A DNA stretch of 64,000 bases. Source: Chiloscyllium plagiosum (lineage: Eukaryota). Of this stretch, positions 1 through 64,000 are shown piece by piece; position 1 is the first letter of the stretch, and each line of letters opens with the position of its first letter. The stretch lies in assembly GCF_004010195.1 (NCBI RefSeq), contig NC_057718.1, forward strand, positions 103,215,276 to 103,279,275. The letters are read 5' to 3'. Under the pieces are notes generated by a model. That model did no database searches. It was not told where the DNA came from and was given only the letters and a program-made list of their open reading frames with translations. The translations under genes and the position numbers were made by a program.

Positions 1-452
1 GAGAGATGATCAGACCAGAGGAGTTATAAGAGCTGTACATAAGGAGATAGTGTGATTCACTGCAGGAGAGGATCACCGGATTGATTCCAGCATTGTCAGA
101 GCTGAGGCAGAGCGGAAATCAATTGCCTGGTGTTCAGAAGCAGGAAGGGGGATCTCATTTTACATTGCAACACACAAGGACTTGACGGCTGAGAGACCAT
201 CACCTCTGCCATGTTGAGGAGCATAGTCCCCAGTGAGGAATATTCAGGACTGAAATCAGAAGCACTTCCTTCAGTCGGAGGATTGCATACCTTCAGAAAT
301 TTCCAGCCGGCAGAGCGGAGCATTCTCAGTGCTTGAGACAATTCCAAAGTAAGACTAATTGACTCATGGCCCCTGAGAGATTCAAGACAAATGGGGGTAA
401 GGCCGGAAAGTAGACTTAAAGTAGAAGATCAGCCCTGAACTGATCAAATAGT

Positions 453-548
453 CATGATGTCACCTGATGAAGGAGCAGCGCTTAATAAGTTTGTGATTTC
501 AGATAAACATGTTGAACTATAACTTGGTGTCATCTGACTTCTGACCTT
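453..548 (+). mobile_element. Diverged family A element; similar diverged copies at 4885-5197, 21962-22092, 30336-30458, 37238-37418
   Basis: cacctgatgaaggagcagcgct ... aaacatgttgaactataacttggtgtcat ... gacttctgac. Confidence 0.65.
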
Positions 549-1280
549 ATTATATGTTTTTTAGGCTTGAGGGGCTGAATGGCCTACTTCATTGGCCTAG
601 CTGAATCGCCAAGCTGTCATTGAAGGATATGTTGTGGATCATTGGTCAATCTGTGGGACTCTGTGACCCTCTAGCATGACAAGGGAAGATGGATGAAAAT
701 TTCTTGGAGTTCTTTGCCTGTTCCATTTGGATTGTACTGAAAGATTAAACACTCTTAATTACAACGAAAACTGCTAGCGCAGGGGAAGATAACTTGGCTT
801 GATAAATGTTGCCCTTTTTTAAGATAAGTTTGGCGCCTCTCTTAGTTAAACACTAATTCCACTGATAATAAACAGTGATCTACTGCCAGAATGGGCTGAC
901 TTTAATAGGCGTGTATACTGCCGATATTACAAGTTGTTCTTGGGAGTGAACAAGACCATGAGATGCCAACTTTAGTCCCTTCATTCTGGAAATGTCACAG
1001 AGGTTTGGAAGTTCACCAATGTAAAAGAGGAGAGAGAGAAAGCATTGAGCTGGACACCCAGAACCTGCTGGGTACAATCGATGAAGACAGAAATTTTTAA
1101 AATGTGCTCAGAAAATCATGGTGTAATCAGAACAGAAAATGTGGCTTTATGAATGGGAATATGGACAGATTTATTTGGGGTTTTATTTTGCCTATGTAGC
1201 AAGTGAGGTAGATAAAGAAAAGGCCGTAAGTATGGGACTGAATTTACAGGAATTTGTATGTGGCTTGGATTGTCCCCATT

Positions 1281-1977
1281 ATAGAGTCATAGAGTCATCC
1301 AGCATGGAAACAAGACCCTTCGGCCCAACTAGTTCATGCCAACCATGTTCCCAAACTAAACTAGTCCCACCTGCCTGCTCCTGGCCCATCTCCCTTCCTA
1401 TTCATGTACTTATCCAAATGTCTTTTAAATGTTGTAACTGTACCCATATTCACCACTTCCTCAGGAAGGTCATTCCACACACAATCCACTCTATGTGTAA
1501 AACTGTTGTCCCTCACGTCCTTTTTAAATCTTTCTCCTCTCACCTTAAAAATATACCTGCTAGTTTTGAACTCTCAAAGCCTGGTGAAAAGACCCTTACT
1601 GGTCACTTTATCTATGTCCCTCATGATTTCATAAACCATTCCACCTCCTACATTCCATGGGAAAAAGACCCAGCCTCACTTTATAACTCAAACTCTCTAT
1701 TCCTGGCCATGATTCGGAGATGCTGGTGTTGGACTGGGGTGTACAAAGTTAAAAATCACACAACACCAGGTTATAGTCCCACAGTTTTAATTGAAAGCTA
1801 GTGTGCTTCCAATTAAACCTGTTGGACTTTAACCTGGTGTTGTGTGATTTGTAACTCTATTCCTGGCAACATCCTGGTAAATCTTTTCTGAATCCTCTCC
1901 AATTTAATAATATCCTTCCTGTAACAGGGTGACCAGAACTCCAGAAGAGGCCTCACCAACATCCTGTACAACCTCAC
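1281..1977 (-). mobile_element. CR1/HER1 LINE 3' fragment
   Basis: ORFs RGERFK..FTHRV..WNDLPEEVV..TFKRHLDKYM and LYRMLVRPLLE..LERIQKRFTRMLPG; (gactctat)n tail. Confidence 0.9.
1708..1854. mobile_element. Family A palindromic PLE-derived element inserted in a CR1 fragment
   Basis: Inverted arms (aatcacacaacaccaggtt / aacctggtgttgtgtgatt); TSD ctctattcctggc at 1695-1707 and 1855-1867. Confidence 0.85.
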
Positions 1978-2203
1978 AAAAAAAAGCTGGTGACGGCAAT
2001 TCAATGGCCCCAATCCATGGAGAGACGGTCCTTTGGCTTCACAGGAGGGACTGCCGTTCAGCACACCAACGGCAAAGTCTCTTCACCGCTGGTTAAAGAA
2101 AACAGTTGCTGGTGAGGGAAAACAAAATGACTTTCTCCAAGCTTTTGATGTTTTTACTGAGCAGAAAGACAAACCTAGAGATGTAGTCTGTATTAATCCA
2201 CTT

Positions 2204-2420
2204 AGAGTCATTGTCATTTAGATGTACAGCACGGAAACAGACCCTTCGGTCCAACCCGTCTATGCCGACCAGATAATCCAACCCAATCTAGTCCCACCTG
2301 CCAGCACCTGGCCCATACCCCTCCAAACCCTTCCTATTCATATACCCATCCAAATGCCTTTTAAATGTTGCAATTGTACCAGCCTTCAACACATCCTCTC
2401 GCAGCTCATTCCATACACAC
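2204..2420 (-). mobile_element. CR1/HER1 3' fragment
   Basis: 3' UTR acagacccttcggtccaac and ORF2 end similarity. Confidence 0.85.
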
Positions 2421-3903
2421 TTGCGCTGTACGTATACTGCCAGACCTCCTGAGTTTTCCCAGCAATTTCTGTTTTGGTTGCACAGGATTTCCGATTAAAT
2501 AGTTCCAAATGCCTCCTGCTCTCGGTTGTCATATCCCACCCAAATCTGCCTAATTGTGTCATCACACGGTAATTTACATAGAACATAGAACAGTACAGCA
2601 CAGGCCCTTCGGCCTTCAAGTTTATTTCCAAGTTTATTTCTTCAGCAATACCCTAGCAACAGCATTTGCAGTCTATCAAACACAGTAAAGTACCCAGAAA
2701 CTGGCAAAAATACTATCAGGTGGCTCCAACAATTACCGCCACCACAACAATCTGCATTGATAGAGCATCCTTAACCCTGTGGCGCTTCACTGGAGAGTTG
2801 TCAAAATAAAACTTGGCACTAAGTCATTGAATGAGATAAGTAGAGCAAATGATCAGACCCTTGATCAAAGAGGTGGATTTGCAGAAGCATCATAAGATGA
2901 TAAAATATTAACATTGGACTCTGAGGAGAGAGGAAGGTGTAACCTTCTCCACAGAGCTGCATTACAGGGATCAATGATGTGTAATAGTGTGTAAATAAAA
3001 GAGTTTGTTGGAACTGCTGAGAATCAGACAAAAGGGAAAATAGTTGCGGAGGTACAACAAAGTCCGAGTGGAGTCCCTCAGTGAGGGACAAACGCCACTC
3101 TCTTCAATCTTCGTGTCTACCTGGCAGCTTATCCCAGAAGAAGCAGTCAACTGAGGGCTGTATGAGTAAAGAACGATCAAACCATGAAAAACTGCACATG
3201 GTTACATTTCAACATTCAACATGAAGCAGCCTTCAGCTGTTGTATGGTATGGCTAATCATTATTGGCAAATGGGACTGGATTAATGTGGAATATCTAGTC
3301 GGCATGGATGTGTTGGTCTGTTTCACTGTTGTACCAAGCAAGTTCACAGCAACTTGAATATTGGATCTTATTTGAATTCTGATCTTTAACAGTAGGACTT
3401 ATAAAATAAAGCTTTATTAAAAATGGTTTAAGATCTTAATTGTATAAAAATTACAATTGTTCATTCCTGTTAATGCTTATGAAGTAAAACTAAGTTTTGC
3501 ATACTTCAAAGCAATATGTTAGTCATGTTGCACAATGTCTGTCGTCTGAGAGGCTATGTTCAAGTTGCTAGTTCTTACCAAAACCAGAGGTAGACAATAG
3601 GATCTTGACCTTCTGTTCTGTATTTGGAAATGAAAGAAACTCCTAACTAATGACTTCACATCAGAAATATTAAACTAGAATTCCAAAAGAGAAAAATGCT
3701 TTCCAGTTGTGAAACGCTTTGCTTCGTTTTTAAAGTCTATCTTCTGTCTTACTAATTTCTAGAAAGCCACTCACTACATAATCCAAACCCAGCTGAGTCC
3801 TAAGCTCAGACCCCCTGCCCCGGCATCACTGTCACTGTGTAAGCTGCCCCTTTGAGATTCCGTCAGCTTATTTGGAGTTTCTCTCTGCAGTGATGGGCAT
3901 GGA

Positions 3904-4420
3904 CCAGGTCTCCACTACTGGGCATTGCTGTCTCCAGGTCTCCACTACTGGGCATTGCTGTCTGTCTCCAGGTCTCCACTACTGGGCATTACTGTCTCCA
4001 GGTCTCCACTACTGGGCATTGCTGTCTCCAGGTCTCCACTACTGGGCATTGCTGTCTGCAGGTCTCCAGTACTGGGCATTGCTGTCTCCAGGTCTCCACT
4101 ACTGGGCATTGCTGTCTCCAGGTCTCCACTACTAGGCATTGCTGTCTCCAGGTCTCCACTACTGGGCATTGCTGTCTCCAGGTCTCCACTACTGGGCATT
4201 GCTGTCTCCAGGTCTCACTACTGGGCATTGCTGTCTCCAGGTCTCCACTACTGGGCATTGCTGTCTCCAGGTCTCACTACTAGGCATTGCTGTCTCCAGG
4301 TCTCCACTACTGGGCATTGCTGTCTGTCTCCAGGTCTCCACTACTGGGCATTGCTGTCTCCAGGTCTCCAGTACTGGGCATTGCTGTCTCCAAGTCTCCA
4401 CTACTGGGCATTGCTGTCTC
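3904..4420. repeat. 30-bp minisatellite, about 17 copies
   Basis: Unit ccaggtctccactactgggcattgctgtct with occasional +4 (gtct) and -1 variants. Confidence 0.95.
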
Positions 4421-4925
4421 CTGTCACTGTGTAGCAAGTCTGATGATGCTTCACTTCATAAGGCCCAATCTACAAATGATACTGGAAACTCAACATCACA
4501 TTGCATTCCATTATTCGTTTCAACTTATGCTTAAAGTTCTATCTAGAATCTGAATTATAGAAAGGCATCAGCCTTAGCTCTATTTATCCGGATTCTTTTC
4601 ATCCTGTGCAGAAAGCAGGGCTCCATCCATGTAGATATATTACCCTCCAACTTTACCTTTTGTTGGATCAGCATTCATTGCCCAACCCATGAGAAGGTGA
4701 ATGGTTGCAGTCCATATGCTGTAGGTACAGCAATGATGACATTAAGGAGGCAATTTCTGGGCTTTACCCCAGCCTCTTGTATAAAACAGATTAGGCATGG
4801 CACTTGATTGAATCTCTTTGAAGACCCAAGTTACTGTTTGGTGGAATGGGTAAATAGGTGGCAGTTGGAGTACACTGGGCAAAGTCAGAAGTCACATGAC
4901 ACTAAGTTACGGTCCAATAGACTTA

Positions 4926-5103
4926 CAGGGCAACCTCGATTATCCGAACGACATGGGCGGGGGTGTATTTTGTTCGAATAATCGAGCATTTGGATAATTG
5001 AATGTTCGGATAATACAGTTTACCCAAGCACTGGGGCCTTGTGATCTTGTTTGGATAATCTGAAATTCAGATAATTGATGTTTGGATAACCGAGGTTGTA
5101 CTG
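4926..5103. mobile_element. Tc1/mariner (Tigger/pogo-like) MITE
   Basis: About 24-bp TIRs cagggcaacctcgattatccgaac / gtttggataaccgaggttgtactg, with TA on both sides. Confidence 0.8.
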
Positions 5104-5203
5104 TATTTGAAATCATAAGGTTTTGGAACTCTGCCCGTTCATCAAGTGACTTCAGTGTGACTTCTGACTTTGTCCACCCCAGTCCAATACTGGCATTGAA
5201 GTA

Positions 5204-5407
5204 CAGTCAGTTCTTCTTTAACACAATGGTTGTGTTCTTATGCAACCCCGTGTTATAGAAAAATCGCACTTTAGAAGTATTGGAGATGTAATTGCGTTAC
5301 AGCCACGGCATGTGTTAAAAGTTCACACTACAAACAGCGACCCAGTTCATCAATCGCATTACAGCAAATTCATGTTGAGGAAATGCATGTTATAGCAGAA
5401 TGACCTG
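5204..5407. mobile_element. Second Tc1/mariner (Tigger-like) MITE
   Basis: Imperfect TIRs cagtcagttcttctttaaca / tgttatagcagaatgacctg, with TA on both sides. Confidence 0.65.
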
Positions 5408-5956
5408 TACCTTGGTAGAAGGAGCATGGAGAGACAGTGAACAACAGAGGGTACAACTCGAAAGGAGCGGATGGCCTTGTACATGGGCATAAGTCACCAA
5501 AAGTTACAGAACAGTTTGACAGAAAATCCTTGACTTTATTAATGGAGGCATGTTAAAAGCTGTTGTGTTGGAAATTCACATGATATTTACATTTCACTGG
5601 CTAACCTGGGAGGGCCAACTCTGATTTATTTTCCAATTTACATCAGTATTTCCCACTGTTTACCATATTAGAAACATAGAAATTAGGAGCTGGAGTCGGC
5701 CATTCAGCCCTTCAAGCCTGCCCCACTGTTCAGTATGATCATAATGGATCATCCAACTCAGTCCCCTGTTCTCTGTTTCTTCCCCTACTCTTTGATCCCT
5801 TTAGCCCTAAGAACTGTATTTAACTCCTTCTTTAAAGCATGCAATGGGTTGGCCTCAACAGCTTCCTGTGGCAGAGAATGTTGAGCAGTATTTGTACTCT
5901 GATGTCGGGATAGGAAGATGAATAAATGCTCCATCTTGTGACACACACAGCCTATC

Positions 5957-6148
5957 TTCCCAGTGGGAGTTGGGGAACACTTCAGCGGTCCGGGACATTC
6001 GACCTTGGACCTTCAGGTGACTATCCTCCAAGGCGGACTTCGGGACAGGCAGCAGTGAAAAGTGGCTGAGCAGAGGCTGATAGCTAAGTTCGGTGCCCAG
6101 AGGGAGGGCCTCAACTGAGACCTTGGGTTCATGTCACATTACAGGAGA
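5957..6148 (+). pseudogene. GIY-YIG endonuclease C-terminal fragment (Penelope-like), two in-frame stops
   Basis: Manual translation, in frame with ORF-track 6131 MSHYR; motifs PVGxxEHF, H..DL.V.IL, EQRLI.KF, GLN.D.GF. Confidence 0.8.
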
Positions 6149-6990
6149 CCACCATTGCACTACACACACACGCACTCCTATATATACACGGACACACATA
6201 TACACAGGCACACACACAGACACTCACACACACCCTTACAGACACACACACTCCCACACTCACACAGGCATCCTCTCAGAGACTTAGACCACTCTACACT
6301 CATACACACACATATACACTCTCTCTCACAGACACACACAACCCCCACCCCAAACACGCACACACTCCCACACTCACAAATGCACCCCCTCACAGACTTA
6401 AGACACTCTATACTTACACACATATACACTCTCTCTCACACTCACAATCCCCAACCTAGACAGACAGACACACACACACAGACAAAGACCCACATGCACA
6501 CATATAAATTGTGCGGTGAATTTGTACTTGCAGAGTTACATTGTACTTTGCTCAAAAACTGCATGAATTTATGTAAAGTTCTGAGCTCCAAAACTGCATG
6601 AATTCATGTAAAACTCCCTTATCTCACTTTTTAGATTAGAATCAATCTAAACATCATAGCATAGACAGAGAGCACAGGGGGCTAACACCTTCAACATATT
6701 GTCTAGCTAACATCCATTGTTACAGCTAACCTGAGAATGCAACTTTAATGCAACTTTGTGATTTACACATGAAAGAAGTGAAACTGTCATGGTGTTCAAA
6801 CAAATGAAAGACTCAACAATCAAGGTATTTTTCAATGTATAATTTCAGTTACATCACTGTAAATTTTTGCTATAAATTCTGTGCCTTAGTATTGTATCCG
6901 CCACTATGACCTGGTGAAGGAGCAGCGCTCCGAAAGCTAGTGTGCTTCCAATTAAACCTGTTGGACTGGTGTTGTGTGATTTTTAACTTT
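5957..6990 (+). mobile_element. Penelope-like retroelement 3' remnant: GIY-YIG C-terminus, CA-rich 3' UTR, hammerhead-bearing terminal repeat (family A)
   Basis: Frame from 5957 reads FPVGVGEHFSGPGHSTLDLQVTILQGGLRDRQQ*KVAEQRLIAKFGAQREGLN*DLGFMSHYR. It resembles the PLE GIY-YIG end (HF...H, E, GLN), and both stops are TGA, consistent with CGA decay. It is followed by a CA-rich UTR and by CTGGTGAAGGAGCAGCGCTCCGAAAGCTA at 6911-6939. Confidence 0.85.
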
Positions 6991-7153
6991 ATCCTCCCTA
7001 TGCTAGGCAATGCTGAGGGACACTCAATGCTCCTACTCATCCATCCATACCCCTAATCCATCTATTACCCACCTCTGGAGAGAAAATGCTGAGGGACTCT
7101 TGTAGTGTATTGATAGTGTCCCTACATCTGAGCTAGGCAGGCCTGAGTTCAAG

Positions 7154-7280
7154 GAGTAAGTGAGGACTGCAGATGCCGGAGATCAGAGCTGAAAATGTGT
7201 TGCTGGAAAAGCGCAGCAGGCCAGGCAGCATCCAAGGAGCAGGAGAATTGACGTTTCGAGCATGAGCCCTTCCTCAGGAA
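7154..7280 (-). mobile_element. Family B single-arm element
   Basis: TSD tgagttcaag at 7144-7153 and 7281-7290; interrupts a tRNA-like SINE. Confidence 0.85.
7250..7277 (-). ncRNA. Minimal hammerhead motif, family B
   Basis: Reverse complement: CTGAGGA A GGGC TCAT GCTC GAAA CGTC. Confidence 0.75.
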
Positions 7281-8903
7281 TGAGTTCAAGACCCACCTAC
7301 TCTACTGTCATAATATCTTTGAGCAGTTTAATTCGACAATACCTGTAAGACATAAAAATTTTCACTTAGTATCATAAACTCTAATGAAATTGTATGGTTC
7401 CAATTTTTGTTTTGGCCATAACACGCAAAACAATCCTTCACTTTCTATTTCATATGAAGCTTTTATAACATCAGTTGTCAAATTTTGTATGAAATGAAAA
7501 GAAATTTGGCCACAGAAATAACTGATGGATAAATGAACTCAAAGCAGATTTTTAATTTCTAAAATATACCTTAATCATAATATTTTTTTCCTGTGAAAAC
7601 ACAAATCTTCCACAGCCTCAGTCCGGAGATAGGCACTTCTGTGACACAAAGGTTTTTGAAAAAGTTTGGGTTTGTAATTCTCCAGGTGTGGAGGTGTTAA
7701 GGAGTGAGCAGAGGTGATCTGGTCTTGTTCCTTCTTGTATAATAAGTGAGATATTTTCCTAATCTACCTGTTACAGGGATGCTATGACCCACCTCTGAAG
7801 CAAGTGAGACTTAAACTTAGCTCTCCCAGCTCAGAGATAGGGACAATACAGCTGCACTGATAAAGCACACAAGGAGTGACTCTACCCTGGTGGAACATGT
7901 TCATGTGGAAGGGAGCAGGTTTAACCTGTTTAACAGTAGAATCCAAATCATCTTAAGCAGTCACACGTCTGGTGTGTGTGTGTGTGTGTGTGTGTGTGTT
8001 GGGGGGGCATAGAAACTGTGAGCTTTACTAGTGTGTGATTATCACATGTGTCATTAGCACACTTTGGTTGGTTTATCTTGCTTAAATGTTCATGCATCAT
8101 TGAGCACCCAAATTCCAGACTGGCTCCCAGGCCTGTTAGGAGTTACTGATTAACAATAATTTCAGTAGCTGCTGCTTGTATTTTCCTTCCTGGTGCATGA
8201 GAGTTAGTTTTATGATTTTTTAATTGAAGTGTAAATACTGGAGCGCCATAAAATGCTTTGATTTATAGGTGACAGGTATGAGAGCTTGCATCGGGGAAAG
8301 CAAGTGCGCTGGGTTCTGCAGTTGCTGGCTTTTCGACACTAATGGTGTTCTCCATCAACTTCAGTTTCTCCAGCCCTGGGATTTATCCTGCACAGTTTAG
8401 AGTTCACTGCTGTGCCTTTCCTTATAATGTACAGTCATTACTGGTTTAAATATTGTATGTACCTCATCTTCTGACTCCTCGGTCCATGAGCCACACCTCT
8501 CTGGGGGGATATTTACAAATGCAACGCAAAGCCACGATCAATGGAGCTGCCATACAAGCTGCCTGCAAGGCAGAATTCCCACAACCCGCTCAAAAGCCTG
8601 CAAACCAACTCCTATTGCACTTTGCTTATCATCCATCAAACTGTCACTTTAATTCAGATGCTATGAGTTGTTTTAATAATATACATTTCACACACACACA
8701 AAAGAATTGGTAACAGTGAGGATGGAGAGTTGCCTTATTATGACCCTCCAATTTCAAACTCTTTATCAGTGAAACCAGCTTCTTAAGGCTGGCCATCAGG
8801 CTATACTATTGTGAACAGCTGGATCAACATAATTTGTATTAGATATTTTCCCAATTAACCTGCTCAGTGATGTTATGACACACCTCTAGAGCAGATGGGT
8901 CTT

Positions 8904-9682
8904 AGAGTCAAAGTCATCCAACATGGAAACAGACCCTTCGGTCCGACTAGTCCATGCTGAATGTAATTCCAAACTAAATTAGTCCCACCTGCCTGTACTT
9001 GGCCCATACCCTTCCAAACCTTTCCTATTCATGTACTTATCCAAATGTCTTTTCATCGTTTTAACTGTACCCATATCCACCACTTCCTCAGGAAGTTCAT
9101 TCCACATGCAAACCACCCTCTGTGTAAAAAAAAAGCCCCTCATGCCTTTTTTAAATCTCTCTCCTCTCACTCAAAAATCTATCCCCCTGTCTTGACACCT
9201 ACCATTTATGCTGTCTATACCCATCATTATTGTATAAACTTCAATTAGGTCACCTCTCAACCTCCTACACTCCACCAATAAAAGTCTCAGCCCCTGCAGT
9301 CTTTCTTTACAATTCAAACCTTCCATACCCATCAACATCCTTGTAAATCTCTTCTGAACCTCCTCCAGCTTAATAAAAACCTTCCTATGACAGGGTGACC
9401 AGAACTGGCCTCAACAATGTCCTGTACAACCTCAACGTAACTTTCCAACTCCTGTGCTCAAAGGACGGAGCAATGAAGGCAACCGTGCCAAACACCTTTT
9501 TAACCACCCTGTCTATATGTGATGCAAACACCAAAGACTTACGTAGCTGCACCCCTAGGTCCCTCTGTTCTACAACACTACCCAAGGCCCGACCATTAAT
9601 TGTATAAGTTCTACCCTAGTTTTGTTGTACCAAAATGCAATACCTTGCATTTATCCAGATTCAACTCCACCTGCCATTTTTT
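8904..9682 (-). mobile_element. CR1/HER1 3' fragment
   Basis: ORFs 8979-9170 and 9385-9585 (EQRDLGVQ, LYRTLLRP). Confidence 0.9.
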
Positions 9683-10005
9683 AACCAAACCCAGGTCTCC
9701 TAGCTTAGAGATAGGGGCACTACCACTGTACCACAAAAGCCCTAGATATTTTCTCATCAATATATCCTACCCCTGGATCAGGTGGGACTTGCAACTATGT
9801 CTCCTGCCTCAGAGGTATGGACAGTACTACTGCCCCATAAGAACGCTGCAGCCAAGCTGATTTTAAATATATCCTTATATGGTTTAACTTCAGATTGTGT
9901 CAAGCCTTCTACATCAGTTCAGGTGAAATAGTCCATGAGATTTGCCTGATAAGTGTATCTCCACTAATGTTTTTGCATGTGTTTACTGTTTTCAGAAGGT
10001 GTGTG

Positions 10006-10057
<52 letters not shown>
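10006..10057. repeat. (TA)n microsatellite; also (TG)n 7973-7998, poly-G 18497-18514, (TA)n 43181-43204
   Basis: Read directly from the sequence. Confidence 0.95.
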
Positions 10058-10060
<3 letters not shown>

Positions 10061-11027
10061 CCTGGCCCTGCCAGGCTTGCTGTTCTCTTCCAACCTCCTG
10101 TTTGTCTGCCTTAAAATGAGGAGCAACTTGGGAAAATGTCCCATCATGGTTAAAGTTCCTCTTATCAACCTGCTTTGAATTGTACAGGTAACGAATGCCT
10201 TCCATTGGCTAACTTACAGAGAAGTGGCAAGGTGCTCAAAGATGAGAAAAAACAGCTATAAATGGAATTGAGAATTAGTTGTCATTATAGAGCAGATCAT
10301 GCTCATGTTAAACAGGATGCTCAGTTCTGCTGTTACTAACAGCAAGCATAAGCAACTATGCACAAAATAGTGACAAGAATAGCTTAGTCAATATACTACA
10401 GAGCAATTGTCAGTCAAAAATTAGTCTTGTCAGAGAGAGTGTGGTGCTGGAAAAGCACAGCCGGTCAGGCAGCATCTGAGGAGCAGGAGAATCAACATAC
10501 TTACTTTCACCCTGTCAGGGAGATGTCAACTCTGAGAAAACTAATGTCAAGACCAGTCTGTGTTGCTGCTGATGTGAAGGTAACTTCTTATGATGTAGTT
10601 GCCATTATTGGCTGGTTGTGCTGGTTTCTATGCGAAGGGGCTGGGTTTATAGGGGGCTGGATCATATGTCCAGATTGATTACTTACACTCGCATTGGATG
10701 AGATTGTAGCTCAGTCACGCACAATGTTAAAATCAGACTCCCAACCTGTAACACTCAGGAATTGGCACTGACAATGATATTCGAGAACCGCATCCTGGAC
10801 ATTCCTCCAATTCCCATTGCCAATCTGTCTGCAGGTCCCAGGTGAAGGTCAGCAGATTCTGGACAACTGCTGTCATTTGAACAGCTACAATTATGACAGG
10901 ATTACCCTTGAGCAGATGGTAGTGAGTTTCCTTCTTAACCTACTGAATGTCTGTGGTGTAGGAATACAGAAAATGCTTTCTGAAAGGGTGTTCCTACCTG
11001 TATCGCTCAAAAAAAAAACTCAGTGGT

Positions 11028-11278
11028 TCATAGAATCCCTACAGTGTAGAATCAGGCCATTCAGCCCATCCAGTCCACACCAATGCTCTGGAGAGTCTCC
11101 CACCTAGACACACTCCCTTACCCTAGCCCTGTAACCCTGCATTTCCCATCTGCCTGCACATCTTTGGACTATGGGAGGAAATCCCCTCAGATACAGGGAG
11201 AAAGTGCAAACTTCACACAGAGAGTTGCCCAAAAATGGAATTGAACCTGGGTCCCTGCCACTGTGAGCCACCACACCA
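11028..11278 (-). mobile_element. HE1/V-SINE, diverged; further copies at 12355-12650 (+), 18580-18830 (+), 22555-22742 (-)
   Basis: V-domain and tRNA-like head similarity. Confidence 0.75.
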
Positions 11279-14158
11279 ACCTACTGCTGTGAAACACTTT
11301 GCAATGTCTGGAGATTATCAATGTATGGGTTGCTAGTTAATGAGTTCAGAGTCAGCTTCACTAAAACATGCTGAGTGGTTAGGAGGGAAGGCAGTCCAAC
11401 TCCAATGTAAACTTTAACAGAACAACTTCACTAATTTGCAGAGCAGTGTCAAATGGTTTACTATTTTCACTGTTTTTAATTCAAATTCAGGCATTCTTTC
11501 TGCTTTTAGGATTGTTCCAGAATCTGAGTTCATACCACAGACTTTCTTTCTCTAGAAACAGAAAAACAATTTGAACTTCATGAAACCTACCTCCTGTTTG
11601 TAGACTGTTTGAATGCAACTACTTTCTATCCTTTGAAAGCATCTGACTAGCCAGTAACATTACAAGTCTTATCCATTTCAGTGGCTTTGCCAAGGGACTT
11701 GCCCTAATGCTGCAACTGATACAATCTAACTCACTGCCTTATCAAACATTCCTACAGTAAGTTGGGAAGGGATTTGCAGTAACTCTGGAAAAATTTCGCA
11801 CCTGGAACATAATTTACTATATGTTAATATAATTAACATTTAAGTTGTATTAACTCACAACCAGATCTGTTTGGAATGTTTCGTTGTGTGGTGCCAGTGA
11901 ACAAATTAGTGATTATTCCCAGTTTCGTGTGATATAGCAAGACTGCTAAGTGAAAGGATATTAAATTGGGCTTAAATCAGCATCAAGTGCCTGTTCATAT
12001 CAAGATCGACAGCATGAACAACCCGTGTACAGACAGGACAATAATTTGCTCTTCTAAGTTAAGATTAGGCTTGTAGTCACTGTTGGAAGCAGACTTAGTG
12101 CTAACTTTCAAAAGGGAATTGGGTACATTTGTGAACATCTACCATTTTCTGGTGAAAGGGCAGAGGGGAATGGTGCAGAAACAATTGGTGCAAACGCTGT
12201 TTGGAGGGTCGGTGCAGACTTGATGGGCCAAATGGGAAATGTGATCATTTCAAATACAGTTCCTGAAAAAACTGAAGCAACAGGTCACAAAGTACACAGG
12301 TTATTTCCACAGGCACATGCATATAGACACATGCAGACATATACACTGTGCTGCCCTTTATGGAGTCATTCAATGGTTAACACTTCTGCCTCACAGCTCC
12401 TGGGACCACCCTTGGATGACTGTCTGTGTGGAGTTTGCACATTCTCCCTGTGTGGGCGTGGGTTTCCCCAGATGCTCCGGTTTCCTCCCGTAGTCCATAG
12501 ATTTGCAGGTTAGGGTGGATTGGCCATGAGAAATGGTCCCATAGTATCCAGAGATGTGCAGACTAAGTGGGTTCGCCATGGGAAATAAGGAGATAGGCTA
12601 AGTCTGGGTGGGACTTGTCATGGCCTCTTTCTGCACCATCGGGATTTTGTGACATATACACACAGAGACGCACAACACATGCCAGACTTTCAGTACTGAA
12701 TGAACAGAGGTTTTGTCCCATTAAATATTGGCAAGACTTAATACATTGTCTTCAGCCCCCCATCACAAACTCTGACCCCAAGCCACTGATCTCCATTGTT
12801 CTGTTTGAGGCTGTTTAAAGTCATGGCCATTATATTTAACCCAGAGATGAGCTTCAGACTGCACAGCCACCTCTGAAACAGTTGTGACAGTGAGGTATTC
12901 CCTAGGCACTGTACTGCTAGCGAGCATTAACCTCGATTTTTCCCAGAACAGTAAAACAGGCGAATGGCACATCATGGTCTGACACGGCTTGTTACTTCAC
13001 AATGGGATCCGATAGATTCATTTCCAAGGGTTGGTCTTTTTCCTGCTGTTTTCCTCAGAGGAGGGGAGGGGTTTATGGTCCAAGCCCTCAAGTGGGTCTC
13101 AAACTAACACTTTTCTGACTCTGTCTGGAGACTATAACACTGAGATGTGGCTTTACTGACGAGCTGGAATAGAACAAAGTATCATGTCACAGACAGCAAA
13201 GGGCCAGGCTCTGAGTGCAGTGCGAAAAGAGCCAGAGAACACTGGATACTTCCTAAAGTGTCACGGTGCGTGGCGAGGGAAATATTGTGATACTCCTTCT
13301 AAAGTTGCGGGAGCCACTCTTAACGATGATAGGCTCCAGAATCACACCAGCAAAGATTGACCCCTGGTCCATGTCGTACATTGAGTTGCTTGATCTCAGG
13401 CTTAAGGAGGGAGGATTGAGGGGCTTCACACCGGGGGGGTGTCACCTGATAATTTCTCTTACAAGTTTAGTCAGTAAAGTCTCCATAATTTGTAGCTTCC
13501 TCTCAATTGTGCTATTGGCCCACAGTCTGTGTTCACGAAACCTAATATACTTAGCAGCAATGTCCACTTAATTGTTATGCATGTACAAAAATATTGATAC
13601 AGAGCACTGAAGAAACAATATAGTGGTTTAGTACACAGTGAAGATGTCATGACCCACTGTGAGACATGACTTATGTTTCCACATGTTAAGGAGACTGGAT
13701 AGCCAACGAGTGATGAAATAAGCCTTGAGTTATGATCAGGGTCCTGAACACCAATATAAATCAGTGCACATGTCTGCCTGTGGAGAGCTCTAGCTCCATC
13801 ATATGACAAATATTATTTTGAAAGGGATTTGGGTAATTTGGGAGGTAATTATAAATATTTTACATTAATCCCTTCTCCCCGCCATCATTTAAACCTGCCA
13901 ATGAGAGACTAGAGTGCTGCAAAGCAGTGGATTCCCTGAGAGCCAAGGTCTTTTCCCCGGGATGGGGGAATCCAAAACTATAACTTTAGGGTGAGAGGGG
14001 AAAAATTTAAAAGGGACCTAAGGGTCAACTCCTCCATGCAGGGAGTGAAGCGTGTGTGGAATGAGCTGCAAGGGGAAGTGGTGGAGGCTGGTACAATTAC
14101 AACATTTAAAAGGCATCTGGATGGGTATATGAATAGGAAGGGTTTAGAGGGATATGGG

Positions 14159-14391
14159 TCAAGATTAGTGTGGTGCTGAAAAAGCACAGCAGGTCAGGCA
14201 ACATCTGAGGAGCAGGAAAATCGACATTTCGGGCTAAAGCTCTTCATCAGAACTTCCTCATTCCTGATGAAGGGCTTTTGCCCGAAATGTCGATTTTCCT
14301 GCTCCTCGGATGCTGCCTGACCTGCTGTGCTGTTTCAGCACCACACTAATCTTAACACTAATCTCCTGCATCTGCAGTACCCACCTCCTCC
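14159..14391. mobile_element. Family B palindromic element inserted in a CR1 3' end
   Basis: About 95-bp inverted arms plus a one-sided extension; 16-bp TSD tttagagggatatggg at 14143-14158 and 14392-14407. Confidence 0.9.
14223..14291. ncRNA. Back-to-back pair of family B hammerhead motifs (minus 14223-14250, plus 14264-14291)
   Basis: GACATTTC GGGC TAAA GCTC TTCATCAG ... CTGATGA A GGGC TTTT GCCC GAAA TGTC. Confidence 0.7.
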
Positions 14392-14851
14392 TTTAGAGGG
14401 ATATGGGCCAAGTGCTGGCAAATGGCACTAGATTAATTTAGGATATCTGGTCGGCACGGACAAGTTGGACAGAAGGGTCTGTTTCCATGCTGTACAGCTG
14501 TATGACTATGAACATCTGACTCACAAGCATTCATACTTACAAACATGCTCCCATACAGGGGTGTAATTTTAAAGATCTGATATACAACATCTTCTATACA
14601 TATGAACAGCTATCTTATATTGTACTTGATTCGTGAACAGAGTCCAGAAGAGACCCATTCACATTTCAGGGACTGCCTTTAATTTAAGCAGCCTCACAAT
14701 TATCCCCACTCTGAGCAGTCCTTTAAGAAAAAGTGTAGTCAGTGCTGAAGCATAAAAACAACACCCAGACGTCTGGCCTTGATGGCTATATTATAATCAA
14801 GTATCACTTAGCCGTACAAAACTTGAGAAGTATGGAGGAAGCAGACACAGA

Positions 14852-15132
14852 GGGGTGGCACGGTGGCTAGCACTGCTGCCTCACAGCAACAGGGACCTGG
14901 GTTCGATTCCAGCCTCGGGCGACTGTTTGTATGGAGTCTGCACATTCTCCCTGTGTCTGCATGGGTTTCCTCTCACAGTCCAAAGATTTGCAGGCCAGGT
15001 GAATTGGCCATGCTAAATTGCTAAGTTAAGTGGTAAATATAGGGTAGGGGGAATGGGTCTGGGTGGGTTACCCTTTGGAGGGTTGGTGTGGACTTGTTGG
15101 GCCAAAAGGCCTGTTTCCATGCTGTAGGGAAT
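14852..15132 (+). mobile_element. HE1/V-SINE
   Basis: Same consensus as 15669-15990. Confidence 0.85.
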
Positions 15133-15198
15133 CTCATTAGAGAGGCATGGAGACTGGTCCATGCTGACCAAAATGCCCATCCACGCATAGATTCATAC

Positions 15199-15569
15199 TG
15201 TTGAAGGTTCTCATCCTGCATCATCAAGGTAGAATGACAAGAACACCAGATCTCAAAGGGGGCAACAATTTGTATTGTCTAAGTGGAAAGGGTTGGCAAG
15301 TGGACCTGATCGCACAAGGCATTGCTGTGGAGACTACACCAGGAACACATAACACCCAAGGTTCGGATTTGATTCAAGCTAGACAAGTCAACTCTAATTG
15401 GTTGAGACAATGCAATGGGTAATGCATTGGGGATGGTGATTGGTTGTCTCTGTCCAATTATAAAAGGGGCAATACCTGGACATGTTCAGTTTGTCAAGGG
15501 CAAGGCCCTGTGTATGACTATATGGAGCCTACAAGTGTAACAGAGCTCCCCCCATGTCAACCTTCAACA
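15199..15569. mobile_element. LTR-like or TIR element
   Basis: 11-bp terminal inverted repeat tgttgaaggtt / aaccttcaaca (TG...CA) and an internal TATAAAA; TSD not clean. Confidence 0.4.
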
Positions 15570-15668
15570 CATTTCTTCATTCTAAAAGCACTCCCTCGCC
15601 AAAATCTCTGAACAATCTCCACTAACTCAAAAACCTTGGAGATTTATCCAATTCTGGCCATTTATTGT

Positions 15669-15990
15669 GGGCGGCATGGTGGCACAGTGGTTAGCACTGC
15701 TGCCTCACAGTGCCAGAGACCCGGGTTCAATTCCCGCCTCAGGCGACTGACTGTGTGGAGTTTGCACGTTCTCCCCGCGTCTGTGTGGGCTTCCTCCGGG
15801 TGCTACGGTTTCCTCCCACAGTCCAAAGATGTGCAGGTCAGGTGAATTGGCCATGCTAAATTGCCCGTCATGTTAGGTAAGGGGTAAATGTAGGGGCATG
15901 GGTGGGTTGCGCTTCGGCGGGTCGGTGTGGACTTGTTGGGCCGAAGGGCCTGTTTCCACGCTGTAATCTAATCTAATCTAATCTAATCTA
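15669..15990 (+). mobile_element. HE1/V-SINE-type tRNA-derived SINE, full length
   Basis: A box tggcacagtgg, B box ggttcaattcc, V-domain tgtgtggagtttgcacgttctcccc...ggtttcctcccacagtccaaaga, CR1-like tail gggccgaagggcctgtttcc, (taatc)n end. Confidence 0.9.
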
Positions 15991-16321
15991 CCTAATTTGT
16001 GTATGAAAATGAGGTTAATTTGAATACAGACTTTTCTCTGCAACATGAAGGGTGCTTTGGAAACATTGGAGGCTGAGGGGTGGCTTTATAGAGGTTTATA
16101 AAATCACGAGGGGCATGGATAGGATAAATATGCAAGGTTTTTTCCTCAGGGTAGCGGATTCCAAAACTAGGGTTAAGATGAGAGGGGAAAGATTTAAAAG
16201 GGTCGTAAGGGGCAACTTTTTACAGAGGGTTTGTTGAACGGTTAGGAAGAATCTATCAATTAATTATGCTAACTACATTCTATCTGCATACATAAACTGT
16301 GTTAGGTATAAATGGACTTGC

Positions 16322-16432
16322 GAGGTAAAAACAATGACTGCAGATGCTGGAAACCAGATTCTGGATTAGTGGTGCTGGAGAAGCTCTTTGGATGCTGCCT
16401 GAACTGCTGTGCTCTTCCAGCACCACGAATCC
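16322..16432. mobile_element. Family B internally deleted palindromic element
   Basis: 14-bp TSD ataaatggacttgc at 16308-16321 and 16433-16446. Confidence 0.8.
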
Positions 16433-16585
16433 ATAAATGGACTTGCACTGTCTTTGAAAACAATGGGTTGAGTTTAAGTGTGTGAATATTGCCTCAGTGG
16501 ACATGGGCTGGAGTGAGTCATGCTGACTGGGTTTGGCCTGGTTTCAGTTGAGGACACTGATCTGAGACCACAGAAACAATAACAA

Positions 16586-17060
16586 GATGTTGTGAAACTT
16601 GACAAGGTTCTGAAAAGATTTACAAGGATGTTGCCAGAGTTGGAGAATTTAAGTGAGATGGAGAGGCTGAATAGACTGGGCTATTGGAGGCTGAGGGGTG
16701 GACTTATAGAGGTTTATAAGATCACGAGGGGCATGGATAGGATAAATACGCAAGGATTTTTCCTCAGGGTAGCGGATTCCAAAACTAGGGTTAAGATGAG
16801 AGGGGAAAGATTTAAAAGGGTCGTAAGGGGCAACTTTTTACAGAGGATGGTGAGTTTTTGGAATGAGCTGCCAAAGGAAGTGGTCGAGGCTGGTACAATT
16901 ACCACATTTAAAAGGCATCTGGATGAGTACATGAACAAGAAGGGTTTAGAGGGATATGGGCCAAATACTGACAAATGGGACTAGATTGGGTTGGGATATC
17001 TGGTCAGCATGGGCGAGTTGGGCAAAGGGTCTGTTTCTGTGTTGTACATCTCTGTACTCT
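16586..17060 (+). mobile_element. CR1/HER1 3' fragment; partial duplicate at 16062-16230
   Basis: ORF 16592-16984 KRFTRMLP..RLRGGLIEVYKI..WNELP. Confidence 0.9.
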
Positions 17061-17184
17061 ACCTAGCAACTTTAATATAGTGAGCTATCCCAGGGCATAC
17101 ACAGGAATAATCATCAGACAGTGTTTGTAATTTACCTGCATAAGGAGAAGTCAAGACAAGTGATCAAAAACATGGTTAGAGATG

Positions 17185-17338
17185 ATTTGGAGATGCCGGT
17201 GTTGAACTGTGGTGGACAAAGTTAAAATCACACAACACCAGGTTATAGTCCGACAGGTTTATTTGGAAGTACTATGTTTCAGAGCGCTGCTCCTTCATCA
17301 GGTGGTTGTACTCCCGTTGGACTATAACCTGGTGTTGT
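17185..17338. mobile_element. Family A palindromic PLE-derived element
   Basis: Same consensus; TSD gttagagatg at 17175-17184 and 17339-17348. Confidence 0.85.
17273..17301 (-). ncRNA. Minimal hammerhead motif, family A, stem III variant
   Basis: Reverse complement: CTGATGA A GGAGC AGC GCTCT GAAA CATA. Confidence 0.6.
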
Positions 17339-17448
17339 GTTAGAGATGGTAGAGTAAGGGCAAATTGCTGAGTCAGCAATTCAGAGGCACAGGCTAATGA
17401 ACTGGAGGTATATCAACTCATGGTGAGATTTAAATTCACTTGATAAAT

Positions 17449-17768
17449 AGAATCCCTACAGTGTGGAAACAGGCCATTTGGCCCAACAAGTCACTCTGAC
17501 CCTCCTAAGAGTAATCCTCCCAGCCCACTCCCCTATTTCTCTACATTTACCCCCAACTAATATACCTAACCAACACATCCCTGAACACTGGGGTAATTTC
17601 CCATGGCCAATTCACCTAACTTGTACGTCTTTGGACTGTGGGAGGAAACTGGAGCACCCGGAGAAAATCTACCCAGACATGAGGAGAACGTGCAAGCTCC
17701 ACACAGTCACCCAATGCTGGAATCAAACCCAGGTCCCTGGTGCTGTGAGGTGGTAGTGCTAGCCACCC
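17449..17768 (-). mobile_element. HE1/V-SINE
   Basis: Reverse complement of the consensus. Confidence 0.85.
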
Positions 17769-17769
17769 A

Positions 17770-18040
17770 GAAATAAAGTCTGGAATTGAAAGCTAGTCTC
17801 AGTGATGGTGACCGCAGCAACTATCATCAACTTCAGTGAAAAGCTGTTTTATCTGGCAATCTCCTCCAGGGAAGGAAATCTGCCATCTTTACCTGGTCTG
17901 GCCTACATGTGATTTCAGACCCACAGCAATGTGACTGACTCTTAAATACCCTCTGAAATGGCCTAGCAAGCCACTCAGCTCGGGGGAAATTAGAGATGGA
18001 TTAAAAATCCTGACATTGCCAGTGTCACCCACATTAAACA
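17770..18040 (+). mobile_element. SINE-like repeat; related minus-strand copies at about 32400-32620, 35920-36180, 39243-39520, 53925-54200
   Basis: Shared core tctggcctacatgtga.tccagacccacagcaatgtg..tgactcttaa. Confidence 0.55.
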
Positions 18041-18121
18041 AAAGGATGAATAAATAAATGAGAGAAAGAGAAACAGAAATTGTTGGAAAGCCTCAGCAGG
18101 TACGGCAACATTTGTGAAGAG

Positions 18122-18152
18122 AATGTTTCGGGTCCAGTGACCCTTTCTTCAG
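18122..18152 (-). ncRNA. Minimal hammerhead motif, family C
   Basis: Reverse complement: CTGAAGA AA GGGTC ACTG GACCC GAAA CATT. Confidence 0.6.
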
Positions 18153-20050
18153 ATAAATAAGATTTTAAGATTTTTTGGCAAGAGCAGGGAGGGAAGGAGA
18201 TATTTTGGGAGTGAATTCAGGGTTTCAGGCAGCTGTTGGTATATCCACAATGATGGAGAGTTGGAACTGAGGATGTTCAAGAGGCCAGAATTAGAGATAT
18301 CCTGGAAGGGGTTGGAGAATTTTACAGAAATAAGGAGGAGTCAGACCAAGGGCAAATTTGAAAATGAGGATAAGAATTTCCAAATCGAGTTGCTGTTAGA
18401 CTGCAGAACAAACAGTTGGAAAACGGCAGCGGGTCAGGCAGCATCCGAGGAGCAGGAGAGTTGACATTTCGGGCATAAGTCCCTTGTCAGGAATGTTGGG
18501 GGGGGGGGGGGGGGAAGGGTGGCAGGGATGAAGGGTGCTGAGAGATCACTGAGATCCTTGTGGAGGCAGGAGAACAAAGGGCAGCAAGGTGGCTCAGTGG
18601 TTAGCACTGCTGCCTCACAGCACCAGGGTCAGCACCGTCTGTGCACATTCTCCCTGTGTCTGCCTGGGTTTGCTCCGGTTTCCTCTCACAGTCCAAAGAT
18701 GTATAGGTCAGGTCAATTGGCCATTCTAAATTGCCCATGGTGCATTAGTCAGAAGGAAATGGGTCTGGGTGGGTTACTCTTCAGAGTGTTGGTGTGGACT
18801 GGTTGGGCCAAAGGTAATCTAATATCTAATAAACAAAGAGGGTCAGATCTCCTGGGGTAAACAGGAACTATTGTTCATTAAGACACAGGCAACAGAGTCT
18901 TCATTCTGCTCTAGTTTGCAGAGCGTGGTAAAGGGAGACTGACCAGGAGAATGTGGGGGCCATCGACGAACGTCAAGAGCCCAGAGCAGTAAAGGAGAGG
19001 GGGAGGGGGTGGGAAGGTTACATCTGGTTACAGTCCTGTTTGGAAAATATTTCAACACTTCAGCCTGTTGAACCAGAGGTTAGGGAACAGTCATCAATAT
19101 AGGTTCCTACAGGTCAGAAAGGATAATTCTGATTGTTGGAGTATTAAGAAGTAACATGAGTGAGAAATGCTAATCGAGGTGAAATTTGTACATGAAATAG
19201 ATAAAGATTTCTTCAGTCTCTCACACGTCAAATGCATGCCAACCATTTTGCTTCATATCTCTGTTTTTTGAAATATTTGTACTTTGCTTGAGTGTGCTTG
19301 CTTTATTTGAATTCTTTTAATTAAATGTTTGGGTGCAACACAGCATGCAGAGTGCAAGTCTTATTGAGTTATAAATTGCTAACACTCTCACATCATCTTG
19401 GCATTGAGTGAAAAGTGGCCAGTTGTTTGTTGTTTCTCACAACAGTTGCACTGTTTTTCCACAGTCTGACTACGGCATAAAGACTTTTCCCATTTGACAG
19501 GATGCTCTGTCTAAAGGGAAAAGGCTACAGACTTAAAATCTGTTTAAGTGCATAGACATTGGGTTTGACAAGGACTTTGCTAAATTAGAGAGGCCTATCA
19601 GGTTCCTTTACAAATAAAACCAGTGCACTTTTTACTGATCCATTTTTAAAACTAATGTCAACAGCTTCTGTTGGTAATTACAGTTCGAATGTAGATTAAC
19701 CTTTAACCCTCAGCATCTTGAATGGCCTGGCTGCAAAGGCAATGAAAGGATTGGTGGAAAAATAAGGAAAACAACAAGAATTAGTTAATATCTAGTTCAT
19801 GCTTCCTAAAGTCAGTGATTAATCCACAGGTTGGTGCTTAATTATCCTTCGGGCTAGCGATCTTTCTTTCACCAATGACAAAATCAGGGACATTATGCCT
19901 AGACTTAAATAAATAAGAGGTTAAAACACAATTGGAAATGTACAGTATTTTCACTGACTATAGAGAACACAACCTGGAGGCTCACTGTGTCAAAACATAA
20001 CCAATGCTTTATGCGATGGCAGTAAAAGTGTAAAGTGTAAAGTGTGAAAT

Positions 20051-20224
20051 TGTAAATTTTTGCTATAAATTCTGTGCCTTGCAATTGTGCCCTCCACAAC
20101 CACCTGATGAAGGAGCGACGCTCTGAAAGCTAGTGCTTCCAATTAAACCTGTTGGACTATAACCTAGTGTTGTGTGGTTTTTAACTTTGTACACCCCAGT
20201 CCAACACCGGCATCTCCAAATCAT
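20051..20224 (+). mobile_element. Family A PLE 3' end (UTR, hammerhead and tail)
   Basis: tgtaaatttttgctataaattctgtgcctt matches the PLE remnant at about 6858-6888, followed by the hammerhead and the tail ...ccagtccaacaccggcatctccaaatca. Confidence 0.85.
20104..20132 (+). ncRNA. Minimal hammerhead motif, family A
   Basis: cac CTGATGA A GGAGC GAC GCTCT GAAA GCTA gtg; flanking cac/gtg can form stem I. Confidence 0.75.
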
Positions 20225-21775
20225 AAAAGTGAATGTGCTCGCAAACCCTAGCTCTAAGCCTGTGTCAACTCCATTCAAATTGACCTAAACCTGCACTCCC
20301 GACCGCACAACACCCCACTAACTCAGATCAATACTGAAAAAACTGAGCTGCAGTGAAAGTTCCTGCACAGTGGGAGTGAAAGGAGGAAGTGAAATAATCG
20401 GGCAGAAGTTTAAAGTATATTCTCTTGTGAGGACTGTCCCCTCTACCTGAAGTTTTGCAACTTTTTGAGTGAACAACTCAAAAGAAGGAAGTGGGTCTTG
20501 GGTTACATTTTGAACACTTAGAGGATGCTTTCAGGCAGGTGCGGCACGTCTTTGAAGTTACTGTACAACAAATGGGAAACCTAAAGTAAGCAGAAGCCAA
20601 AACCCAGGGAGGGCAAAAAAGATTCCTCTCAAAATAACCCCGGCGACGCCACTGCACAAAGGTCAGGAACAAGTTCCTTTTAGGTGATATTCAAGCCTTT
20701 AATAGCTCCCAGCCAGGTTCACAATGATAATTTTCTTCGTTGCATGCAGAAAACAGACTACTTATCGTCTACCTGTCCAGGACAGTCTGGTAGGAGCAGT
20801 AACCTAATCTGGCTTGTTTAGGAGGAGGTTGTTGTGGGGGGTGGGGGGAGGTGGGGATTTGTGAGCAAGCAGCAAAGTGCCTGTGGGCTGCCCAGCCAGC
20901 ACTACTTTAATTACTACAAGAGTCAGGGCAGGATTCAAGTTGCGCATTAGGCCCTTGCTGAGATCACTAATTATAATATCAGTTTTCCCCAAATTAGCCA
21001 GACTGAATGGCTGTGGTGGCAGAGGTGACTTAAAGTTTAGATCGAGCGAGGGAGAGCTTTTTTTTAAACAGGACTCCTTGCCATGAATTCACTTCCAAAA
21101 ACCCAACCATTGCCACAAGCAGTGGCAACCCTCTTCAATCACCATTAAAAACATTTCAATTGTATTATGCGCAACCTCAGCATGCTCTCATACTTCAACA
21201 AGAACATTCTGCAGTGAAATCTAGAGACTGCCGAGCCAGAGTGAATTACTGCTCTCTCTGAAATAAATAGAACTTACTGGAACAGCCTGGACAATTAAAC
21301 TAGCGTATTCTCCTGATTGTCTTTCAGTGATTTTAGTCTGCTGTTCACTTCGTAAAATATTGTTTCCTTTCTACGTTTCTCTTGATTTCCCATTCACATT
21401 GGTGGCCTTTTAGGGTCTGAAGAACTTTGAGTAGGTAGGAGGTGGAATGCAGAGAAAGTAACACCTACATTGTTTCAGCAACAATGTTTATGAGCAAGCG
21501 TTCCCATTCTTGCAAAGAACGAAATGGGGGATTGTGTTTAATGCGATGGAAGATGTACGTAGTTCAGGCTGTGGGCTGTGAATTCATATCCATGAGGATA
21601 GGACTTCTTTCAAAGAAAATGGAATTGTTCTTGATGTAACATTTTCTTCAGTGATTGGAATATGTTTTAGAATTTTAAGCAAAATTCTGTTTGTAATTGC
21701 TTATTATTGCTTTGTTGGTGAATCTCCGAGTTCACAAAGTTTCTGGAAGGACCAATGAAGACATATATCTTTTAA

Positions 21776-22550
21776 CTCACTCATGGGACAAGGCTGGCCC
21801 AGCATTTATTGCCCGTCCCTAGTTGCCCCCTTGAGATGATGGTGGTGAGCTGTCTTCTTGAACCATTGCAAGCCGTCTGCTGTAGGTTGACCCACAATGT
21901 TGTTAAGGAAGGAATTCCAGGATTTTGACCCAGCGACACTGGAGGAATGGCAATATATTTTCATGATGTGGAGATGCTGGTGTTGGACTGGGGTGGACAA
22001 AGTCATGTGACAAAGGAGCAGTGTTCCGAAACCTTGTGATATTAAATTCACCTGTTGGATTTTCACTTGGAGTCATGTGAGTTCTGACTTTGATATATTT
22101 CCGAGTCAAGATGGTGAGTGGCTTGGAGGGAAACTTGTAGGGGGTGGTGTTCCCATGTATCTGCTGCCCTTGTCCTTCCAGATGGAAGTGGTTGCAGGTT
22201 TGGAAATTGCTATCTGAGGATCGATGGTGAAGTTTTGCGAGGTATCTCGTGGATGTTACACAATGCTGCTATTGAGTGTTATTTGTGGAGGGAGTGGATG
22301 CTTGTGGATGTAGTGCCAATCAAGTGGTCTGCTTTGCCCTAGATGGCATTAAGCCTCTTGAGTGTTGTTGGAGCTGCACTCATCCAGGCATGTGGGGAGC
22401 ATTCTATCACACTCCTAATTGGAGTCTTTTAGATGATGGACAGGCTTCAGGGAGCCAGACGGTGAGTTACTCTCCATCATATTCCTAGCCTGCTCTTTGT
22501 AACCGCTCTATTTATATGGCAAGTCCAATTAAGTTTCTGGTCAATGGTAA
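21776..22550 (-). mobile_element. 3' fragment of another LINE-like family; related at 38750-38945, 43378-43515, 47885-48110, 58790-59220
   Basis: Shared gattttgacccagcgacactg..ggaa..gcgatatatttccaagtcaggatggtgagtggcttggagggaaacttg and gcatttattgccc..ccctagttgccc; family not confidently named. Confidence 0.6.
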
Positions 22551-23395
22551 CCACTTTAACATGGCAAATCCACCTAATCTGCACATCTTTAGACTATGGA
22601 CTAAAACTGGAGCAGTCAGAGAAAACCCATGCAGACACAGGGAAAATGTGCAAATACCACACAGTCACCCAAGGGTGGAATTGAACGAGGATCTCTGGTG
22701 CTGTGAGACAGCAGTGCTAACTACTGAGCCAATTGTGCCACCCTATATTATAGAGAAATGATGTAAATTTCAAGGTAATCTCTAATAATAATTTGAAATA
22801 AATCATTTTAAAATACTTTCAGAAAGTATTTCCATTATGGTTCAGTATGTGATTTTTATTGCCATATAAACAATATTTTGATGTTTAAACAATAAAAAAA
22901 AACATGTTACAAATTGATTGAAATATGGAACAACTGAAACAGGCTTCTCTGTGGTGAATTAAGTAAATTCTTGACTGTAATTTGGACTGGAAATTACAAA
23001 CAAAATAAACTTGCGAAAGATCAACATTAAATCTCTCAGCTATACCTGGGAAGTCTGTGAAGGATTTACCAGAAACATTCCTTTTGATAGAAGTGTAAAA
23101 TGAGCAGGAACTCTGTTCAAATAACGATATATATTTCTGCTTCAGTACTTTGGAAATGTTCTTCAAAGCAGCAGATGTGCTGCAGTTTTAAGAAGGAGTG
23201 ACACCAGTGTGGGTATTCCCTGCCTTCTGATTGAGGTGGATCCTGTAGTCCAGTTATTGGGGAGTTCCCAACATTGAAATGAGCTCTTTTACAAATAAGG
23301 GAAAGGGTATCTGCTCCACTCCCAGAATGTCTTCAATTAAAATGTGACATTTGTGAGAACTGCATTGAAAAGTCTACAAGACACAATGTTATCAG

Positions 23396-23915
23396 GCTTT
23401 CTGGTCTCCCTGCTATAGGAAGGATGTTGTTAAACTGGAAAAGGTTCAGAAAACACTTGCAATGATGTTGCCAGGGTTGGAGGGTTTGAGCTATAGGGAG
23501 AGGCTGAATAGGTCTGGGCTGTTTTCCCTGGAGGGTGCTGAGGCTGAGGGGTGACCTTATAGAAGTTTATAAAATCATGAGGGGCATGGATAAGGTAAAT
23601 AGACAAGATCTTTTCTCGAGGGGTGGAGGAGTCCAAATCTAGGCAGCATAGGTTTAGGGTGAGAGGGGAAAGATTTAAAAGGGACATAAGGGTCAACCTT
23701 TTCACGCAGAGGGTGGTGCGTGTATGGAATAAGCTGCCTGAGGAAGTGGTGGAGACTGGTACAATTACAGCATTTAAAAGGCATCTGGATGGGTATAGGA
23801 ATAGGCAGGGTTTAAAGTGATATGGGCCAAATGCTAGATTAATTTAGGATATCTGGTCAGCATGGACAAATTGGACTGAAGGGTCTTTTACCGTTTTGTG
23901 CATCTCTATGACTTT
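23396..23915 (+). mobile_element. CR1/HER1 3' fragment
   Basis: ORF 23623-23820 and 3' UTR. Confidence 0.9.
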
Positions 23916-24774
23916 ATGTTGTGTATTTTGTATGTATGATTTTATACTCAAGAAATGAAGTGGATTTTTGAGTGAAAAGACCAAATCCTCTGAATTCAAG
24001 TCAGTGTGGATTTTATGTTCCACTTCTGGCTGAGCATATCTGAAGGGAGATGAAGCTGTTGGGACATGAGTCTGTGATGATTGTGCCTTTCACCAGAATG
24101 GTGTGCTTCCCACAACGTGGTTTCCTGACTTCGCTTCACAACTCGAGCCTCATAACACGTGGCACATCAAGAGATCTTCCAGAAAACAGATGTGAGAAAG
24201 CCAAACCACTCACTGCTCAAGCCTCCGCAATCAAAGCTCATTGGGGGCAGAAAAATTACACTTTACAGAAATTATTTCCAGTTCATAAGATTTGCTTCCG
24301 ATACTCTCACACTCTCTGAATAATTTGGGAATTTGTTGTCAGGGGAGAGTGTTAAGGTAAGCTATTAATGAATGTGTTTCCAAGGTGTTAAACCATGTTG
24401 CTTTAACTGGGGACGTCTGCAGTTCCATGCAGAAAGGTGCATGGTCGGCCGATGGCAGCTTCCCAGTTCTCCCTTCATCCGGAAGTGACACTGACTCTTC
24501 TCAGCTCTTTCCAGGCTTCTGAAACAGTAACTTAACTTTGGGCTTGGTAATTGCAGATCTCCAAGATCGTTACATGATACCCCTCTGACAGCCACTCAAC
24601 GCCTCCATGTTTTATTCATGTCGAATCAAATGTTCTCATGCATATAAAATATGGATTTTTCTTCTGTTTAAATACTGAAACCTTGGAGGCTTCTAATGGA
24701 CATCATTCATCTGGGTGCTATCTTTCTCATGACAATCGAAGTCCCTTTACCTTTAACAGATTGCCCCAGGGCCT

Positions 24775-25274
24775 NNNNNNNNNNNNNNNNNNNNNNNNNN
24801 NNNNNNNNNNNNNNNNNNNNNNNNNNNNNNNNNNNNNNNNNNNNNNNNNNNNNNNNNNNNNNNNNNNNNNNNNNNNNNNNNNNNNNNNNNNNNNNNNNNN
24901 NNNNNNNNNNNNNNNNNNNNNNNNNNNNNNNNNNNNNNNNNNNNNNNNNNNNNNNNNNNNNNNNNNNNNNNNNNNNNNNNNNNNNNNNNNNNNNNNNNNN
25001 NNNNNNNNNNNNNNNNNNNNNNNNNNNNNNNNNNNNNNNNNNNNNNNNNNNNNNNNNNNNNNNNNNNNNNNNNNNNNNNNNNNNNNNNNNNNNNNNNNNN
25101 NNNNNNNNNNNNNNNNNNNNNNNNNNNNNNNNNNNNNNNNNNNNNNNNNNNNNNNNNNNNNNNNNNNNNNNNNNNNNNNNNNNNNNNNNNNNNNNNNNNN
25201 NNNNNNNNNNNNNNNNNNNNNNNNNNNNNNNNNNNNNNNNNNNNNNNNNNNNNNNNNNNNNNNNNNNNNNNNNN
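24775..25274. other. Assembly gap (N); further gaps at 28032-28076 and 40781-40995
   Basis: Runs of n. Confidence 1.
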
Positions 25275-25715
25275 ACTTTGTTTATCTCCACTGCCAGACT
25301 TGCTGAGTTTCTCCAGTAATTTCCTGTTCTTGTTTTTAAAAACGCTCAGTCAGTTTTCAAATTTTAGAAAGAGTTGTAATTATTCTGCTCCACGGCAGGT
25401 ATCTGTCCTCCCTGAGCTCACTTTAGCATTCTGGTGTTACAGTGTGACAGGTGTACTGCAGGTGTGGACATAGAATACATTCACATTCCCTCTTGCTAAT
25501 ATCTGCATTTACTGCAGCATGTTTTAACAGTTCTTAAATCAACACATGCCTAATTAGTTTTTGCAGATTTTTCTTGCGACACCTGCCAGTTAATAAACAA
25601 ATGATTTTGAGCTTTTTATAAGAAAAGGGACACTTTAAAAGTTAAGCAATGCTTGCAAAAAGCACTTAAGGGAATGAACCTTTTGGTTCCACAGACAAGA
25701 CAAGTTACTGAGTGT

Positions 25716-25926
25716 TGGAAATGTGTTGCTGGAAAAGCGCAGCAGGTCTGGCAGCATCCAGGGAACAGGAGAATTGACGTTTCGGGCATAAGCCCTTCTT
25801 CAGGAAGGGCTTATGCCCGAAACGTCGATTCTCCTGTTCCCTGGATGCTGCCTGACCTGCTGCGCTTTTCCAGCAACACATTTCCAGCTCTGATCTCCAG
25901 CATCTGCAGACCTCACTTTCTCCTCA
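25716..25926. mobile_element. Family B palindromic element
   Basis: Near-perfect hairpin; 14-bp TSD aagttactgagtgt at 25702-25715 and 25927-25940. Confidence 0.9.
25776..25803 (-). ncRNA. Minimal hammerhead motif, family B, core intact
   Basis: Reverse complement: CTGAAGA A GGGC TTAT GCCC GAAA CGTC. Confidence 0.8.
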
Positions 25927-26511
25927 AAGTTACTGAGTGTAGCTGGTATGTTGAAGCTCTATCCACAGACTCAAATATATTTCAGTGTTTCGACCCAAAC
26001 TTACACAGAAACATTTTGCTAACAAGTGAAGGAGCTAACTGTTCATGACGGGCGTATATATTTTGACCCAAAAATGAAAAAAGAAGAGATTGAATTGACT
26101 TCATTTTCCACCCCCAAGCTGTCAATAAGTTGGCCACAACATCGTATTTATCAGAAAGGCACAAAATACAGAGTGTGCTAGAGAAACTCAGCAGGTCTAG
26201 CAGCATTTGTGAAGAGAGTTAATGTTTTGAGTCCAATGACCCTTCTTCAGAATACTTTTTGTGTGTTCTAGATTTCCAGCATCTGCAATTGTTTGTTCTA
26301 TTTTACTGCGCTTATCAGTACAGACCTTCCTCAACTTGAACTGACTTCAGAAGGAATTTTTAAAAACTTTGTTGAACATGAAATGTAGAGGTTAAGAATT
26401 TTCTATTTGTAACATGGTCATTTTTAAGGTAATATAAAGGGTTAATACACTATGTCCTGTGTAGTGAAATGCCTTTCCTCTGGCTGTTGAGAACATGTGG
26501 AGCAGTAATGG

Positions 26512-26622
26512 TTCATGGGGTGCAGTGGTAGTGTCTCTAACTCTGAGCCAGGAGGCCTGGGTTCAAGTCCCACCTCCTCCAGATGTGTGTCATAACTTGC
26601 TGCACAAGTTGGTTAGAAAATA
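26512..26622 (+). mobile_element. Short tRNA-derived SINE; related copies at about 7097-7335, 7750-7860, 8840-8900, 9690-9850
   Basis: A box ggtgcagtgg and B box ggttcaagtcc followed by a shared body. Confidence 0.55.
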
Positions 26623-26768
26623 TGGGGGAGGAGGAAGAACATGAGGAGCTGTAGAAAATACTGGGGTGCTTCTGGTAAACTAACAGGCAGCTGCACGAGT
26701 TAAATGCTGGATGACTTTGTTCATTCTGCTTTTATTTAATGGCTATCCATCAGTCAAAGTAATAAATC

Positions 26769-27479
26769 AATTTTGAAAAATGACTGACCGGGCAATGTCC
26801 TTTAAGTTTTGGAGAGGGGACATGTTTCTGGAATATGATCCTGGAGACAACATTTACAAGGGTAGGGTACTGCAGAAATAAAACAACCTACCTATCCAGT
26901 CTCTGAACTAGTTTTCACACCCATTGCTGGAGAAACTCAGCAGGTTTGGCAACATCTGCAGGGAGAAAGCAGAGTCAATGTCTCTGGTCCAGTAATCCTT
27001 TTCAGAACTGATTTTTAGTCAAGAAAACATTGACGAATAGTGTTCAGCTCGGAGGACTCTTTGAATGACAAAAATCACCCAAGAATTGAAGTGAGCGATG
27101 CTAATTACATTTTACTCAGGAACTTTGGAATCATATAGCTGTTAGCATTCATTTGAGACAGATCAATACTTGATTTTTGTCATTCAAAGAGCCCTCCGAG
27201 CTGAACACTATTCGTCAATGTTTTCTTGACTAAAAATCAGTTCTGAAAAGGATTACTGGACCAGAGACATTGACTCTGCTTTCTCCCTGCAGATGTTGCC
27301 AAACCTGCTGAGTTTCTCCAGCAATGGGTGTGAAAACTAGTTCAGAGACTGGATAGGTAGGTTGTTTTATTTCTGCAGTACCCTACCCTTGTAAATGTTG
27401 TCTCCAGGATCATATTCCAGAAACATGTCCCCTCTCCAAAACTTAAAGGACATTGCCCGGTCAGTCATTTTTCAAAATT
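26769..27479. repeat. Long inverted repeat: 309-bp arms, 93-bp spacer
   Basis: 26769-27077 is the reverse complement of 27171-27479; one mismatch found by eye. Confidence 0.95.
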
Positions 27480-27869
27480 CGTTAATGTTTTGTCGAGTAA
27501 AAACCAGTTCCAAAAAGGATCACCTTCTTCAATAGTTTTAGGGATTTTTTGGGGAACATTTTGTTAGAAACCATAGGCACCTGTCCCAACTTTTATTTCC
27601 TTTCCTGCGCATGAAGCTTTTCTGTTCTTTTCAAAAGAAAAATTGCCACGGTGCTTATTGTGTCCCAGGAAAGTGTTGAGAAACGTGAGCAGCTATGCAG
27701 GTGGATTCAGGACTCACTGGCATTCCTGTTAGATTCAGTTTTATTTCAAACGATAGGAGACTTCCGGAAGGCAAATTCAAATTTGATATTCCACCAGCTG
27801 CCACAGGAAAGAGGACAGTAGATGATCAACAGCTTGGGTAGAGAGGTAGGTTGTGAGAATATCTTAAAG

Positions 27870-28150
27870 AAAGAAAGAGACAGGAGAAGGAGAGGGAGGC
27901 AGTGGAGAGAGAGAGAGGGAAGAGAGACAGGGGAGAGAGAGGAGAGAGAGGAGAGAGAGGACAGAGTGAGAGGGAAGAAGGTGAAGAGAGGTTGGAGAGA
28001 GAGGGAAGAGAGAGGGGAAAGAAAGAAGACANNNNNNNNNNNNNNNNNNNNNNNNNNNNNNNNNNNNNNNNNNNNNAGGACAAGAGGGGGGACTGGAGGG
28101 GGGCAAAACGGGGACGAGAGAGGTTGGAGAGAGGGGGGAGAGAAGGGGGA
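27870..28150. repeat. GA-rich purine tract spanning an N gap
   Basis: (GA)n/GGA low complexity. Confidence 0.9.
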
Positions 28151-28179
28151 GTGTTTCCAGAAGGCAAATTCCACATCTG

Positions 28180-28460
28180 GGGGACAGCACAGTGGCTCAG
28201 TGTTTAGCACTTCCGCCTCACAGTGCCAGGGACCTGGGTTCAATTCCAGCCTTGGGTGACTGTCTGTGTGGAGTTTGCACATTCTCCTCATGTCTGCGTG
28301 GGTTTCCTCCCACAGTCCAAAGATGTGCAGGTTAGGGTGGATTGGCTATGGGAAATACAGGGTTACAGGGATGATGTGGGTCTGGGTGGGATGCTCTTTG
28401 GCGGGTTGGTGTGGACTCGATGGACTGAATGGCCTGCTTCCACCCTGTAGGGATTTCTAT
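28180..28460 (+). mobile_element. HE1/V-SINE
   Basis: Same consensus. Confidence 0.85.
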
Positions 28461-29654
28461 GGAACTTCCAAATAGCTGAACGCACAAGCACCAATGGCCA
28501 GAGAAATTTAAATCAGAGATGCACAAGAGGCCAGAGTCAGAGAAATCGGGATATCTAGGAAGGTAACTAGCCAGGGCCTCTGAAGGCTGGGTTTGGGATT
28601 CCAAGTGAGACTGTGAACTAAAATGTTTGGGTGATGAGACCTGAGGCAGTAATGGTGGTTGAGGGGTTACAGGTTACAGCAGCACTGCTCCTGCTCTCCC
28701 TGAGGGCTCAGTGCCCTGAGACAGGATCACCGTGGGGAAACATTGAAGAAGTGGTGCTGAAAAGGTTGCAGGAGATCACAGAGATGGGTGGGAGCTGACT
28801 CCGTGAAAACAGTGATGACATGTTTAAAACTGAAGCATTGCTTCAGGCATTGTCAGTGTAGCACAGAGAGTACAGGGTTATGGTTGAAGGTGTCTTGGTG
28901 TGAGTTAGGACAGAGCTGTGGATGAGTTTACAACTGTAATTACAGCTGGTACAAAACTTTTACTGCCCCAGTAAAGTGCTGTCAGTTTTATTTCTGTAAT
29001 GCAGGGGGACGTGGGTGCAGTGGAGCTGAGAGGGTAAAGGTAGCAAGAACTCCATCTAACCTTCTGCTTGTTAGAGGAAGTCTGGAAAATAAACATGCTT
29101 CTCATTAACTGGTTTGCCTTTCGTTCTGTCTAAATTCACAACACAATTCCATAACCCGATGGAAACAAAGTGTATAATAAGACACAGGAACAAGGCTTTG
29201 TTTGAACGACAGAGCGATGAAAATAGAGAATTCTGAGCTCACCTTTATTTTGGATGTGCTACCACAGATATCCCACGGCCTTCAAAGAGTTGCAATTGAC
29301 TTTTCCCTTTTCACGTGCCTCCTAAGAGCAATCCTAAAGCTGTAACGCAGAACTCTCCACATTCATCATTCATTTTCCCTGCAGCATACCAAGCTGTATT
29401 TTGACATGTTGGACAATGTATGAGATAGCAGCTTTTTAACTGGTGTCTATTAAGGTGGTGACACTCTGCAGCTGTGAAAGTATTATTTTTTTCAGAACCA
29501 AAGGCTTTTCTCCAATAAAAACTATGGCTAGGTCTTATAAAAATAAGATTATTTATCATCGAGTTTGGGCAGAGGTTTTGGCTTTTATCAAGGAAAGCTG
29601 CCCGTTCAATTTTTCAAGATATATATACAACTTATCAATATGTTTAACCGTTAG

Positions 29655-29995
29655 ACCATAACATTTAGAAGCAACTGTAGGCCATTCTGCCCATCGAGCC
29701 TGTCCCACCATTCAATGAGATCATGGCTGATCTGACCACTCTACTTCCCCGTCTTTTTCCCATAACCCTTGATTCCCTGACTGATTAAAAATCTGTCTAA
29801 TACAGCCTTGACTGTACTTAATGACCCAGCCTCGACAGCCCCCTGATGTAGAGAATTCCACAGATTCACTCCCCTCAGAGAGAATAAATTCCTCCCCATC
29901 TCGGTCTTCAGTGGGATGACCCCTTACTCTGAGGTGATGCCCTCTGCTCCTGGACTCTCCCACCAGGGCAAACAACCTCTCCACATTTCCTCTAA
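29655..29995 (-). mobile_element. Older CR1-type 3' fragment; similar at about 1-600, 5670-5880, 34985-35420, 39740-40030, 46130-46420, 46790-47520, 53600-53920, 57900-58330, 59290-59650, 60180-60460
   Basis: ERLF.LVGESRSRGHHLRVRG; shared tail ggctgaatggcctactcctg. Confidence 0.7.
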
Positions 29996-31409
29996 GAATC
30001 GCAGGGCTTATAAAATGGGAAAGAACAAATGTTAATAATTACAAAGATATAAATATTTTTCATAACTCAGGACATCCCACAGCAAATTACGGTTAAAGAA
30101 ATACTGTAGTTTCTGTTGTAATGTAAAGAACACAGCAGCCAATTTGAGCACAGTAAGATCCCACAAACAGTCATGTGATAATGACCAGTTATTCAATTTT
30201 GTAATGTTTCTTGAGGGATTAGTATTGGCCCCTCAGAGATGGGGATATTCCTATTAAGGAATAGCCACCACCACCACCACCCGCCTCCCCCACACCCCTT
30301 GCCACACGTTCTTCTTATATTCACCTGTGGCCTTAACCTGAGGAAGGGGCTAACCTCTGAAAGTTTGTGATTTCAAATAAACTAGTGACTATAACCCAAT
30401 GTTGCATGATTTCTGAATTTGTCCATCCCAGTCCAACACTGGCACCTCCACATCATGATCTTAACCTAACTTTTCACTCAAAGGACAGCACCTCTGGCTA
30501 TACTGCACAACCCCAGTTCTGAATGTCTAGATTTTCACACTCAAAGGTTTCCAGAGGGGGCTTGAACCCACAACCTTACAATTGCAGCAGATACAAATGA
30601 TACGCACTGAGCCAAAGCTGACTCAAGCAAGCTGTTCAAGCATTAAAAACATAGAAAAATAGCCTTGAGGTCAGATTTCAGAACGGGCTTGTACAAACAC
30701 GACCTGTCTTAGAACACACCCTATCTCCAATGGAATGAAACCTGGCGAGTTCAATAATGAATCAGCAGTCATGAATATAATTCACCACATGGTCTATTAG
30801 ACAGCGAGGTATGCATTACTTGAAGTTGCAACTGAGCTGCTCAAAGGATGCTCGTGACTAAGAGAATGGTAGGAATCCCTATGTTAGCACATAGTTAGCA
30901 TTGCAGCTAATGTAATTAGTGCATTGTCTTGGCATTATAAAGTCATAGAATCAGGCAATGATGCTGAACATGAGGAGGCCATTCACCCCACTATGTTTGT
31001 GTTGCCACATAAGAAACTTTAGTTAGTGATTTTCAAATGGATCCATATCCTCAAAACAGGCAGAAGTGGATGATAACTTGCTATTGATGTGTAGGTAGGA
31101 GGTTTGTTCGACCTCGTTTGATGGCCCATTAAACTTAGGAGAGATATAAAACCAGCCCCTGATTCATTAATGCCTTATATTAATCTTTGTTACAATCAAA
31201 TATATAGTTTTACAAAATACCAGATTGGAATCTTTTGCTGGAAAAACAGGTTTTACAATGAAAAGACCAAGAGGAATGCAGGGTGGTTTCATATTTTGAA
31301 GATTTCTACCATAATTATCAAACTTTAACTTGCATTCTACAATCTTCAGAGAGTTTTAAAAATGTTTTTCTTGGGATGGGTCTACATTGACAAGGTCAGC
31401 ATTTGGTTG

Positions 31410-32390
31410 CTAAATTTGCTAATGACACAAAGGTGGGTGGAAAGTATATCGTGAAGAGGACTTAAGGAGGCTACAAATGAATGTAGATAGGTTAAGTGAG
31501 CGGGCAAAGATCTGGCAAATGGAGCATAATGTGAGAAACGTGAAGTCGCTCATTTTAGCAGGAAGAATATAAAAGAAGTATGTTATCTAAATGGTGAGAG
31601 ATTGCAGAGCTCTGAGATGCGCTGTATCTTGGTGCATGAATTCCAGAAGGTTAGAATGCAGGTAAAGCAAATAATTGGAAAAGTTCACAGAATGTTATGT
31701 TTTAATATGAGGCAAATTGAAAACAAAAGTAGGGAGGTTATTCTTGAGACCACATGGAGTCACACAGCACAGAAACAGACCCTTCGGTCTAACGTGTCCA
31801 TGCTGACCAGGTTTCCCAGTCTTAACTTGTCCCATTAGCTTGCATTGGGTCATATCCCTCTAAACCCTTCCTATCCATGTACCTATCCAAATGCCTTTGA
31901 AATGTTGTAATTGTACCAGCCTCCACCACTTCCTCTGTCAGCTCATTCTATACCAACAAACCACCCTCTGTGTGAAAACATTGCCTGTCTCACCTTAAAT
32001 CTATGCCCTCTAGCTTTGAACTCCCCAACCCAAGGGAAAAGACTTTTGCTATTCACCTTATCTATGCCCCTCATGGTTTTATAAACCTCTATAAGGTCAA
32101 CCCTCAACCTCCTACACTCCAGGGAGAAAAGTTCCAGCCTCTCCTTATAGCTCAAACCCTCCAGTCTCAATAACATCCTTGTACATCTTTTCTGCACCCT
32201 CTCCAGTTTAATACTATCCTTCCTATAGTATCTGGAGGACTGTGTGCAGAACTGGTCACTTTATTTAACAAATATCTAAGTGCAGCTGGAAGCCATTCAG
32301 GGAAGGTTTGCAACTAACACCTGGAATGGGCAGGTTGTCTTATGAAGAAAGGTTAAACAGACTAGGTTTGTGTCCACTAGAATTTAAAGA
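31410..32390 (+). mobile_element. Old CR1-type RT fragment containing a nested minus-strand CR1 3' fragment (about 31755-32228)
   Basis: aaatttgctaatgacacaaag (KFAxDTK) region on +; ORF 31943-32197 on - (RRLRVDLIEVYK). Confidence 0.8.
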
Positions 32391-32669
32391 GGAAGAGAGA
32401 TGAGAATCAGCCACATTGCTATGGGGTCTGGAGTCACATGTGGGCCAGAACGGGTAAGGACAGCAGATTTCCCTTCCCTCGAGGGGAATGAACTGAATGA
32501 TACTAGTTTTGCAATCTCCACCACAGTGAGACTGTCTGCTTCAATTCCAGTTAATTTTAATTGAATTTAAATTCCATTATCTCCCCATTGTGAGATTTGC
32601 AACCATGTCTCCTGGTCTCTAGTTGCCAGATCAGTAAGAGTACCAGGACACAACTGACTTAATTAAATA

Positions 32670-32942
32670 TTTGATTTGATTTGATTTATTATGGTCACAT
32701 GTACCTAGGCACAGTGAAAAGTTTTGTTTTGTGCGCAGCCTGGGCAGCTCCTACCATACAACGATCAGGGAGATAGAACAGATCATGGAATACTCAGTGA
32801 CGACTGCAAAGAAGGTGCACAAAAAGCAAAATCAACATTAGATTTAAAATTTGAGAGGTTCATTCAGAAGTCTAACAATACCGGGGAAGAAGCTGCCCTT
32901 GAATCTGTTGGTACGTGTGTTTACACTTCTGTATTTTCTGTC
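32670..32942 (-). mobile_element. Rex1/Babar-type 3' UTR fragment; related fragments at 50727-50930 (-) and 47660-47740 (+)
   Basis: (tttga)n ttattatggtcacatgtacctaggcacagtgaaaagttttgtttt is the reverse complement of the tail at about 42360-42412. Confidence 0.65.
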
Positions 32943-33149
32943 AGACAGAATTAATTATTGCAATCAATGTCAATTTGAAAGCCTCATCCTGCCAATGTGG
33001 ATATTGACGCAGCAATGGGGGCAAGATCCTACCACGCACGAAGCAAGATAAGCCAACCCATGTAGGTTGGGCGCCTGGGAACAGGGGTCTGACATCAGGA
33101 GGTAGGAAGCCATCAGCTAAACTAGCTGCCAACACTCCATCCCCCAATA

Positions 33150-33437
33150 GATTCAATTCCCTACAGTGTGGAAACAGGTCCTTCGGCCCAACCAGTTCGC
33201 ACCAACCCTACAAAGAGTAACCCACCCACACCCATTTCCCTTTGAATGATGCACATAACCCTACGGGCAATTTAGCATGGCCAATTCACCTAACCTGCAA
33301 ATCTTTGTGGGAGGAAACTCACGCAGACACGGGGAGAATGTGCAAACTCCACACAGGCAGTCGCCCGAGGCTGGAATCGAACCTGGGTCCCTAGCGCTGT
33401 GAGGCAGCAGTGCTAACCACTGAGCCACCGTGCCGCT
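33150..33437 (-). mobile_element. HE1/V-SINE
   Basis: Reverse complement of the consensus, ending gctaaccactgagccaccgtgccgc. Confidence 0.85.
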
Positions 33438-35434
33438 CCTAGGCACTGAAATTAGTGAGGTTTCCAGAAGCAGAGCAATGCAAGGCTCCCACCACCTCCC
33501 CAGCCTGAAGCTGAGACCCCTACTGCCTCTGTGAAATATGCCCCACTATCCCTCCAGAGTGGTAGTGTCTCATAAAGCAGGCATTAGCTGCAACATTTTG
33601 CATCAAGCTGCAAAACCTAAATAAAAGGCCACTTTGCAGAACATCCCTTGTCATTGTGAGTGATCGTTTCAGCAATTTCTTCATAGAGAAAAAAAAATCG
33701 GGGAAGATAAGAAAATAAACAAAGCAGTAATCAACAGCAAGTCGAGAGTATCTCTTGGGGATCTGATAGTTGGCATGAGGTTGAGATGTGTGATAAGGAT
33801 TTCACCAGCAGTTAGTGTGGGATCCGAGAGTGACACAGACACACCAGAAGGTGAGGAGAGATTTCTCAGTGTTGTGAGAATGCCAAGCTATCCCTCAACA
33901 TACTTGTTTACCAAAAATACGTTCACAGCACAGCAGGGCAATGACACCACTGTATAACACTGAAGAACAAGACAGATAATGAGCTCTTCAAATATCACAA
34001 ATACAACCTGCCAGTTTTAACACTACATTCGAAGCAAGGTTGTACTTTTCAAGCCGATAGTTAATGATATTCCTGTTTATAATTGAGTGTAAGCAATTAT
34101 GTCAGGAAGTTTGCTGTTGGTGTGTACTTGTTAATTTCCTGCCAGGCTTCAACTGACATATCTCCTTCTCTCTGTACCCGTTATGTGGGAAAAATGTGTT
34201 GCTGATAAGTTGGCAAAGCCCTGCACCTGTTAATGTCTCCCACTGTAGTGGAGACACTCTACAAAACTGATGTCCACAGGCTCCCAACTCTAGTCAGAGG
34301 GCTGAGACCATGGGCGAGCCCAGGACAGCAGAGAATATTGCCAGTTTTCACTGGATCAGAGCACAGGCAGATAGGACATGCCTTTTCCAACTGCCCACAG
34401 CACCAGGGACACTCCTGGTGATAAGACCAGATACATAACAGCTGGCCTGATTACTGTCAAAAGTAAGGAATTGTCTTTCTCAAGGGAAAACGTAACAGAA
34501 CTCTGGAGAAAACATCAGTCATCGCAGGCAGACAGGAGCTAATATCAATGTAATTAAAGAATTTCTTTACGACAGAATCAAATGATTTTCTACTTGGACA
34601 CGTTCCTATCAACCAGTGCAATCTTCCAACGTTGGCAGAATTTCAAACTCAGTCTTTGCATCTGATACAATCAGCAATGAAAACAGTTTTTCTCTGATTC
34701 AATTAATGTCAACTGGAGCAAGCGGGTCCAAGCAGCAAGGCTTGGTCATTCTTTTTTGTCATTTTCGGTTTGCAGCAGATCACAAAGGGTTAATATTTCT
34801 GTGGTTGCAGTGGATGTGAACTCAAAGCTTGAAGTTAACACGTAGACCCACAGTAATGTACCAGGAGAAGGGAACAAAAAAGGAGCATTTAAACTACTTG
34901 GATCTCCCTGTCCTGAGAGCAGTGTGTGTGATACCAGCTCACTGCCACAGGAGTTTGAATATGTTGATATTTGACAGCCTTAAACATTGAAATATAGAAA
35001 CTAGGTCCAGGAGGCCATTCAGCCCTTCCAGCCTGCTCCTCCATGCAGTAGGATCATCACCAATCCTCTCTCTCAATGCCATACTCATTTTTTCTTTCTC
35101 ACCGTAGCCTTTGATGTCCTTAAGTTCTAAAAGAAACAATGGTTTTCTTGAATATATTCAGTGACCCACCCTCCACAGCCTTTGTGATGGAGAGCACCAC
35201 AAGTTCACTCCCCTCAGAGTGAAGAAATATTTCCTCATCTCAGTCCTAAATGGCCTATCCTGTATCCTGAGATGTGTCCCCTGGTCCGAGATTTCCCCAT
35301 CCAAGGGAAACATCCTCTCTGCATTTAGTCTGCCCAGCCTTGTTAGAATTTAATGTGTTTCAATCTGATCCCCTCTCTCCTTCTAAACTCCAGTGAATAC
35401 AGACCCAGCTGAACTAATCTTTCCAAGTGCATCA

Positions 35435-35842
35435 TGTTATGGACTAGGCCAGACTACTCAAAACATTCTTCAGCAGGCAGCCCAGACCATAACTTTGCAA
35501 TTTATTTCAGTAGGTGTACAGTGAAAATTACCCGGAGTAAGTTAGCAAGGTTGACTACCAGGTTTAAAACAGACAAAAATTTATTCTCAAAATTACACAA
35601 TGAAACACAAAGAATTGAATAAAGAATCCCTACAGAACTCAGTCTATCCAAACTAGACTTAATTATGCTGTTCCAAACACACACAACAGTCCCAATAAGC
35701 AAAACCCTTTAAAACACAGTTAAAAAATGGAACCGATGCTTACAGGTTGAAGTTAGAAGGGCAGAAAGAGAGAGAGCCTGTTCACACAGTCCACTGCTGA
35801 GCTCCCAACTTGTTCTGGACTGAAATGCTCAGCTAGAGAGCA
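35435..35842. mobile_element. Possible LTR-like fragment interrupting an old CR1
   Basis: Begins TGTTATG; CR1-like sequence stops before it and resumes after about 35842. Confidence 0.3.
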
Positions 35843-36334
35843 TTTAGTGGTCTCACTAAAGCTCTGTATTCCTGTAGTAAGACAAGCCTACTTCTGAACT
35901 CGATTTCTTTTAAATTGTTCACAGGACATGAGCAACACAAACTAGGTTAGCATTTTTTGTCCATCAGAGAGTTAAGAGTCAACCATGTTGCTGTGGGTCT
36001 GGAGTCACATGTAGGCCAGACCCTGGGAGAGGTAGGAGCTTTCTTTCCCTCAGAGCATCAGTGAACCATGGTCAATATTTGATTCTTAAAACCAGATTTT
36101 TATCAAATTCAAACTTCAACATCTGCCATTGGCAGGATTTGAACCCAGGTTTCCAGAAGGTTTCATGGGATTAATAGTTCACTGGGCCAACATTTCCCCC
36201 ACTGCAAGCCCACTTAGACCAAAGACCATTGTACCATTTGCCTTCCTAATATCCTGCTGAATTAACTCTACTGTCTTAATTTTACTTTCAAAGCTGTTTG
36301 GAAAAGGGATCTCATATAGACTATATATTTGATG

Positions 36335-36541
36335 ATGTGGAGGTGCCGGTGTTGGACTGGGGTGGACAAGGTCAAAAATCCCACAGTACCAGGTTGTAGT
36401 CCAACAGGTTTATTGAATACTATAGGTTTTTGAATGCTGCTTCTACAGTAACACCTGATGAAGGAGCAGCGCTCCGAAAGGTAGTGTTGTCCAATAAACC
36501 CATTGGACTATAACCTGGCGCCGCGCGATGTTTGACCTTAC
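36335..36541. mobile_element. Family A palindromic element
   Basis: Inverted arms; TSD atatttgatg at 36325-36334 and 36542-36551. Confidence 0.8.
36455..36483 (+). ncRNA. Minimal hammerhead motif, family A, stem III variant
   Basis: cac CTGATGA A GGAGC AGC GCTCC GAAA GGTA gtg. Confidence 0.65.
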
Positions 36542-36859
36542 ATATTTGATGGCACTGGTGCCAAATGTGACTGGTAAGTAAGAATAAAATATCTACTTGA
36601 GAAAACAATGTAAGCAGCACTAAACTCCAGGTATGCAGTGAACACCAACATAATGTTGTTAGTGCAGACACAGTGTGTAGAGAGGGAGAAACCAAGCTAT
36701 GTTGTTCCCGTGGGAGAGTTTATTCCTGTTCACGATTGTCCTCTTATCAGGAAAGAACTGGTAGCATTCAGGGACTGGAGCTAATGATAGATGACATTGT
36801 CTTGAAAGTCAAACCCAGGGCAGCATGCAAATAGGACAGCGCAAAAATATTTTAAAACT

Positions 36860-37092
36860 AAAATAAAAAATTGTGGATGCTGGAAATCTGAAACTAAAAC
36901 AGAAAGTGCTGGAGAAACTCAGCAAGTCTGGCAGCATCTGACAAGCGAGAAACAGAATTAATGTTTTGACTTTCCTTCAGAACAGTTCTGACAAAATGTG
37001 AAGAAGAGTCACTGAACTCAGAACATTAACTCTGCTTCTCTCTCCACAGATGCTGCCAGACCTGCTGAGTTTCTCCAGCACTTTCTGCTTTA
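36860..37092. mobile_element. Family C palindromic element; other copies at 2433-2478, 18070-18152, 25275-25335, 26160-26305, 26925-27010
   Basis: Inverted arms agaaagtgctggagaaactcagcaagtctggcagcatctg / cagatgctgccagacctgctgagtttctccagcactttct with a decayed hammerhead-like centre. Confidence 0.75.
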
Positions 37093-37724
37093 GCTCCAAA
37101 ATATGTTGATTCCTTTCATTCCCATAAATGCTCTGTCCTTTGCTGACTGTTGCTTAATTAGTTCCCAGCCTCTAGCAACCCTCCATACTTACATTCTCCA
37201 TGGTTTCACAAGATTCTGGGTGTTGAGAAGTTAATTGTCAGAAGTCACACGACACCAGGTTATTGTCCAACAAGTTTATCACAGGCTTTCAGAGTACAGC
37301 TCCTTCATTAGGTGATGGTGAAAACTTGTGATTTTAGATTAACCTGTTGGACTGTAACCTGGTGAAATGTGCCTTTTGACTTTGTCCACCCCAGTCCAAC
37401 ACCAGCACGTCCACATTGTAATTTGATTGGGAAATAGTCAGTCAAGCAGAACGAATATCATTCCTGATTCTGGGCATGTTCTTTCTATATTAGTCTGGAT
37501 TCTCTTCTGCTTCATATCAACTCAGGACAGATATCAAGGTTTCTTAATATACACATGATGACCAGGGATCAGAGCTCCCTACACCAATTCCAACCTTCTA
37601 GCAGACTCTCTATCATTACATGACAATCAAGGTCATTGTCACATCACAGCTTACCTCTGGGTCATCCACATATTCATTAAAACTATTCCCAACATTCTTG
37701 CTCCCTTCACCACCCCCTTCCAAA

Positions 37725-38476
37725 ACTCTCACTCACACACACCCACATACCCTCATGCATATACACACATGCCCACATACTCTTACACACACATACACAC
37801 ACCTACATGCTCTCACACAAATACACCCACATGCTGTTACACAGATACACACACACATCCACATACACCCACATACACACCCACACTCTCACACCCACAC
37901 TCACAGATACACAAAATCTACACAAGGTCTACAAAACCATGAAGGGAAGAGACAGGGTAGATAGAGATAAGCTCTTTCCCAAGGATAAGGATTCAATAAC
38001 GAGAGGTCACGTTTTCAAGGTGAGAGGTGAAAAGTTTAAGGGGGATAAATGCGGCAAGTACTTTACACAGAGGATGGTAAGTGCCTGGAACGCGTTGCCA
38101 GCAGAGGTAGTAGAGGCAGGCTTGGTAGATTCATCTAAGATGCGCCTGGACAGATGCATAAGTAGGTGGTGAACAGAGGGATACAGATGCTTAGGAATTG
38201 GGCGACAGGTTTAGACAGTATATTTGCATCAGCTCAGGCTTGGAGGGCCGAAGGGCCTGTTCCTGGGCTGTAAATTTTCTTTATTCTTTGTTCTTTACAC
38301 ACACACCCTCACACAGATACACGTGCACACACACACCCACATAGTCTCACACAGATACACACACACATACTCTCACACAAAGATACACACACACTCTCTC
38401 ACACATACACAAGGATACACACATACACATATGCACACTCACTCACACATAAACTCACATACATACAAACACAGAC
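37725..38476. repeat. Degenerate CA-rich tract split by a CR1 insertion
   Basis: (CA)n-like on both sides of 37930-38295. Confidence 0.85.
37930..38295 (+). mobile_element. CR1 3' fragment inserted in a CA-rich tract
   Basis: VYKTMKG.DRVD..TRGH..FTQRMVSAWNALP. Confidence 0.85.
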
Positions 38477-40581
38477 ATGCACTGCATTATGATGTGAGGC
38501 TAGGAAATGTAGTCGATATTCTCCCCATGTACAGAAGACAGAGAGGCAGGTATATTCTGGACTGCAAGTGGCAAGTGGGAACTGGGGGTTTGCTCACTAG
38601 TGCTAACCAATTATCCCAGGCAATGTAAATACACTATCATTAACCCTCTGAAACTTCCAGGGTGACAGCAGAGAGGATCCGCAGGTACAATGCCATTATA
38701 ATGGAGGGAGCACAGCTAAAAGATTTTCTGGAGCCCCTCATGCTTTTTTATGTTCATTCACGGGATGTGGGTGTCACTGATTCGGCCAGTATTTATTGTC
38801 CAACTCTATTTGCCCCTTGAGATGGTGGGGGTGAGCCGTCTTCCTGAACCGCTGTGGTCCCTGTGTTGTAGGTTGACCTACAATGCTCTTAGGGAGGGAG
38901 GTCCATGATTTTGACCCAGTGACACTGAAGGGACGATGATACTTTGAAGAATTCAATGTCATCAACAGAGAGTTAATGCTACATTTAGTAACTGCTCTAA
39001 AGTCAACTAGGAATTGCTTGGATGATGGACACAGACCTTTCTTGTTGATGATTAAAAAGAGGAATGAGCTTTCAATCAGTCTGGTTGATTACTGATGTTC
39101 TCAGTCAGTTGATAGACCTGTTTAGCTAGTTTAAAGATACCCTCCTTATTCTGTTCCTTCCTGAAAGGGTTATACTCTCCAAATTGGCCATGTCATCAAG
39201 AATCAATATCAGACAGTGAGAGAAGGTGTAATACAGTGTAAGCATTCACTCATGGGATTTGGGTGTCACTGACTAAACTAGCATTTATTGACCCATTCCT
39301 AATTGCCAAGAGAGCAGCTCACAATTGCCACATTGTGGTCTAAGTTCTGCCATAGGCCAGACCCAGTAAGGACACCAGATTTCCTTCCCTAAAAGAAATC
39401 AGTGAACCAATTTTTTTTAATAACACAACTGACACGGTCACTACCAAACCAGATGTGTCCCAGATTCTTATTGAGGTCAAATTTCACCATCTGCCATTGT
39501 GTGATGTAAACCCTAGATCACCAGGCAAGGAGCTTCGGCATTACCATCCCTGTGGCATTGCCACTACACCATCACTTCCCCAACTAACAGGAATGTGGAC
39601 CAGTTCCTCCCCTCTCCCTCTCCATATCATTCTCTTCTGCTACAAGTTCTTTCAACCCGAGTTCAGCATTATCTCTTCACGGCCTCAGTGAATGCTTGGC
39701 AGGATGGACGCTCAGAGATTACTCTCCCCTTGGGTTTGAGAATCCAGAACAAAGGCCTCAATGTTGGAATAAGGGGGTGGCCACTTAGGACTGAGATGGA
39801 GAGGAATTCCTTTGCTCAGAGGGTGGTATCTTTTGTTTACTTGACCCCAGAGAGCGCTGGCTGTTCAATCGTTGAGTCTATTTAAGACAGAGACCAACAG
39901 ATACTAGGAAACTCAGGAAATCTGGAGATTAGGACAGGGCAGGGAGGTGGAGATAAATCATCTGTGATCTTTTTGAATGATGGAACATGTTCCAGAGGCC
40001 CAGTGGCTTACTCAGGTCACTTTATGCTTTTCCAATTTATCTTTCCTCACTCCATGTGTTGCAAGGGAATGACTTTTAAACTATTGCTGTTCCTGGGGAA
40101 AGGGGAATTTCCTTCATTTTTTTCTGTTCTCCTGAAGATGGCAACTGTTGCTGAGCTGGAGGAACAGAGACAGAGGCCATTCAGCCCCTCGAGGTTGTGC
40201 TGTTACTCACTTCTCTATCTCCTCTCCCAAACCCCTGCCTTTCTCTCCCTCTGTTCTCTCCCATGATTTTTGTCTCAGTCCTCTGTCTGCATTTTGTTAC
40301 AACATGGAGTAAACCCCTCCTGCTAATTTTAACCCCAACCGACAGAGAAGCTCACCTCGCACTGTACTCTGTTAGATTCAAAAGGCAAAGAACTATCCCC
40401 AGAGGTCACTATTTAAAGTAAAAATGAGCAATTTTATTTTTTAAGTCCAAATGAGAACATTAAACAACTATTTACAACTCCTACCTCTTAAACCTATCTT
40501 TTACCTCCCACTCTATAATATTGGTCCGATAAATTCCCTCTTAAATTTATGACAAAATCAATTTCAAACCCAGGTTATCCA

Positions 40582-41200
40582 GTCATAGAGATGTACTGCA
40601 TAAAAACAGACCCTTCGGTCCAACCCGTCCATGCCGACCAGATATCCTAACCCAATCTAGTCCCACCTGCCAGCACCCGGTCCATATCCCTCCAAACCCT
40701 TCCTATTCATATACCCACCCAAATACCTCTTAAATGTTGCAATTGTACCAGCCTCCACCACTTCCTCTGGCAGCTCATTCNNNNNNNNNNNNNNNNNNNN
40801 NNNNNNNNNNNNNNNNNNNNNNNNNNNNNNNNNNNNNNNNNNNNNNNNNNNNNNNNNNNNNNNNNNNNNNNNNNNNNNNNNNNNNNNNNNNNNNNNNNNN
40901 NNNNNNNNNNNNNNNNNNNNNNNNNNNNNNNNNNNNNNNNNNNNNNNNNNNNNNNNNNNNNNNNNNNNNNNNNNNNNNNNNNNNNNNNNNNNNNNAAATG
41001 CCTTCTTCACTATCCTATCTACCTGCGACTCCACTTTCAAGGAGCTATGAACCTGCACTCCAAGGTCTCTTTGTTCAGCAACACTCCCTAGGACCTTACC
41101 ATTAAGTGTATAAGTCCTGCTAAGATTTGCTTTCCCAAAATGCAGCACCTCGCATTTATCTGAATTAAACTCCATCTGCCACTTCTCAGCCCAATGGCCC
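40582..41200 (-). mobile_element. CR1/HER1 3' fragment spanning an N gap
   Basis: ORF 40657-41202 WAEKWQMEFNSDKCEVLHFG. Confidence 0.9.
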
Positions 41201-41293
41201 ATCAGATTTTAAACTTTCTCTATAGATTTCCCCAGGTCGACTTTGGTGTTCTGCTGCACAAATTTCTGATAGACAGGTCCCTTTCAGAGAGCT

Positions 41294-41510
41294 TAGATCG
41301 GAGTGGTGCTGCAAAAGCACAGCACGTCAGGCAGCAGGAAAGTCGACATTTCGGGCAAAAGCCCTTCATCAGGAGTAGATATTCCTGATGAAGGGCTTCT
41401 GCCTGAAACATCCATTTACCTGCTCCTCAGATGGTGCCTGACCTGCTGTACGTTTCCAGCACCACTCTAATCTAAACTCTGGTTTCCAGCATCTGCAGTC
41501 CTCACTTTTG
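41294..41510. mobile_element. Family B palindromic element nested in a solo LTR
   Basis: 15-bp TSD ccctttcagagagct at 41279-41293 and 41511-41525. Confidence 0.9.
41345..41412. ncRNA. Back-to-back pair of family B hammerhead motifs
   Basis: Minus 41345-41372 and plus 41385-41412; both retain CTGATGA and GAAA, and stem III shows CpG-type decay. Confidence 0.65.
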
Positions 41511-41892
41511 CCCTTTCAGAGAGCTGTTCTGCTAGCAGACTGTTTGTTGGTGGCTTGGCAGTTCCATATCTAACTGTTCAAAATATCTGGTTTTATTTCC
41601 CAAAATATCAGATCATTTCATTGGTTTGATGTCATCAAAACAGTAAAGTCAAATTCGATTGGAATTTGGTATCTGGGGCCTAATTTAAACTGATTGGCCA
41701 AATTTGAATTTGTTTTTGTTCCATGGCAATGCAACTCCAGCTATTTGTTTCAACCAAGTGTTACATGTTTACCTTGTTCAGGACTCTCTGTGCTTTCAGT
41801 CAGTCCTTGCTAGCTTTCCAACTCTCTTTAAGGTACAGTACACCTCTACAACTTCATAACAATTTTGCTGTCCCTTTTGTCTCCTTCTCTAG

Positions 41893-42412
41893 ATTCATCA
41901 TGTCCGTAAGGACCCTCACCGACTTTTACACACGCACACTATGCGGATGCATAATGGCCTGGTACGGTAACTGCTCTACCCAGGACTATACGAAATGACA
42001 GAAGGTAGTGTGCATATCCCAGACCATCACTGAAGCCAACCTTCCAACCATGGACTCCATCTACACTTCTTGTTGCCACGGACAGGCTACCAACATCACC
42101 GAAGACCCCTCCCACCCCGCTAAAACTCTCCTACAACCTCTTCTGTCCGCCAGAAGATATAGAAGTCTGAAAACCCACACCAACAGGTTCAGGAACAGCT
42201 TCTTCCCAGCTGTTATTAGACTGATGAATGGATCTCTCTAACTTCAAATCTAATGTTGATATTGCTTTGTACACCTCCTATGCAGCTATAGCTCTGAATG
42301 CCTCACTCTTTCTAAGTACCCCATGATCCGTGTGTCTTTATTTGTTATGATGTGCTCACAAAACAGAACTTTTCATTGTACTTAGGTACACATGACAACA
42401 ATAAATCAAATT
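41893..42412 (+). mobile_element. Rex1/Babar-type non-LTR retrotransposon 3' fragment
   Basis: GCIMAWYGNCS..QD and LPTMDSIYTS..DPSHP..RRYRSLKTHTNRFRNSFFPAVIRLMN are typical of the Rex1/Babar ORF C-terminus; 3' tail tgacaacaataaatcaaat. Confidence 0.8.
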
Positions 42413-42574
42413 AAGATTCTCTCTCTATTTTCATTCTGGCAGCTCCCCTCTCTTTCTCTCTGTCCCTCTGTCACCTTCTTCCTCTCCTCCCCAGTGGCTT
42501 CTTTCTCTGCCTTCACTATTGTGGTCTTTTCTTTCCCTTTCCCTTCTTAAACTATTCCACTCCTGCTCTCTCTC

Positions 42575-43180
42575 TCTGTCCTCCTCTCCCAGAGTATTTA
42601 AATGGAGAAAAACTGCAGAAAGCTGCAACACATAGGGACCTGGAGGTAGTTATACACAAAACACAGGAAGCTAACACACAGGAGCAGCAGATAATCAGAA
42701 AGGTTAATGGAATGTTAGCCCTGATTTCAAGGGGATTGGTGTATAAGAGTGAGGAAGTCTCACTGTAACTGTACCAGGTGCTGGGGACACTGCGTCTGGA
42801 GTACTGTGAACAGGTTTGGTCCCCTCATTTATTGAAGGATATTCTTTCATTGGAGGCAGTTCAGACAAGATTCACTAAGATGATCGCCGGGTATGGAGGG
42901 ATTGTCTTATGAGCAAAGGTTAAGCAGGTTGAGACTCTATTCACTGGTGTTTAGAAGAATGAGAGAGGATCTCATTGAGAGATATCGGATTTTTAAGGAG
43001 CTTGACAGGGTCAATGCTGAGAGGATGTTTATCCTCACGGGAGAGCGTAGGACCAGAGGACACAGCCTCAGAATAAAAGGGCACCAGTTTCAGACTGAGA
43101 TGAGGAGGAATTTCTTCTCTCAGTGGGTTGTGAGTCTTTGGAACTCCTTGCCACAGAGAGCTGTGGGGGCAGAGTCCTTG

Positions 43181-43212
<32 letters not shown>

Positions 43213-43360
43213 GCTGAGATAGATTTTTGATCAGTTGGGGAATTAAGGGTTAAGGGGAAGGGTCAGGAAAATGGACATGAGGATCAGCCATGATCCTATT
43301 GGATGGCGGAGCAGGCTTGAGAGGCTGAATGGCCTACTCCTGCTCCTATTCCTTATGGAC
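42575..43360 (+). mobile_element. CR1-type 3' fragment (second subfamily); duplicated at 43850-44192
   Basis: ORF 42893 GLSYEQRLSRL.LYSL..RRMREDLIE.Y..TRGHSLRI..FFSQWVVSLWNSLP. Confidence 0.9.
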
Positions 43361-44553
43361 ACAAGGAGCAAGGGAGTAGCGGGATTTTGACCCAGCGACA
43401 GTGAAGGAATGGTGATATGTTTTCAAGTCAGGATGGTGAGTGGTTCGGAGGGGAACGTGCAGCTTGGTGTCTGTTTCCATGTTTCTGTTGCCCTTGTGCT
43501 TCTAAATAGTTGAGGTCACAGATCTTTTTTAAAAATCGGCCTTGACTGAATCATCCTACTACAGCTGAATAGCCACTTAAATGAATTCTTCACTGTTTCC
43601 CCCAGAGGAATAGCTAACTTTGAAAGAGAGGCTCTAAAATTCAGATGGGAAACTGAGAACGTGGTGAAATCAAACTTGTGCTGTAGTGTCTTTTACACTC
43701 TCCTGTATTGCTGACACTCTCCTCTCAGTCTTTTACACTCTCCTGTATTGCTGACACTCTCCTCTCAGTCTTTTACACTCTCCTGTATTGCTGACACTCT
43801 CCTCTCAGTCTTTTACACTCTCCTGTATTGCTGACACTCTCCTCTCAGTCTGGAGGCAATTCAGACAAGATTCACTAAGATGATCGCCGGGTATGGAGGG
43901 ATTGTCTTATGAGCAAAGGTTAAGCAGGTTGAGACTCTATTCACTGGTGTTTAGAAGAATGAGAGAGGATCTCATTGAGAGATATCGGATTTTTAAGGAG
44001 CTTGACAGGGTCAATGCTGAGAGGATGTTTATCCTCACGGGAGAGCGTAGGACCAGAGGACACAGCCTCAGGAAATTAAGGGTTAAGGGGAAGGGTCAGG
44101 AAAATGGACATGAGGATCAGCCATGATCCTATTGGATGGCGGAGCAGGCTTGAGAGGCTGAATGGCCTACTCCTGCTCCTATTCCTTATGGACACAAGGA
44201 GCAAGGGAGTAGCGGGATTTTGACCCAGCGACAGTGAAGGAATGGTGATATGTTTTCAAGTCAGGATGGTGAGTGGTTCGGAGGGGAACGTGCAGCTTGG
44301 TGTCTGTTTCCATGTTTCTGTTGCCCTTGTGCTTCTAAATAGTTGAGGTCACAGATCTTTTTTAAAAATCGGCCTTGACTGAATCATCCTACTACAGCTG
44401 AATAGCCACTTAAATGAATTCTTCACTGTTTCCCCCAGAGGAATAGCTAACTTTGAAAGAGAGGCTCTAAAATTCAGATGGGAAACTGAGAACGTGGTGA
44501 AATCAAACTTGTGCTGTAGTGTCTTTTACACTCTCCTGTATTGCTGACACTCT
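42851..44553. repeat. Direct tandem duplication with a 4 x 40-bp junction repeat
   Basis: 42851-43728 is repeated at 43850-44553 without about 43071-43239; unit tcttttacactctcctgtattgctgacactctcctctcag occurs four times at 43689-43848. Confidence 0.9.
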
Positions 44554-44650
44554 CCCCTCTCAGTGTATCTCTCATCCCATGCTTCATTTCTGGTTGCTGT
44601 TCTCAATTCTTCATCACTCACTGTTGGTGAGTGTTTTCACTCTAAGGTTG

Positions 44651-44779
44651 ATTCCTGAAGAAGGGCTTATGCCCGAAACGTCGACTCTCCTGTTCCTTGG
44701 ATGCTGCCTGACCTGCTTCGCTTTTCCAGCAACACATTTTCAGCTCTGATCTCCAGCATCTGATGCCCTCACTTTCTCT
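44651..44779 (+). mobile_element. Family B single-arm element
   Basis: Hammerhead followed by consensus ctcctgttccttggatgctgcctgacctgc...ccagcatctg; TSD-like tcactctaagg / tcactcctagg. Confidence 0.85.
44655..44682 (+). ncRNA. Minimal type I hammerhead ribozyme motif, family B, core intact
   Basis: CTGAAGA A GGGC TTAT GCCC GAAA CGTC; palindromic ACGT stem III, GUC triplet. Confidence 0.8.
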
Positions 44780-45480
44780 CACTCCTAGGCTCATCCAACA
44801 TAGAAGCAGACCCTTCCATCCAACTCGTCCATGCCAATTTATACCGTCTTGCTCAGAGAATAGGGTTTAGCCATGTTGACCTGATGTAATTCGGTCATTG
44901 GGTCTGTGAGTGTGTTTACCCCCCATGAACTGAAGGATGTGTTGGGAATGGAAAACTGGGAGCCTTGGGAAGAACACTGTTGTTTACATCCAAGTAAATG
45001 ATGAGGCCAATCATCAATCATGGAATTGTCAGCACCTGACTTAAGCAACTAATGGTCTCTACGCAATACATCTGCCACTTAGAATGAAACATGGAACTAA
45101 CTTCGAATTAATATTTGTAAACTCCTGAAACACTGTTTGGTCGTGGAGATGTAGATATTCAGTATCTCTGCTAATGGCCAGAAATGTACATGATATCTGA
45201 TTGTAGCAGCCCAGATTGTTATCTTAATCTTTACTTCATAGATTTACAACACAGCAGCCAGTCATCTCTGAACTTACACACGAAGACTGTCAAAGCATAT
45301 AATCTGCAATGAAATTAAATGAGAAGCATCTACTGTACATTTTTTAAAATTGTTTTAATTTCTTTTGACATAGAGGGATGTTAAATTTATTTCACCCGGG
45401 TCTTTGTGTTGAGAGTTACATGAGGCTATTGATTTTTATTGTTATTATGGAGGTAATTGAAGAGTTGCTTCCAGACTCTG

Positions 45481-45665
45481 CGAGTGTACAGAACAATCTG
45501 GGTTTGTTCAATATATCGCATCAGTTGCATGAAACTGTGATCTTTTGCTATAAATTCTGTGTCCTATGATCCTGCCCCACTAGCTACCTGATGAAGGAGC
45601 AGCGCTCCAAAAGCTAGTGCTTCCAAATAAACCTGTTGGACTATAACCTGGTGTTATGTGATTTA
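45481..45665 (+). mobile_element. Family A PLE 3' end; hammerhead with GAAA changed to AAAA
   Basis: ttttgctataaattctgtg ... CTGATGAAGGAGCAGCGCTCCAAAAGCTAGTG ... ctataacctggtgtt. Confidence 0.8.
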
Positions 45666-48600
45666 GTTAAACACGGATCTGTGGGTGAGTTATGTTACTG
45701 CTCGTCGGGTTGTTGTATAACAGCACCCCAGTGATTTACTCGCCATTCTCTCGGTGTTGTTAAACCCATCCCGGTGCTCTGTTGATTGGTACATTGTAGG
45801 GTCTGAGTTCCAATGGTTCTTGGCTGAGCTGTTTCCTGACTCCTGTCAGTGTGAGATGGAACAGGCTGCCTCCAGTTTGGGTCGAGAACTTGTCCCCAGC
45901 CTCCATCCTCAAACAGGAACGGATCTAGCTGAATGTAGGGCCACAACCAGATTTTAGTAGCATACGTGTCTCCTTGGTCACTCTTGGGTGTTGTCTCTCG
46001 TGCAGTGAAGTACATCAGAATTGTTTATTCCCACAGTTGGATCTCTGACCTAGTGACAGAGAGAGAGAGGCAGAGATAGAGGAGAGGTGAGTGGTGAGGG
46101 TGAAGTTGGGTAGTGTGGACCATCATATCCATGAGGAGATGGAGTAGACCCTTGGCCCTGTTCCACCATTCAATAAGATCGTGGCTGATCAGGTTGTGAC
46201 CTCAACTCCATGTCACTGCTGACCCTTCCATAACTTTGGACTTTCTGGTTAGTCAGGATCACCTTCAAAATATTCAACAACCTTTCCTCCAGTGCTCTCT
46301 GGGGGAGAGTGTTCCAAACTGTCTGAGATGAAATAAAAGCTCTTTGTCTCCATCTTAAGTGCATGATCCCTTGTTCTCGACTCTCCCCCATGAGAGGGAA
46401 CATCCCTTCCACATCCAGCATGTTAAACCCCGCAGTGAGGGTTGACGGAACACCGCTCATCGGCACAGACTGCACAGAAAGGTCAAAGGAAACAGATAAA
46501 ATGCCTTGGCTGTTCTGTCGATGTTTTTGTAATTTCTTCCCATATGGAAAATAACTACTGGAAGGCTGTGGTGGTGACAATCAGGGACATAGCTACTTGC
46601 CTCCAATCAGTGGGTAGTTTGTTACTTTAGCTGCAAACACAAATAGACTATTCCTCCGTTTATGAAGGTCACTGATCCCTTAGAGCTTTGATATTTGTCT
46701 TTATGTTCCAGCTGCTGTCCTTGTTCCTTAATTTCCCTGCTTCCTTCAATGGTGCCATGGAGGTTTTAAAGTGTACCCACATTCAAATTAGATGCAGGAG
46801 CAGGCTATTCAGCCCTTTGAGCTTGTTCCACCATTCACTACAATCATTGACTATCAGACTGTGGTCTCAACTCCCTATTTCTGACAACCCTGAAAACCAT
46901 TGACTCCCCCTGTCAATTACAAATCTATTTACTTCAACCTTAAAAACATTGAATGATTCCACTTCCACTGTTCTCCAGGAAGAGGGGTTCAAAGACTCAT
47001 GACCCTCTCAGAGGAAGGAGAAGTTCTTCCTATATCCATCCTAAATGAGAGATGCCTTACTGTTAGACAGTGTCACTCCTTATCTCACCCTGAAGTGGAA
47101 ACATCCTGTCCAGTCCCTTCAATATCTTACATGATCCATTAACATATCTCATTCTTCTAAACTCCATGGGATAAAGAGCCAATCTGTCCAACCCTTCTTC
47201 ACAAGGCAATCCCTCATTCCCAGTAATCAGCTGATGGAACTTTCGCTGAACTTACTTTTAACGCATTTATATCCTGACTGACAGAAGGTGAGCAAAACTG
47301 AGCACAGATGTGCTCTCAGCAACACATTAACAGTTCAGACAAAACATCCCTACTTTTATATCCCATTCTACTTCCAGTAAACAATATTCCATTTGCTGTC
47401 CTAATCACTTTCTATACCTACAGTCTAATGTTTTGTGATTCATGTCCAAGGACTCAGATTCCTCAGAGTTCTGCAATAAGTAGTGTATTTTCCTTTCTAT
47501 TTTTCCTTCCTAAGTGAATGAATTCAATTCAAGTTCAATAGCTGAAGAAACTCTTACTATCCATTTTTATGTTTTCAGCAACCCCCTCTCGTAATCTAAT
47601 TTCTTATTCTTTTGGTTGTTCTTTGCTGTCCATTATGTCTCGCTCTGTCGAAGCACCCAGTGAACTTTGTTTGCTACGATTGGTCTGCTTGCAAAACAAA
47701 ACTTTTCTCTGTACATGTGACAATAAATCAAATCAATTCAAAATTTCTGTCTACTATTACAATCAACCACTTACTTTTGCAGAAGTATATGCTTGTTCTT
47801 TCAATTTGATACTATCTTTAACTTTATTAGCCGTAAATGATGTGTCCTTTCTTTAAAGTCTTTCTTTCTCATTGCAATGTCCATTCACTGAAGATGGTTG
47901 TGAGCTGCAGTCCATGTGCCGTAGGTTGATCCGCATGGCCATTAAGGTGGGAGTTCCAGGGTTTTGACCCAGTGACACTATGGGAACAGCGATTATATTT
48001 CCAAATCAGGATGGTGAGCTTGGAGGGGAACTTGCAGCTGGTAGTGTTCCACTCGGATCGACTGCCCATGTGCTTCCAGATGGCAGAGGTGAAAGGTGCT
48101 GTCTGAGGAGGGTAAATCCTGGGAGATCCCTCTCTCCATTACTCCCGCCAAACATTAAGTGAACCTCCAGCAATGGGCGGGTGGGAGCTGATCATTGCCA
48201 TACTGTCTGTCAGGGAAAACATGCTTCACTCTGCCAGGTTTTGTTTGATGCACAGATTGCTTTGTAAATGGCCCCACACTTGCTATTATTTTGAAGGATA
48301 ACTATAAATGGAATAGTTCAAGGTCCAAATCTGTAATGAACAGGAAACTCAGCCTTCAGTTTATATAAGTAGTGCTTGCATGCCTTTGCAGACTCCAAAT
48401 AAGGAATTCTGAGTTTTCAAGTGTCATGCTATTCACATATTTCCTGTCTTTCTAATTCTCACAGTTCAAGACATTCCGAGGTAGAGGGTCATTCAGACAT
48501 AGTTGTAATTTCTTGTGCATATTTATTTTCAACGTATAATTCACATTCTTTCCCACTGAAATCACCCGGTAAAGCCAAGGGAATGCCAAATAGGTTATTT

Positions 48601-49624
48601 TTCAAGATCAAGTACAAGGAGCTGTCAAACATGGGCCATTTTGGAAGGTGTCAGGGTTAACTGGAATGTACTGTACCGACAGAACTTAGCAAATCCAAAT
48701 CAGAAAATATCACAAACATATTAGTTACTGCAATGTGGCATTCCTGTTATAATTCCACGTTTAGCTTTTCAATGTCGAGGGTAACGTGTCCCCTCCCCAC
48801 CCCTGACAAAAACTAGAACAACCATTGATGAACTTCATCTTGTTTCAAGAATATTTATCTCTCAGTGTTTGGTGTCGTACTTTCACATGATGATTTGTTG
48901 TGAAAACCCAATGACTGTCTTTGCTGCCAAAACGTACATTGCACATTAAAAAAGTGCAAGTTCTGAGTTCAGCTCCGTCCGGAATATTTTGTTTGGATTT
49001 AATTGTCGTCCTGTACTGTACAAGGGGAGTATAGAGCCATGGATGCTGGTTGAGTTTGGAGTCTCAAAATACCAGAAGGATCTAAACAAGCCAGAGATAG
49101 CTTACAGCCGGATTAAAATCTACCTGCGATATTGAAGACAAGTTTGAGTGCTTTAACTCTTTATAAACTGTGTTCAGAATCCCACAGAGGTACCACCAGC
49201 CCTTCATTCGATCTAGTGAAAATGAACATCGTTTTTAAAAAGGTAAATCCATTCTGCTGTGCTTTCTGAGGAAGGTTTCACCAGCCGTGCAATCACCAAT
49301 CTCTCCACATAACTGAAATTCTGCAGCCCAGCAACATCCTGGTAAATCTCCTCTGCACCTTCTCCAGTGCTATCAATTCGCTCCTATAATGTGGATTCCA
49401 GAACCGCAAAACTCTCAAAAGGGTTTGAGTGCAGTTGTGTAGAGACTTAGTACCTGTCCATTATCTTGGACAGTTCTGATCTCCTTACCTGAGGAAACAT
49501 AGGAACCGGAGTAGGCCATTCAGCCCATTGAGCTTGTCCTGCCATTCAATACAATCATGGCTGATCCAATAATTCAATGCCTTTCCCCTACCCCATCCCC
49601 GTAACTGTGTACCCATAGCCACAA

Positions 49625-50450
49625 AGTGCCGAGGAGCGGCGGATGGAGTTTAATTCAGATAAATGTGAGGTGTTGTATTTTGGTAAAACAAACCAGGGCA
49701 GGACTTACACAATTAACAGTAGGGCACTGTGGAGTGCTCTCAATAGACAGACCTATGGGTTCAGGTAGGTAATTCCGTGAAAATGAAGTCATAGGTAGAC
49801 AGGGTGGTCAAGGAGGCATTTAAGCATGTTTGCCTTCATTGCTCAAACCTTTGAGTGTAGGAGTTGGGGTGTCATGTTGCAATGGTAAAGAAGTTAATGA
49901 GACCACTTTTGGAATACTGTGTGCAGTTCTGTTTGCCCTGCTACAGGAAGGATATTAATAAATTGGAAAGGGTGAAGAAAAGATTTGGAAGGATGTTACT
50001 GAGACTGGAGGGTTCAAGATGTAAGGAGAGGCTGGATAAGCTAGGAGTTTCTGCTGTGGAGTGTCGGAGGCTGAGGGGTGATATTATAGAGGTTTATAAA
50101 ACCGTGAGGGGCGTAGATAAGGTGAATAGCAAAAATTGTTTTCCTTATGGAAGAGAAGTCCCTATGGAATAGAGGCATAGGTGTAAGGTGAGAGGGGAAA
50201 GATTTAAAAGGGAAACAACTTTTTCACACAGAGGTTGATGCATGTATGGAACGAGCTGCCAGACGAGCTGGTACAGGATAGTACAGTTGCAACATTTAAA
50301 AGACCTTTGGACAGATACAGAAATAGGAAAGGTTAAAAGGGAAATTGGCCGTACGCAGACAACGGGAACTGGTTTAGTTTGGGAAACCTGGTCGGCTTGG
50401 ATGATTTGGACAGAAGGGTCTGTTTCTGTGCTGTGTGACTCTATGACTCT
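49625..50450 (+). mobile_element. CR1/HER1 3' fragment
   Basis: ORF 49864 RPLLEYCVQF..RRLRGDIIEVYK; (gactctat)n tail. Confidence 0.9.
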
Positions 50451-50579
50451 ACAACTGGCTGTGCAATTGGCAAAACATCTCCTAACTGGAGGTTTACTTG
50501 TTCTGTCTTGAAATGTATGAAGCCACTTAATGAAAAACCCTGAGCACTTGCCTATGGCAACTCTTCAACTTCTGTGAAT

Positions 50580-52660
50580 AGTGTGAGAGCGTGAATATGT
50601 GACAGGGTGGATGAGTGAATGAGTATACATTAATGTGTGTGTGTGTTTATGAATTTATACTAGCATGTGTTTGATTGTATGCAAATGTATATTAGTGCAT
50701 GTGTAATCAATGTGTGCACATAGATGTGATTTGATTTATTATTGTCACGTGTATCGAGACACAGTGAAAAGTATGGTTTTGCGTGCTTTCCAGACAAATC
50801 ACACCTGACATAAGTACATCAGGGAAATAAAATACAATGCAGAATATAACATCATAACTACAGAGAAGGTGCAGAGAAAGCTCAACTCTAATATACGAGA
50901 TGTTCGTTCATAAGTCTGATAACAGCGGGGATAAACAACAGTGTATTATTTGCGTGTGTGAATTGTGAATGTGTGTTTGAGAGTGAGTATATGTTTGTGT
51001 ATTTGTGTGTATATCTGGCAGAGTGTGTGCATGAGAGAGTATAGGTGAAATTGAGGATTGCAGATGCTGGTGATCAGAGTCAGGAGTGTGGTGCTGGAAA
51101 AATCACAGCAGGTCAGGCAGCATCCGAGGAGCAGGAGAATCGATATTTCGGGCATAAGCCCTTCATCATGACCTTCCTTGGATGCTGCCTGACCTGCTGT
51201 GTTTTTCCAACACCATACTTTCATATGAGAGAATATATATTGATGCATATTTGTGTGTATGTGCCTGATTGTGTGTGAAAGTATGTATTAATGCACTTTT
51301 GTGCATGTGTGTTTGGGGGGGGGGTAGTGGGAGTGTTGGTCCATGTGTGTATATCTGATTCTGTGAGAGACAGTGTATATATTAATATGTTTCTCTGTGT
51401 GTATGTATGTGTGTGTATTAAAGCGTGCACGTGCCAAGTGTATGAATTTGACTGTGTCTGAATAAGTGCTTGTGTATTAATTTGTATGGGACAGTGCAAA
51501 TGAGTGTGTGAATTTGTGAGAGACAGTATGAATGAGTGCATGAATTTGTGAGGGAGTGTGTGATTAAGTGAGCGAGTGTAAGTAAGCGGGTCGAACAAAC
51601 AATCTATTGAAACTGTGGACCAGGTGGCCATTTTGATCTAACCTACACTGTATGGTCTGTTAATCAATGCAGTCCAGATAAGTGTGTATTTTTTGTGAAT
51701 GAGTAGTGTGTTTGTGCGTAAATGAGTGTGTACTTTTATGAATTAGTGAGTGTGTACACCTGTGAATGAGTGTGTTTTTGTGTGATTGAATGTGTATGTG
51801 TGTGAATAAGTGTGTATTTTTGTGATAGTGGGTCCTTATACATGTTGGTTTCTGCTGGCCTGCCTTGGAGGGATTCACTGTCACCAACCTATCTTGCTGG
51901 ATTTAGTCTAAGGCACTGGCACCATGTGGGGAAGGATGCACAGGCAACATTCCAGGCAGGAGATAGACTCAATCCTGATGAATAGAATTGCATATAACTT
52001 GGTATGAGTTATATTACACTTAATATACATGACAGTCTCTTCTGAGACAGTTAAGATTGCAATGACGTTACGTCTACAGAAATATTCTCACTCAACATTA
52101 GTAACAAGCACAGAGCTCTCGGGACACTCTGGTTTGCTTCTCCTGGAGCTATCCTCTACGTCCTGATGGACAGAGTTGACCTTATGAGGTCAGTTAACTT
52201 CTTGTGGCTGTAACTGCCTTGTGCAACCTGAATGTATGTGAGTGTGTAAGTGTGTGTGAGTATGTAAGTGTGTACGCTTGAATGAGCTAATGCATAAGTG
52301 TACCTGAGTATGTGTTGATCTGTGTCTCAATGTGACTTTGTGTCTGATTGTGTGACTGAGTGAGTGTGTGTGTGTTTGTGGGTGAGTGAGTGCAAGTTTG
52401 TGTATGTGTGAGTGAGTGTGACTGCGAGTTTGTGTGTACGTTTGTATGAGAGTGTGAGTTTGGGAGTGAATGAGTGAGTATGCATTTGTGAGAGAGTGAG
52501 TGAGTGTGTGCATGTGAGTTTTTGTATGAGTATGTGAGTGAGTGAGTGTGTACGTGTGAGTTTGTGTGTGTGGTTGTGAATATGTGTTTGTGTATGAGAA
52601 TGAGTGTGTGCATGTATGAGTGAGTGAGTCTGTGCATTTGAGTTTGCGAATGTAAGTGAT
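50580..52660. repeat. Extended degenerate TG-rich low-complexity region
   Basis: (TG)n/(TGAG)n-like tracts interrupted by repeats; source of the His/Thr-rich spurious ORFs. Confidence 0.85.
51044..51224. mobile_element. Family B palindromic element
   Basis: TSD-like atgagagagtata (51031-51043) / atgagagaatata (51225-51237). Confidence 0.8.
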
Positions 52661-52674
52661 TGTGAACATCCGAG

Positions 52675-52956
52675 TTAAAAATCACACACCACCAGGTTAT
52701 AGTCCAACAGGTTTAATTGGAAGCACTAGCTTTCAGAGCGCTCCACCGTGCCGCCCACTACCACCGTGCCGCCCACTGCCACCGTGCCCGATTGTGAACA
52801 TCCGAGTTAAAAATCACACACCACCAGGTTATAGTCCAACAGGTTTAATTGGAAGCACTAGCTTTCAGAGCGCTGCTCCTTCATCAGGTGGTTGTATAGC
52901 CTAGTGTTGTGTGATTTTCAACTTTGTACACCCCAGTCCAACACCAGCATCTCCAA
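52675..52956. mobile_element. Family A element with a locally duplicated left part
   Basis: Consensus match; TSD-like attgtgaacatccgagt / attgtgaatatctgagt. Confidence 0.8.
52859..52887 (-). ncRNA. Minimal hammerhead motif, family A
   Basis: Reverse complement: cac CTGATGA A GGAGC AGC GCTCT GAAA GCTA gtg. Confidence 0.75.
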
Positions 52957-54293
52957 ATTGTGAATATCTGAGTGTGAGTGCACTGTCCTAGTAACTGGGC
53001 AGAGTGTCATTAGGGAACAAAGGAGAGGCTTGGGTGTTTTCAAATTAATCGTGAGCATCTGGTCACTAGAAGTGCAGATTTTTCTGAGTGCTAGACACTG
53101 CTTTGTTGAACACATTGCCACTTACTGCTGACGTTCTGGAGATCACAGATCCATTCCCCTCATTGGGGAAGTGGTAAAGGCTGTTCTTTCTGCTGGTTGA
53201 CAGAGAACCACATGAAATTCCTGATTGCGAATCGTCACTTTCCACGTGTTATGGCTCTGGATATGATATCGACATCATAAATCATTCTCATCATTGCATT
53301 GGCTGTGCACATTGGCTGATCTGATGCTTCAATGGTGACTAGAAACATGGACAGCTGCTTGGACGAAAGATGCAGCTGGTGAGAATAACAACTGCTGGGG
53401 AACGACCCTGTGCCTTTGCCAGGTGACAGGACATACAAATAGCCACTGTTTATTTATCTTCTCGGAAGCTGCATCCCCTACCTTCTCCCACCCTCCCCCA
53501 CTTGCTGCTTTGGGATCATTCTGTACCAGGTACTCTCCAGCAGAGCCTCCCCAGTCTCCTTTAGCTGCCGTGCACATGGTCAGTCACAAGGAGGTGCCAT
53601 GAGGTTTGTGGGATATGAAAGGGGATTGACAGAGTAGACATGGGGCAATACAGACCCAGGGGTCATAGTTCCCAGGTGAGGGGTAGCAGATTTTATAACA
53701 CAGATGAGGAGGAATTACTTCCCTCAAAGGATTGTGAATCTGTGGAATTCACTGCCTCAACATGGGGAATTAGGCCATTCAACCGATTGAGTCCGCTTCA
53801 CCATTCGATCATGGCTGATATATTTCTCAACCTCCATTCTCCTGCCTTCTCCCCAGAACATGTCAGCCCCTTACAATCAAGAACCTATCTATCTCTGTCT
53901 TAAAGACACTCAATGATGTTTTATGGGATGAGAATGTTGCTGACTGAACCAACATTTATTGCCCAGAGGGCAGTTAAGAGTTAACCACCTCACTTTGTGT
54001 CTGGAGTCACATGTAGGCCAGGTAAGGGTGGCAGTTTTGTTCCCTGAAGGACATTAGTGAACTAGATGGGTTTTTCCTAACAATCAACACTGTCATCATT
54101 ACACTGGTAAAGATTTTACTAAGTTCAAATTATACCTGCCATGGCAGGATTTGAACCCAGGTTCCCAGAGTCAAGAGTCTAGTGATAACACTATTAGGTC
54201 ATTGTCTCCCATACCTTTGGGCACCACAGCCTTCTGTCGCAATGAGTTTCATGGATTGACCAACCTCTGGCTGAAGAAATTGCTCCTCATCTC

Positions 54294-54492
54294 AGAAAAG
54301 CACAGCAGGTCAAGCAGCATCCGAGGATCAGGAGAGTCGACGTTTCGGGCAAAAGCCCTTTATCTGGAAACTTATGAAGGGCTTATGCACGAAACGTCAA
54401 TTCTCCTGCTCCTCGGATGCTGCCTGACCTGCTGCGCTTTTCCAGCAACACACTCTCGACTCTGATCTCCAGCATCTGCAGTCCTCACTCTT
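54294..54492. mobile_element. Family B palindromic element
   Basis: Inverted arms gaaaagcacagcaggtc / gacctgctgcgcttttc with two decayed hammerhead motifs. Confidence 0.8.
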
Positions 54493-54670
54493 TCTTCATC
54501 TCGGTAAATTTAAATAGTGTTGGGGAGAAGGTTTTCAACGAAGCCATTCTGGGGAATGGACAGGGAAGTGGAGTCGAGGCCAAGATGGGATTAGCCACAA
54601 TCGTACTGAATGACAGAGCATAATTGATGGGCTGAATGGCCTCTTCCTGTTGCTGGCTCACGTGTTTTAA

Positions 54671-54860
54671 GATTTGGAGGTGCCGGTGTTGGACTGAGGT
54701 GGACAATGTTAAAAATCACACAACATCAGGCTATATTCCAATAGATTTATTTGGAAGCACTAGCTTTCAGAACCACCTGATGAAGGAGCAGCGCTCCGAA
54801 AGTTAGTGCTTCCAAATAAACCTGTTGGACTATAACCTAGTGTTGTGTGATGTTTAACTG
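54671..54860. mobile_element. Family A palindromic element
   Basis: Inverted arms around the hammerhead at 54777. Confidence 0.8.
54777..54805 (+). ncRNA. Minimal hammerhead motif, family A
   Basis: cac CTGATGA A GGAGC AGC GCTCC GAAA GTTA gtg. Confidence 0.7.
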
Positions 54861-54950
54861 TGTCTTTATAAGATATGGCCCTGACGTGTCCAGCTTTCCT
54901 GTCCTCTCTTGCCTCATTGTGGGGAGTTCACTTGTTACTGCTCAACACCA

Positions 54951-55321
54951 GGTGAAAGTGAGTACTGCAGATGCTGGAGATCAGAGTCAAGATTGTAGTG
55001 GTGCTGGAAAAGCACAGCAGGTCAGGCAGCATCCGAGGAGCAGGAAAAACGACATTTCAGGCAAAAGTTAAAAATCACGCAACACCAGGTTATAGTCCAA
55101 CAGGTTTATTTGGAAGCACTAGCTTTCGGAGCGCTGCTCCTTCATCAGATGATTGTGGCGAATGTGTGATTTTTAACTTTGTACACCCCAGTCCAACACC
55201 AGCATCTCCAAATCATTTCAGACCCTTCATTAGGAGTCTGCCCGAATTTTGCCAGAAATGTCCATTCTCCTGCTCCTCAGATGCTGCCTGACCTGTTGTG
55301 CTTTTCCAGCACCACTCTAAT
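54951..55321. mobile_element. Family B palindromic element containing a nested family A element (about 55064-55213)
   Basis: Outer TSD-like cttgttactgctcaacacca / cttgctgctgctcagcatca; inner TSD catttcag at 55053-55060 and 55214-55221. Confidence 0.85.
55120..55148 (-). ncRNA. Minimal type I hammerhead ribozyme motif, family A, core intact
   Basis: Reverse complement: CTGATGA A GGAGC AGC GCTCC GAAA GCTA; perfect 5-bp stem II, palindromic AGCT stem III, CUA cleavage triplet. Confidence 0.8.
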
Positions 55322-55657
55322 CTTGCTGCTGCTCAGCATCACCCTCACAAAAGGCAGACTGCTGGCCTGTAACGCATCACTGGGACAACAACAACTTCCA
55401 TTTATATATCACCCGCCTCATGGGAACATTTTTAAGCTCGATCTGACATTGAGCTGCGTGGCAGGGCACCAGGAGGGACCACCAAAGATTTGCAGAAAGG
55501 CAGCAGGTTTAAAGAGAGTCTGGGAAGGAGGGAGGTGTGAAGGTGAGGGGGAGTGTGTGTAGCCAGAGGGGTTTTAGGGAGAGGCGGAGATCCCCGAATT
55601 TGCATCCCAGCTGAAGGGATGGCCACCACTGGCCCGAGCAGATGAAGCTGGGGATTT

Positions 55658-55878
55658 GAGCTGAAAAATGTGTTGCTGGAAAAGCGCAGCAGGTCAGGCA
55701 GCATCTAAGGAGCAGGAGAATTGACGTTTCAGGCATAAGCTCTTCATCAGGAATAAAGAAGGGCTTATGCCCGAAACGTCGATTCTCCTGCTCCTTGGAT
55801 GCTGCCTGACCTGCTGCGCTTTTCCAGCAACACATTTTTCAGCTGTGATCTCCAGCATCTGCGGTCCTCACTTTCTCA
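55658..55878. mobile_element. Family B palindromic element
   Basis: TSD aagctggg(g)atttg on both sides; minus-strand hammerhead at 55723-55750. Confidence 0.85.
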
Positions 55879-57457
55879 AAGCTGGGGATTTGGCCTGGCC
55901 AGTTGAGACGGCTGCAGAGGCTAGCGAGGGTGGTGGCACTGATTGCAGAGATAGGAGAGGAGAGGCCAGGCCAGGGAGGGATTTAAAACCAAGGCCGAGA
56001 ATTTTAATTACAGACAGAAACTCATGTCTTGCCGTCAATTTTAATAGCTTGATTAACCAGCAGCAATTTCTGAAAATGTCACACAATTTCTGCATCATTG
56101 GTGCCTGTACAAAAACTGTAGAAGAGGACTTCAGTTTATAATGGGTTATGACAATTAAATTGTTGTGTCACTTTAAGACTAGCATTAATCTTCACTTGTC
56201 ATTCCTGCTTAATGCAGGTTGTAAAAGGCTCTGTGTTTTAATGAATTGGGATGCATGAGGTCTTTTGGCATTGAATAACTGACAATGTGCTGGTCACCCT
56301 GAACTCATCATAAAATCTCTGAGAGCAGTGGAAATATGATCATCTGACCAGGGAGGACATCCATTTCCTAATGACAACACTGACCAGTGACAGTCAAGTA
56401 ATTATCTTCCACGCCATCAGTCAACGCTTCCATCCTTTCAAGTATTGCTGTTCTTAATTAATCGTGTTTAGCAAAACCACACCTTTTGCTCTCAATAGCC
56501 GTCAAGCTCCTCTGAGATTCAGAGCCAGCAAAAAAAATTTGTGGCCAAAATCTGAATCCTGACGGAGCATTACTGCTGACTGACCTCCCATCTCGAGCTA
56601 AGAATCTATCAGAGTATGGCTGACAGTCTTGAGCTGGAACATGCTAATTCGCCCCATTGTTTCAGGGTGAATGGCTTCACAGTATTTATCAACAATGGAT
56701 TTTGCATAAACCTCCTCATTTAGGGGGATTTCATTTGAACTTTTTTGTCTCATCTAGCCTGCCCCTCCCCCTCCCCCCACCACACACATAAGGAAATAGC
56801 CAGGGAGAATTATTTTGTTTTTAAATTCCGTGTGTTACAAGGGATTACCAATAGGATTAAGTGTGTCAGCCTGGCTATTTTATATTCATTGCTGCTAAAT
56901 GCGCAAATGGTGGACATGTTATTCCTAGAGATCAACTATAGGACCGTCTTTGTCATTACAGGAACACTGCCCATTATAATTTCTTTAAAACAAACTCACA
57001 CATATTTTAAAGGTTATTGTGTGGAGAGCCCGTATTGCAACAGAGTCAGAAACAGAATCCACATTTCTTGCCTTCTACACTGACACAGTGAATAAAATAT
57101 TCTGCAATGTTTTGTCTGGCACACCTCAGGAACCTCAGTTTCTCACAGACCTTGAAAGAATATGACAGCAAAACGTCAAGAACAATGTAGGCACATTGAA
57201 AGGAGAAAGGATTCCTGAAGGTTTTGGATTACGGCATTTGGATTCCTTCCCAATAACCGTTACCAGCCTCTGTATTGCTAGTTTTCAATGGCCTACCATG
57301 AGCTTCCACACTTTCAAATTTCTGGGCCCCACACTCTGGTATTCTCTCCCCAGCGCTCCCAATCCCTCCAGCACTCTCTCCTTTCAGATGCTTCATCATA
57401 GCTATCTTTCTTGGCCTAAAATCTCTTTGCATGACTCTGTCAAACTTTACTCGATAA

Positions 57458-57552
57458 ATTCCTGATGAATACCTTTGGCCCAAAACGTCGATTTTCCTGC
57501 TCCTTGGATGCTGCCTGACCCACTGTGCTTTTCCAGCACCACTCTAATCTCA
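57458..57552 (+). mobile_element. Family B single-arm fragment; further fragments at 10433-10498 and 18416-18495
   Basis: ttcctgatgaa...cccaaaacgtcgattttcctgctccttggatgctgcctgacc. Confidence 0.75.
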
Positions 57553-60500
57553 AATTCTGCACCATCTCTTTGATTGTGTAGTTTGATGCTACGATTTGAG
57601 TTTAGGTCTGAGACAGACAGGTTGAAGAGGAGGCCAAGTCAAGAACTGTCTTCAGATTTTGACTCCAAGGTAACTATATTTATGGTACGTTAATATTAAA
57701 TACCACAATACATTGTAATCTTATACATTCTAACTTACACTGGAGTTAGGGTGTCGACTAATTGATCTTATTTGTGTGTTCATTTTCATGTGCTCTCAAG
57801 ACTTTCTCTCATTCTAGAGTGGTCTGGTGTAGAGTGTTCTAACTCCGCCCACACTGTGCCATTCATACGCAGCGATGTGCAGATCTTTGATATCAATGCA
57901 AGGTAGCTCCAGATTGCTGAAGCCCTTATAGAACACTATTCTCCATAAGTTCACAATAATTCCAAGTTTTGTTTTATCATCTGCAAGTTGTAGATGCATG
58001 TCCTCAATTTCAAGGTCTATATCTTACACGTGTACCTGGAAGAGCAAGAGACTGAATCTTAACCACTGGGGAATCTCTACTGTAAATGTTCATCCAATCC
58101 AAAAATTACCCTGTAACCACTACTTTGAGTTTGATCAGAGGTCACAGTTACATGGTACTTTATCAAAAGTCTTTTCAAAGTTCATACACACCATATTCAC
58201 AGTGTTACCCTCAACAGTCCTCTCAGTTAGCCCAAGAGAAATGTCCAGTAAGTATGTCAAACATGATTCTTTAATTATCCCACATTTGCCCAGGTGATGA
58301 AGATCCCTTTCCTGAAATATTGTTACTGGAATCAAGGGAGACCTGAATTCATGGCACTTATTCTGTCGCGATCAATAGAGTCAGTGATACCTTTGACAAC
58401 TCCTCTAGACCCTATGACACGGGGTGGAAGTAGAGACATTACATTGCGTAATAACACATGTATTCGGAACAGGCGTAGGCCCATCGGCCCTTCAAGCCTG
58501 CTGTGCCATTCAATTGGATTATAGCTGATTTGATCACTTTATATTGCTGCCTAACGCCTCAAACAGTATTTCACCCCCTTGCATCTAACTCTTCTGAGAG
58601 GGTTGAACTTGCTTATGCCTTTGAACTCCAGAACAAAACTACTCTAAGAGGACAGCAGAACTACTGAGGAAAGATGAGATAATGTCAGCGATAGTCCAGG
58701 CAGGACTCAGTCCCTCAGGAAAAGAGGCAAGGACTGCAAACCGGGCCCATTTACTCAGAGGTGATTTGCAACATCAAGCAATGTCAAAAATGTTGACACC
58801 ATTCAGGACAAAGCAGTCCACTTGATTGGCGCCACACCCACTCCCTCAACTCCTGACACCCAGTAGCAGCAGTGCGTACCATCTACAAGATGCACTGCAG
58901 AAATTCAACAAAGATCCTCCGACACTACCTTCCAAACCCAAGACCATTTCAATCTAGAAGGACAAGGGCAGCAGATAGATGGGAATGCCACCCCCTGCAA
59001 CTTCCCTTCTGAGCCACTCACCAGCTTGACTTGGAAATATATCGCCGTTCCTTCACTGTCAATGGGTCAAACTCCTGGAATTTCCTCCCAAAGTGCATTG
59101 TGGGTTGACCTACAGCACATGGACTGCAGAGGTTCAAGGAGGCAGCTCACCATCCCAAGGGGCAACTAGGGACAGGCAATAAATACTGGCTCAGCCAGTG
59201 ATGCTCACATCCCATGAATTAAAAATTAGAAAAGAAACTAATAGAACTAGAGGCCAACAAGTCCCCTTTATGGAATTGAACTCAATGGAATGTAAAGGAA
59301 TCAGGGGAGGATCTGATTGAAACTCACAGAATACTGAGAGCTCTAGATAGAGTGAACATGGAGAAGATGTTTCCACCAATAAGAGAGACTAGGAAGTGAG
59401 GTCATAGCCTCAGTGTGAAGGGAGATGAGGAGGAATTTCTTCAGCCAGAGGGTGGTGACTCTATGGATCTACAGAAGGACCTACAGATGCCCAGTCATTA
59501 AGTGTATTTAAGACAGAAATAGATGTGTTTTTGATTTGTAACAGGATTAAGACTTATGGGAGAATGGGTTTGAGAAACATATCAGCCATGATTGAATGAT
59601 GGAGCAGACTCGATGGGCTAAATGGCCTAATTCTAGGTTTTTTTATATCTTGATAACTTTATGGATAGAAAAATATCAAAAAATTAGATGTAATCTTGAC
59701 AGAAATAATTGGTTATTGGATTTAATTTTTCAAACAACATTTCAGTTGTAAATATTTCAACCACAGGCTTTAAAATTATTGAACTATTCACATTATATCA
59801 TTATGCTGACTAATTTAACAAGTCCATATCAATATGTTCGCTGTTGATTTACCAATATTCACACTGTATCAACAAGCCCAAGTGGAATTTGCAAAGTCCC
59901 ATGTTGTAGCGTAATTATCTCATTATCTGTGACAATAAGAACAGTTGCTTCATCCACACTATTGTCAGTTGGACTCTGTAAACCAAGGTCCAGATCAATT
60001 TTATCAGGTAGAGGCTCAACTGTTACTTAAAATTAATTTCCAAATCATTTGAATTCAAAAGAACATTCATTACCCAGAGACTTGTTGGAAAATGGAACTC
60101 ACTGCCGTTAGTATGACAGGTGAAAAACTGAGATGCAGGAAAGCTGGATGAACACATGAGTGAGGAAGGAGTGGAACAAAGGAAATAAGAGCAGGAATAG
60201 GCCATTCGTCCCATTGAACTGATTCCATCATTCAACCAGATCATGGGTGATTATCTATCTCAATGTCATTTCTCAGCAGCATTCCCATATCTCTTGATGT
60301 CTATAACATCCAGAAATCGATAAATCTCAGTCCCGAACATTCTCAATGACCAAGGCTCCACCATGTCCTCTTGGGTAGACAACTTCAAATTTCCCACCCC
60401 CTGAATTCTTCTCATCTCAGTTCTAAATGGCGTACCCCTCATTCTGAGAATGGGGCCCCTGTTCAGTGAATGCGATGGATATTTTAGATAGGGTGGATGA

Positions 60501-60751
60501 AGAGCAGTGAAGATTTATGTTGGGCCAAATGGCCTGTTTCTGTGCTGTGCTGTGCAATCCTTTTTATTTCACAAGTAAGGGCAGAATTTTATTGAGCCAC
60601 TTTGAGGAGTTGATAGTGGATTTTGCTTTTAGACTATTGCAATTCTCACGATGCAATGATATAATTAAGATGAAGACTCTGGTTCATGACTCTCAATAAA
60701 ACAATGTTCTGTTGCTCAACTATCATGAGATACTATTTTGTATTAATGATG

Positions 60752-61128
60752 TAGAGTCATAGAGTCATAGAGGCGTACAGCACGGAAACAGACCCTTCCA
60801 TCCAAATCCTCCATGCCAACCAGATATGCTAACCCTAATCTCGTCCATTTACCAGCACTTGGCCCATATCACTCTAAACCTTTCCTATTCATATACCCAT
60901 CCAAATGCCTTTTAAATTTTGTAATTGTACCAGCCTCCACCAATTCCTCTGATAGCTCATTCCTCTGCGTGAAAAAATTGTTGCTTGGGTCCCTTTTAAA
61001 TCTTTCCCCTCTCACCCGAAACTTATGCCCTCTAGTTCTGGACTCCCCCATCCTAGAGAAAAGACCTTGTCTATTTACCCTATCCATGCCCCTCATGATT
61101 TTATAAACCTCTATTAGGTCACCCCTAA
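60752..61128 (-). mobile_element. CR1/HER1 3' fragment
   Basis: LRGDLIEVYKIMRGMDRV..TRGHKFRVRGERFKRD. Confidence 0.9.
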
Positions 61129-61270
61129 GTGTCTGATGCTGATGGAGTCCTGATGGAGTCCATAATCTTATTAAAAACAGCAAAGTTTGTAATGATCTAT
61201 GTCTTATTGTAAAATTGCTATAGTAGAATGAAAATACAATTTCACTCAAAAAAACCTTTCTCAACATTAT

Positions 61271-61436
61271 GATTTGGAGACGCCATTATTGGACTGGGGT
61301 GTACAAAGTTTAAAATCACACAACATGAGGTTAAAGTCCAACAGGTTTATTTGGAAGCAGGAAGGAGCAGTGGTTCGAAAGCTAGTGCTTCCAAATAAAC
61401 CTGTTGGACTATAACCTGGTGTTTTGTGATTTTTAA
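61271..61436. mobile_element. Family A palindromic element
   Basis: Inverted arms; 15-bp TSD ctttctcaacattat at 61256-61270 and 61437-61451. Confidence 0.85.
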
Positions 61437-62281
61437 CTTTCTCAACATTATCTGAAATTACTGCTTAACTGAGCTGCTCTCATTTAAGTCAATTTATCAA
61501 TAAATCATTACCAACATTTAGCAACAAAGAAATGAACAACAAGACTTTCTTCACGAACCTGAAAAGGAAATGTGCAACTAAAGTGAGCATTTGTTCTGTC
61601 AAAGGTAAGAGAGTGGAAATGCTACAGAAAGATAAGGAAATGGCACATGTATCAAGACAGGTTTTGTGGCTGGAATTCTCGTTCCAAGGTCAGAGATAAA
61701 TGCAATCTGGGAGGAAGTGCGCCAAAACGTCAGATTTTTGGTTTCAAGGGTGAAGGGGGGTGGGGTCGTAGCTGGGTGGAGGCAGTCTTAAGGTTTGGAA
61801 TCTTGCCTTGGTGCCCTGGCATTCTTTCAAGACAGGGAAAAGAAGACAATGAAAACCAACATTGGCCAACATCTCCTCACCCCTCACACTCTCTCCATGC
61901 CCCCTTCACTCTGACTCATGCCATCTTATGACTTAAAACCACCACTCACACTCCGTATCTTTCCAGCCATCTACCATGTTAATTACACCCCCTACACTAA
62001 CTTCTTGCCAATTCACAGCAACACATGTCCAAACCAACAAACTTTACTTTAACACCTTCCATGACAACTTCATGTATTTATGAATTCACTACTTCAAAAA
62101 AGAAATACTCTCATTGATAAAAAAAATCTATTCACTGCAGTGAACTTCCTGTAATACCTTGCAAAAATAAAATTGGATTCATTTTTCCACTTCAAAGAGA
62201 CTAAAATCATGTCAATCAAGCTATGAATTGAAAGGCACCCCACTGTAACAATGGAAAGTTATGAAATTATCAAAGAGTCAA

Positions 62282-64000
62282 AGTTCTAAATTGGAGAAAG
62301 GCTAATTTTGACAGTGTTAGGCAAGAACTTTCGAAAGCTGATTGGGGGCAGATGTTCGCAGGTAAAGGGACGGCTGGAAAATGGGAAGCCTTCAGAAATG
62401 AGATAACGAGAGTCCAGAGACAGTATATTCCTGTCAGGGTGAAAGGAAAGGCTGGTAGATATAGGGAATGCTGGATGACTAAGGAAATTGAGGGTTTGAT
62501 TAAGAAAAAGAAGAAAGCCTATGTAAGGTATAGACAGGATAGATCGAGTGAATCCATGGAAGAGTATAAAGGCAGTAGGCGCACACTTAAGAGAGAAATC
62601 AGGAGGGCAAAACGGGGACATGAGATAGCTTTGGCAAATGGCATTAAGGAGAATCCAAAGTTTTTACAAATACATTAAGGACAAAAGGGTAACTAGGGAG
62701 AGAATAGGGCCCCTCAAAGATCAGCAGGTTTGCCTATGTGTGGAACCGCAATAGATAGGGGGGATACTAAATGAGTATTTTGCATCAGTATTTACTATGG
62801 AAAAGGACATGAAAGATATAGAATGTAGGAAATAGATGGTGACGCCTTGAAAAATGTCCATATTACAGAGGAGGAAGTGCTGGATGTCTTGAAATACATA
62901 AAAGTGGATAAATCCCCAGGACCTGATCAGGTGTACCCTAGAATTCTGTGGAAAGCTAGAGAAGAGATTGCTGGGCCTCTGGCTGAGATATTTGTATCAT
63001 CAATATTCACAGGAGAGGTGCCAGAAGACTGGAGGTTGGCTAACGTGGTGCCACTGTTTAAGAAGGGCAGTAAAGACAAGCCAGGGAACTGTAGACCGGT
63101 GAGCCTGATCTCAGTGGTGGGCAAGTTGTTGGAGGGAATCCTGAGGGACAGGATATGCATGTATTTGGTAAGGCAAGGACTGATTAGGGATAGTCAACAT
63201 GGCTTTGTGCGTGGGAAATCATGCCTCATGAACTTGATTGAGTTTTTTGAAGAAGAGGATTGATGAGAACAGAGTGGTAGAATTGATCTATATGGACTTC
63301 AGTGAGGCGATTGATAAGGTTCTCCATGGGAGACTGGTTAGCAAGGTTAGATCTCACGGAATACAGGGAGAACTAGCCATTTGGATACAGAACTGGCTCA
63401 AAGGTAGAAGACAGAGGGTGGTGATGGAGGGTTGTTTTTCATACTGAAGGTCTATGACCATTGGAGTGCCACAGGGATCGGTGCTGGGTCCACTACTTTT
63501 TGTCATTTACATAAATGAGTTGGATGCGAGCATAAGAGGTACAGTTAGGAAGTTTGTGGATGACACCAAAATTGGAGGTGTAGTGGACAGCGAAGAGGGT
63601 TACCTCAGATTACAATGGGATCTTGATCATATAGGTCAATGGGCTGAGAAGTGGCAGATGGAGTTTAATTCAGATAAATGCGAGGTGTTGCATTTTGGGC
63701 AAGTAAATCTTAGCAGGACTGATACACTTAATGGTAAGGTCCTAGGGTTGCTAAACAAAGAGACCTTGGAGTGCAGGTTCATAGCTCCTTGAAAATAGAG
63801 TCCTAGGTAGATTGAATAGTGGAGAAGGCATTTGGTATGCTTTCCTTTATTGGTCAGAGTATCGAGTACAGGAGTTGGGAGGTCATGTTGCAGCTGTACA
63901 GGACATTGACTAGACCACTTTTGGAATATTGTGTACAATTCTGATCGGAAGGATGTTGTGAAACTTGAAAGGGCTCAGAAAAGATTTTCAAAGATGCTGC
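62282..64000 (+). mobile_element. CR1-clade LINE (HER1-like) ORF2 reverse transcriptase region; 5'-truncated, frameshifted, runs off the window end
   Basis: ORF pieces 62352-62678, 62847-63263 (KSPGPDQVYPRIL, VPEDWRLANVVPLFKKG, PGNCRPVSLISVVGKLLE, SQHGF), 63238-63447 (YMDFSEAIDKV) and 63454-63792 (GVPQGSVLGPLLF, KFVDDTK) are CR1 RT motifs in the correct order, separated by frameshifts and stops. Confidence 0.95.

What the first reader, a model, noticed from the sequence alone, without database searches (positions are those of the whole stretch)
453..61451. Three parallel families of short elements share one minimal hammerhead ribozyme architecture
Seen: family A is CTGATGA-A-GGAGC(agc)GCTCC-GAAA-GCTA, family B is CTGANGA-A-GGGC(ttat)GCCC-GAAA-CGTC, and family C is CTGAAGA-A(A)-GGGTC(actg)GACCC-GAAA-CATT. 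The catalytic core and an extra A after A9 are shared, while stem II differs between families and stays paired. In A and B, stem III is a loopless palindrome (AGCT, ACGT) followed by an NUH site. I count about 35 copies or fragments by eye in 64 kb, many with decayed cores. Established: Penelope-like elements carry minimal type I hammerheads of this form, which are thought to cleave as dimers. Inference: this genome has a very dense, multi-family set of hammerhead-bearing PLE derivatives. The PLE-hammerhead link is known; I cannot tell whether these families and this density have been described.
Basis: partly seen in the sequence, partly recalled or inferred. Interest (0 to 1): 0.85.

Follow-up and report, generated by a model that had tools for sequence, protein, structure and literature searches.

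The report
Hammerhead-bearing Penelope retrotransposon stubs in shark
The three motif families are real and are the ribozyme-motif-carrying end pieces of three Penelope-like jumping genes, scattered through a shark-type genome as short, often mirror-image insertions; the ribozyme type is already known and its cutting is untested here, but the copies likely record where the element's RNA starts.

Summary
In detail: 54 arms of families A, B and C lie in the window. Eight keep an intact core plus stem II, against 0 in 200 shuffles. They are not separate short-element families. Each is the 3' pseudo-LTR end of its own Penelope-like element (RT plus GIY-YIG, CxxC linker), and one full pLTR-ORF-pLTR copy was found. 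The architecture matches the minimal hammerhead of Cervera and de la Peña 2014. C is also ACGT-palindromic; CATT is CpG decay. About 105,000 intact cores occur genome-wide. Neighbouring copies are head-to-head and TSD-flanked, with one long and one short 3' end (74 of 83). 5' ends pile up at helix I's outer edge, not the cut site. Family A RNA is polyadenylated upstream of both 3' ends. Likely mechanism: both target strands prime on the uncleaved RNA leader and run off its 5' end. This scan noted the stubs, pairs and 5' clustering before on other DNA of this genome; the poly(A) site was not among its notes. Known kind, new members.

The parts
5906..7001 (+). Long 5'-truncated family-A element: end of the GIY-YIG coding region (5906-6145), CA-rich 3' UTR, pLTR with decayed hammerhead (~6911) and short 3' end
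460..548 (+). Family A solo arm, decayed, starts at -4 of C3
1710..1862 (.). Family A head-to-head pair (long - arm, short + arm), 13-bp TSD
4863..5196 (.). Two weak, old family A fragments (4863-4925 -, 5155-5196 +; E about 1e-4 to 3e-4)
17183..17341 (.). Family A head-to-head pair
20046..20223 (+). Family A solo arm with tail, hammerhead at 20104
22001..22093 (+). Old family A arm, with an inverted tail remnant just upstream
30336..30455 (+). Old family A solo arm with tail
36333..36542 (.). Family A head-to-head pair, 13-bp TSD (1 mismatch)
37236..37416 (.). Old family A head-to-head pair
45492..45664 (+). Family A solo arm (-96 to +78), G12 mutated
52671..52958 (.). Family A pair (52802-52958, 12-bp TSD) with a partial direct duplicate at 52671-52744 (-)
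54671..54863 (.). Family A head-to-head pair, hammerhead at 54777 (+)
55063..55215 (.). Family A pair inserted in the centre of a family B pair (8-bp TSD); holds the only copy passing the full descriptor (55120-55148, -)
61270..61445 (.). Family A head-to-head pair, TSD 10-15 bp
7155..7285 (-). Family B solo arm with tail
10435..10498 (-). Family B fragment lacking the core
14167..14386 (.). Family B head-to-head pair, 21-bp TSD (1 mismatch)
16329..16431 (.). Family B pair lacking both cores, 14-bp TSD
18410..18499 (-). Family B solo arm, decayed core
25714..25921 (.). Family B near-perfect palindromic pair, TSD 14-16 bp
41290..41509 (.). Family B head-to-head pair, 15-bp TSD
44648..44777 (+). 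Family B solo arm with tail; intact core, stem II, GUC site; stem I only 2 bp
51047..51223 (.). Family B head-to-head pair, 13-bp TSD (1 mismatch)
54271..54493 (.). Family B head-to-head pair
54954..55340 (.). Family B pair (54954-55067 -, 55247-55340 +) split by the family A insertion
55639..55876 (.). Family B head-to-head pair
57456..57545 (+). Family B solo arm, short end
2426..2493 (+). Family C fragment lacking the core
18063..18153 (-).
25281..25337 (+). Weak family C fragment
26151..26252 (-). Family C solo arm
26918..27330 (.). Two family C arms (26918-27036 -, 27212-27330 +) inside a 316-bp, 99% inverted duplication that includes flanking DNA
36866..37096 (.). Family C head-to-head pair

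Best explanation
Families A, B and C are the hammerhead-motif-bearing pseudo-LTR ends of three distinct endonuclease-positive Penelope-like retrotransposons, and the short copies are likely dead-end products made when reverse transcription starts inside the leader of an uncleaved RNA and runs off its 5' end just upstream of the ribozyme motif. Shown: ORF linkage, a full pLTR-ORF-pLTR copy of A whose long 3' end is the start codon, two alternative 3' ends about 35 nt apart, TSD-flanked head-to-head pairs with one long and one short end, 5' ends at -15 to -1 of C3, and a poly(A) site in family A upstream of both 3' ends. Inferred: the endonuclease makes staggered nicks 10-20 bp apart; each target strand primes at one of the two internal start sites (as seen in vitro for the anole element); the two cDNAs are joined at their ends; long copies need read-through past the poly(A) site. 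Inferred and untested: the ribozyme was kept under selection in the source elements and cleaves weakly, as a dimer or with protein help, but does not set the ends of these copies; most genomic copies are decayed or would be masked in hairpins.
For: ORF upstream of the motif: A 18 of 20, B 17 of 20, C 10 of 14. Best homologs of the A protein are shark proteins at 81% and 77%; all 76 listed hits were examined and most carry RVT_1, PF28514 and PF26215, some also GIY-YIG PF01541. RT-region identity: A-B 32-39%, A-C 22-33%, B-C 39-66%. L121 is a direct pLTR-ORF-pLTR copy. Mixed long/short pairs 74 of 83, expected 41.4, p=3.5e-14; exact TSD of 8 bp or more in 33 of 83 against 0.3% null; relaxed TSD of 10 bp or more in 43 of 83 against 1 of 245. 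97 of 124 arms reaching -1 end within -15..-1, against 1 of 27 in the next 15 nt and 11 of 194 at +25..+29. Genome-wide, of 41,780 intact B cores of one loop type, 13,188 keep 7 upstream bases and 38,451 keep 7 downstream bases. In 34 of 74 mixed pairs the short arm reaches 10 nt or more further upstream, the long arm in 14. T-run loose ends at +60 (438 reads) and +57 (363 reads) of 3,100 laid, 12-15 nt after ATTAAA. Frangieh 2024: both strands cleaved and extended, two internal start sites equal to the tail ends, uncleaved RNA is the main substrate.
Against: No transcription start was observed; the read lay listed no place where many molecules begin or end. D. virilis Penelope starts well upstream of an intron whose 3' end is at helix I, so a start 5-15 nt before the core is not the only precedent. 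5' ends spread over 15 nt and many arms end downstream of C3 (87 of 211), so trimming must be added. The poly(A) reads come from one sample, 2% of one run, mostly 90-95% alike, and so from many copies; they do not show that the autonomous mRNA ends there (ORF depth about 1-12). No 5' pLTR was looked for in B or C. About half of untargeted arms (98 of 211) are not in pairs. Some pairs are near-perfect palindromes (25714-25921), which fold-back would also give. B's commonest stem I has a U-U mismatch, and C has U17.
Confidence: 0.6

Rival explanations
1. Same elements, but the inverted arm arises by self-priming or fold-back (proposed by Arkhipova 2013, possibly on an antisense template), and the 5' wall reflects palindromic microhomology in and before the ribozyme motif.
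For: Small overlaps at most junctions. Arms of one pair are closer to each other than to other pairs: B 0.072 vs 0.131, A 0.109 vs 0.129, C 0.172 vs 0.210. Near-perfect palindrome at 25714-25921. Passage.
Against: In 34 of 74 mixed pairs each arm holds sequence the other lacks (tail versus upstream bases), against 14 the other way. The same wall is seen in unpaired arms and in three families with different upstream sequence.
Confidence: 0.2
2. The 5' wall is set by RNA processing or RT drop-off at the ribozyme fold (a splice acceptor at helix I as in D. virilis, or a stall), not by the transcription start.
For: The D. virilis intron ends at the 5' end of helix I. The wall coincides with the helix I edge in all three families.
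Against: Upstream flanks of 61 unpaired arms share no exon-like sequence; the only matches were a poly-C run, inverted-partner remnants and one weak 25-nt hit. A structural stall should fall on the 3' side of the fold (inference).
Confidence: 0.12
3. A, B and C are self-propagating non-autonomous families (SINE-like or retrozyme-like) that use hammerhead cleavage to cut out their own RNA.
For: Very high copy number; tandem retrozymes related to pLTRs are reported in one chondrichthyan.
Against: Tandem neighbours 2 versus head-to-head 53. Junctions differ from pair to pair. Only 11 of 194 arms end at the cut site. Each family runs upstream into an ORF.
Confidence: 0.05
4. The motif is a conserved RNA signal for the element's protein or for 3' processing and no longer cleaves.
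For: Low in vitro activity of minimal hammerheads. Polyadenylated reads cover the motif region. Weak stem I in B.
Against: The invariant positions are exactly the catalytic ones while N7 and loop II drift. The anole motif cleaves with protein help.
Confidence: 0.15

Closest known systems
Minimal hammerheads (min-HHR) of metazoan Penelope-like elements (Cervera and de la Peña 2014, PMC4209133)
   Same: Core only, extra nucleotide between 9 and 10.1, G10.1-C11.1, palindromic 15.2-16.2, several consensus families per genome, mostly single truncated copies, some duals on opposite strands.
   Different: Stem II 4-5 bp and stem I 3-4 bp here (7-8 and 4-5 bp in schistosome families). About 105,000 intact cores against about 4,000 (coelacanth) and 9,000 (Xenopus), counted by different methods. 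No shark is named in the parts read; supplements were not read.
Insertion units of endonuclease-positive Penelope-like elements, Neptune/Nematis type (Craig 2021, PMC8557442; Arkhipova 2013, PMC3846280)
   Same: pLTRs, adjacent inverted 5'-truncated copy, 30-40 bp tail at one end, TSD of about 8-10 bp or more, CX2-5CxxC linker before a C-terminal GIY-YIG domain.
   Different: Here most units are reduced to 100-250 bp with a sharp 5' wall at helix I; the one-tail rule is quantified (74 of 83).
Anole Poseidon element PAc (Frangieh 2024, PMC11167929)
   Same: Two 3' ends about 35 nt apart; uncleaved ribozyme retained in copies.
   Different: PAc is Poseidon clade, its ORF starts in stem II and its RT start sites lie inside the ORF; in family A the long end is the start codon, about 120 nt after the core. 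Target flanks here are only slightly AT-rich (62% vs 59%).
Non-LTR retrozymes (Li, Clavereau, Pollet 2026 preprint, 10.64898/2026.07.22.740005)
   Same: Type I hammerhead, pLTR-related, non-coding copies.
   Different: Retrozymes are head-to-tail tandem arrays; these copies are solo or head-to-head.

Membership tests
Minimal hammerhead of metazoan PLEs | Conserved core CUGANGA / GAAA / UH | tested here: met
   87,227 (B), 17,385 (A) and 544 (narrow C pattern) exact genome hits, reversed controls 0
Minimal hammerhead of metazoan PLEs | Extra nucleotide after A9 and G10.1-C11.1 pair | tested here: met
   extra A in 97 of 97 (A), 97 of 99 (B), 26 of 31 (C)
Minimal hammerhead of metazoan PLEs | Loopless palindromic stem III | tested here: met
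   AGCT in A, ACGT in B and C
Minimal hammerhead of metazoan PLEs | Short stem I closing the core | tested here: inconclusive
   CAC/GTG in A, AGTT/AACT in C, ATTC/GAAT in one B subfamily (9 of 100) but ATTC/GATT with a U-U mismatch in the commonest B form
Minimal hammerhead of metazoan PLEs | Located in the pLTR of a PLE | tested here: met
   both pLTRs of L121 for A; downstream of PLE ORFs for B and C
Minimal hammerhead of metazoan PLEs | Self-cleavage as a dimer | not testable with these tools
   no assay; minimum-energy homodimers paired through the palindrome with stem II kept for the B window copy only, other folds for A
EN+ Penelope-like element | Single ORF with RT and C-terminal GIY-YIG | tested here: met
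   L098/L121 aligns to residues 1-880 of P0003; RT motifs in B- and C-linked loci. A direct Pfam scan of six short fragments gave no hit
EN+ Penelope-like element | Direct pLTRs flanking the ORF | tested here: inconclusive
   met for A; not sought for B and C
EN+ Penelope-like element | Inverted 5'-truncated copy, one-ended tail, TSD | tested here: met
Neptune/Nematis clades | CX2-5CxxC linker before GIY-YIG | tested here: met
   present in A, B and C translations; definition
Neptune/Nematis clades | RT phylogeny with labelled references | not tested
   no labelled reference set at hand; Neptune and Nematis not separated
Non-LTR retrozyme | Head-to-tail tandem units each with a hammerhead | tested here: not met
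   2 tandem against 53 head-to-head neighbours among 211 arms
SINE or MITE amplifying as a unit | Shared 5' head or shared central junction | tested here: not met
   junction positions differ among 97 pairs; upstream flanks of 61 unpaired arms not shared
Rfam hammerhead models | Match to a covariance model | tested here: not met
   none among 30 matches at E<=10

The most novel reading that the evidence does not exclude
The pseudo-LTR of these elements works like a retroviral U3-R-U5: RNA starts at the outer edge of the hammerhead's helix I, is polyadenylated about 60 nt later in the 3' repeat, and so carries its two RT start sites only in the 5' leader. A dimeric protein primes both target strands there, so the default product is a 100-250 bp mirror-image stub and a full copy needs read-through of the poly(A) site. 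About a million stubs would then record the RNA's ends, and family A stubs would supply poly(A) sites to host transcripts across the shark genome.
Probability: 0.35. Interest if true: 0.65.

Novelty: new member of a known kind. Interest (0 to 1): 0.36.

Why it matters
The ribozyme type and the inverted-copy-plus-tail pattern are known, so the finding as worded is ordinary. What the genome adds is scale and a test bed. It holds about 105,000 intact cores and roughly a million arms from three lineages, enough to measure where copies start and stop. The transposition cycle of Penelope-like elements and the role of their hammerhead are still open. The 5' wall at helix I, the strict one-long-one-short rule and the poly(A) site upstream of both 3' ends give a concrete model that 5'-end mapping and the existing in vitro system can test.

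Tried and rejected
Rfam scan: no hammerhead family; the miRNA-precursor hits reflect the head-to-head hairpins and simple repeats. Pfam scan of six short ORF fragments: no hit. A genome search by a recalled Pfam accession was not possible because the family is not in the library. Many 'long open frames' near ORF hits were assembly gaps. One search was a mis-framed translation and was not used. Run search: no RNA holder listed among indexed runs; X20 laid 0 reads and is no test; the contig runs X1 and X3 show presence only. A cut-site peak of 5' ends was sought; only a mild bump was found (11 of 194 at +25..+29, hazard 0.06 against 0.02-0.04 beside it), not relied on. Dimer folding did not recover the hammerhead dimer for most constructs and is not used for or against. 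Strong AT preference of targets not seen. Lünse 2017 is not held; only its title was seen in a reference list. Literature searches for shark hammerheads, twin priming with Penelope-like elements and pLTR polyadenylation listed no paper describing these families or a pLTR poly(A) site; Repbase, Dfam and most subscription journals could not be searched.
Full report
1. Observation. A plain scan for CTGANGA...GAAA gave 21 matches, most of families A and B. Profiles built from long natural copies found 54 arms in the window: A 25, B 21, C 8. A strict descriptor passed 8 copies for core plus stem II, 4 with stem III and NUH, and 1 with a stem I of three pairs (55120-55148, minus); 200 dinucleotide shuffles gave none. 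The window is G000:C9:103,215,276-103,279,275 in a 3.56-Gb assembly. Exact-pattern counts: B 87,227, A 17,385, C 544 with a narrow pattern; reversed controls 0. Thirteen 10-kb stretches taken at round coordinates (not formally random) held 40 arms in 129,609 bases. That scales to about 1.1 million arms (roughly 0.8-1.5 million from counting error alone), and the window is about 2.8 times denser. One correction: family C is also palindromic (GAAAC GTT AAC). CATT and TGTT are CpG decay.

2. What the families are. The window itself holds the end of a GIY-YIG coding region at 5906-6145, a CA-rich 3' UTR and then family A. In loci picked by ORF similarity, the motif lies downstream on the same strand in 18 of 20 (A), 17 of 20 (B) and 10 of 14 (C); several misses are assembly gaps or short contigs. 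The A protein's best homologs are shark proteins (81% and 77%), which is my basis for calling the genome shark-type. L121 is a complete direct pLTR-ORF-3'UTR-pLTR copy, with a frameshift and a gap; the long 3' end of family A runs directly into its start codon. RT-region identity is 32-39% for A-B, 22-33% for A-C and 39-66% for B-C, the low values from frameshifted copies. All three have the CX4CxxC linker that Craig 2021 gives for Neptune and Nematis. No tree with labelled references was made.

3. The ribozyme motif. Across the three lineages the catalytic positions and the extra A are shared while all three stems change in pairs (stem III G-C versus C-G; stem II A-U/G-C and G-C/C-G/U-A; stem I C-G/U-A). 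Within families, non-CpG mismatch in the core is 32 of 975 (A), 27 of 993 (B) and 31 of 310 (C), against 311 of 5,030, 536 of 5,114 and 292 of 1,602 downstream. N7 and loop II drift (copies chosen by the motif pattern were left out). This fits selection on the fold in the source elements (inference). B and C also share downstream sequence, so only the A versus B/C comparison separates core from flank across families. Cleavage was not tested.

4. Insertion anatomy. Among 211 arms not targeted by the search that fetched their locus, same-family neighbours are head-to-head 53 times, tandem twice and never tail-to-tail; 113 of 211 sit in a pair. Of 97 pairs in all loci, 14 were dropped (an arm ending before +75, a wide gap, or a locus edge). 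Of the remaining 83, 74 have one long and one short 3' end, 6 two long and 3 two short (expected mixed 41.4; p=3.5e-14); in the window 14 of 15. Exact TSDs of 8 bp or more flank 33 of 83 (null 0.3%), relaxed TSDs of 10 bp or more 43 of 83 (null 1 of 245). Each pair is therefore one insertion. In 34 of 74 mixed pairs the short arm reaches 10 nt or more further upstream than the long arm, in 14 the reverse, in 26 within 10 nt. Read-through RNA of five window pairs is predicted to fold into one hairpin of -86 to -180 kcal/mol.

5. Where copies start. Of 124 arms that reach position -1 (C3 = 0), 97 end within -15..-1; of the 27 left, 1 ends in the next 15 nt. At the predicted cut site (+25..+29) 11 of 194 end. 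The wall is seen in paired and unpaired arms of all three families, and 61 unpaired arms share no upstream sequence beyond a poly-C run, remnants of inverted partners and one weak hit. Genome-wide, 13,188 of 41,780 intact B cores (TYAT loop) keep seven upstream bases, while 38,451 keep seven downstream bases, two of them allowed to vary. ORF-linked copies mostly carry the same seven upstream bases.

6. RNA. One raw-read run (poly(A) single-cell, 2026, same species label as the best DNA holders; 2% read) laid 3,100 reads on the A pLTR-ORF junction. T-run loose ends lie at +60 (438 reads) and +57 (363 reads), 12-15 nt after ATTAAA and before a GT-rich tract, in sequence that is not A-rich. This is polyadenylation on the element's sense strand, upstream of both the short (+83 to +90) and long (+119 to +122) ends. 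Depth continues across the motif, and no pile-up of starts or ends was listed. Limits: one sample, reads from many copies, ORF depth near 1-12, and a library that would not show cleavage ends. A second run laid no reads.

7. Mechanism. Frangieh 2024 showed for an anole element that both DNA strands are cut and extended, that RT starts at two internal sites equal to the tail ends, that the protein is a predicted dimer and that uncleaved RNA is the main substrate. Joined with sections 4-6, the likeliest reading is dual priming on the RNA leader, run-off at a 5' end near helix I, trimming and end-joining. I put this at 0.6 overall; identity as PLE ends alone is about 0.95. Fold-back (Arkhipova 2013) remains a rival for a subset. 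A start site at -15..-1 is inferred, not seen.

8. What is known. Cervera and de la Peña 2014 describe this motif, its extra nucleotide, the palindrome, multiple families and opposite-strand duals (parts 1-2 of 4; supplements, whose alignments may include a cartilaginous fish, not read). Craig 2021 and Arkhipova 2013 describe the inverted copy, one-ended tail and TSD (passages). Schostak 2008 places an internal promoter in the pLTR (passages). Weinberg 2019 reviews the dimer model (passages). The 2026 retrozyme preprint includes one chondrichthyan (parts 1-2 of 5 and passages; supplements not seen). A whale shark preprint reports expanded Penelope-like elements (two passages). Searches listed no description of these families, the 5' wall or a pLTR poly(A) site; Repbase and Dfam were out of reach. 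Earlier notes of this scan on the same genome reached the same reading of stubs, pairs and 5' clustering; a query on polyadenylation found none. Hammerhead numbering and poly(A)-signal spacing are from my own knowledge.

9. Verdict. Real, far beyond chance, and a new set of members of a known kind. Interest 0.36.

Noticed in passing
L053:608-737, L075:6722-7108, L027:4228-4428, L029:5422-5502: A fourth hammerhead family (extra nucleotide T, 6-bp stem II, GUC site), next to a different, Poseidon-like ORF in L027 and L029 (clade label from recall); it also forms head-to-head pairs. Not found in the window.
   Followed up: partly
window:26762-27486: 316-bp inverted duplication at 99% with a 93-bp spacer; it carries a family C arm plus flanking DNA, so it is not an ordinary pair.
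   Followed up: no
window:54954-55340: A family A pair has inserted into the centre of a family B pair; family B pairs also interrupt family A ORFs in L034 and L047.
   Followed up: partly
family C, about +36 to +50 after C3 (e.g. window:37039-37052): A pyrimidine tract ending in CAG followed by ATG, resembling a splice acceptor, just downstream of the motif.
   Followed up: no
L123 (L103), element start: A near-full family A ORF begins at its start codon right after an inverted pLTR arm that starts at the long tail end, the layout expected from twin priming on one RNA.
   Followed up: partly
window:3883-4419: Tandem array of a 30-bp unit, about 17 copies.
   Followed up: no
window:43238-44600: 300-bp exact direct repeat (43238 and 44071) around a 40-bp tandem array.
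   Followed up: no
window:62829-63260, 1392-1550, 2213-2411, 13980-14162: Fragments of abundant LINE-type repeats, one with an RT-like open frame (CR1/L2 label from recall).
   Followed up: no
L105:106-714: Tandem array of a 28-bp piece of family A downstream of a family A ORF, a possible satellite derived from the pLTR.
   Followed up: no

What the first reader, a model, noticed from the sequence alone, without database searches (positions are those of the whole stretch)
1695..61451. Hairpin hammerhead units are discrete insertions with 10-20 bp target-site duplications
Seen: exact TSDs flank at least nine copies: 1708 (13 bp), 7154 (10), 14159 (16), 16322 (14), 17185 (10), 25716 (14), 36335 (10), 41294 (15) and 61271 (15). 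Imperfect TSDs flank 51044, 52675, 54951 and 55658. The palindromic copies have one long arm with a fixed tail, one shorter inverted arm, and a centre that differs between copies. Inference: each was integrated in one event, with the inverted arm generated during reverse transcription (fold-back or template switch near the ribozyme). This fits PLE-style inverted termini better than MITE transposition. Alternatively they are a self-propagating non-autonomous, retrozyme-like class.
Basis: partly seen in the sequence, partly recalled or inferred. Interest (0 to 1): 0.75.

Follow-up and report, generated by a model that had tools for sequence, protein, structure and literature searches.

The report
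Two-ended Penelope insertion stubs in shark
The hairpin-shaped repeats are real insertions with 9-18-base target duplications, made of two head-to-head end pieces of protein-coding Penelope-type jumping genes in a layout already described for that class; their nearly invariable pairing of one long and one short arm likely records both cut DNA ends priming reverse transcription at two fixed sites on the element's RNA.

Summary
Observation confirmed: all nine exact TSDs have the stated places and lengths; 55645 is a tenth. The units are 5'-truncated ends of two Penelope-like (RT + GIY-YIG) families, A and B; A's parent has the Neptune-type linker motif. In 1.58 Mb of this genome, 66 of 133 palindromes keep an exact 9-18-bp TSD (null 2 of 288). 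Of these, 64 pair a long arm (ending about +124 from the hammerhead core) with a short arm (about +87). Centres are distinct in 114 of 118, so each copy likely formed anew: not a MITE or self-propagating retrozyme. The short arm reaches further 5' than the long arm in 58 of 118, and TSD-flanked single arms use either end point (12 long, 9 short). This disfavours simple fold-back and favours priming from both nicked strands, as a lizard PLE's in vitro behaviour allows. Breakpoints do not track the predicted cleavage site (185 of 236 arms read through). The inverted-pLTR-plus-tail anatomy is published, and this scan noted it before on other DNA (9 unreviewed notes). Only the coupled-priming reading is new, and it is untested.

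The parts
1695..1867 (.). Family B palindrome, 13-bp exact TSD; long antisense arm left, short sense arm right; inserted in a high-copy host repeat
   Evidence: 30 paralogs span the reconstructed empty site without a gap
5969..6998 (+). Longer 5'-truncated family B copy: GIY-YIG C-terminal fragment (5969-6142), CA-rich 3' UTR, TATA-like box, hammerhead motif; ends near the proximal (short-arm) site; no convincing TSD
7144..7290 (-). Family A single long arm (-7 to +125), 10-bp exact TSD overlapping the 5' end by 4 nt
14143..14407 (.). Family A (A2) palindrome, 16-bp exact TSD, inserted in a high-copy host repeat
   Evidence: 61 of 65 spanning paralogs gapless at the site; 314-402 contigs in three of four runs read from 14158 straight into the sequence behind the right TSD
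16308..16446 (.). Family A (A3) short palindrome lacking the hammerhead core, 14-bp exact TSD; possibly absent in a related species
17175..17348 (.). Family B palindrome, 10-bp exact TSD
20051..20224 (+). Family B single long arm reaching 53 nt upstream of the core, with a TATA-like box about 40 nt upstream of the hammerhead core; no TSD found
21962..22092 (.). Older family B palindrome, long plus short arm, 8-bp exact repeat only
25702..25940 (.). Family A (A1) palindrome, 14-bp exact TSD; short arm -3 to about +87, long arm +5 to +126, 3-nt microhomology joint
36325..36551 (.). Family B palindrome, 10-bp exact TSD; short arm carries the hammerhead motif that the long arm lacks
37242..37416 (.). 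Older family B palindrome, no TSD left
41279..41525 (.). Family A (A2) palindrome, 15-bp exact TSD, both arms reach the -5 to -2 zone
44651..44778 (+). Family A single arm from the preferred 5' end (-4) to the tail (+123); minimal hammerhead motif intact at 44655-44682, predicted cut after 44682
   Evidence: cut site inferred from the consensus in PMC4209133
51031..51237 (.). Family A palindrome, 13-bp TSD with 1 mismatch
52659..52973 (.). Family B palindrome (52805-52958) with a 17-bp TSD (2 mismatches); left TSD and part of the short arm were duplicated later around a short GC-rich minisatellite
54295..54498 (.). Family A palindrome, no TSD above chance
54671..54864 (.). Family B palindrome, no TSD above chance
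54938..55341 (.). Family A (A2) palindrome, 13-bp TSD with 2 mismatches, with a family B palindrome (55064-55216) nested in its centre; intact family B hammerhead motif at 55120-55148 on the minus strand
55645..55892 (.). Family A (A1) palindrome, exact 14-bp TSD that itself resembles the antisense tail
61256..61451 (.). Family B palindrome, 15-bp exact TSD; short arm reaches +5, long arm only +30

Best explanation
These units are 5'-truncated, TSD-flanked insertions of the 3' ends of two protein-coding Penelope-like retrotransposon families, and each hairpin likely formed anew when both nicked target strands primed reverse transcription. Shown: the two end points, the long-plus-short pairing, the TSDs, the coding parents and the unique centres. 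Inferred: (1) the GIY-YIG domain nicks both strands about 9-18 bp apart, leaving two 3' overhangs; (2) one overhang primes at the distal site (about +124 from hammerhead C3, the tail end) and the other at a proximal site about 36 nt upstream (about +87), often with 2-6 nt of microhomology; (3) both cDNAs copy the same source RNA toward its 5' end, mostly through an uncleaved hammerhead, and often stop at -8 to -1, a likely transcription start; (4) the two cDNA ends are joined by microhomology or end-joining with a few added bases; (5) if one cDNA is lost, a single arm of either type remains. Copies this short would be dead ends.
For: Parents: a family A end lies in sense 2.0-3.4 kb downstream of a PLE-type RT N-terminus in 20 of 20 loci picked for long frames. 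GIY-YIG fragments are followed by A ends or B ends. Relatives carry RVT_1 and GIY-YIG in one protein. L058 is a 3-kb coding copy with the same short-arm/long-arm/15-bp-TSD layout, and five 0.7-1.5-kb pairs show it too. Pairing: 118 of 133 palindromes and 64 of 66 with an exact TSD are long+short (p 3e-17 against 0.5). Long ends fall at +116 to +129 in 62 of 64, short ends at +80 to +93 in 46 of 64, median tail 36 nt. Only 5 pairs have tails pointing inward. Short arm reaches further 5' in 58 of 118, long in 48, equal in 12; among TSD 12 bp or more, 23/17/5 of 45. Single arms with exact TSD of 10 bp or more: 12 long, 9 short, of 266 single arms. Microhomology of 2 nt or more: 19 of 28 flush long ends and 12 of 26 flush short ends, null about 1.6 (40 elements, ends with added bases left out). 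Own arms share 78 of 230 non-CpG variants (34%) versus 9% when shuffled within subfamily. In vitro, the anole PLE protein cuts and extends both strands, starts RT at two sites 111-118 nt into the ORF that begins at the hammerhead, is predicted dimeric and uses uncleaved RNA (PMC11167929).
Against: No biochemical or RNA data for these families. Asymmetric loss at a palindrome centre after insertion could also make the short arm reach further 5'. Short ends are more scattered than long ends (18 of 64 outside +80 to +93). Shared variants also fit fold-back or later gene conversion. No convincing chimera with arms from two subfamilies was found (74 of 80 concordant; the one inspected candidate differs only by a 2-nt indel), so two separate templates are not shown. 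The cap-G test for a transcription start was inconclusive (G/A 2.1 at -5 versus 1.9 at the control position). The two in vitro start positions were measured in another clade, and coupling within one event was not tested there.
Confidence: 0.68

Rival explanations
1. Same PLE origin, but the inverted arm arises by fold-back (self-priming) of one cDNA or antisense template. The second arm stops or is cut about 36 nt short of the tail, and later centre deletions make the arms unequal inside.
For: Arms share variants and joints often use the hammerhead's own self-complementary bases (28 of 118 with microhomology of 2 nt or more). Self-priming is the reading in PMC3846280 and endonuclease resolution is offered for the tail in PMC8557442. 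Centre revision of palindromes is recalled, not from a call.
Against: Needs secondary deletion in about half of all copies, young ones included (23 of 45). Does not readily give TSD-flanked single arms that end at the proximal site (9 of 21). Perfect-centred palindromes persist unrevised (10 overlapping pairs among the 100 matches listed).
Confidence: 0.22
2. The hairpin is a self-propagating non-autonomous element (retrozyme-like or SINE-like) copied as a unit by the PLE enzyme.
For: Very high copy number (84 palindromes per Mb). A preferred 5' end at -4 would allow a short transcript. Animal retrozymes are described as PLE derivatives (bioRxiv 10.64898/2026.07.22.740005). A short single-arm transcript as template is not excluded.
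Against: 114 distinct centres of 118; the repeated ones are microhomology joints. Lengths grade continuously up to 3-kb coding copies with the same ends. No tandem arrays: 8 neighbour pairs among 266 single arms.
Confidence: 0.06
3. The units are MITEs moved by a DNA transposase.
For: Inverted ends, small size and TSDs.
Against: TSD length varies from 9 to 18 bp. Outer ends are symmetric in only 5 of 133. Ends are continuous with RT and GIY-YIG coding sequence.
Confidence: 0.02

Closest known systems
Insertion units of endonuclease-bearing PLEs with inverted pLTR, one-sided tail and TSD (PMC3846280 passages; PMC8557442 passages)
   Same: Head-to-head inverted 5'-truncated copy, a 30-40-bp tail on one end only, TSD of about 8-10 bp, TATA/Inr-like motifs in the pLTR
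   Different: Here most units are only the last 50-130 nt of each arm, TSDs are longer (median 14), and the long+short pairing is quantified (64 of 66). The papers ascribe the inversion to self-priming and the tail to endonuclease resolution.
Poseidon of Anolis carolinensis (PAc) in vitro (PMC11167929, main text)
   Same: Hammerhead followed by a tail; RT starts about 111-118 nt after the hammerhead ATG; two start sites bounding the tail; both target strands cut and extended; uncleaved RNA is used
   Different: Penelope/Poseidon clade, whereas family A has the Neptune-type linker motif. In PAc the ORF begins at the hammerhead ATG; here that frame closes early in both families. The parts read do not link the two starts to the inverted arm.
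Minimal hammerheads of metazoan PLEs (PMC4209133 results and discussion)
   Same: Core boxes, extra base before helix II, palindromic helix III remnant, mostly dispersed truncated copies, pairs 100-700 bp apart on opposite strands
   Different: Helix I is weak in family A (about 3 of 4 pairs); no activity tested here.
Non-LTR retrozymes of animals (bioRxiv 10.64898/2026.07.22.740005, parts 1-2 of 5)
   Same: Type I hammerhead, no protein, PLE origin
   Different: Retrozymes are same-strand tandem units; these are head-to-head and unique at each locus.
L1 twin priming (recalled, no call)
   Same: Both target strands prime cDNA, giving an inverted 5' part inside one TSD
   Different: In L1 the two arms are non-overlapping parts of the RNA and the second start is variable; here the arms overlap and both starts are fixed.

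Membership tests
Endonuclease-bearing Penelope-like elements | PLE-type RT and C-terminal GIY-YIG in the parent | tested here: met
   RT N-terminus upstream of A ends in 20 of 20 loci; GIY-YIG fragments upstream of A and B ends; relatives with RVT_1 plus PF01541. Direct Pfam scan of four short fragments gave only a sub-threshold RVT_1 hit. An intact full ORF could not be read because the core reads N in the long loci.
Endonuclease-bearing Penelope-like elements | pLTR end carrying a minimal hammerhead motif | tested here: met
Endonuclease-bearing Penelope-like elements | Inverted 5'-truncated copy with a 30-40-bp tail at one end | tested here: met
   64 of 66 long+short, median tail 36 nt
Endonuclease-bearing Penelope-like elements | Variable-length TSD with single-copy empty site | tested here: met
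   9-18 bp; 9 of 43 elements have paralogs spanning the empty site without a gap, 3 more span with gaps, 31 have no paralog in the sample
Neptune/Nematis clade | CX2-5CxxC motif in the RT-EN linker | tested here: met
   C-x4-C-x2-C read directly upstream of GIY-YIG in copies followed by A ends about 410-420 nt later (the automatic flag also matches a motif inside the endonuclease, so the reading rests on the printed sequences). Not seen directly for family B.
Neptune/Nematis clade | RT phylogeny with named references | not tested
   No named Neptune, Nematis or Poseidon references were fetched
Minimal type I hammerhead ribozyme | Core boxes, G10.1-C11.1, extra base, palindromic 15.2/16.2, NUH | tested here: met
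   Intact at 44655-44682 (+) and 55120-55148 (-) against the description in PMC4209133; helix II recovered by alignment folding in both families; many copies are decayed or truncated
Minimal type I hammerhead ribozyme | Self-cleavage | not testable with these tools
   185 of 236 arms read through the predicted site
Non-LTR retrozyme | Same-strand tandem units each with a hammerhead | tested here: not met
   8 neighbour pairs among 266 single arms; palindromes are head-to-head
Non-LTR retrozyme | Abundant linear or circular RNAs | not tested
   No RNA run was laid
MITE | Symmetric terminal inverted repeats | tested here: not met
   5 of 133 symmetric
MITE | Fixed-length TSD | tested here: not met
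   9-18 bp

The most novel reading that the evidence does not exclude
PLE integration is a coupled two-ended reaction: a dimeric enzyme cuts both strands about 14 bp apart and assigns one 3' overhang to the distal start and the other to the proximal start of one source RNA, so the inverted pLTR, the one-sided tail and the TSD are one footprint. Internal initiation next to the RNA's 5' end would then explain why most products are 130-nt stubs that stop at the transcription start, and the roughly 10^5 shark stubs would be a natural record of the reaction's geometry.
Probability: 0.5. Interest if true: 0.55.

Novelty: new member of a known kind. Interest (0 to 1): 0.33.

Why it matters
As repeats these are ordinary PLE debris, but they are abundant (roughly 300,000 if the 84 per Mb of eight non-random blocks holds genome-wide) and easily mistaken for MITEs, miRNA hairpins or retrozymes. 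How PLEs make an inverted pLTR with a one-sided tail is an open question with competing published readings. The strict long+short pairing gives a sharp prediction for an existing in vitro assay: within one target molecule the two strands should start at different sites. Two-strand priming by one enzyme would also matter for retrotransposon-based gene insertion.

Tried and rejected
Rfam: no hammerhead family hit, only sub-threshold hairpin matches. Cap-G test: G 4426, A 2064, T 837, templated C 19738 before the -4 start, but the control position gave G 1181, A 613, so the G excess is not shown to be specific; inconclusive. Breakpoints at the cleavage site: 12 at the cut versus 13 in the two flanking bins, no support. 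Target motif: none beyond mild AT richness (64% versus 59%) and G depletion next to the tail. Single-strand folding of four arms: z from 0.5 to -1.3, not significant; alignment folding pairs the tail back to about +45 to +55 in both families but without compensatory changes, so no structure is claimed. Two-subfamily chimeras: none convincing. Orthologous empty sites: only 13500-18000 was laid; contigs break at repeats and the joint table was cut, so only 16322 gives a hint. Expression: no RNA holder listed and none laid. Sequence look-up in earlier findings: nothing. Literature searches for Penelope with twin priming, dimer TPRT or shark MITE-like repeats listed no paper stating coupled two-ended priming; the library lacks most subscription papers and Repbase/Dfam notes, and no supplements were read.
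Full report
Observation. All nine exact TSDs exist at the stated places and lengths, and the copy at 55645-55892 has an exact 14-bp TSD too. Random pairs of the same spacing reach 10 bp in 2.2% of draws. The three remaining imperfect TSDs hold with 1-2 mismatches, 54951 being the weakest. The window holds two sequence families, A (several subfamilies) and B, each with a minimal hammerhead motif followed by about 95 nt and a fixed end. Positions below count from the first base of the hammerhead core (C3 = 0); the predicted cut lies before +28 (A) or +29 (B).

What they are. Both families are 3' ends of coding elements. Upstream of B lie a CA-rich UTR and a GIY-YIG C-terminus, also inside the window at 5969-6998. 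An A end lies in sense 2.0-3.4 kb downstream of a PLE-type RT N-terminus in 20 of 20 loci chosen for long frames (those frames include unreadable bases, so no intact ORF is shown). An RT fragment finds shark and ray proteins first (Chiloscyllium punctatum 82-87%), and more distant relatives carry RVT_1 and GIY-YIG together; the genome is therefore likely a bamboo shark or close relative. Copies followed by A ends have C-x4-C-x2-C before the GIY-YIG motif, the linker that marks Neptune/Nematis in PMC8557442 (passages). No tree was built. Locus L058 is a 3-kb coding copy with a 15-bp TSD, a short antisense arm and a long sense arm, and five 0.7-1.5-kb pairs show the same. The hairpins are the short end of a continuum.

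Statistics. I read eight blocks of this genome, 1.58 Mb without N, not chosen at random. They hold 532 arms: 133 head-to-head palindromes (92 A, 41 B) and 266 single arms; only 5 adjacent pairs point tails inward. Exact TSDs of 9 bp or more flank 66 of 133 (range 9-18, median 14), against 2 of 288 random pairs. Long+short pairing is seen in 118 of 133 (12 short+short, 3 long+long) and 64 of 66 with a TSD. Long ends fall at +116 to +129 in 62 of 64; short ends at +80 to +93 in 46 of 64; the median difference is 36 nt. Centres are distinct in 114 of 118. One exact 25-nt family A motif occurs 27,065 times genome-wide.

Empty sites. For 43 elements of the first five blocks with a TSD, 9 have paralogs that span the reconstructed empty site without a gap, including window copies 1708 and 14159; 3 span with gaps; 31 have no paralog in the sample. 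Public contigs read from 14158 directly into the sequence behind the right TSD. That suggests an empty orthologous site, but the join to the left flank was not displayed.

Mechanism. In each palindrome both arms are antisense to the RNA when read inward from the adjoining TSD, as expected if each 3' overhang primed a first-strand cDNA. A fold-back product has the same outline, so I tested what separates them. Fold-back copies the long cDNA, so the short arm should be contained in it; yet the short arm reaches further 5' in 58 of 118 (47 by 8 nt or more), the long arm in 48, and 12 are equal; among the best-preserved copies the split is 23/17/5. TSD-flanked single arms end at either site (12 long, 9 short). 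Both outer junctions show excess microhomology with the target (19 of 28 and 12 of 26 flush ends, null about 1.6). The arms of one element share 34% of non-CpG variants versus 9% in shuffles and differ by 7.2% versus 10.5% (80 elements), so they come from one source, or were homogenised later. The anole PLE protein cuts and extends both strands, starts at two sites that bound the tail, is predicted dimeric and uses uncleaved RNA (PMC11167929, parts 1-2 of 4). I therefore favour coupled priming from both ends (0.68). The main rival is fold-back with later asymmetric loss at the centre (0.22), which my data cannot exclude.

The ribozyme and the 5' end. The motif meets the minimal-hammerhead description of PMC4209133 (parts 1-2 of 4); activity is untested. 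Of 236 arms, 185 read through the predicted cut and inner ends are not enriched there. They cluster just upstream of the core: 63 of 168 A arms end at -8 to -1 and only 5 go further; 26 of 68 B arms end at -11 to -1 and 4 go further. The A stop sits in an initiator-like motif and B has a TATA-like box about 30 nt upstream of its stop (consensus motifs recalled), which suggests a transcription start. The cap-G test was inconclusive.

Comparison and novelty. An inverted truncated pLTR, a 30-40-bp tail on one side and a TSD are the typical PLE layout (PMC3846280 passages; PMC8557442 passages), and opposite-strand hammerhead pairs were noted in PMC4209133. Retrozymes are same-strand tandems (bioRxiv 10.64898/2026.07.22.740005, parts 1-2 of 5), which these are not. 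Nine earlier unreviewed notes of this scan, one from this genome, reach the same filing, and two suggest two fixed starts or a transcription-start stop; my reading was recorded before that look-up, and those notes are not independent support. My searches listed no paper that states coupled two-ended priming, but they cover open-licence text only and no supplements were read. Verdict: a real feature, a new member of a known kind, with modest extra interest from a testable mechanism.

Noticed in passing
window 26762-27486: 316-bp arms 99% complementary around a 93-bp spacer; unique DNA apart from an old A-related fragment. A recent inverted duplication or an assembly fold-back artefact.
   Followed up: partly
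window 4856-5195: Old family B palindrome whose arms are split by about 185 bp with short inverted ends flanked by TA, resembling a Tc1/mariner-type MITE (resemblance recalled).
   Followed up: no
window 54938-55341: Family B palindrome nested in the centre of a family A palindrome; the right copy of its target duplication appears to have lost about 6 bp.
   Followed up: partly
window 36876-37098: Older, A-related palindromic family with a degenerate hammerhead region, not analysed.
   Followed up: no
L023 1846-5760: Large family B copy: antisense tail, UTR and endonuclease fragment joined to a sense RT region, whose other end stops at the hammerhead core instead of the usual +87 site, overlapping an 11-bp duplication.
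   Followed up: partly
G000, listing: 10 overlapping plus/minus pairs among 100 listed matches: perfect-centred palindromes where both arms stop at -4 and join through a 2-nt overlap.
   Followed up: no
window 55635-55658: The target beside the short arm resembles the antisense tail over about 20 nt, hinting that target-RNA pairing can guide priming.
   Followed up: no

Follow-up and report, generated by a model that had tools for sequence, protein, structure and literature searches.

The locus at 5957-6990 raises the question of how an endonuclease-like frame with two TGA stops, a long untranslated region (UTR), and a hammerhead motif with a mutated core are related to the short hammerhead-bearing repeats (family A) scattered over the window, by which we mean the whole 64-kb stretch of DNA analysed here. 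We consider it very probable that a Neptune-type Penelope-like element (PLE) inserted here in 5'-truncated form, leaving a dead copy, that family A is the terminal repeat (pLTR) of that element, and that its copies arose from fixed reverse transcription starts with extension of both target strands.

Read from 5960, the frame is as the first-pass annotation had quoted it, with in-frame TGA codons at 6056-6058 and 6116-6118. Positions 5962-6145 (+) encode the C-terminal ~59 codons of a PLE GIY-YIG endonuclease, in which both late His, the Glu, and the Gly-x-Asn are present. The domain had been called decayed; what is left is indeed the C-terminal half of a PLE GIY-YIG domain, but truncation rather than decay has removed its GIY and YIG strands together with the catalytic Arg and the first His. 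Using a profile of 25 distant proteins, at least two of which (P0041 and P0058) have no endonuclease in the part used and contribute only noise, we obtained 19.8 bits for the fragment versus a best score of 4.2 among 2000 shuffles (1233 of which were given a score); a match by chance is excluded. A profile match, as anticipated at first pass, was thus found with distant reverse transcriptase (RT) plus endonuclease proteins but not with Pfam or NCBIfam, in which the fragment matched 0 families each. In a six-frame search of the 64-kb window the fragment was the sole match above threshold, with no other part of the ORF and no RT found there. The Pfam GIY-YIG model gave no match in seven of seven close relatives, and among the more distant relatives RVT_1 and GIY-YIG were both detected in four of the five scanned.

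A search among longer proteins yielded 12 relatives from 18 candidates, nine of them named shark proteins, in keeping with a source close to carpet sharks. To the closest, P0002 from Chiloscyllium, the fragment is 88% identical; to P0006 from Heptranchias, an RT-plus-endonuclease protein (RVT_1, E 5e-9), it is 67% identical. The same-genus protein P0013 carries the RT YIDD motif and this endonuclease together. The single ORF of endonuclease-positive (EN+) PLEs, with RT followed by a C-terminal GIY-YIG domain, is therefore present in P0006 and P0013, and the earlier statement that PLEs encode both enzymes holds for the homologues of the fragment; the focal copy is truncated and has no RT. Across 61 relatives, the Cys, Tyr, Gly, Arg, and His are invariant, and the CxxxxCxxC linker and CCHH residues are present. 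The full CX2-5CxxC linker and CCHH set of Neptune elements is thus seen in the relatives, with only the two late His lying inside the focal copy; we assigned the family to Neptune from this pattern, compared by eye with Fig. S2 in the available portion of Craig et al. In a fold comparison of the predicted structure of relative P0004 (mean pLDDT 89.8), the top 10 matches were all GIY-YIG domains of I-TevI and UvrC, the best with a TM score of 0.82 by target and E 0.015 and none reaching E 0.001, and a PDB sequence search with the full-length relative P0016 gave 0 matches. As a separate observation, in-frame stretches of this PLE ORF occur in the NCBI shark gene models P0003, P0007, P0008, P0010, P0011, and P0032, which include PPP1R12A-like, XRCC5, epsin 2, and a GPCR-domain protein and may reflect either exonization or annotation artefact.

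Positions 5962-6989 are one 5'-truncated insertion of this shark Neptune-type PLE with a 9-bp duplication at its flanks, as our analysis confirmed. The insertion contains the C-terminal ~59 codons of the endonuclease, the ~750-bp UTR, and a minimal hammerhead. The left target-site duplication, at 5953-5961 (+), has last bases that overlap the element sequence (microhomology) and is identical at 8 of 9 positions to its partner at 6990-6998 (+). Because 5953-5961 is target duplication, the element starts at 5962-5969 and not at 5957 as first annotated, and the extra 'VG' of the earlier translation is a junction artefact. When both junctions were held fixed, a 9-mer duplication of this quality arose in 135 of 19455 pairs of random positions (0.7%); unanchored matches are frequent (12.7% in a wide null), and at 6022, within the element, the right flank has an equal 8/9 match. 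Family depth in three DNA runs goes up at ~5968 and stops near 6990, with single-locus depth on either side; family contigs match from 5968-5986 onward, and the flank at 5895-5945 is at single-locus depth. The insertion is probably old and shared, since contigs of organism A cross both focal junctions; among the 15 joints listed of 373, none was an empty site.

Scans of metagenome, viral, and prokaryote contigs found no full-length PLE copy with the repeat upstream of its ORF, and the terminal-repeat pattern had 0 loci in viral and 0 in prokaryote contigs. One of 76 candidates in the metagenome scan was a relative of the same ORF end, 49% identical; it lies at 141-1068 of contig L001, is likewise followed by CA-rich sequence, and ends before any hammerhead. 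The focal copy places family A in its PLE family, but it is related to the short copies as a dead sibling and not as a parent. The first-pass proposal of a parent element survives insofar as the family could be identified through homologues with RT in the same ORF, but the copy is 5'-truncated and dead, with the RT and the GIY/YIG half missing.

The 3' UTR spans 6146-6870 (+), with a CA-rich region of 114-bp period at 6192-6446, and is high-copy family sequence except where repeats were skipped. Its length, put at ~750 bp in the first-pass annotation, agrees with the ~765 bp between the ORF end at ~6145 and the hammerhead core. The mutated core noted there, CTGGTGA, starts at 6911 on the same strand as the ORF frame, and the recurring UTR end was found again before the cores at 20104 and 45588. 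Hereafter, offsets are counted from the first base of the core (0). Since A is present at 6914 in ~95% of the family depth in DNA run X2, the G is decay of the focal copy. The minimal type I hammerhead occupies 6906-6944 (+) and comprises the mutated core (6911-6917), stem II (6919-6931), GAAA (6932-6935), and a palindromic AGCT; cleavage is predicted after 6939, and the focal copy has a 2-nt insertion in stem I. As in EN+ PLEs, the hammerhead lies in the terminal repeat in ORF sense. Pairing was found in 87.8% of 123 cells, a level reached in 17 of 500 shuffles, with slid controls at 27-61%. Covariation was weak, with one compensatory pair and 88 of 500 shuffles as high. Rfam gave 0 matches at gathering score and three chance matches by E-value, leaving the hammerhead undetected, and none of five folded terminal sequences was much above shuffles in stability (z from -1.5 to +0.08). 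Family A is supported as the pLTR of this PLE family. A second hammerhead repeat family, with core CTGAAGA/CTGATGA and another stem II, starts ~160 bp past the insertion, at 7152-7280 (-); counting 21 more, it has 22 matches in the window, including several inverted pairs, and is probably the end of another PLE family.

Fifteen family A units lie in the 64-kb window, 10 as inverted pairs and five as single arms; the inverted pairs, two thirds of all units, had been left out of the first-pass model of 3'-terminal truncation. Among the single-arm copies, that at 20051-20224 (+) has a TATA box, an Initiator (Inr)-like motif, an intact core, and a ~36-bp tail, and that at 45492-45664 (+) has a TATA box, a more diverged UTR end, and no tail, with no junction duplication found. 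The inverted units are at 17182-17340 (tail arm on the minus strand from -8, a short plus arm, and a ~10-bp duplication), 52668-52958 (a duplicated tail-less arm, a main arm from -8, and a 12-bp flanking repeat), 54665-54863 (plus arm from ~-9), 55064-55216 (minus arm from -10), 61267-61440 (a 15-bp exact duplication), 1709-1856 (a 13-bp duplication), and, in diverged form, 36328-36539; other diverged units lie at 461-548, 5104-5196, 21959-22090, 30336-30456, and 37246-37416. All 10 inverted units have exactly one tail arm, ending at +109 to +124, and another arm ending at +86 or earlier, where arm ends were entered by hand and one diverged arm aligned only to +41. The one-sided 30-40 bp tail of EN+ PLEs was thus found in 10 of 10 inverted and two of five single-arm units and is absent from the focal copy. 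Flanking duplications scoring at least 10 were present in five units versus 0.7% in the null, so that inverted, 5'-truncated copies with target-site duplications, another EN+ PLE trait, are also represented; no convincing upstream partner was found for the 45.5-kb copy and none for the 0.46-kb copy.

Three further details of the units were observed. The unit at 52668-52958 has three copies of its flanking repeat with an 18-bp tandem repeat between them. Tails end in ATCAT (20216-20224 and others), and a following G, present in a few copies, would give an ATG that is possibly an ORF start as in other PLEs. At window positions 1798 (-) and 61359 (-), arms begin at +31 and +30, beside the predicted cleavage site (+29); these are two of 24 arms, and their position is possibly due to chance.

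The first-pass annotation had described the copies as a nested series from ~1 kb down to ~150 bp. We observed a different distribution: one unit extends to about -950, two extend to -53 and -96, and the other 12 have their ends in the interval from -10 to +20, with no copy among the 15 units ending between -96 and -949. The analysis used 24 arms, with three long arms extended with longer references (-949, -96, -53) and one boundary read by eye. Thirteen of these arms end at +5 to +80, a loss of ~0.9% per nt; because they end downstream of -2, early termination is also common. Eight of the 11 arms that reach -2 end within -10..-2, where 0.078 per arm is expected (binomial tail 2e-7), and with young arms only the count is 4/7 (p 0.001). 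The clustering may be an artefact of where alignments end, as four of the eight arms concerned are diverged (70-82% to the 6.9-kb copy). Family depth, which is not copy number, is roughly flat over the endonuclease and UTR and then steps up 6.8-, 2.9-, and 6.5-fold in the hammerhead bin of the DNA runs, and contigs that are loose before 6909 (298, 223, 201) share ~10 family letters before disagreeing.

A TATAAA box at 6871-6876 (+) is present in all three window copies that reach this far. It is followed at 6900-6905 (+) by an Inr-like BBCABW, a motif we take to be the Inr consensus, with a +1 predicted from sequence at 6903, which places it 32 nt downstream of the TATA and 8 nt upstream of the core. 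The young short copies have their 5' ends at this predicted +1, four of their arms starting at -8, -8, -9, and -10. Each of the three long copies has its TATAAA at -40 or -39 and just one Inr-like match, whose +1 falls at -8 or -9; TATA precedes the sole Inr match by 30-32 nt in all three versus 4 of 56 other TATAAA sites with this spacing, although the three copies are related and count as about one event. In RNA run X21, which is 3'-biased, no position was listed at which many molecules begin. We rejected a splice acceptor as the origin of the -8 boundary, as there is no acceptor AG at -8. The boundary at the predicted start site favours an origin of the short copies from the 5' rather than the 3' copy of the repeat.

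At the other end of the repeat, RNA run X21 revealed a used poly(A) site. This run is one poly(A) library, chosen by species label, the search for runs with the sequence having listed no RNA run, of which ~2% was read and 3355 reads were aligned. A poly(A) signal, ATTAAA at 6951-6956 (+) and AATAAA in most sister arms, is followed at 6967-6989 (+) by the family poly(A) site, a GU-rich element, and the tail-less 3' end; there, the loose end in RNA is poly(A) and the loose end in DNA is family sequence. In 986 reads, untemplated poly(A) directly follows 6967, just past the ribozyme at ~+57. The family site is 13 nt past AATAAA/ATTAAA and ahead of the GU-rich run, and the focal copy itself has lost it through a 7-bp deletion; only 69 reads are at least 99% like the focal copy. 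One orientation dominates near the repeat (depth 1252 vs 187), with the sense inferred from the poly(A) side. In all 12 arms matched, A accounts for only 3-4 of the 20 genomic nt past the site, and DNA contigs continue there as family sequence, which makes internal priming unlikely. The poly(A) reads may stem from a few host transcripts and include duplicates. Separately, 294 reads with loose ends join other sequence at 6755 and 345 share one variant spacer (6883-6901), which suggests that a truncated copy forms the end of a small number of strongly expressed transcripts. As in a true LTR, the poly(A) site lies inside the repeat (986 RNA reads, one run). The terminal repeat therefore has a U3-R-U5-like anatomy, composed of a used poly(A) site and a start site predicted from sequence.

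The observed homology, boundaries, two fixed 3' ends, one-arm tail, clustered 5' ends, and poly(A) site used at ~+57 can be brought together as follows. Insertion would be carried out by the endonuclease and reverse transcriptase of the element itself, a high-copy shark PLE. Two fixed internal sites, at ~+84 and ~+120 relative to the core, would serve as alternative starts of reverse transcription, yielding copies without or with the tail, and extension from both target strands would yield the inverted pairs; internal starts and two-strand extension are taken by analogy from published work on another PLE. If the RNA extends from -8 to +57 of the next repeat, RT could start only near its 5' end, and RT begun there would run off the RNA at the TATA/Inr start after 90-130 nt, leaving short copies. 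That most short copies are such run-off products, ending at a predicted start ~8 nt before the core, is the account we tentatively favour, and we regard it as a little short of an even call. Long copies would then require one of two routes: read-through RNA, which is the standard view, or a jump across the redundant segment at -8..+57, a route we think unlikely.

On a bolder reading, to which we give little credence, the pLTR would work like a true LTR, with a strong-stop-like cDNA that sometimes jumps via R so that the repeat is regenerated without tandem read-through. Polyadenylated RNA would begin at -8 of the upstream repeat and end at ~+57 of the downstream repeat, and target-primed RT would give a 90-130 nt strong-stop-like cDNA that is usually integrated unchanged, producing the swarm of short family A copies. 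Occasionally, the cDNA would jump through the ~65-nt redundant segment, which holds the whole hammerhead, to the RNA 3' end, and copying would go on into the UTR and ORF to give copies like 5962-6989.

The 5' cluster could also have arisen, with no start site, if RT copying the 3' repeat paused at the folded hammerhead (helix I) and fell off or snapped back. This structural stall is a possible but doubtful explanation: the 5' strand of helix I, at -5..-1, adjoins the cluster and two arms start by the cleavage site at +30/+31, but helix I is only 2-5 bp, 0 of the 5 folded sequences stood out from shuffles, and the young arms end 3-5 nt past the helix, at the predicted +1. Somewhat less probable, in our judgement, is the model of the first-pass annotation, in which cDNA begun in the downstream repeat of read-through or tandem RNA is truncated at random, giving continuous sizes. 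Random truncation is the standard account of PLE insertions in the available part of the literature (10.1101/2021.04.23.441226), and the 13 arms scattered over +5 to +80 and the two copies that stop at -53 and -96 are of the kind it predicts; the sharp cluster at -10..-2, the empty interval between -96 and -949, and the flat depth followed by a step argue against it. Improbable to a greater degree is the idea that the short units propagate themselves as a non-autonomous, retrozyme- or MITE-like family and share no more than ancestry with the PLE. The common 5' end and high copy number would suit such a family, and the accessible part of a preprint derives non-LTR retrozymes from PLE ends (10.64898/2026.07.22.740005), but the inversion junction is different in every unit, no tandem array of hammerhead units was found, and units from -8 onward have no TATA box. 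A non-LTR retrozyme as such was rejected, as 41 tandem-repeat rows held no tandem hammerhead array and the duplicated arm at 52.7 kb has no core.

A remaining alternative concerns the frame and not the boundary. The first TGA (6056) falls at a near-invariant Arg position among 61 sequences, and we infer that it arose by CpG decay; at the second (6116) relatives have Arg, His, or Trp, and ~98% of the family depth is unlike the focal copy at 6118. Recoding of these two in-frame TGA codons as selenocysteine in a functional frame, for which the available description of some Naiad PLEs offers a precedent, can be virtually dismissed, since neither position is Cys in relatives, the family differs at 6118, and the catalytic half is missing. 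A selenoprotein-encoding PLE of Naiad type was likewise rejected, the combination of in-frame UGA at a conserved Cys and an N-terminal endonuclease not being found here.

Taken as a locus, this dead and truncated copy belongs to a known class of retroelement and is ordinary; its value is the anatomy it exposes. Transposon-derived poly(A) sites occur in mammals, and the working poly(A) signal described here suggests that these copies can terminate host transcripts in sharks. Were the pLTR indeed to function as a true LTR does, poly(A) signals would be spread over both strands genome-wide by the inverted units. The copying of PLE terminal repeats becomes testable from one assembly plus 5'-end RNA data in a family such as this, whose poly(A) site is mapped, whose start is predicted, and which has two fixed RT starts and very many short copies. 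The window also contains, at 3904-4421, a tandem array of 17 copies of a 30-bp unit (93% matches), and open frames at 62265-63974, 40657-41208, and 16583-16984 that resemble LINE fragments and are presumably of CR1/L2 type. The PLE class, the hammerhead, the tail, and the inverted pairs were already known. In the openly accessible literature, Repbase and Dfam aside, we found nothing published about this shark family, polyadenylation sites in PLEs, or PLE strong-stop cDNA; the part of the retrozyme preprint available (10.64898/2026.07.22.740005) covers one chondrichthyan, and its supplements may list this family.

As described in the available portion of Craig et al. 2021 (PMC8557442 / 10.1101/2021.04.23.441226), Neptune-clade EN+ PLEs share with the present family the C-terminal GIY-YIG domain after RT, the full CxxxxCxxC linker and CCHH (here in the relatives), and 5'-truncated, inverted insertions with a one-sided 30-40 bp tail. 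Neptune is paraphyletic in that work, a search of its one supplement file with five shark terms gave no match, and the TATA/Inr plus poly(A) module seen here in the pLTR is absent from that portion of its description. Like PAc, the Poseidon element of Anolis carolinensis (Frangieh et al. 2024, PMC11167929), the shark family has a hammerhead near the repeat end, two internal RT starts bounding the tail, and no RNA ends at the ribozyme site; in that study, the tail lay between two internal RT start sites in vitro and both target strands were cut and extended. Poseidon, in contrast, has no Zn-linker, and in PAc the hammerhead contains the ORF start; the part of its description available mentions neither a poly(A) site nor run-off at a cap site. 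The minimal hammerheads of metazoan PLEs, as far as the accessible text of Cervera and De la Pena 2014 (PMC4209133) describes them, resemble the present one in the unpaired base before stem II, the G-type closing pair, the 5-bp stem II, the short helix I, the palindrome in place of helix III, and the predominance of solitary truncated copies, and differ in that the focal core is mutated and a used poly(A) signal lies here ~10 nt past the cleavage site. In Penelope of Drosophila virilis and the Adineta vaga PLEs, according to the accessible parts of PMC2377424 and PMC3846280, transcription starts inside the upstream repeat, as is predicted here. The A. vaga pLTR also has a putative TATA and Inr, inverted pLTRs, 8-10 bp duplications, and a tail, and inverted pairs with a one-arm tail and flanking duplications are the canonical PLE arrangement (PMC3846280); D. 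virilis Penelope differs in its TATA-less promoter with an intron, there being no acceptor AG at -8 in the shark repeat.

The last comparison is with retroviruses and LTR elements. RNase H was not detected in Pfam scans of the relatives, and the shark element would be target-primed rather than tRNA-primed, with no integrase and with strand transfer only proposed. In the retroviral U3-R-U5 arrangement, the promoter lies upstream of a terminally redundant segment that ends at the poly(A) site, and priming occurs just downstream, near the RNA 5' end. The shark pLTR resembles this arrangement, and the minus-strand strong-stop DNA it gives rise to, in the order of predicted promoter, redundant segment, and poly(A) site and in the proposed priming near the RNA 5' end.
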